DNA of 25,051 bases from Candidatus Vampirococcus lugosii (GCF_018420025.1 NZ_JAEDAM010000020.1:1-25051), one strand, 5' to 3'. Shown: positions 1 to 25,051, numbered from the stretch's first letter. Notes: generated by a model not told the origin, from the letters alone. Numbers and translations: made by a program.

Positions 1-156
1 TCTATTTCGGAAAAATTTTCAATTATGTAATATATATTCAACTACTTCTAACCAGGCATACATTATATTTTTTAGTTTATATCACATACAATCTTCTTTC
101 CTTAATTCTAATATCATTTCTTTAACCTGAGCTCATACTATTTCCAATCATACCAT
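1..156 (-). CDS. hypothetical protein, partial (C-terminus runs off the window at position 1)
   Basis: The minus-strand frame has no TAA/TAG from position 300 (stop 'cta' at 301-303) down to position 1, i.e. 100 codons. That is unlikely by chance in DNA this AT-rich. The only canonical start is ATG at 156-154 (MVGLEIVGAQVKEMILELRKEDCMGYKLKNIMYAWLEVVEYILHNGKFF...). The open frame upstream (LIKLIEETYKYLKQEYNLEKIHLRSEVERLNNYYN...) has no ATG/GTG/TTG. No family was recognised. Confidence 0.3.
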
Positions 157-307
157 AGCTAATCATATTGATGATAGTAATATATTATAATAATTATTTA
201 GTCTTTCAACTTCACTTCTTAAATGTATTTTCTCTAAATTATATTCTTGTTTTAAATATTTATATGTTTCTTCTATTAATTTAATTAAATTTAAAATAGT
301 CTAGTAC

Positions 308-335
308 TTGACAATATCAACTAATTATTTATATA
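308..335 (+). promoter_or_regulatory. sigma70-like promoter candidate for the ABC exporter
   Basis: TTGACA (308-313), a 16 nt spacer, then TATATA (330-335), 32 nt upstream of the ATG at 367. Caveat: -10-like hexamers are common in this AT-rich DNA. Confidence 0.4.
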
Positions 336-366
336 TATTTTATGTTTTATTTTAAATTATTAATAT

Positions 367-2133
367 ATGTGAGAAAAAATTGAAAAAAAAATAAGTGTAT
401 GAAATGTATTAAAATATTTATTTATTGAAGTTTGGAAAATTAGATATATAACTATATTTGCTTTTTTATCTATAGTTTGAATTAGTATTTTACAAACAAT
501 AATTCCTATATATTTCAAAGATATAGTAGATATTGCAGTTAATAACGATTTGACAAAAACAGAAATGTATGAACAAATAATGATAATATTTAATTATTTT
601 TTAATAACTATATTTTGAAGTTTTATATTTTGGAGAATTTGAGAATATTTATTAAGTTATGCTATTTTAAAATTAGACTACAACATAACTTATAATTCTT
701 TTAGTTCTTTACATAAACATTCTTATGATTTTTTTGTAAATAATTTTTCAGGTTCTTTAGTAAAAAAAACGAGTAGATTAGTAAATAGTATAGCTTCTAT
801 ATATGATATAATATTTTTTGATATAACTAGAATATTGGTAAGTATATGATTTATATTAATAATATTATTTATTGAAAATACTTATTTATGAGTAATATTC
901 TGAATATGGATATTATTAATTATAATATTTGCTTATTTTCTAAATAAAATTAGAGTTCCCTATGTGAAAGATAGTGCAAATGAAAACTCTACAGTTTTTT
1001 GACAATATTCGGATACTGTTACAAATAATTTTAATATAAAACTATTTTGAACATATGAAAAAGAAAAATTAAATTTTTTTGAAGCATTAGAAAAATGGAA
1101 AAAAAAAGAACTTAAATCTATTTATGTATTTATCATAGTATTTGCAATTATTTCTATAATAGTAATTGCTTGAGAAATATTATTACTATATACTACAATA
1201 CAGCTTTGGTATGATGATATAATTAGTATATGAGTTTTTGTTTTAATTGTAAATTATCAAATAATTATATCTAGTCAAATTTTTTGATTATCTTTTTTGA
1301 TGTGAAGATTAGCAAATAATTTTTGAGATAGTATAGATATGTTGGAAATACTTTGGAAAGATTATGAAATAATTGATAAACAAAATGCAAAAAAATTAAA
1401 AATAAATAAATGAAAAATTTATTTTCAATGAGTTAATTTTTCATACAAAAATCAAGAAAAAGTCCTTAATAATTTTGAATTAAATATAAAAGCTTGAGAA
1501 AAAATAGCAATTGTATGACAATCTGGTAGTTGAAAATCAACTTTAATCAAAATTTTATTTCGTTTTTATGATATTCAAGAATGAAAAATTTTGATAGATA
1601 ATCAAGATATATCTACAATAAAACAAGATAGTCTTAGAAGTCAAATTTCTATGGTTCCACAAGAACCTATACTTTTTCATCGTAGTTTATATGAAAATAT
1701 TGCTTATGCAAAAGATAATGTTAGTTATGATGAAGTAATAAAAGCTTCCAAAATGGCTCATTGTCATGAATTTATATCAAAATTACCAGAATGATATAAT
1801 ACTTTAGTTTGAGAAAGATGAATTAAATTAAGTTGAGGAGAAAGACAAAGAGTTGCTATTGCTAGATCAATTTTAAGTAATAATAAAATTATGGTCTTGG
1901 ATGAAGCAACTTCTAGTTTAGATTCAGAATCAGAAAAATATATTCAAGATAGTTTGGATAAAATAATGAAATGAAAAACAGTAATAGCTATTGCTCATAG
2001 ATTATCTACTATTATGAAAATGGATAGAATCGTAGTTATGAAAGATTGAAAAATCGTACAAGAATGAAGTCATGAAGAATTATTAAAAAAAGGTGGTTAT
2101 TATGAAAAATTATGGACTATTCAATCTTGATAA
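367..2133 (+). CDS. ABC transporter, fused permease/ATP-binding protein (type I exporter, MsbA/LmrA-like), 588 aa
   Basis: Table-25 translation is open from ATG 367 (preceded by TAA at 361) to TAA 2131. The N-terminal half is hydrophobic with a TMD signature ([45 protein letters not shown]). Walker A VGQSGSGKST lies at 1513-1542 with two of its Gly as TGA. Also present: Q-loop MVPQEP, signature LSGGERQR (1828-1851, first G=TGA), Walker [10 protein letters not shown] and H-loop AIAHRL. Confidence 0.92.
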
Positions 2134-2197
2134 TATGAAGATAAATAATTTAAATAAAATACTAACAAATATAGTAAGAAAAAAATAAAATATACTA

Positions 2198-2235
2198 AAA
2201 AAAATCTTCTACTTTTAAAAGTAAAAGATTTTTTT
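2198..2235. terminator. bidirectional hairpin between the convergent ABC exporter and secY
   Basis: aaaaaaatcttctactttt / aaaagtaaaagattttttt forms 19 nt inverted arms with one mismatch. An A-run and a T-run flank it, so either transcript ends in a U-tract. It lies 4 nt past the secY stop and 65 nt past the ABC stop. The stem is almost all A/T, so it is weak. Confidence 0.4.
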
Positions 2236-2239
2236 AAAA

Positions 2240-3559
2240 TTATATTTTATCATATTTTTCCATAGATAATTGAGCATTAAGTTTATTTATTATATCTTGT
2301 ACAACTCATACTATAATAATAATTCAGGCTCATTGCACAACTACAGGAATAGATCATTGTTCAATAAAAGGTATATAATATATTATATAACTATAAATTC
2401 AAATTATTCATAATCAAACACCACCCCATAAACATAAATGATATAATGTACTATTAATATATTTTGATGTTTCTTCTCACGGTCTAATTCAAGGAATAAA
2501 ACCTCACCTTTTTTGTATATTATCAGAGATCCTTTCTGGATTAAAAATAATAATTGTATAAAAGAATGTAAATAAAACTATAAGTAAAAAGTAAACTAAT
2601 ATAGCAATAACAGAAGGCTGTTCACTATAAATACTTAAATTATTAGTAATCCAATTTGCAATATTATTTACAATTTCACTATTTGTCGAATATCTCAAAA
2701 CTATTTGAGATAATAAATATGGAAATGTTATAAATGCAATAGCAAATATTATAGGAACCATTCAAACTGGATTCAAAGGTATAGGCAAAGTGGCAGTATC
2801 TTGAACTTGTCATTGTCTAGAATAGACTATAGGTATTTCTTTTTTAGTTTTAATAAGAAATACAGCTAGTACTATCAAAATTAAAACAACTAATAATGTA
2901 AAAATAATTGACATAATATTAAATCAACCCGAACTATGAGAATAAACTTGAGAAGATATTCAAGATACTATAGAAGAGAATATTAATAATGAAATTCAAT
3001 TAGCAAGTCATTTTTCAGTTATTAATTCTCATAACCATATCAAGAACATAGTAGCAACAGTCATAGTAAATGCAGCAAGAGTTATATTCAAAAACGAAGT
3101 ATCTATAACAGTTCATCATAAAACAGAATTCATAAGGAACACCATTCAATATGATTGAACAAAAGCTAATGGTAAAGTTAAATATCTTGTATATTGTTGT
3201 ATTTTCATAGTTCATACATCTCATTGCTCTTTCAACTCTTCTAATTTAGGAAGAACAGCTGTAAGTAATTGCATTATAATAGATGCATTAATAAAGGGAA
3301 TTAATCAAACAGCAATTATAGAAAACTGCTCCAAACTTCATCACATCAACATGGCAAAGAATTCTAATCATCAAGTTTCACCTGATCCACTCGCTGAATT
3401 ATTTTCTAATGTATTCATAAGCTCATGAATATCAATAAAAGGGACTGGCAAAAACACTAATAATCTATAGATTATTAATATATATAAAATAAAAAGTAAT
3501 TTATTTAATATAGTTGAGCTTTGCCATATTTCTCAAAAATAATTGAAAATTTTAAACAT
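2240..3559 (-). CDS. secY: preprotein translocase subunit SecY, 439 aa
   Basis: ATG at 3559-3557, TAA at 2242-2240. Diagnostic peptides are GGSLEQFSIIAVGLIPFINASIIMQLL, GELITEKGLANGISLLIF, PVGMVPIIFA and FNPERISDNIQKRGGFIPGIRPG. The track ORF 2504-2761 is an internal fragment cut at a TGA Gly codon. Confidence 0.95.
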
Positions 3560-3583
3560 AATTTTTTTTCAAAAAATATAAAT

Positions 3584-4039
3584 TTACTCAAACTTACATC
3601 AAACAGATTCCAATACAGATTTAGCTGATTTGGAATAAGAATCAATTCATACAAAAAACAACTTTTTATCTAATTCTCATTTAGCAAGAATTTTAACTAA
3701 AGAATTTTCTGAACGAATAATACCAAGTTCTTTTAACTTCTTTTTATTAATTGTATCTCAAGATAAGATTTTATTATTAAGTTGTAAATCAGATAAATTT
3801 ACTACTTCATAATTATCAACTAACTTATAATATCTCTTAAATCACCTTAATTTAGGTAATCTCATATTTAATGATGTTTGACCTCACTCAAATCAAGGAT
3901 TTTTAGTATATCATGATCTAGCTTTCTGTCATTTTATTCATCTAGTTGAATAATTACCTTTACCTGATCAGTTTCATCTTCCTAATCTTTTAGTTTTTTT
4001 TATAGATGAAGATCACTTCAAATAATCGTGTAAAAACAT
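3584..4039 (-). CDS. rplO: 50S ribosomal protein L15, 151 aa
   Basis: [67 protein letters not shown]. Both ends are in frame (ATG 4039, TAA 3586-3584). Confidence 0.93.
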
Positions 4040-4074
4040 ATTAATTTATAATTAAATTTTAAAACATATAATAT

Positions 4075-4548
4075 CTAACTTTTTTCTATATCTCTTTTGA
4101 ATCAATTAGATTTATACATAGTAAGAGCATAAATTGTAGCTAATGCATTATTTAACTTATTATTAGTTCAAATTATTTTTGAAAGGATATTATTATAACC
4201 TGCCAATTCCAATACTGATCTAACGGATGATCAAGCTTTCAATCAAGTACCAGGACCAGCTGGAATTAATCTAACAATAGCAGATTTAAATTTAAAAGTT
4301 TTCAAATAAGGTACAGAATCAGCACCTACTACAGGAACTTTTTTAAGATTTTTGTATGCATCATGAGTAGCTTTTTGTATAGCCCCTATAACATCACTAG
4401 ATTTAGCAATTCACAATCAGATAGTTCATTTTTTATCACCTATTACCATTACAGCTCTAAAAGCAAGTTGTCTTCATCATTTAGTAACTCTAGTAACTCT
4501 TCTTACTTCCAACAACCTCTCTTCAAATTGCTTATCTTTTTTTTCCAT
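4075..4548 (-). CDS. rpsE: 30S ribosomal protein S5, 157 aa
   Basis: Checked codon by codon: [53 protein letters not shown]...PAGPGTGLKAGSSVRSVLELAG. The stop is TAG at 4077-4075. Confidence 0.95.
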
Positions 4549-4598
4549 AAAAAGTATTTTTATAAATTAAAATTTATCACTATTTAAAATAGATAAGT

Positions 4599-4958
4599 TT
4601 ATATATTAATTTTTCAATCTCTTAATCATTCAGCAACTTGTTCAACCCTTCAATGATATATATATCAATTTCTATCAAAACAAACATCTACAAGATTTTT
4701 ATCTTGTAATTTTTTAGATAAATTCTGACCAACAATAAATGCTCTTTCCTTTTTAGTTCAAGTTTTAAGATTAAGATCATTAGATGATGCAATTACATTT
4801 CAATTAACATCAACTACTTGAGAATAAATATATTTATTAGTTCTATTAACTATAACTCTCGGCAAATTAGTATTTGTTTTCAAAATAGTATTAACTCTAT
4901 TTTTTCTTCTAGAATGCCTTCTTGATTTTTCAAAAATCTTATTAGATAATTTTTTCAT
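4599..4958 (-). CDS. rplR: 50S ribosomal protein L18, 119 aa
   Basis: ...LPRVIVNRTNKYIYSQVVDVNGNVIASS...FDRNGYIYHGRVEQVAEGLRDGKINI. ATG at 4958, TAA at 4601-4599. Confidence 0.93.
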
Positions 4959-4988
4959 TATTAAATCAAATTTAAAATATTTAAATTT

Positions 4989-5534
4989 TTATTTCTTAGC
5001 TGTTTTTCAAACCTTCAAAGTAATTTTTTCATCAAAATATCTAACTCATTTACCTTTATATGGTTCTGGTAATCTAAGAAATCTAATATTTGCTGCTACT
5101 TGTCAAACTAATTGTTTATCAATTCAAGAAATAGTAAGTATAAAATTTCATTTTGAATCTTTATCTACTTTAACATCAATTCATTCAGGAATTTCATAAT
5201 TAATAGGATGAGAATATCAAAGATTCAAAACAACTTTTTTTCATTCTACTTTTACAGAATATCAAACTCATATAACAAGAAGTTTTTTTTCAAATCAATT
5301 TTTAACTCATTCTACCATATTATTTATAAGACTTCTTACAAGTCACCATAAATTTGCATTACTATCCTCAGAAATTGAAACTTCAATATTTCAATCATTC
5401 TTTACAACACTAACTTCATTTGGGAAAGTATAATTTAATTGACCTTTTGGTCATTTTACTGAGATATTAGTTCATTTAATATCAATATCAACACCTTCCA
5501 ATATCAAGATAGGTAATTTTCAAATTCTAGACAT
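4989..5534 (-). CDS. rplF: 50S ribosomal protein L6, 181 aa
   Basis: [33 protein letters not shown]...GVGYSVKVEGKKVVLNLGYSHP...RFLRLPEPYKGKGVRY. Confidence 0.94.
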
Positions 5535-5558
5535 ATTTTTTATATTAAAATTTAAATC

Positions 5559-5963
5559 TTAATAAATTTCAGCAATTAATTCACCTCATAAACCATTATT
5601 ATAGGCTTCATGAGATGCCATAAGTCATTTATTAGTAGATACTATTCATATTCATTTTCATCAAGCAACTTTTTTAAGCATATCCCTTCAAACATAATTA
5701 CGTCTAGATGGTTTTGAAAGTATCTTAACAACAAGAATATCTTCATTAGTATTTACAACCTCTTTTAAAGTAATTTCAAAAGTTTTTTTTACTCAATCTC
5801 AAACAACTACAAAATCTTTAATAAAATTATATCTTTTCAATAAAAGTAATATTTCTTTCTTGAAATTAGAATACATAACATTATTAACGGTTGTTCTTCT
5901 TGCCATATAAGAATTTTTAATTCTTATCAACAAATCAGTCACAGGCGAATTAACAAAACTCAT
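5559..5963 (-). CDS. rpsH: 30S ribosomal protein S8, 134 aa
   Basis: MSFVNSPVTDLLIRIKNSYMARR...KPSRRNYVGRDMLKKVAGGKGIGIVSTNKGLMASHEAYNNGLGGELIAEIY. Confidence 0.94.
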
Positions 5964-5993
5964 TTTTAAATATTTCTTAAAAATTAAAATCTA

Positions 5994-6218
5994 CTATCGG
6001 CTTGATTTTCTTACTCAAACTATCAATCACTCTCTAGCATATTTTCTAAAACAAACTCTACATATTCAAAATTCTCTCATATAAGATCTAGTTCTACCAC
6101 AAACTCTACATCTATTATAATATTTTGTTGGATTATCAAGCTTGTTTCAAGATGCAAGAGACTGTAGTCTTTTTTTATCTAATTTCTCATGTTTAACTCT
6201 CAAAGATTTCCTAGCCAT
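5994..6218 (-). CDS. rpsN: 30S ribosomal protein S14, zinc-ribbon (C+) form, 74 aa
   Basis: MARKSLRVKHEKL...[42 protein letters not shown] carries a CxxC...CxxC motif. It is about 13 aa longer at the N-terminal side than the usual 61 aa Zn form. The stop is TAG at 5996-5994. Confidence 0.9.
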
Positions 6219-6240
6219 AATATATAATTATATATATAAA

Positions 6241-6780
6241 TTAATTAAATATGATTCAAAGTGTTTTCAATAACTCCTTAGCTTTATCATCATCAGTTGT
6301 AGTAGTAACTATATTTACTTGCAATCAATGAGGAGTTTTTATATCTTCTGGAAACAATTCAGGAAAAACACTTTGATTTTGAAATCATATGTTATAATTT
6401 CAATTTCCATCAAACTTTTTTGAAGAAAGTCATTCAAAATCCCTAACTCTAGGTAAAATAAGTTTAGAAAGTCTGTCCAAAAAATCGTAAGCTTTTTCTC
6501 TTCTCAAAGTTACTTTCAACATAACAGGCATTCAATCTCTCAATTTAAAATTAGAAACTGATTTTTTTGATTTAATAACAGTAGGCTTCTGACCTGAAAT
6601 AACTTCCATATTTGAAATCAAGTCTGAAAAATCTTTAACTCATTTTCTAGTTGCTAAAGATCAAATTCACATTGATATAACTATTTTATCTACTCTTGGA
6701 ACTTCAAATATATTTGATAGTCCAAATTTATTTTTTAAATCATAAATTTTTTTTTCTTTAAAATCCTTATAAAGATTCAT
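6241..6780 (-). CDS. rplE: 50S ribosomal protein L5, 179 aa
   Basis: [41 protein letters not shown]...[22 protein letters not shown]...[11 protein letters not shown]...FDGNGNYNIGF. Confidence 0.94.
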
Positions 6781-6820
6781 TAATTATAATATTAATTTTT
6801 AAAAAGACAATTATAATAAC

Positions 6821-7108
6821 TTAAGAATATATTTCTCAAGATTTCTTACAAACTCTTACTTTTTTTCAATCTCTCTCTTCTATTTTAACTTTTGTAGGTC
6901 ATTTTAATTTATCAGAATAAAGCATAACATTTGATATATCAATAGGCATAGTTTTATCAACAAATCATTCTTTTTTAACAGCTTTTTTCTTCAAATTAAC
7001 TCATTTCACTATAACTTTATTTCAAATAACCTTTTCTATAGTAGAAACTTTTTTTACATAACTTCAAGCAATTACAACTACTTTATCTCAAGATTTTATC
7101 TTTTTCAT
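6821..7108 (-). CDS. rplX: 50S ribosomal protein L24, 95 aa
   Basis: MKKIKSGDKVVVIAGSYVKKVSTIEKVIGNKVIVKGVNLKKKAVKK... (KOW motif). Confidence 0.9.
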
Positions 7109-7130
7109 AATATAAATTTTAATTCTAAAA

Positions 7131-7499
7131 TTATATAACTTCTTCTGCAATATTTGCAACCGTTCTAAATCATTTAGATCTTAATTCTTTTGCAACAGGT
7201 CAAAATATTCTTTTTCATAATGGTGAACATTCTTTATCTATTAATGCAACTGCATTATCTTCAAACCTAATATAAGTACCATCATCTCTTCTTATTTCTT
7301 TCCTAGTTCTAACAACTACTGCCCAACTAACCTCTCATTTTCAAATCTGTCAAATTGGATTAGCAGTTTTTATAGCAATAACTACTTTATCTCAAACAGT
7401 TGCAAATCATCAAAAGGGTCATTTAAGGACTCTTATAACTTTTCAAGTTTTAGCTCAAGAGTTATCAACAATTTTTACTTTAGACTCATTTTGTATCAT
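7131..7499 (-). CDS. rplN: 50S ribosomal protein L14, 122 aa
   Basis: [27 protein letters not shown]...[28 protein letters not shown]...GPVAKELR. Confidence 0.95.
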
Positions 7500-7545
7500 T
7501 TTAGTTTAGATATTATTAATAATAAAAGTGAATCAAGCTAACAAA

Positions 7546-7812
7546 TTAAGTATTTGGTTTCTGAATAATATCTACCAAAATCCATCTTTTCTGTTTACTT
7601 ATAGGCTTAGATTCTCTAATTTTTACAATATTTCATATTTGAGCAGAATTATTTTCATCATGAGCTTGATATTTTTTCTTAGATACATATCTTTTATTAT
7701 ACAAAGGATGAACTTTAACATTTTCAACCTCTACAGCTATAGTTTTATCTGATGAATTTTTTACAACTCTACCTACAAATTCTTTAATATTCTTTCAATT
7801 TATAATAGCCAT
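7546..7812 (-). CDS. rpsQ: 30S ribosomal protein S17, 88 aa
   Basis: ...FVGRVVKNSSDKTIAVEVENVKVHPLYNKRYVSKKKYQAHDENN...GNIVKIRESKPISKQKRW. Its ATG (7812-7810) overlaps the rpmC stop by 1 nt (TAATG). Confidence 0.92.
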
Positions 7813-8012
7813 TATTTATTGATTTTATGATGTAAAGCTGTATTAACTCTAGCAATATTTTTCTTCGTTAATTTAATTTTATGAGTTTGCTTCAAAGCTT
7901 TAATAGAATTCTGAATTTTTAAATCAAAAAGATCTTTTTTTAAAGCTTTTCTCAAGTCAACTAATTCTTTTAAATTTTTTTTAGAAAGTTCTATACTATT
8001 AAATTTATCCAT
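7812..8012 (-). CDS. rpmC: 50S ribosomal protein L29, 66 aa
   Basis: This is a track ORF that contains no TGA: MDKFNSIELSKKNLKELVDLRKALKKDLFDLKIQNSIKALKQTHKIKLTKKNIARVNT. Its position between rplP and rpsQ also supports the call. Confidence 0.9.
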   Translation of the reverse strand: MDKFNSIELSKKNLKELVDLRKALKKDLFDLKIQNSIKALKQTHKIKLTKKNIARVNTALHHKINK

Positions 8013-8072
8013 AATTACTTAAATAAGTATTAAATTATAAATGATTTTAATTAAGTAAAATCTAATTAAAAA

Positions 8073-8495
8073 CTATTTTACTTCTCATTTAGCAACTAAC
8101 CTAGTTGAAACAGGAAGTTTATAAGAAGCTTGCTTAAAAGCTTCTTGAGCAACTTTTTTACTAACTCAGTTTATTTCAAAAAGTATCCTTCACCTTTTTA
8201 CTCTAACTCTAAAAGCATCAACATCTCATTTACCTTTACCCATAGGCATTTCTAATCATTTTTTAGTATAAGGCACATCAGGAAAAACTCTTATCCAAAT
8301 CTTACCAAGTTTCCTAGTGTATCTAACTATCACTTTTCTAGCTGCCTCAATTTGTCTATTAGTAAGATATTCATTACTAGTAGCTTTAAGTCAAAACTCA
8401 CCAAATGCAACATAACTTCATCTACTTGAGACTCATTGTATTCTTCCTCTATGTTGTTTTCTATATTTCCATCTATTTGGAGTTAACAGTGACAT
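8073..8495 (-). CDS. rplP: 50S ribosomal protein L16, 140 aa
   Basis: [38 protein letters not shown]...[28 protein letters not shown]. The stop is TAG at 8075-8073. Confidence 0.95.
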
Positions 8496-8545
8496 TTTTA
8501 AATATAATATAATCAAATAAATTTAACAAATATATAAACTAATTT

Positions 8546-9178
8546 TTATTTATATAAATCTCATTTATATATCCAAACTTTAATTCACAAAACTCAATAT
8601 TTAGTTACTGCAGTTGTGTAATAATAATCTATATCAGCTCTTAATGTTTGTAGAGGAACTCTTCATTTTATAAATGTTTCTCATCTTGCTATATCAGCAC
8701 CTCATAATCTTCAAGTGATATAAAATTTAACTCATTTAGCTCATTTTTCCATAACTTTTTCTGTAAAAAATTTTCAAACTCTTCTAAACGGCATTCTTTT
8801 TTCTATTTGTTCAGCAGCTTGTTCAGCAACAATTTTAGATGAAAGTTCAGGAATTTTAACTTCTTTTACAGAAACTTTAAAATCTTTAGCAAATTTATTT
8901 TTTAAAATTTCTTGAAATTTATTTAAGTTCGCTCACTGCTTTCATATAATAACAGCAGGTTTTGAAGTAAATAAAATAAGCTCTCAATCTTTCTCAGTTT
9001 TTTTTATAACAATTTTAGCTATTCAAGACCTTTTAAAATAAGTATCAACTAAAGTATGAATTTTAACATCTTCTACAAAAAAGTTTGCACTTTGAGATTT
9101 AGTTTTCGCAAACCATTCTGTAGTCCATCATTTAGTAATTCAAGCCCTGAAACCTCTTGGATCTATTTTTTGTCACAT
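8546..9178 (-). CDS. rpsC: 30S ribosomal protein S3, 210 aa
   Basis: MGQKIDPRGFRAGITKGWTTEWFA...[51 protein letters not shown]. Confidence 0.95.
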
Positions 9179-9181
9179 AAA

Positions 9182-9523
9182 TTAATATTTAATATCTAAA
9201 ATAACTTTAACAAAGGATCTCTGTTTTTTATATTGATGAACTCTAGATCTTGATGCAAAATCAATTCTTTTTAATTTAGTTCATTTTCAAATTTCAATAA
9301 TTGAAATATACAAATCAGATTCAGAGAGACCTTCATTATTTTTAGCATTAGCAACAGCAGAGTTCAAAACTCTCAAAAGTATGTCGGAAGACTTATTTGG
9401 AATATGATTTAATATTCATTTAGCCTCAGATACCGATTTTCATCTAACCATTTTAGCTACTATATTTATTTTTTTTTCTGATGTTAAAGCATATTTAAGG
9501 GTAGATGTCAAAGATCTATTCAT
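9182..9523 (-). CDS. rplV: 50S ribosomal protein L22, 113 aa
   Basis: ...KINIVAKMVRGKSVSEAKGILNHIPNKSSDILLRVLNSAVANAKNNEGL...GKGTKLKRIDFASRSRVHQYKKQRSFVKV. Confidence 0.93.
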
Positions 9524-9549
9524 AATAATTTTATTTAAATTTATAAATT

Positions 9550-9807
9550 TTAAAAAGGATGTCATCTAAAAGTTCTAGTCAAAGCAAACTCTCAAAATCT
9601 ATGTCAAATCATTTCTTCTGTTACATAAACACTAATAAATTGCTTTCAATTATGTACAGCAAATGTAAATCATAACATTTCTGGACTAATTTGACATGCT
9701 CTATCCCATACTTTAAGAACTTTTTTTTCTCAAGACTCTTTCATAAGCTCAACCTTTTTTAATATCTTCGGATTTATATAAAAACCTTTTTTTAAAGATC
9801 TAGTCAT
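9550..9807 (-). CDS. rpsS: 30S ribosomal protein S19, 85 aa
   Basis: MTRSLKKGFYINPKILKKV...[52 protein letters not shown]. Confidence 0.95.
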
Positions 9808-9844
9808 TTACAATAAAATTTTAATTAATAAATTAACTCAAATA

Positions 9845-10690
9845 CTAGTTTCTAGTTCTTCTAGAAACAATAAATTTATCAGACCATTTTTTCTTTTTTC
9901 TAGTCTTTTTTCCAGGAGGTACAGGCTTTCAACTAAAAGACTTAGGATATTTAAGAGCAATATCTGTTCATCATTCTCATCATCAATGTGGATGATCAAC
10001 TGGATTCATTGCCTTTCATCTTACATGAGGTCTTTTTCACATCCATCTACTTCTTCAAGCTTTTCATAAAACTATATTTTTATGTTCTTCATTACCAACA
10101 ACTCATATAGTAGCCCAACAATTTTCATTAAATTTTCTAACTTCTCAAGAAGATAATTTAACAAAAACTATATGTAAATTAGTATCTTTACCTATAATTG
10201 TAGCAGAATTTCAAGCAGATCTCAATAATTTTCATTTAGTAAAAGGTATTACTTCCAAATTGAAAATTTTATATCATTCAGGAATATTTTTAAGCTGTTT
10301 TCTATAACCATTTTCATACTCATCAGTATTAGTATTCAAAATAGTATCTCATATAGATGCTCATTTCCATGCTATAACATATCTCTTTTCTCAATCCAAA
10401 AAAGATATCAAAGCTATTCTTGCTTTTCTATAAGGATCATATTCTATACTTACTACTTTTCCAGGTATATCTAATTTATCATAACCTATAAAATCAACTA
10501 TTCTATATAATTTTTTATGACCTCATCATCTAGATCTAACAGTAATTCTTCAAGAACTATTTCTTCATGCATTACTCTTCAAAAACTTCACCAAACTTTT
10601 CTCAGGTCTTTTCTGAGTCAATCAAGTAAAATCATATCAAGTCATATACCTTCTAGATGGTGTATATGGTTTATATACTTTTATTCACAT
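9845..10690 (-). CDS. rplB: 50S ribosomal protein L2, 281 aa
   Basis: [17 protein letters not shown]...[16 protein letters not shown]...[25 protein letters not shown]. The GGGEGG block at 9968-9985 is encoded by five TGA codons. The stop is TAG at 9847-9845. Confidence 0.96.
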
Positions 10691-10707
10691 TTTTTAAATT
10701 AAAATAA

Positions 10708-11055
10708 TTAAAAACTACTTAACTTATCAATTTTATCTTCAGAATTTAATGTAACGATTGCTCTTTTATATGATCTTCTAACTAAACCTTTTCTAGCTCT
10801 TAATTTATAAGGAACTTTTTGAATATTAACAGACACAGGAGAAACACCAAAAACTTCTTTTATAGCAACTTTTACATCATTTTTGTTAGCTAAACTATTA
10901 ACCTTAAAATAATATTTATTTAAATCACTTGTTTGCTTATATGTTTTCTCTGTACGAATTGGTTTAATTATAACATCATATACAGAAATTTTATTCAAAA
11001 CATTAGTTGAAACACTTTTTTTAGCTCTTTTTCTTAATATATTTTTGAAAGTCAT
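10708..11055 (-). CDS. rplW: 50S ribosomal protein L23, 115 aa
   Basis: This is a track ORF with no TGA and a real TAA stop: ...VYDVIIKPIRTEKTYKQ...YYFKVNSLANKNDVKVAIKEVFGVSPVSVNI. Its position between rplD and rplB also supports the call. Confidence 0.9.
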   Translation of the reverse strand: MTFKNILRKRAKKSVSTNVLNKISVYDVIIKPIRTEKTYKQTSDLNKYYFKVNSLANKNDVKVAIKEVFGVSPVSVNIQKVPYKLRARKGLVRRSYKRAIVTLNSEDKIDKLSSF

Positions 11056-11088
11056 TTTAACATAAATAGTATTAAATTTTAAATTTTA

Positions 11089-11721
11089 CTACGAAATAGA
11101 TTCTAATTTATTCAAAGAAGAAGAAAAGAATACTATTTTATTATGAGTAAGTAAATCATATGGATTAACATAATCTACATAAATATACTTAATATTAGGA
11201 ATATTTCTAAAAGATTTAATAGCAATATCATCTCATTTTGAAACAACTAATAATATTTTTTGTCAAGAAAGTCAATTATTATCCAAAGCTGAAACAGCAT
11301 TTTTTGTTTTAATATTATCAAAAGGAAAAGAATCAAAACAAAGTAATTGTCATTCTCTAGCTTTCAAAGTTAAAGAACCAAATAAAGCTTTTTTTCTAGC
11401 TTTTTTAGTCATATCTTTAGTAAAATTTCTAACATTTCTAGGTCAAAAAGATTTTCATCAATGCCTTCTGATTGGAGATGCAGCATCACCAACTCTAGCT
11501 CTTCAAGTTCATTTTTGTCTAAATAACTTCCTTCAAGATCAAACAACCTCTCATCTAGTTTTAACATGAGCTATATTTTTTCTAGAATTAGAAAGTTGTA
11601 AAAGAACAAATTCATGTATCAATTTTTTATTAATATTATCATCATTAAAAATAGAATCCGAAAGATTTCTAGTATCTATTTTTTCTCAATTAATATTAAA
11701 CACATCAACTGTATACGACAT
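11089..11721 (-). CDS. rplD: 50S ribosomal protein L4, 210 aa
   Basis: ...[46 protein letters not shown]. The stop is TAG at 11091-11089. Confidence 0.94.
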
Positions 11722-11764
11722 TTTCTATGTACTTAAATTAAATAAATTTTAAATAACTTAATAA

Positions 11765-12367
11765 TTATTTTAATTCCATTTTAACAAGCGAACCATAATA
11801 TCCAGGAACTGATCATTTAACAGCAACTAATGATTCATTATCAAATGAATATTTATTAATTATTTTAACATTTTTTAAAGAAATATTTGAAACTCACATA
11901 TGTCACGGCAATTTCTTACCTTTATTAACTCTTCTAGGTTTCATTCATCATATAGAACCAGGTCTCCTATGAAAATGTGATCAGTGACTTGATGGACCTC
12001 TAGAAAATCAATGCCTCTTAATAACTCATTGAAATCATTTACCTTTTGTAAGTCATTTAAGAAAAACAGTATCAAATCAATCCAAAAAAGAAAAATCTAA
12101 AACAGAACCTATTCCAAAATTTGATAAAACATCTTCACAAACTCTAAATTCAAAAACATTAGAATATTTTACTTTTTCTCATTTTTTTCTATCAAACTCT
12201 TTTTTTTCAGATCACACAATAATAGCAGTATATCAATCTTTTTCATTAGTTCTATGACCAATAACTTCTTGAGGAACTAATTTAAGTAAAGTTACTGGAA
12301 CATGTTTTCAGTCAATCCATAACTTTGTCATTTCTTGCTTTTTTAAAAGCATTCATCCCTTAGTCAT
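11765..12367 (-). CDS. rplC: 50S ribosomal protein L3, 200 aa
   Basis: MTKGGMLLKKQEMTKLWIDGKHVPVTLLKL...[52 protein letters not shown]. Confidence 0.95.
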
Positions 12368-12406
12368 AATTAATCATTTTTTTTTAAATTATTAAATTAA
12401 TTTCTA

Positions 12407-12727
12407 TTAATAAACTTTAACATCAACAGAAACTCAAACAGGAATCACTAAATTTTGAAGATACTCTACAGTTTTAGAACCTGTCTCTACAACATCAATA
12501 ACTCTAGAATAAGTTATTCTCTCAAATTGCTCTCTAGAATCTTTATAAACAAAATGAGCTTTCAAAACAGTATATTTTTTTATTTTTTTTGGTAAAGGAA
12601 TAGGTCATTTAAGCACTGCTCACGACTTAACCAAAAGTCACATAACTTTACCAACTGATCACTCCAAAGATTTAACATCATAACTTTTCAATTTTATTCT
12701 TAATTTAGGATTATTAGATTTTACCAT
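12407..12727 (-). CDS. rpsJ: 30S ribosomal protein S10, 106 aa
   Basis: ...LRIKLKSYDVKSLEGSVGKVMGLLVKSGAVLKGPIPLPKKIKKYTVLKAHFVYKDSREQFERITYSRVIDV. Confidence 0.95.
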
Positions 12728-12754
12728 TATTAGATTTAACTTATAAAACACGAA

Positions 12755-12773
12755 AAGGACAAAGAATGCCCTC
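12755..12773 (-). terminator. weak strand-specific hairpin between tuf and rpsJ (possible attenuator or partial terminator)
   Basis: On the minus-strand RNA, GAGGGCA-UUCUU-UGUCCUU forms a 7 bp stem with 2 G.U pairs, followed by UUUCGUGUUUU. On the + strand the same positions are A.C mismatches, so the structure is orientation-specific. It is the only GC-enriched patch of the 78 nt spacer. Confidence 0.3.
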
Positions 12774-12805
12774 TTCATGAAATTTAAATAATATAAAATT
12801 CCAAA

Positions 12806-13984
12806 TTAGTCATTTATACTTGTAACAACTCAAGCTCAAACAGTCCTACTTCACTCCCTTATAGCAAATCTCAAACCTTCTTCTATAGCAACTGAATAAA
12901 TTAATTCAACATTTATTTTTGCATTATCACCAGGCATAATCATTTCAGTTCATTCTGGCAAAGTAACTGTTCAAGTAACATCAGTAGTTCTTACATAAAA
13001 CTGAGGTTTATAACCTGACATAAAAGGAGTATGTCTACCTCACTCATCTTTTTTTAATACATAAACTTCTGCTTCAAATTTTTTATGAGGTTTCACAGAA
13101 TTAGGAACTGCCAACACTTGTCATCTTTCAACTTGATCTTTTTGAACACCTCTCAAAAGCAATCAAACATTCATTCAAGCTTCCGCTTCTTCATGCTGTT
13201 TATGAAACATTTCAATTCAAGTAACGGTTGTTTTTCTAGTATCTTCTTGAATTCAAACAATTTCAACTTCAGAATTTAATTTCAACACTCCTCTTTCTAT
13301 TCTTCATGTAACTACTGTTCATCTACCTTTAATAGAAAAAACATCTTCTACAGGCATCAAGAAAGGTTTTTCATTATCTCTATCTGGCATAGGAATATGC
13401 TCATCTAAAGCAGCCATAAGATCCCAAATAGGTTTAGCAGCTTCTTCATCATCAGGATTTTCCAAAGCCTTAAGACCAGAACCTCTTATTATAGTTGCAC
13501 TATCTCAATCATAATCATATTGACTCAAAAGATCTCTAATTTCCTCTTCTACTAATTCTAACATATCTTCATCATCAACCATATCTACTTTATTCAAAAA
13601 CACAACTACAGCTGGAACATTTACTTGTTTAGCCAAAAGTATATGTTCTCTAGTTTGAGGCATAGGACCATCTGGAGCAGAAACAACTAATATAGCACCA
13701 TCCATTTGAGCAGCACCCACAATCATGTTTTTAACATAATCAGCATGTCAAGGACAATCAATATGTGCATAGTGTCTATTATCAGTCTCATATTCCAAAT
13801 GTGCAGTATTTATAGTAATACCTCTTTCCTTTTCTTCAGGAGCTTTATCTATTTCATCAAATTTCAAAGGTTTAGCATAACCTTTTTTAGCTAAAACTTG
13901 AACTATAGCAGAACTTGTAGTAGTCTTACCATGATCAACATGACCAATTGTTCATACATTAACATGTGGTTTCTTTTCTGACAT
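12806..13984 (-). CDS. tuf: elongation factor Tu, 392 aa
   Basis: [22 protein letters not shown] (the G1 Gly at 13954-13952 is TGA), [50 protein letters not shown]. The track ORF 13505-13726 is an internal fragment. Confidence 0.97.
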
Positions 13985-14022
13985 AATATTTATTGTAATT
14001 AAATTATATAAAATGTTTATTC

Positions 14023-14050
14023 ATTATAAAAAAAATATAACTAATTTCAA
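14023..14050 (-). promoter_or_regulatory. sigma70-like promoter candidate for tuf and the r-protein operon
   Basis: On the minus strand: TTGAAA (14050-14045), a 16 nt spacer, then a consensus TATAAT (14028-14023), 38 nt upstream of the tuf ATG. Confidence 0.4.
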
Positions 14051-14130
14051 GAGATTCTTATTATTTAACTCAAATTAATAAACACAAAATCGGACAGAAA
14101 CAGACTTTAACTGAAACTAACCATATAAAA

Positions 14131-14207
14131 TGGTGGGCAGAGACAGATTTGAACTGTCGACCTCATCCTTATCAGAGATGCGCTCTAACCAACTGAGCTA
14201 CCTGCCC
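14131..14207 (-). tRNA. tRNA-Ile (anticodon GAU), CCA encoded
   Basis: Manual cloverleaf: GGGCAGG TA GCTC AGTTGGTTA GAGC G CATCT CTGATAA GGATG AGGTC GACAG TTCAAAT CTGTC TCTGCCC A CCA. Confidence 0.9.
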
Positions 14208-14211
14208 CAAA

Positions 14212-14285
14212 TCGGGGATGCGGGACTCGAACTCGCGACCTCTGGTTCCCAAAACCAGCGCTCTAGCCATCTGAGCTAATCCCCG
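14212..14285 (-). tRNA. tRNA-Pro (anticodon UGG)
   Basis: CGGGGAT TA GCTC AGATGGCTA GAGC G CTGGT TTTGGGA ACCAG AGGTC GCGAG TTCGAGT CCCGC ATCCCCG A. There is one A.C mismatch in the T-stem and no encoded CCA. Confidence 0.85.
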
Positions 14286-14297
14286 AAATCTTAAATA

Positions 14298-14369
14298 TGC
14301 CAAAGGGCAGGATCGAACTGCCGACACAAGGCTTTTCAGGCCTCTGCTCTACCACTGAGCTACTTTGGC
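14298..14369 (-). tRNA. tRNA-Phe (anticodon GAA)
   Basis: GCCAAAG TA GCTC AGTGGTA GAGC A GAGGC CTGAAAA GCCTT GTGTC GGCAG TTCGATC CTGCC CTTTGGC A. No CCA is encoded. Confidence 0.9.
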
Positions 14370-14386
14370 TAACAAAACAGTATTAG

Positions 14387-14416
14387 TATATATAAAGAAT
14401 TTTTATTAAAATTCAA
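14387..14416 (-). promoter_or_regulatory. promoter candidate for the tRNA cluster
   Basis: On the minus strand: TTGAAT (14416-14411), a 17-18 nt spacer, then TATATA/ATATAT (14393-14387). This lies about 20 nt upstream of the tRNA-Phe 5' end. The -10 is low-complexity A/T. Confidence 0.3.
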
Positions 14417-14678
14417 GACAAAATACGATTATTTTTAAAAAAGATTTTGAATTTAAAAATTTATTAGTATATAAATTACTTATAAAAAATATTTATTATA
14501 ACTAATCTTTGTAAATAAAAAATAGCAAGAACAAGTTAAGAACTGAAGAAAAAGAATTTAAAAATGTATTTTGTAGTGTCGAGTATTATTATATTTTCTC
14601 TTGAAATTATACTTTTTTCATTATAATGAAATGTATTATTTCTTGTTTTTTATTATTTTAAGTGGTAATAATTATAAT

Positions 14679-15333
14679 ATGTTTATTAAAAAAAGTACTC
14701 GCAAATATAATTGAAAAACTTATGTTACTCATTATCTTGTTGAATCTTTTAGAGATAAAGATACAAAAAAAGTAAAACATAGAAATATAGCTAATCTTTC
14801 TGAATTGCCTCCAAAATCAAAAAATATAAAAATGAGATTATGTTGATGTCTATAAATAGAATATTTGAACCTAAAAGTAAAAATGCTCTCAAAAATTGGT
14901 TAAAACAAATTGATTGAATAAAACAAATTAATGATAATAATCTATATAAAGCAATAGATTATCTTGAAGATAATCAAAATGATATAGAAAATAAATTATT
15001 CAAAAAAAGAAAAGATACTAATTGTAAATTATATTTATATGATATTACGAGTACATATTTTGAATAAAAAGCTGTTGAAATGGCAAAATATTGATATAGT
15101 AGAGATAAAAGCAATGATAGATTGCAAGTAAATATATGATTAGTAACAGATACTAATTGATATCCTATAAGTATAGAAATATTGGAATGAAATATAAATG
15201 ATAAATCTACACTACAATCAAAAGTAAATGAATTAAAAGAAAGATTTAAAATAAAAGAAATTACATTTGTTTTTGATAGGTGAATGAAAACATTTCATTT
15301 TAATATTAAAATATTAAAACTTAAATTATTGTA
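14679..15333 (+). pseudogene. IS1634/IS4-family DDE transposase remnant (fragmented and 3'-truncated)
   Basis: Fragment 1 (14679-14828) reads MFIKKSTRKYNGKTYVTHYLVESFRDKDTKKVKHRNIANLSELPPKSKI*, a typical N-terminus for this family. Fragment 2 is in another frame (from 14845): ...NRIFEPKSKNALKNWL...KLYLYDITSTYFE* with TAA at 15064-15066. It then continues AKYGYSRDKSNDRLQVNIGLVTDTNGYPISIEILEGNINDKSTL...ITFVFDRGM, and similarity ends near 15288. The C-terminal half, including the catalytic E, is absent. The family call is from memory of motif patterns. Confidence 0.7.
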
Positions 15334-15370
15334 AATTATTTTTATATCTTTTTAAAATTTAATTAATATA

Positions 15371-15398
15371 TTGAAAAGTAAATTAAATTATTTATATA
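15371..15398 (+). promoter_or_regulatory. promoter candidate for the mod-like gene
   Basis: TTGAAA (15371-15376), a 16 nt spacer, then TATATA (15393-15398), 34 nt upstream of ATG 15432. The geometry matches the candidates at 308 and 14050. Confidence 0.3.
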
Positions 15399-15431
15399 TA
15401 AAATAAATATTTACTTATAATTAATTAATAA

Positions 15432-18269
15432 ATGACAAACTCACTATCACAATTAAAAACATCTCTTAAAGAAATGTTTCAATTTCAAAATAATGACTTA
15501 AATTTTGGGATTTTTAAAATTTATAAACTCAAACAATCTGAAATAAAAAAATTTATAGATGATAATCTTGAAAATATTGTCCAAAAAGAATTACAAAAAG
15601 TTTCAAATCTTGAAGAAAAATTTGATATTTTGGAACTTGAATTATTTTTGAAATGATTTAATCAAGAAAAATTACTTGAAAATATTAATGAAAATTATGA
15701 AAAAATAAAATGAACTATAAATATTTTTTGAAATTGAGATAAAGAAAAACTGATAAAAATTTTAAAAAGTCAGAGAAATTCTTTTATAGAATGAGATTTG
15801 GAAAATAAGATTTATAATTATATTCTAAACTTTTTTGAACTGTATTATAGTGATTGAGATTTTGGATATAATACCAGAAGTCTAAACACTTACAAAATTG
15901 AATATGATGAAGATTATAATGGATCTGATATTATGTTTCACTGGAAGCATAAATGAAGTTATTACATAAAAACTTGAAATTGATTTAATAGTATAAATTT
16001 TGAACTACAAGATAAAAATATTGAATTTACTCTGGAAACAAATGAAGAAAGCGATGCAGAAGAACAATCACAAAATAATAATAGAGAAACAGAATTTAAA
16101 CATTATAAATTTAATAGAATAGAAAAAACTTGAAATAATAATTTCAAAGTTATTTTTAATTTATCAAAAACATCAACTCCAAAAGAAGAAATTTATAGAG
16201 CAATTTTTAAAGGAATATTAAATATAGAAATTGATGATAATTTTTTGTACAACAAAGAATGAAAAGAAATATTTAAAAGTCTTGATAAAAATTTTGGTAA
16301 AATAGAAAACTGAAACTTAAAATGATTTTCTCAACTAAAAATCAAAAAAGATGATTTAGTTAAAAAATATGACTCAAATTTTGGAAAATGAGAAAAAATA
16401 AATAAATTTTTTGATGAATTAGATGATAATATCAAAGAAGAAAAAATAATTAAAATTTTATGGAATTTAGATAATAAATTAAATAGTTTTTATATCGGAA
16501 GTGATAGTGATTTTTTTATTCATAAAGATTTAAAAGATTTCTTAACTAATGAAAAAGACAAATTTATAAAAAATAATATACTGTGAGATATAAATACAAT
16601 TCTAAACTCAAAAATAGATAATACAACACTGGTAATAGCAAAAACTTTTAATGAAATTTCAAGCAAAATAATAGAGTTTTTATCTGCAATAGAAGAATTT
16701 CAAAAGTGAATATTTGAAAGTAAAAAGAAAGTTTTGGTAAATGAATATTGTATAACTCTTGATAAAATAGATGAAAGTTTTTATACTGAAATACTTGAAA
16801 ATAAAGAACAAATACAAGAATGGAAAAATCTATGATTTATAGAAGATGAAAAAGTTTTGAATATTGAATATTTAAAAGCAAATCTTACTTTAAATATTGA
16901 CACAAAATTTTTCTCTCAAACTTTTAAAGATAATTTATTAAGTAATTTTGAAGATTTAGAAAATCAAACAAACGGAATACTTATAAACTCTGAAAACTAT
17001 CAAGCTCTAAGTTTGCTAAAAAATAAATACAGATGAAAAGTAAAGTGTATTTATATAGATCCTCCGTATAATACTTGAAAAAACTTTGTTTATAAAAATA
17101 GTTTTAGACATTCTTCTTGGATTTCTATGATGGAAAATAGATTATTAGAAGCAAAACAATTATTAACAAATGATTGAATAATTATTATAGCTATTGATGA
17201 TTTAGAAAGTGATAATTTAAGATTATTATGTGATAGTATTTTTTTAAAAGAAAATTTTATTTGAATAATAACAACTATTTGTAATCCTCAATGAAGAGTT
17301 GCAAACAAGACATCTAAAACCTGTGAATATAATTTAATTTATGCTAAAGATATTTTAAATATTTGAGAACTTATGGTTCCAAAAAATTGAATTACTTCAA
17401 ATGTAAATTTGAAAAGAACTTGAACTAATTCAAGAAGAGATGAAAGACCTAATAGATTTTATCCTATATTAATCAAAAATAATAAAATTACGATGATTAG
17501 TATGGATGAATATAATAAAATATATAGCAAAGAAGATAAAACATTTAATGATGATTTTTTGATTGATTTAGAAAAAAAATACTCTGATTTATGATATAGT
17601 TTCATCTTACCTAAAACTTTAAATTGAGAATATCTAGTTTGGCAAAGAACCTTTGACAGAGTATTATTAGAAAAAGATGAATATATTGTAAAATGAGATA
17701 GTGTATTTACACCTGCTTATGATGATGAAAAACCAAAAACTTGTTGGACTGATGCAAAATATTCTAATCCAGAATATGGTTCTGAATTATTAAAAAATAT
17801 TTTATGAGAAGTAAAATTTGAAACACCAAAGAGTGTATTTACTGTAAAAGATTTTATAATAACTTGTTCTTATAAAAACTCTATAATCCTTGATTTCTTC
17901 TCTTGATCTTGAACAACACAACATGCAGTTATAGAATTAAATAAAGAAGATTGATGAAATAGAAAATATATTTGAGTGGAGATAGGAGAGTATTTTGACT
18001 CTGTTACAAAGTCTAGAATTCAAAAAGTGATGTATACAAGTAATTGGAAAGATTGAATTCCTCAAGACAATAAATGAGTGAGTCAAATTATGAAATATCA
18101 AGTATTGGAACAATATGAAGATATGCTTGATAAACTTGAAATTGATAATGAAAAATTTCCTGAATGATTAGATTTAAAATATCTATACAAAAAAGAAGAA
18201 ATAAAACTAAAATCAACTCTTAATTTAAGAAAACCTTTTTTCAAATATTTATATTTATGGAAAAGCTAA
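15432..18269 (+). CDS. mod: type III Mod-like N6/N4 DNA methyltransferase with a long N-terminal extension; 945 aa as written (1052 aa if the T6 frameshift is repaired)
   Basis: Checked codon by codon, with no TAA/TAG before 18267. Motifs: GILINSENYQALSLLKNKYRGKVKCIYIDPPYNTG (DPPY at 17058-17069), HSSWISMMENRLLEAKQLLTNDGIIIIAIDD, and later [32 protein letters not shown] (FxGxG at 17895-17912, both Gly as TGA). The order IV-TRD-I is the beta-class arrangement typical of type III Mod. Residues 1 to about 520 precede the MTase core. Confidence 0.8.
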
Positions 18270-18591
18270 AAAAGAAACTCAAATTGATTTAATAGAAACT
18301 TATAACTATGCAAAATGAAACAATATTGAAAGTATTAAAACTTTTGAAATTAAAAATAAGTATTATAAAGCAGTAAAAACTTGAAATATCTTGCAAATTT
18401 GGAGAAATATAGAGGTCGGAGAAAATGATTTAGAAAATATAAAAGAAATTGTAAAAAAATATGATGATATAGAAGTTTTGGAAATAAATGTAGAGATTTA
18501 TAGTTTATCAAGAGATAAATTTGGACAATTAGAAATTTGATGAAAAAAATATGATATAGAAATAATTGATGAAAGTGTGTTTGGTGAATAA
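18241..18591 (+). other. out-of-frame (+1) continuation of the mod-like gene: its C-terminal 116 aa
   Basis: The frame is open from 18229 to TAA 18589-18591 and reads SNIYIYGKAKKETQIDLIETYNYAKGNNIES...EIGGKKYDIEIIDESVFGE. It has no start codon of its own. It joins the upstream frame if the T run at 18236-18241 is 5 T rather than 6. Confidence 0.7.
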
Positions 18592-18592
18592 A

Positions 18593-18620
18593 ATACCGTC
18601 GCCAAATTTGGCAACGGTAT
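18593..18620 (+). terminator. GC-rich hairpin immediately after the (repaired) mod stop
   Basis: ataccgtCgccaaa / tttggcAacggtat forms 14 nt arms with one C.A mismatch. T-rich sequence (agattttatttatttt) follows. It is a conspicuous GC island in the local AT-rich DNA. Confidence 0.55.
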
Positions 18621-18649
18621 AGATTTTATTTATTTTAAAAAATCAAAAT

Positions 18650-19288
18650 ATGAAAAAATGATATAATAAAATTGTGAAAGCAATAGAGGTTACTAAAAAA
18701 TATAATACTCAAGAAATTCAATTATTATCAGGATTATTTAGTTATTTAAATAATTTTGATATTGATTTGGATGATGAATGATTTTGAACTTGAGTTAGTG
18801 CAAAATGATTATGGAAACTTTTAAATCCTTTAACAAAAAACTGAACAAATCAAACTTTTGAAAAATGGTGGAATAGTGTTTCAAATACTGCAAGGTTAAA
18901 AGAAAATATAGATTTTGAAAAAAAAGAAGAAACTGAAATACAAGCCAAATCTACCACTTCCCAAAAATGAGAAGTGGGGATAAGACCAGTAAAAAAGATT
19001 GATTATATCTTAACTTTAAGAGCATGAGAATATTTTGCAGTTTTGACAAAATGAGATAGTGGAGATTTATATAGAAGATTTATTTTTGATATAAAAGATG
19101 AATTTTTAAGACTTGTTTTTAGATATTGAAAAAGTATAGAAACAAGAAGTGATTTTACTAAATCTATTTGAGATTTAGATTTTATGAAAAAACTAAAAAT
19201 TGAAAATAAAAAATCAGAGATGTGAAATATTTATTGAGAAATGACAAATCTTATATATTTAGAATTATTTTGAGTTATTTTGAGTTAA
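18650..19288 (+). pseudogene. AntA-like / ORF6C-like phage antirepressor-type protein, truncated by a 10 bp duplication (212 aa as written; 278 aa if one repeat copy is removed, ending at 19496)
   Basis: Checked codon by codon. The N-terminal part follows the AntA pattern (GVSAKGLWKLLNP...FEKWWNSV...ENIDF...GIRPVKKIDYILTLRAGEYFAVLTKGDSGDLYRRFIFDIKDEF). The C-terminal part follows the ORF6C-like pattern (ETRSDFTKSIGDL...NIYGEMTNLIYLELFG|VKANEFKELNK...). After the duplication the frame hits TAA at 19286, while the remainder stays open in another frame from 19284 to 19496. Domain calls are from remembered consensus patterns, not from a search. Confidence 0.6.
19265..19284 (+). repeat. perfect 10 bp tandem duplication TTATTTTGAG x2
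   Basis: Positions 19265-19274 and 19275-19284 are identical. Deleting one copy restores a single 279-codon ORF (18650-19496). Confidence 0.95.
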
Positions 19289-19508
19289 AGCAAATGAATT
19301 TAAAGAATTAAATAAGATAGAACAAAAATATTTTGCTAAAGATTTTTTTACAAAAGATTGATTATTTGATTTAGAAAAATTAGAAAATAAATTATCTTGA
19401 GTAATTCTTTTTACTGAACCAAAAGACAGAAAAGAATTAAAAGAATTAATAATTGAATTTTTAAACAAACAAGTAAAATTAAAATTTATAGAATAATCTA
19501 AAAAAATA

Positions 19509-22487
19509 ATGGAAACCAAATTATATAATTATTTATCAAAATCATTACTTGAAAAAGATATTTATTTTGGAAATATTGAAATACAAAAAAAGATAGAAGA
19601 TTTGAAACAAAATACTCTAGGACTTGAAGAAAAATATATAAAAAAGATTATAAGTTATTTAAAAACTTATAATAAATTTTTGTTATCACAATGAAAAAGT
19701 GAAGTCCGTTTGAGATATTATCAAATCCTTACTTTGTATTTTGCTGAAATGTATTTTGATATAAAAGATGAAAAAGAAATGGATAGTTTTTCAAAAAACT
19801 CTCTTGCTTATTGGATGGCAACTTGAAGCTGAAAAACTATTGTAATGCACTTAAATATTTTACAATATTTAGATAAAATCAAAAATTATAATAAATTTCA
19901 AATTATTTTTACTACTCCTTGAGTAAATCTTATAGACCAACATAAAGAAGAATTAAATCCTTTTATAGATTTTCTAAATAGTAAATATAATAATAAAATA
20001 AATTTAATTATAGATACTACTTCATCACTTTTGAATAAATGAAGTGAATATTATAGTTTAGCTTGAAATAAAAGAGCAAAAAGACTTATTTTGATAGATG
20101 AAGCTCATATTTGAACAAGCTCAAAAGAAGAATGAGTTTTTTACAAATTTAGAAACGAATTAAATAAAGAAAATAGTTTTTTATTTGAATATTCTGCAAC
20201 TTTTCATAATTTGAGTAAATGATTAGAGAAAGAATATGAAAATCAAATAATTTATGATTATAATTATAATTTATTTTATAAAGATTGATATGGAAAAGAT
20301 TTTAGTTTTAAACAAGTTTGAAATGATGTTTTAGTTTGAGATAATGAAAATGAATTAAAACAAAATCTTGATAAATGTCTGCTAGTAATAAATGAAAAAA
20401 TAGATATTTGGAGTAATTTAAGATGATATACATGAGATAAACAAAAAAGTTTATTTTGAGATTTTAATATGTTTCCTGATAAACCTCTAATAACTTTTAT
20501 GTGAAATACTGTAAATAATAAAAATAAAAAAGATAAAGACCCTGAAATAAGTGATATTTCAAATATTGTTTATTATTTAGCAAATTTAAGTGAAAATGAA
20601 AAAAAGAATTTTGAGAATGTTTTTAATTATAAAATATCTTGAAAATTAACTATTACCAGAAATAAATCAGTAATAGATGAATTATTATTATCATATTGAG
20701 ATGATTGAAAATATTTTTGAATTATCAATGTATGAAATTGAGATAAATTTTTTAATGATCTTGATTTGCCAAATATAGAAAAGAAAAAAATAGAAATAAT
20801 AGATAGCAAATATTTATTCAAAAATATAGATAAAAAAGATAGTCCTATAAATTTACTTATTTGAAGTAGAAAATTTGCTGAATGATGGAATAGTTTCAGA
20901 GTATCAGTAATTGCTCTTATAAATTTAGGAAGTAATGCTTGAAATAAAATTATTCAAATATTTGGTAGATGAGTAAGATTGAAATGATTAAAAGATGATT
21001 GAAAAAGAAAATATACTCAACACGAAAAAGATTATTTTGAATTATGAAATAATAATGAAGATAAACTCAAAAAGATTGAAACTTTGAATATTTTGAGTGT
21101 TAAAAAAAGTTATCTTGAAACTTTTACAAAAAAAGTAAATGAAGAAATAAAATATACTCATTCTTTCAAAATAAAAGTAAATCCAAATTTAATAAAACTA
21201 AATTCTTGAGATGATATAGAATTTGAAGAATACAAAAATCATCTTCCTATTTTCAAACTTTCAAAAAAAGAAATAAATTATAAAAATATAATTCTTGAAT
21301 GAAATGATATTTATTATTCTTATTTAGATGAAAATACAATAATTGAAGATGAAAAAATAAGTAATTTCAATTTTTCTCTTGATTTCAGAATAGATAAAAC
21401 AAAACCTTGATTATGTATCAAAAATAATTTAAAAACAAAAATAGAGGCTTTTAAAAGCTATATAAATATATATAAAATCAATCAAATTATAAAAGATAAT
21501 TTATGAGAGTACAAAATTAATTTATATATAAAATTTTGAAATAATTTAATAGATTTTGATTATAAAAGTATTTTTGATTTTATAGATGAAATAAAATATG
21601 ATAATAAGTTATGAAATAATTTGTGAAAAATAGAAAAAACAATAATAATTGTAATAGATGAATTTTTGAAAAAACTTAAAAATAAAGTAAATCATAGAAT
21701 AAATAGTAAAAATATAGTTTATAATAAAGTTTTAAGTCAAAAAACAGAAACTAATCCTACTTGAGATTTTATAGAAGAATATATAATTACAAAAGAGTTT
21801 GAGAGTGAAAATGAAAAACTTGAATATATTGAAAATATTGAAACTGAAAAACAAAAAATTATTGATATTTTATATAAAAACTTTGATAAACATATTTATT
21901 CTCCACTTCTAAAAGAAGATGATAATCATTCAAATTTAGGAATAAATATTTCTCCTGACAAATTAAATTTTTGAGAAAAATTATTTATAGAAAACATTAA
22001 AGATTATATTAATGAGAATTATAGAAATAATAAAAAATTAGATTTTTATTTATTGAGAAATGTAGAGAGTTTGAGAAGTATTTGAATATATCTGGAAAAT
22101 GATGAACATCCATTTTTTCCTGATTTTATTTTATGGATTATAGATAATAAAGAAAATAAAACTTATATAAATTTTATTGACCCAAAATGACAAGATTGAA
22201 TATTTGATAGAAATTCTTGAAATTTTAATGATAAAGCTAAAATTTGAAATAAACTTATAGATAATACTTTGAAAAATATTGAAGAAAATTTGAGTAAACA
22301 AAAAGATAAAGATATTGTTTTAAATTCTTTTATTATTCTTAAATCTTGAAGTGATTTATGAACAAGAAATACAGATAATATTCAAAATAAAATGCTTGAA
22401 AATAATATTTATAAAATAGATTGGATTTGAGAAGATAAACTTAATTGAAAATCTTATTTAGATTTAATATTTGAGAAAATATTATAA
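19509..22487 (+). CDS. res: type III Res-like restriction subunit: SF2 helicase plus C-terminal PD-(D/E)xK nuclease, 992 aa, intact
   Basis: All 993 codons were checked and only the terminal TAA (22485) is a stop. Motif I is AYWMATGSGKT (19818-19838, both Gly as TGA). Motif II is LILIDEAH (20091-20108) and motif III is YSATF. Motifs V-VI are LLIGSRKFAEGWNSFRV...QIFGRGVRL (20955-20981). The nuclease motif is FFPDFILWIID...INFIDPKG (22119-22190). It starts 13 nt after the antirepressor-like gene. Confidence 0.8.
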
Positions 22488-22589
22488 ATATAAGTTTAAT
22501 AAGATAGTAATTCTTTGCTTTTTAGCAAGTTCTACATTTTATAAAAAGACTTTGGATCACAAAACTATAATATATATTAAAAAATAAGT

Positions 22590-22619
22590 TTGATTTTATT
22601 GATAAATTAATTATATAAT
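22590..22619 (+). promoter_or_regulatory. promoter candidate for the flippase gene
   Basis: TTGATT (22590-22595), an 18 nt spacer, then TATAAT (22614-22619), 37 nt upstream of the TTG start at 22656. Confidence 0.25.
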
Positions 22620-22655
22620 TAATACTTAAAATTTTATTTAAATAATTTAATTAAT

Positions 22656-24152
22656 TTGTCACCTAATTTAGTAATAAAAGATGCATTTTGGCAAATATTA
22701 TGAAGAATATTAAGTGCAATAGCTGGTTTACTTGTGATTAAAATGATAACTCCATTTCTATGACCAGAAAGATATTGAGATTATTCAACTATTTTGAAAT
22801 ATTTTGCTATATGGGCTGCTTTTGCAGATTTTGGATTATATGTAGTAGCTCTACAAAAATTATGAAAAATTAAAGAAGAATCCTACGAAAAATTACAAAA
22901 ATATTATGCAAAATTTGTAAGTACTAGATTTTTTATGATTTTTTGTGTTTATACTTTGGCAATAATAATTGCTTATTTAATACCAGCTTATAGCAGTAAT
23001 CCTTATATCGTATGGGGACTACCTTTATGAATGCTTTTTAGTGCATCTTTTATGGTAAGTTGAATATTGCAAGCTCCACTTCAATTATTTTGGCAAATGA
23101 AACATTTGAGTATAGCTTTGGTCTTGGCAAGAATTTGACAATTATGACTTTTAGTATTTATAATTTTTTATTTATTTCCACAAATTAATTTTGATTGATG
23201 AAAAAAATCAATATTAGTATTTTCATTAATTATATTTTCTGTATTATTTTCTTGAATATTACAAATAATTTATGTTTATATTGTTTGAAGAAAATATCTT
23301 CCCTTAAAACGAAATTTTGATATAGAATTTACAAAAAATATATTTTTTAATAACCGAAAATATTGACTTGCATATTATTTAAGTAGTTTTCATACTTTAG
23401 TAGTTTTAATTTCACTTTCTATATTTTTTCCAACTACTGAAAATTTTACTTATGTATGAATTTGGGCTTTGGCATTATCTTTATTGGAAATATTACTTAT
23501 AGTTCCACAGAGTTTATGAAATGCACTTATTCATAAAATTTCTACAAAAATAAAAGAAGAAAAACTTATTAGTTATTGATATATGATGATTTTTACTATA
23601 TGGATATGATTAGTATTTATGATTAATTTTATGATATTTGGTCAAGAAATAATATATTTTATTTGATGAAATGATTATATATGAAATTGACAAATATGAT
23701 CTGATTATATTCTTTATTTTTTATGAATAGTAATAGTTTTGAGTTTTATTAAACAAATATTTAATTATATATTTGTATCAAATAATTTACAAAATAATTT
23801 ATTATTTATAAACTGATTTTGAGTATTTTTAGGTTTAATAATATGAATACCACTTATATTAAATTATAATATTATATGATGAATTATTACACAAATACTT
23901 TTGGAAGTGCTTTTTGTTGTATGAGCATTATTCGTAGCTTGGAAAAATAATTCTTTACCAAAAGTAAATATAAAAGTTTTATTTACAATAATTTTTATTA
24001 TGTTATGAATTTTATTGTTCGGTCAAAATTTACTACAAAATAATGATTATACAAATTTTATAAATTTTATTTTATATGTTATAATTATTAATATATTAAT
24101 ATTATTATTATCTTACTACCCTATCAAAAATATTATGAGAAATTTAGGTTAA
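22656..24152 (+). CDS. MOP-superfamily polysaccharide/oligosaccharide flippase (Wzx / 'polysaccharide biosynthesis protein' type), about 498 aa
   Basis: The frame is open from 22623 to TAA 24150 (checked codon by codon). The protein is highly hydrophobic with many predicted TM segments. The N-terminal signature is FWQILGRILSAIAGLLVIKMITPFLGPERYGDYSTILKYFAIWAAFADFGLY. A TTG start at 22656 is assumed; the first in-frame ATG is 29 codons further in. Confidence 0.7.
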
Positions 24153-24197
24153 ATATTTTTTTATATATAAGAAATAGTAGCATTGTTTACAGTTTTT

Positions 24198-24884
24198 TTA
24201 TTTTCAGTGATAAAACTCATCTATAATTTCATATGGTGTTTTATTATCAATTCATTTATGAACTTTGACACAATTATATAGATTTACAAATCTTTTTAAA
24301 GACTTTTTTTTATTTTCTCTTGAAATGAATGTTTCTTTACTATGTCGCATATCCATTAATATTCTTATTACTCTTTCAGCTTTACCGTTTGTTTGTGGTC
24401 TTTTTAATTTTGTGTATTTTTTCTTTATTCAGGCTTCAAGACAATATTTCATAAGTTCATAATCTGGTGTTCACTTATATTCTTTAATTTTTTCTTTATC
24501 GTCTTTTATGTAAGGTAGTTTTTTTGTATCCATATGAAACATTTCTCATGGATATGTTTTGTTTTATCTTCTTGCTTGTGCATTTTTTTTTAATGTTTTC
24601 TTGTATCTTCTTGCTTGTGCATTTTTCTTCTTTAATGTTTTCTCTTCAATTTTTGATAGTCTTTTAAATCAGTATGCTAATCATCTAAATCTTGTGTTTG
24701 TTGAATTACATATCTGAAATTCTTTTACTCTAGCTCTCTTTATCACTTTATACACTGTTGGTCTGCTTATATTATATTTATTTGCCAAATCCACAACAGA
24801 CCATTGATCACAATATAGTTTTCGAATATGTTTACGATTCTTTTCTGTTAGTCTCTGATTTTTATGTTCTTTTTTTGAGTACAT
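24198..24884 (-). pseudogene. IS481-like (rve integrase family) transposase remnant
   Basis: The N-terminal HTH is the track ORF 24681-24884 (...VDLANKYNISRPTVYKVIKRARV...). With table 25 it continues ...RFRGLAYGFKRLSKIEEKTLKKKNAQARRYKKTLKKNAQARR* with an in-frame TAA at 24566-24564. It then reads NKTYPGEMFHMDTKKLP...KEYKGTPDYELMKYCLEAGIKKKYTKLKRPQTNGKAERVIRIL...NLYNCVKVHKGIDNKTPYEII. The distance from 'MDTKKL' to 'TNGKAER' is only about 47 aa, versus roughly 125 aa in intact relatives as I remember them. The core carrying the second catalytic D therefore appears deleted. Confidence 0.7.
24552..24645. repeat. imperfect tandem repeat, 39/42 nt unit, 2 full copies plus a partial one, inside the IS481-like remnant
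   Basis: Copy 1 (24565-24603) is tatcttcttgcttgtgca-t9-aatgttttcttg. Copy 2 (24604-24645) shares the identical 18 nt core, then has tttttcttcttt-aatgttttctc. A partial third copy of the aatgtttt segment lies at 24552-24564. The unit encodes the repeated peptide KTLKK(K)NAQARR. Confidence 0.9.
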
Positions 24885-25001
24885 GTTATATGTATATTCA
24901 TATTTTGTTTTTTACATAAATAAAAATTTTATCTATTATATCTTTTTGTGTAAACAACTCTAGTCTATATTACATTTAATTATTTAAAATAAAATTATAA
25001 A

Positions 25002-25020
25002 ATTTGTGTAGTACACAAAT
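25002..25020. repeat. perfect 9 bp-arm palindrome ATTTGTGTA-G-TACACAAAT upstream of the IS481-like gene
   Basis: Read directly: 25002-25010 is the reverse complement of 25012-25020. It lies about 120 nt upstream of the transposase ATG (24884). It could be an operator-like site or an IS-end element. Confidence 0.6.
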
Positions 25021-25051
25021 CTATTTTTATTTTCTTGCAAATCCTTGTCTA

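Follow-up and report, generated by a model that had tools for sequence, protein, structure and literature searches.

Among the genetic codes in which the opal codon UGA has been reassigned, code 4 reads it as tryptophan and is used by the Mycoplasmatales, the Entomoplasmatales and several insect endosymbionts. In code 25 (NCBI table 25) UGA instead specifies glycine, and is expected to be read by a tRNA with the anticodon UCA that carries the glycine identity elements G1:C72, C2:G71, G3:C70 and U73. Rinke et al. 2013 is reportedly among the sources for this code, which is the closest to that of the DNA described here. Proteomics of the sister group BD1-5 assigned 40 UGA peptides to glycine against 1 to tryptophan (Hanke et al. 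2014, PMC4032931). For the Absconditabacteria, Codetta further predicts that CGA and CGG have been reassigned from arginine to tryptophan, with matching tRNAs (Shulgina and Eddy 2021, eLife, PMC8629427); the main text of that study does not mention Ca. Vampirococcus lugosii by name, and CGA as tryptophan is also predicted for the clade in PMC13092985. The V. lugosii genome itself (Moreira et al. 2021, Nat Commun, PRJNA678638, PMC8080830) was obtained from whole-genome-amplified single consortia, and its authors called genes using Prodigal with table 25 and stated that UGA encodes glycine. The reading of UGA as glycine in V. lugosii is therefore already known and is not a new result.

We analysed a stretch of 25,051 bp, referred to below as the window. 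On sequence evidence it is almost certainly a complete contig of Ca. Vampirococcus lugosii, a CPR bacterium of the Absconditabacteria (SR1), in which UGA is a glycine sense codon and translation would terminate at UAA and UAG only. Its flippase is 100% identical to WP_213348842.1/MBS8121882.1 of Ca. Vampirococcus lugosii, which is classified in the phylum Absconditibacteriota, and the nearest match to its EF-Tu among GTDB representatives is an Absconditabacterales metagenome-assembled genome (78% identity). These affiliations place the contig in the Absconditabacterales or BD1-5 (GTDB class JAEDAM01) and bear out the first-pass annotation, which had assigned it to SR1/Absconditabacteria or Gracilibacteria from the sequence. 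The window is the same sequence as a contig of the published genome, and both have UGA as glycine.

The window encodes an ABC exporter, SecY, 20-21 ribosomal proteins, EF-Tu, a type III Mod/Res pair flanking an AntA-like ORF, and a flippase (Table 1). The GC content of its DNA is 22.9%. Ribosomal gene identities were taken from Pfam matches on a 99.9%-identical contig (L081), from Pfam for L3, L18, S5, L15 and L22, and from tblastn against 78 standard-code loci. No L30 gene is present in the operon: the 35 bp between S5 and L15 contain no ORF. The absence of uL30 from the spc operon is in keeping with the CPR, whose members are described as often lacking uL1, bL9 and/or uL30 (PMC9297842). Three tRNA genes precede tuf; the same three do so in an Absconditabacterales relative (L001), where they are arranged differently. 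One type III restriction enzyme has been reported for the V. lugosii genome (PMC8080830), possibly the system formed by the Mod and Res genes at 15432-22487.

Table 1. Features of the 25,051-bp window. TGA and GGN give the numbers of each class of codon in the feature.
Feature	Coordinates	Strand	Evidence and remarks
ABC exporter (transmembrane domain + ATPase), 588 aa	367..2133	+	Pfam ABC_membrane, ABC_tran; 29 TGA vs 5 GGN; stop TAA
SecY, 439 aa	2240..3559	-	Pfam SecY 1.8e-67; 28 TGA vs 6 GGN
Ribosomal protein operon	3584..12727	-	20-21 genes (20 with coordinates); 182 TGA vs 54 GGN; order S10, L3, L4, L23, L2, S19, L22, S3, L16, L29, S17, L14, L24, L5, S14, S8, L6, L18, S5, L15
L15	3584-4039	-	Pfam
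S5	4075-4548	-	Pfam
L18	4599-4958	-	Pfam
L6	4989-5534	-	Ribosomal operon
S8	5559-5963	-	Ribosomal operon
S14	5994-6218	-	Ribosomal operon
L5	6241-6780	-	Ribosomal operon
L24	6821-7108	-	Ribosomal operon
L14	7131-7499	-	Ribosomal operon
S17	7546-7812	-	Ribosomal operon
L29	7812-8012	-	Ribosomal operon
L16	8073-8495	-	Ribosomal operon
S3	8546-9178	-	Ribosomal operon
L22	9182-9523	-	Pfam
S19	9550-9807	-	Ribosomal operon
L2	9845-10690	-	Ribosomal operon
L23	10708-11055	-	Ribosomal operon
L4	11089-11721	-	Ribosomal operon
L3	11765-12352	-	Pfam
S10	12407-12727	-	Ribosomal operon
EF-Tu (tuf), 392 aa	12806..13984	-	16 TGA vs 16 GGN (15 of them GGT)
tRNA-Ile(GAU)	14131-14207	-	ARAGORN, Rfam
tRNA-Pro(UGG)	14211-14286	-	ARAGORN, Rfam
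tRNA-Phe(GAA)	14298-14369	-	ARAGORN, Rfam
IS1634-family transposase remnant, truncated	14840..15334	+	NCBIfam transpos_IS1634 1.4e-39, profile 72-219 of 483; contains TGA codons
DNA methyltransferase (type III Mod-like), 945 aa	15432..18269	+	Pfam N6_N4_Mtase 5.3e-19; 37 TGA vs 10 GGN
AntA-like ORF, 212 aa	18650..19288	+	Pfam AntA 2e-5, 25.5 bits, under the curated cutoff of 27; 14 TGA vs 3 GGN
Type III restriction Res helicase, 992 aa	19509..22487	+	Pfam ResIII, DEAD; 47 TGA vs 6 GGN
Oligosaccharide flippase, 498 aa	22656..24152	+	Identity to WP_213348842.1; TTG start; 30 TGA vs 7 GGN
Flippase CGA codons	23310-23312, 23355-23357	+	Sequence
IS481-family transposase remnant (HTH part 24564-24884; C-terminal rve part 24198-24542)	24198..24884	-	Pfam rve_3; NCBIfam transpos_IS481 5.8e-21, profile 199-283 of 284
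IS481 remnant CGA codons	24345-24347, 24822-24824	-	Sequence

Recoded phages are known, and the restriction-modification system, the AntA-like ORF and the two IS remnants could suggest that the window derives from a stop-codon-recoded phage or mobile element instead of a cellular chromosome. However, a complete S10-spc operon, tuf, secY and tRNA genes make up more than half of the window, and the flippase is identical to a protein on a V. lugosii genome contig, so that we regard a phage or mobile origin as exceedingly improbable.

Under the standard code 3 ORFs in the window reach 80 aa, and stop-to-stop ORFs of 100 aa or more number 6, totalling 695 aa. Treating TGA as a sense codon raises the latter number to 43 (9493 aa in total). 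Among these are 27 intact, non-overlapping and colinear genes, none of which is interrupted by TAA or TAG. ORF lengthening is by itself not specific for UGA recoding, because at this base composition treating TAA as sense also produces 62 ORFs of 100 aa or longer, 9426 aa altogether. It is the alignment columns, not ORF length, that decide the question of the code.

The ends of the genes agree with termination at UAA and UAG and read-through of UGA. All 27 intact genes stop at TAA (22) or TAG (5). In comparison with homologues, the median difference in C-terminal position is at most 2 aa in 15 of 20 genes, and the window protein is never more than 1 aa longer; yet all of these genes except L23, which has none, carry a TGA 3-47 codons ahead of the stop (19 of 20). 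On sequence grounds UGA may still terminate translation occasionally or be decoded ambiguously. The ABC exporter gene ends TGA-TAA.

We determined which residues in-frame TGA matches by masking it as X in the window proteins and running tblastn against the 78 standard-code loci, which surround tuf; 222 TGA positions were covered, giving 4579 alignment cells. Glycine fills 3616 of these cells (79.0%), compared with 79.7% at GGN codons and a background of 9.5%, and is the majority residue in 172 of the 222 columns (binomial P about 1e-128 against the background). The minor residues include tryptophan in 2 cells and cysteine in 7, and none of the 4579 cells holds a stop. Positions encoded by TGG have tryptophan as the majority residue in 10 of 17 cases. 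When the ABC ATPase domain was compared with ABCB1 from the PDB, in an alignment read by eye, 13 of 15 masked TGA codons fell on glycine, including those of Walker A and LSGGQ. In these alignments in-frame TGA is shown to behave just as GGN glycine codons do, and never like tryptophan, cysteine/selenocysteine or stop. The first-pass reading of UGA as glycine is upheld by this tally.

The conserved motifs on which that reading had been based are all present with in-frame TGA, although three of the spans given for them needed adjustment. The ABC transporter has L-S-TGA-G-E at 1828-1842, EF-Tu has a TGA at 13954-13952 and DCP-TGA-H for DCPGH, and L2 reads TGA TGA TGA GAA TGA TGA at 9968-9985. In S3 we find K-TGA-W-T-T-E-W-F, with TGG for both tryptophans. 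The Walker A span at 1513-1542 reads V-TGA-Q-S-G-S-TGA-K-S-T, that is, 10 codons, one beyond the nine-residue motif quoted. Conversely, 17901-17918 in the methyltransferase (S-TGA-S-TGA-T-T) and 19818-19838 in the helicase (A-T-TGA-S-TGA-K-T) each omit the first quoted residue, which lies one codon upstream (F-S-TGA-S-TGA-T-T at 17898-17918 and M-A-T-TGA-S-TGA-K-T at 19815-19838).

These columns also bear on whether UGA might be tryptophan, as in the Mycoplasma-type code 4. That code would give the same ORF lengths as table 25, and it occurs in lineages with small, very AT-rich genomes like this one. Moreover, for at least one database homologue (P0002), the protein and the table-25 translation of its gene disagree at 23 positions, and that gene has 22 TGA codons in addition to the start codon; TGA may have been translated as another residue there. 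Nevertheless, no TGA position has a tryptophan majority, TGA fills Walker A, LSGGQ, the neighbourhood of GHVDHGK and the GGGEGG of L2, and the host belongs to the Absconditabacteria; we consider code 4 highly improbable. The first-pass annotation had dismissed it on the grounds that TGG still encodes tryptophan. Both TGG as tryptophan and the exclusion of code 4 stand, but the one does not follow from the other: code-4 organisms encode tryptophan by both TGA and TGG, and code 4 is excluded because the TGA columns are glycine, not because of TGG usage. The window and code 4 share a reassigned opal stop, an AT-rich reduced genome and presumed loss of RF2, and differ in the amino acid inserted. 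Selenocysteine insertion or programmed read-through would likewise place UGA in frame, and UGA is the selenocysteine codon of many bacteria. At 1 in 18 codons, however, TGA is far from a rare signal, its columns are not cysteine columns, and Rfam and ARAGORN identified neither a SECIS element nor a tRNA-Sec in the window, which leaves this explanation with practically no probability.

A further possibility is that the TGA codons are real opal stops in pseudogenes, or errors of sequencing or assembly. The DNA is amplified material, and the window does contain true remnants, namely the IS481 fragment and the IS1634 fragment, the latter with an in-frame TAA at 15065-15067. But the 383 interruptions are all TGA and never TAA or TAG, they fall on glycine columns, and apart from them the genes are full length, with homologue-matched ends. 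In addition, two independent Logan assemblies (SRR13241708 and SRR13241709) match the window at 99.9% across 4632-14487, and related genomes have the same pattern. Decay or artefact is thus an extremely improbable source of the TGA codons.

With UGA read as glycine, TGA accounts for 383 of 490 glycine codons (78%). The window differs in degree, not in kind, from the known code in which UGA is glycine: both have in-frame UGA at conserved glycines, retain UGG for tryptophan, use only UAA and UAG as stops and belong to low-GC, reduced CPR hosts, whereas in a 38%-GC Absconditabacterales relative TGA makes up just 5% of glycine codons. The dominance of TGA is consistent with AT mutational pressure in a genome of 22.9% GC, TGA being the sole AT-rich glycine codon. 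By analogy with published work on this clade, UGA would be decoded by a UCA-anticodon tRNA-Gly and RF2 would have been lost, leaving RF1 to terminate genes at UAA and UAG. ARAGORN and Rfam detected no UCA-anticodon tRNA in the window, where the only tRNAs are those for Ile, Pro and Phe, and the related loci L001, L027, L081, L089 and L090 likewise yielded no glycine tRNA of this kind. The 25,051 bp contain no release-factor genes, and release factors are not mentioned in the text or supplementary text of the V. lugosii genome paper (PMC8080830).

The code of V. lugosii probably departs from the standard one in more than table 25 describes. Sequence comparison suggests that CGA is likely to encode tryptophan, not arginine, as a second and rarer reassignment. 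CGA occurs 3 times in the 6887 codons of the intact genes, and arginine columns are occupied by 232 AGA and 25 AGG codons. Three of the six CGA codons in called ORFs are informative. Three of the six, among them the informative one of the IS481 remnant, belong to decayed IS elements or to an incomplete ORF. The informative codons, a small sample, all fall on tryptophan and not arginine columns. The first is the last sense codon of S14 (5997..5999, - strand), at an invariant C-terminal tryptophan: the window gene ends SS-CGA-TAG, all 13 standard-code proteins end SW, and the relative L001 has SS-CGG-TAA. The second, at 23355-23357 in the flippase, occupies a column with R in 69 and W in 45 sequences. 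Every tryptophan column of this family is such a W/R mixture, whereas true arginine columns have R in 115-120 of 120 sequences; at the codon level, in three genomes, the W columns contain only TGG or CGA and the R columns only AGA or AGG. The third, at 24345-24347 in the IS481 remnant (the 'E-W' position), matches W in 4 of 4 aligned IS481 transposases. Because all three sit on conserved tryptophan positions and match the published prediction, we conclude that table 25 is probably incomplete here.

The alternative is that table 25 needs no extension, with CGA still arginine and the three sites real W-to-R substitutions. The NCBI annotation gives arginine for these codons, the informative sites number only three, and the other flippase CGA (23310-23312) lies in a variable N/K/R column. 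In L001, four of five aligned CGA codons face a window TGG, including two invariant tryptophans of S3, but one faces a window AGG; and of its CGG codons one is at the S14 C-terminal tryptophan and one at an L2 position that is arginine in 21 of 22 standard-code proteins. Set against this, no informative CGA occupies an arginine column, and the reassignment was independently predicted for the clade; we therefore judge plain table 25 to be unlikely. CGA as tryptophan agrees with the Codetta code in that CGA is rare and placed at conserved tryptophan positions and arginine is encoded by AGA. The prediction additionally covers CGG; as none of the genes in the window uses that codon, the comparison is confined to CGA. 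The window carries neither a tRNA(UCG) nor a tRNA(CCG), the tRNAs that would bear tryptophan identity elements under this code.

The evidence from the window thus suggests tryptophan where the deposited translation of the published genome has arginine. If CGA is indeed tryptophan, table-25 annotations of V. lugosii would carry arginine where the cell inserts tryptophan, for example as the last residue of S14.

To identify the residue specified by UGA, we masked every TGA as X in the window proteins and used tblastn to find the residue in each column, starting from 80 loci around tuf (one genome per species), of which 78 were searched and code-25 lineages were left out. The 222 TGA positions covered gave 4579 aligned cells, and glycine filled 3616 of these (79.0%), compared with 79.7% at the window's GGN codons, which served as a control. 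Glycine was the majority residue at 172 of the 222 positions (binomial P ~1e-128 against a glycine background of 9.5%), and tryptophan was the majority residue at 10 of 17 TGG positions. Of the 15 codons masked within the ATPase domain of the ABC exporter, 13 lay opposite a glycine of human or mouse ABCB1 in an alignment read by eye. The agreement between the TGA columns and the GGN control identifies UGA, as judged from sequence conservation, as a glycine codon in this window. This assignment had been made in the first-pass annotation on the basis of conserved motifs, all of which were found where it had placed them, to within one codon at three, and carry in-frame TGA.

The same tabulation, which had been suggested as a check, weighs against the other readings of UGA. 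Only 2 of the 4579 cells contained tryptophan, which excludes code 4 (UGA as tryptophan), and only 7 contained cysteine, which excludes selenocysteine; no cell contained a stop. Pseudogenisation is likewise excluded, because the masked TGA codons match glycine in the way that GGN codons do. The first-pass annotation had therefore been right to reject code 4, although its stated reason, that TGG still encodes tryptophan, is invalid, because code-4 organisms obtain tryptophan from both TGA and TGG.

Reading-frame length was less informative about the code. Under table 11 the window contains only three ORFs of at least 80 aa. Stop-to-stop ORFs that reach 100 aa number 6 (695 aa) under the standard code and 43 (9493 aa) once TGA counts as sense. 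This gain is weak evidence because, in such AT-rich DNA (22.9% GC), a control in which TAA was read as sense did as well (62 ORFs, 9426 aa). Moreover, tables 4 and 25 yield identical ORFs. The proposed re-calling of genes with tables 11, 4 and 25 thus bore out the gain over table 11 but could not separate 4 from 25, and ORF length was dropped as a test. With TGA as sense, the window holds 27 intact genes that have no in-frame TAA or TAG and end at TAA (22) or TAG (5).

We compared the C-termini of 20 genes with those of their homologues, using at least five standard-code homologues for each gene. The termini coincided, with a median difference of at most 2 aa in 15 of the 20 genes and an excess length never greater than 1 aa. 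The last TGA lay 3-47 codons 5' of the stop in 19 genes, L23 having no TGA, and no termination at UGA was seen among these 20 genes. Thus, UGA is read as sense at glycine positions and termination is by UAA or UAG; the sequence data would also be compatible with low-level ambiguous reading of UGA. From the literature on the clade, UGA would be decoded by a tRNA-Gly(UCA), RF2 would have been lost and RF1 would serve the remaining stops UAA and UAG. Neither the tRNA-Gly(UCA) gene nor release-factor genes are present within the 25,051-bp window, and the accessible part of the supplementary text of the Vampirococcus genome paper (PMC8080830) contains nothing on tRNA-Gly or release factors.

Features of the window and sites discussed in the text
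Feature	Position	Strand	Remarks
ORF 1-300	1-300		partial
CGA codons, uninformative	7-9; 23310-23312; 24822-24824
ABC exporter	367-2133	+	family search
V-TGA-QSGS-TGA-KST	1513-1542		in-frame TGA
LS-TGA-GE	1828-1842		in-frame TGA
secY, then spc/S10 operon, then tuf		-	family search and related loci
Operon order		-	L15, S5, L18, L6, S8, S14, L5, L24, L14, S17, L29, L16, S3, L22, S19, L2, L23, L4, L3, S10
L15 and S5 genes	3584-4548		35-bp spacer between them
CGA in S14	5997-5999		informative; last sense codon
AGG in L16	8193-8195		residue 101
L2 motif	9968-9985		TGA TGA TGA GAA TGA TGA
CGT in L23	10954-10956		residue 34
EF-Tu motif, TGA	13954-13952		in-frame TGA
tRNA-Ile, tRNA-Pro, tRNA-Phe	14131-14369
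IS1634-family transposase remnant	14840-15334	+	profile positions 72-219 of 483; in-frame TAA at 15065-15067
Mod methyltransferase		+
S-TGA-S-TGA-TT	17901-17918		in-frame TGA
120-aa ORF	18229-18591	+	other frame; overlaps final 41 nt of Mod gene
T6 run	18235-18241
AntA-like ORF	18650-19288	+	Pfam AntA, 25.5 bits (cutoff 27)
ORF 19263-19496	19263-19496
Res helicase		+
AT-TGA-S-TGA-KT	19818-19838		in-frame TGA
Oligosaccharide flippase	22656-24152	+
CGA in flippase	23355-23357		informative
IS481-family remnant	24198-24884	-	right end of window
CGA in IS481 remnant	24345-24347		informative
Tandem duplication	24554-24643		39 bp, 2.2 copies

The operon lacks an L30 gene in the space separating S5 from L15, which is a CPR trait. 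On the 3' side of secY, the convergent ABC exporter stands in place of the usual adk/map/infA/L36/S13. GC skew changes sign with the direction of the genes, being negative at 3-14 kb (the minus-strand operon) and positive at 15-23 kb (plus-strand genes), and the cumulative minimum at ~14.4 kb falls at the divergent gene switch at the tRNA cluster. We set this minimum aside as a candidate replication origin because the skew simply mirrors the coding strand.

The type III Mod/Res pair is interrupted by the AntA-like ORF, an unusual arrangement in which the AntA match itself is below threshold. The 120-aa ORF comes right after the T6 run and could be either a small gene of its own or a C-terminal extension of Mod that phase variation or an assembly error has put out of frame. 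Pfam gave no match for this ORF, the IS1634 fragment, ORF 1-300 or ORF 19263-19496; NCBIfam resolved the IS fragments alone. The IS1634 remnant is a pseudogene, because it contains an in-frame TAA and is truncated at 15334. The IS481 remnant keeps the HTH and C-terminal integrase parts, its catalytic middle being deleted, and the 39-bp duplication at its junction was the only relevant feature in repeat scans of the window.

The flippase query matched the oligosaccharide flippase family protein of Candidatus Vampirococcus lugosii (WP_213348842.1 / MBS8121882.1) at 99% identity, and the table-25 translation of the gene is identical to it; the window is one whole contig of this organism. V. lugosii belongs to the phylum Absconditibacteriota, and the closest EF-Tu among GTDB representatives (78% identity) is from an Absconditabacterales MAG that carries the same three tRNAs 5' of tuf in a different order; the SR1/Absconditabacteria-Gracilibacteria lineage proposed from the code is thus borne out. 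Two Logan assemblies, from SRR13241708 and SRR13241709, agree with window 4632-14487 at 99.9% identity, and the Logan contigs found through L23 are 9-11 kb and lie nearly entirely inside the window. Past 14487, ~350 bp 5' of the start of the IS1634 remnant, their ends (L081:1-942 from SRR13241709 and L082:1-938 from SRR13241708) are wholly unlike the window; variation between strains could account for this, as could a chimera formed during MDA or a repeat at which the assembly was joined.

Assignment of UGA to glycine in Absconditabacteria and in the V. lugosii genome is already known, having been published in 2013 and 2021; the genome paper reports the reassignment and took its CDS from Prodigal with table 25 (PMC8080830). 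The database homologue P0002 (gene at L090:5519-7015, in a relative) differs at 23 positions from its own gene as translated with table 25, a number to set against 22 TGA codons and one start codon, and some public Absconditabacteria translations may therefore carry another residue at TGA.

Capture of the codon is extensive. Of the 490 glycine codons, 383 (78%) are TGA; GGC is never used, and GGG appears three times among 6887 codons. In tuf, TGA makes up 50% of the glycine codons and nearly all the others are GGT. The figure is 77% in ribosomal protein genes and 84% elsewhere, which suggests some selection for GGT in tuf, the gene with the highest expression. Among relatives, the TGA share varies with GC content: 78% at 22.9% GC in the window, 74% at 25.7% in a Ca. 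Absconditicoccus praedator locus, 64% at 27.7% in another MAG and 5% at 38% in the Absconditabacterales locus L001. In the low-GC branch, the captured stop is now the majority glycine codon.

Absconditabacteria have also been predicted to read CGA and CGG as tryptophan (Shulgina and Eddy, PMC8629427), and a 2026 study took this as the Absconditabacterales code (PMC13092985). Of the six CGA codons in the called ORFs of the window, which contain no CGG, three are informative. The first ends S14, a protein that terminates in ..SW* in 13 of 13 standard-code homologues and has CGG at this codon in L001. The second falls in a flippase column where, among 120 listed homologues, 69 have arginine and 45 have tryptophan; the named members of this set are mostly Absconditabacteria or Gracilibacteria. 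Among these homologues, 5 of the 7 columns in which the window has TGG are similar mixtures of tryptophan and arginine, the remaining 2 containing tyrosine as well, and conserved arginine columns have arginine in 115-120 of 120. At the DNA level, the flippase genes of three genomes use only TGG or CGA in tryptophan columns and only AGA or AGG in arginine columns. The third lies opposite the tryptophan of ..EW.. in 4 of 4 IS481 transposases. In L001, 4 of 5 aligned CGA codons face TGG in the window, two of them at S3 tryptophans that all 21 standard-code genomes share. No CGA in the window falls on a conserved arginine.

These alignments, a small sample of three informative sites, indicate that CGA probably encodes tryptophan in V. 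lugosii. Its code is thus likely to be table 25 with a second change, CGA (perhaps also CGG) to tryptophan. We know of no NCBI translation table in which CGA is tryptophan. Separately, the CGT in L23 faces isoleucine or valine in all 13 standard-code homologues and the AGG in L16 faces proline in 21 of 21; both are probably ordinary substitutions, and other CGT and AGG codons lie opposite arginine or lysine.

For annotation, the choice of code matters: under table 11 the contig looks almost non-coding, and under table 4 all TGA-encoded glycines (78%) are written as tryptophan. What the present analysis adds to published work is modest: chiefly independent support for the so far only predicted reading of CGA as tryptophan, and hence for errors in deposited translations, besides the majority status of the captured stop among glycine codons in the low-GC branch. 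If this reading is correct, the deposited proteome has arginine where the cell inserts tryptophan, for example at the S14 C-terminus and in flippase WP_213348842.1, and the Codetta prediction would extend to a described predatory species in which UGA has also taken over from GGN as the principal codon for glycine.
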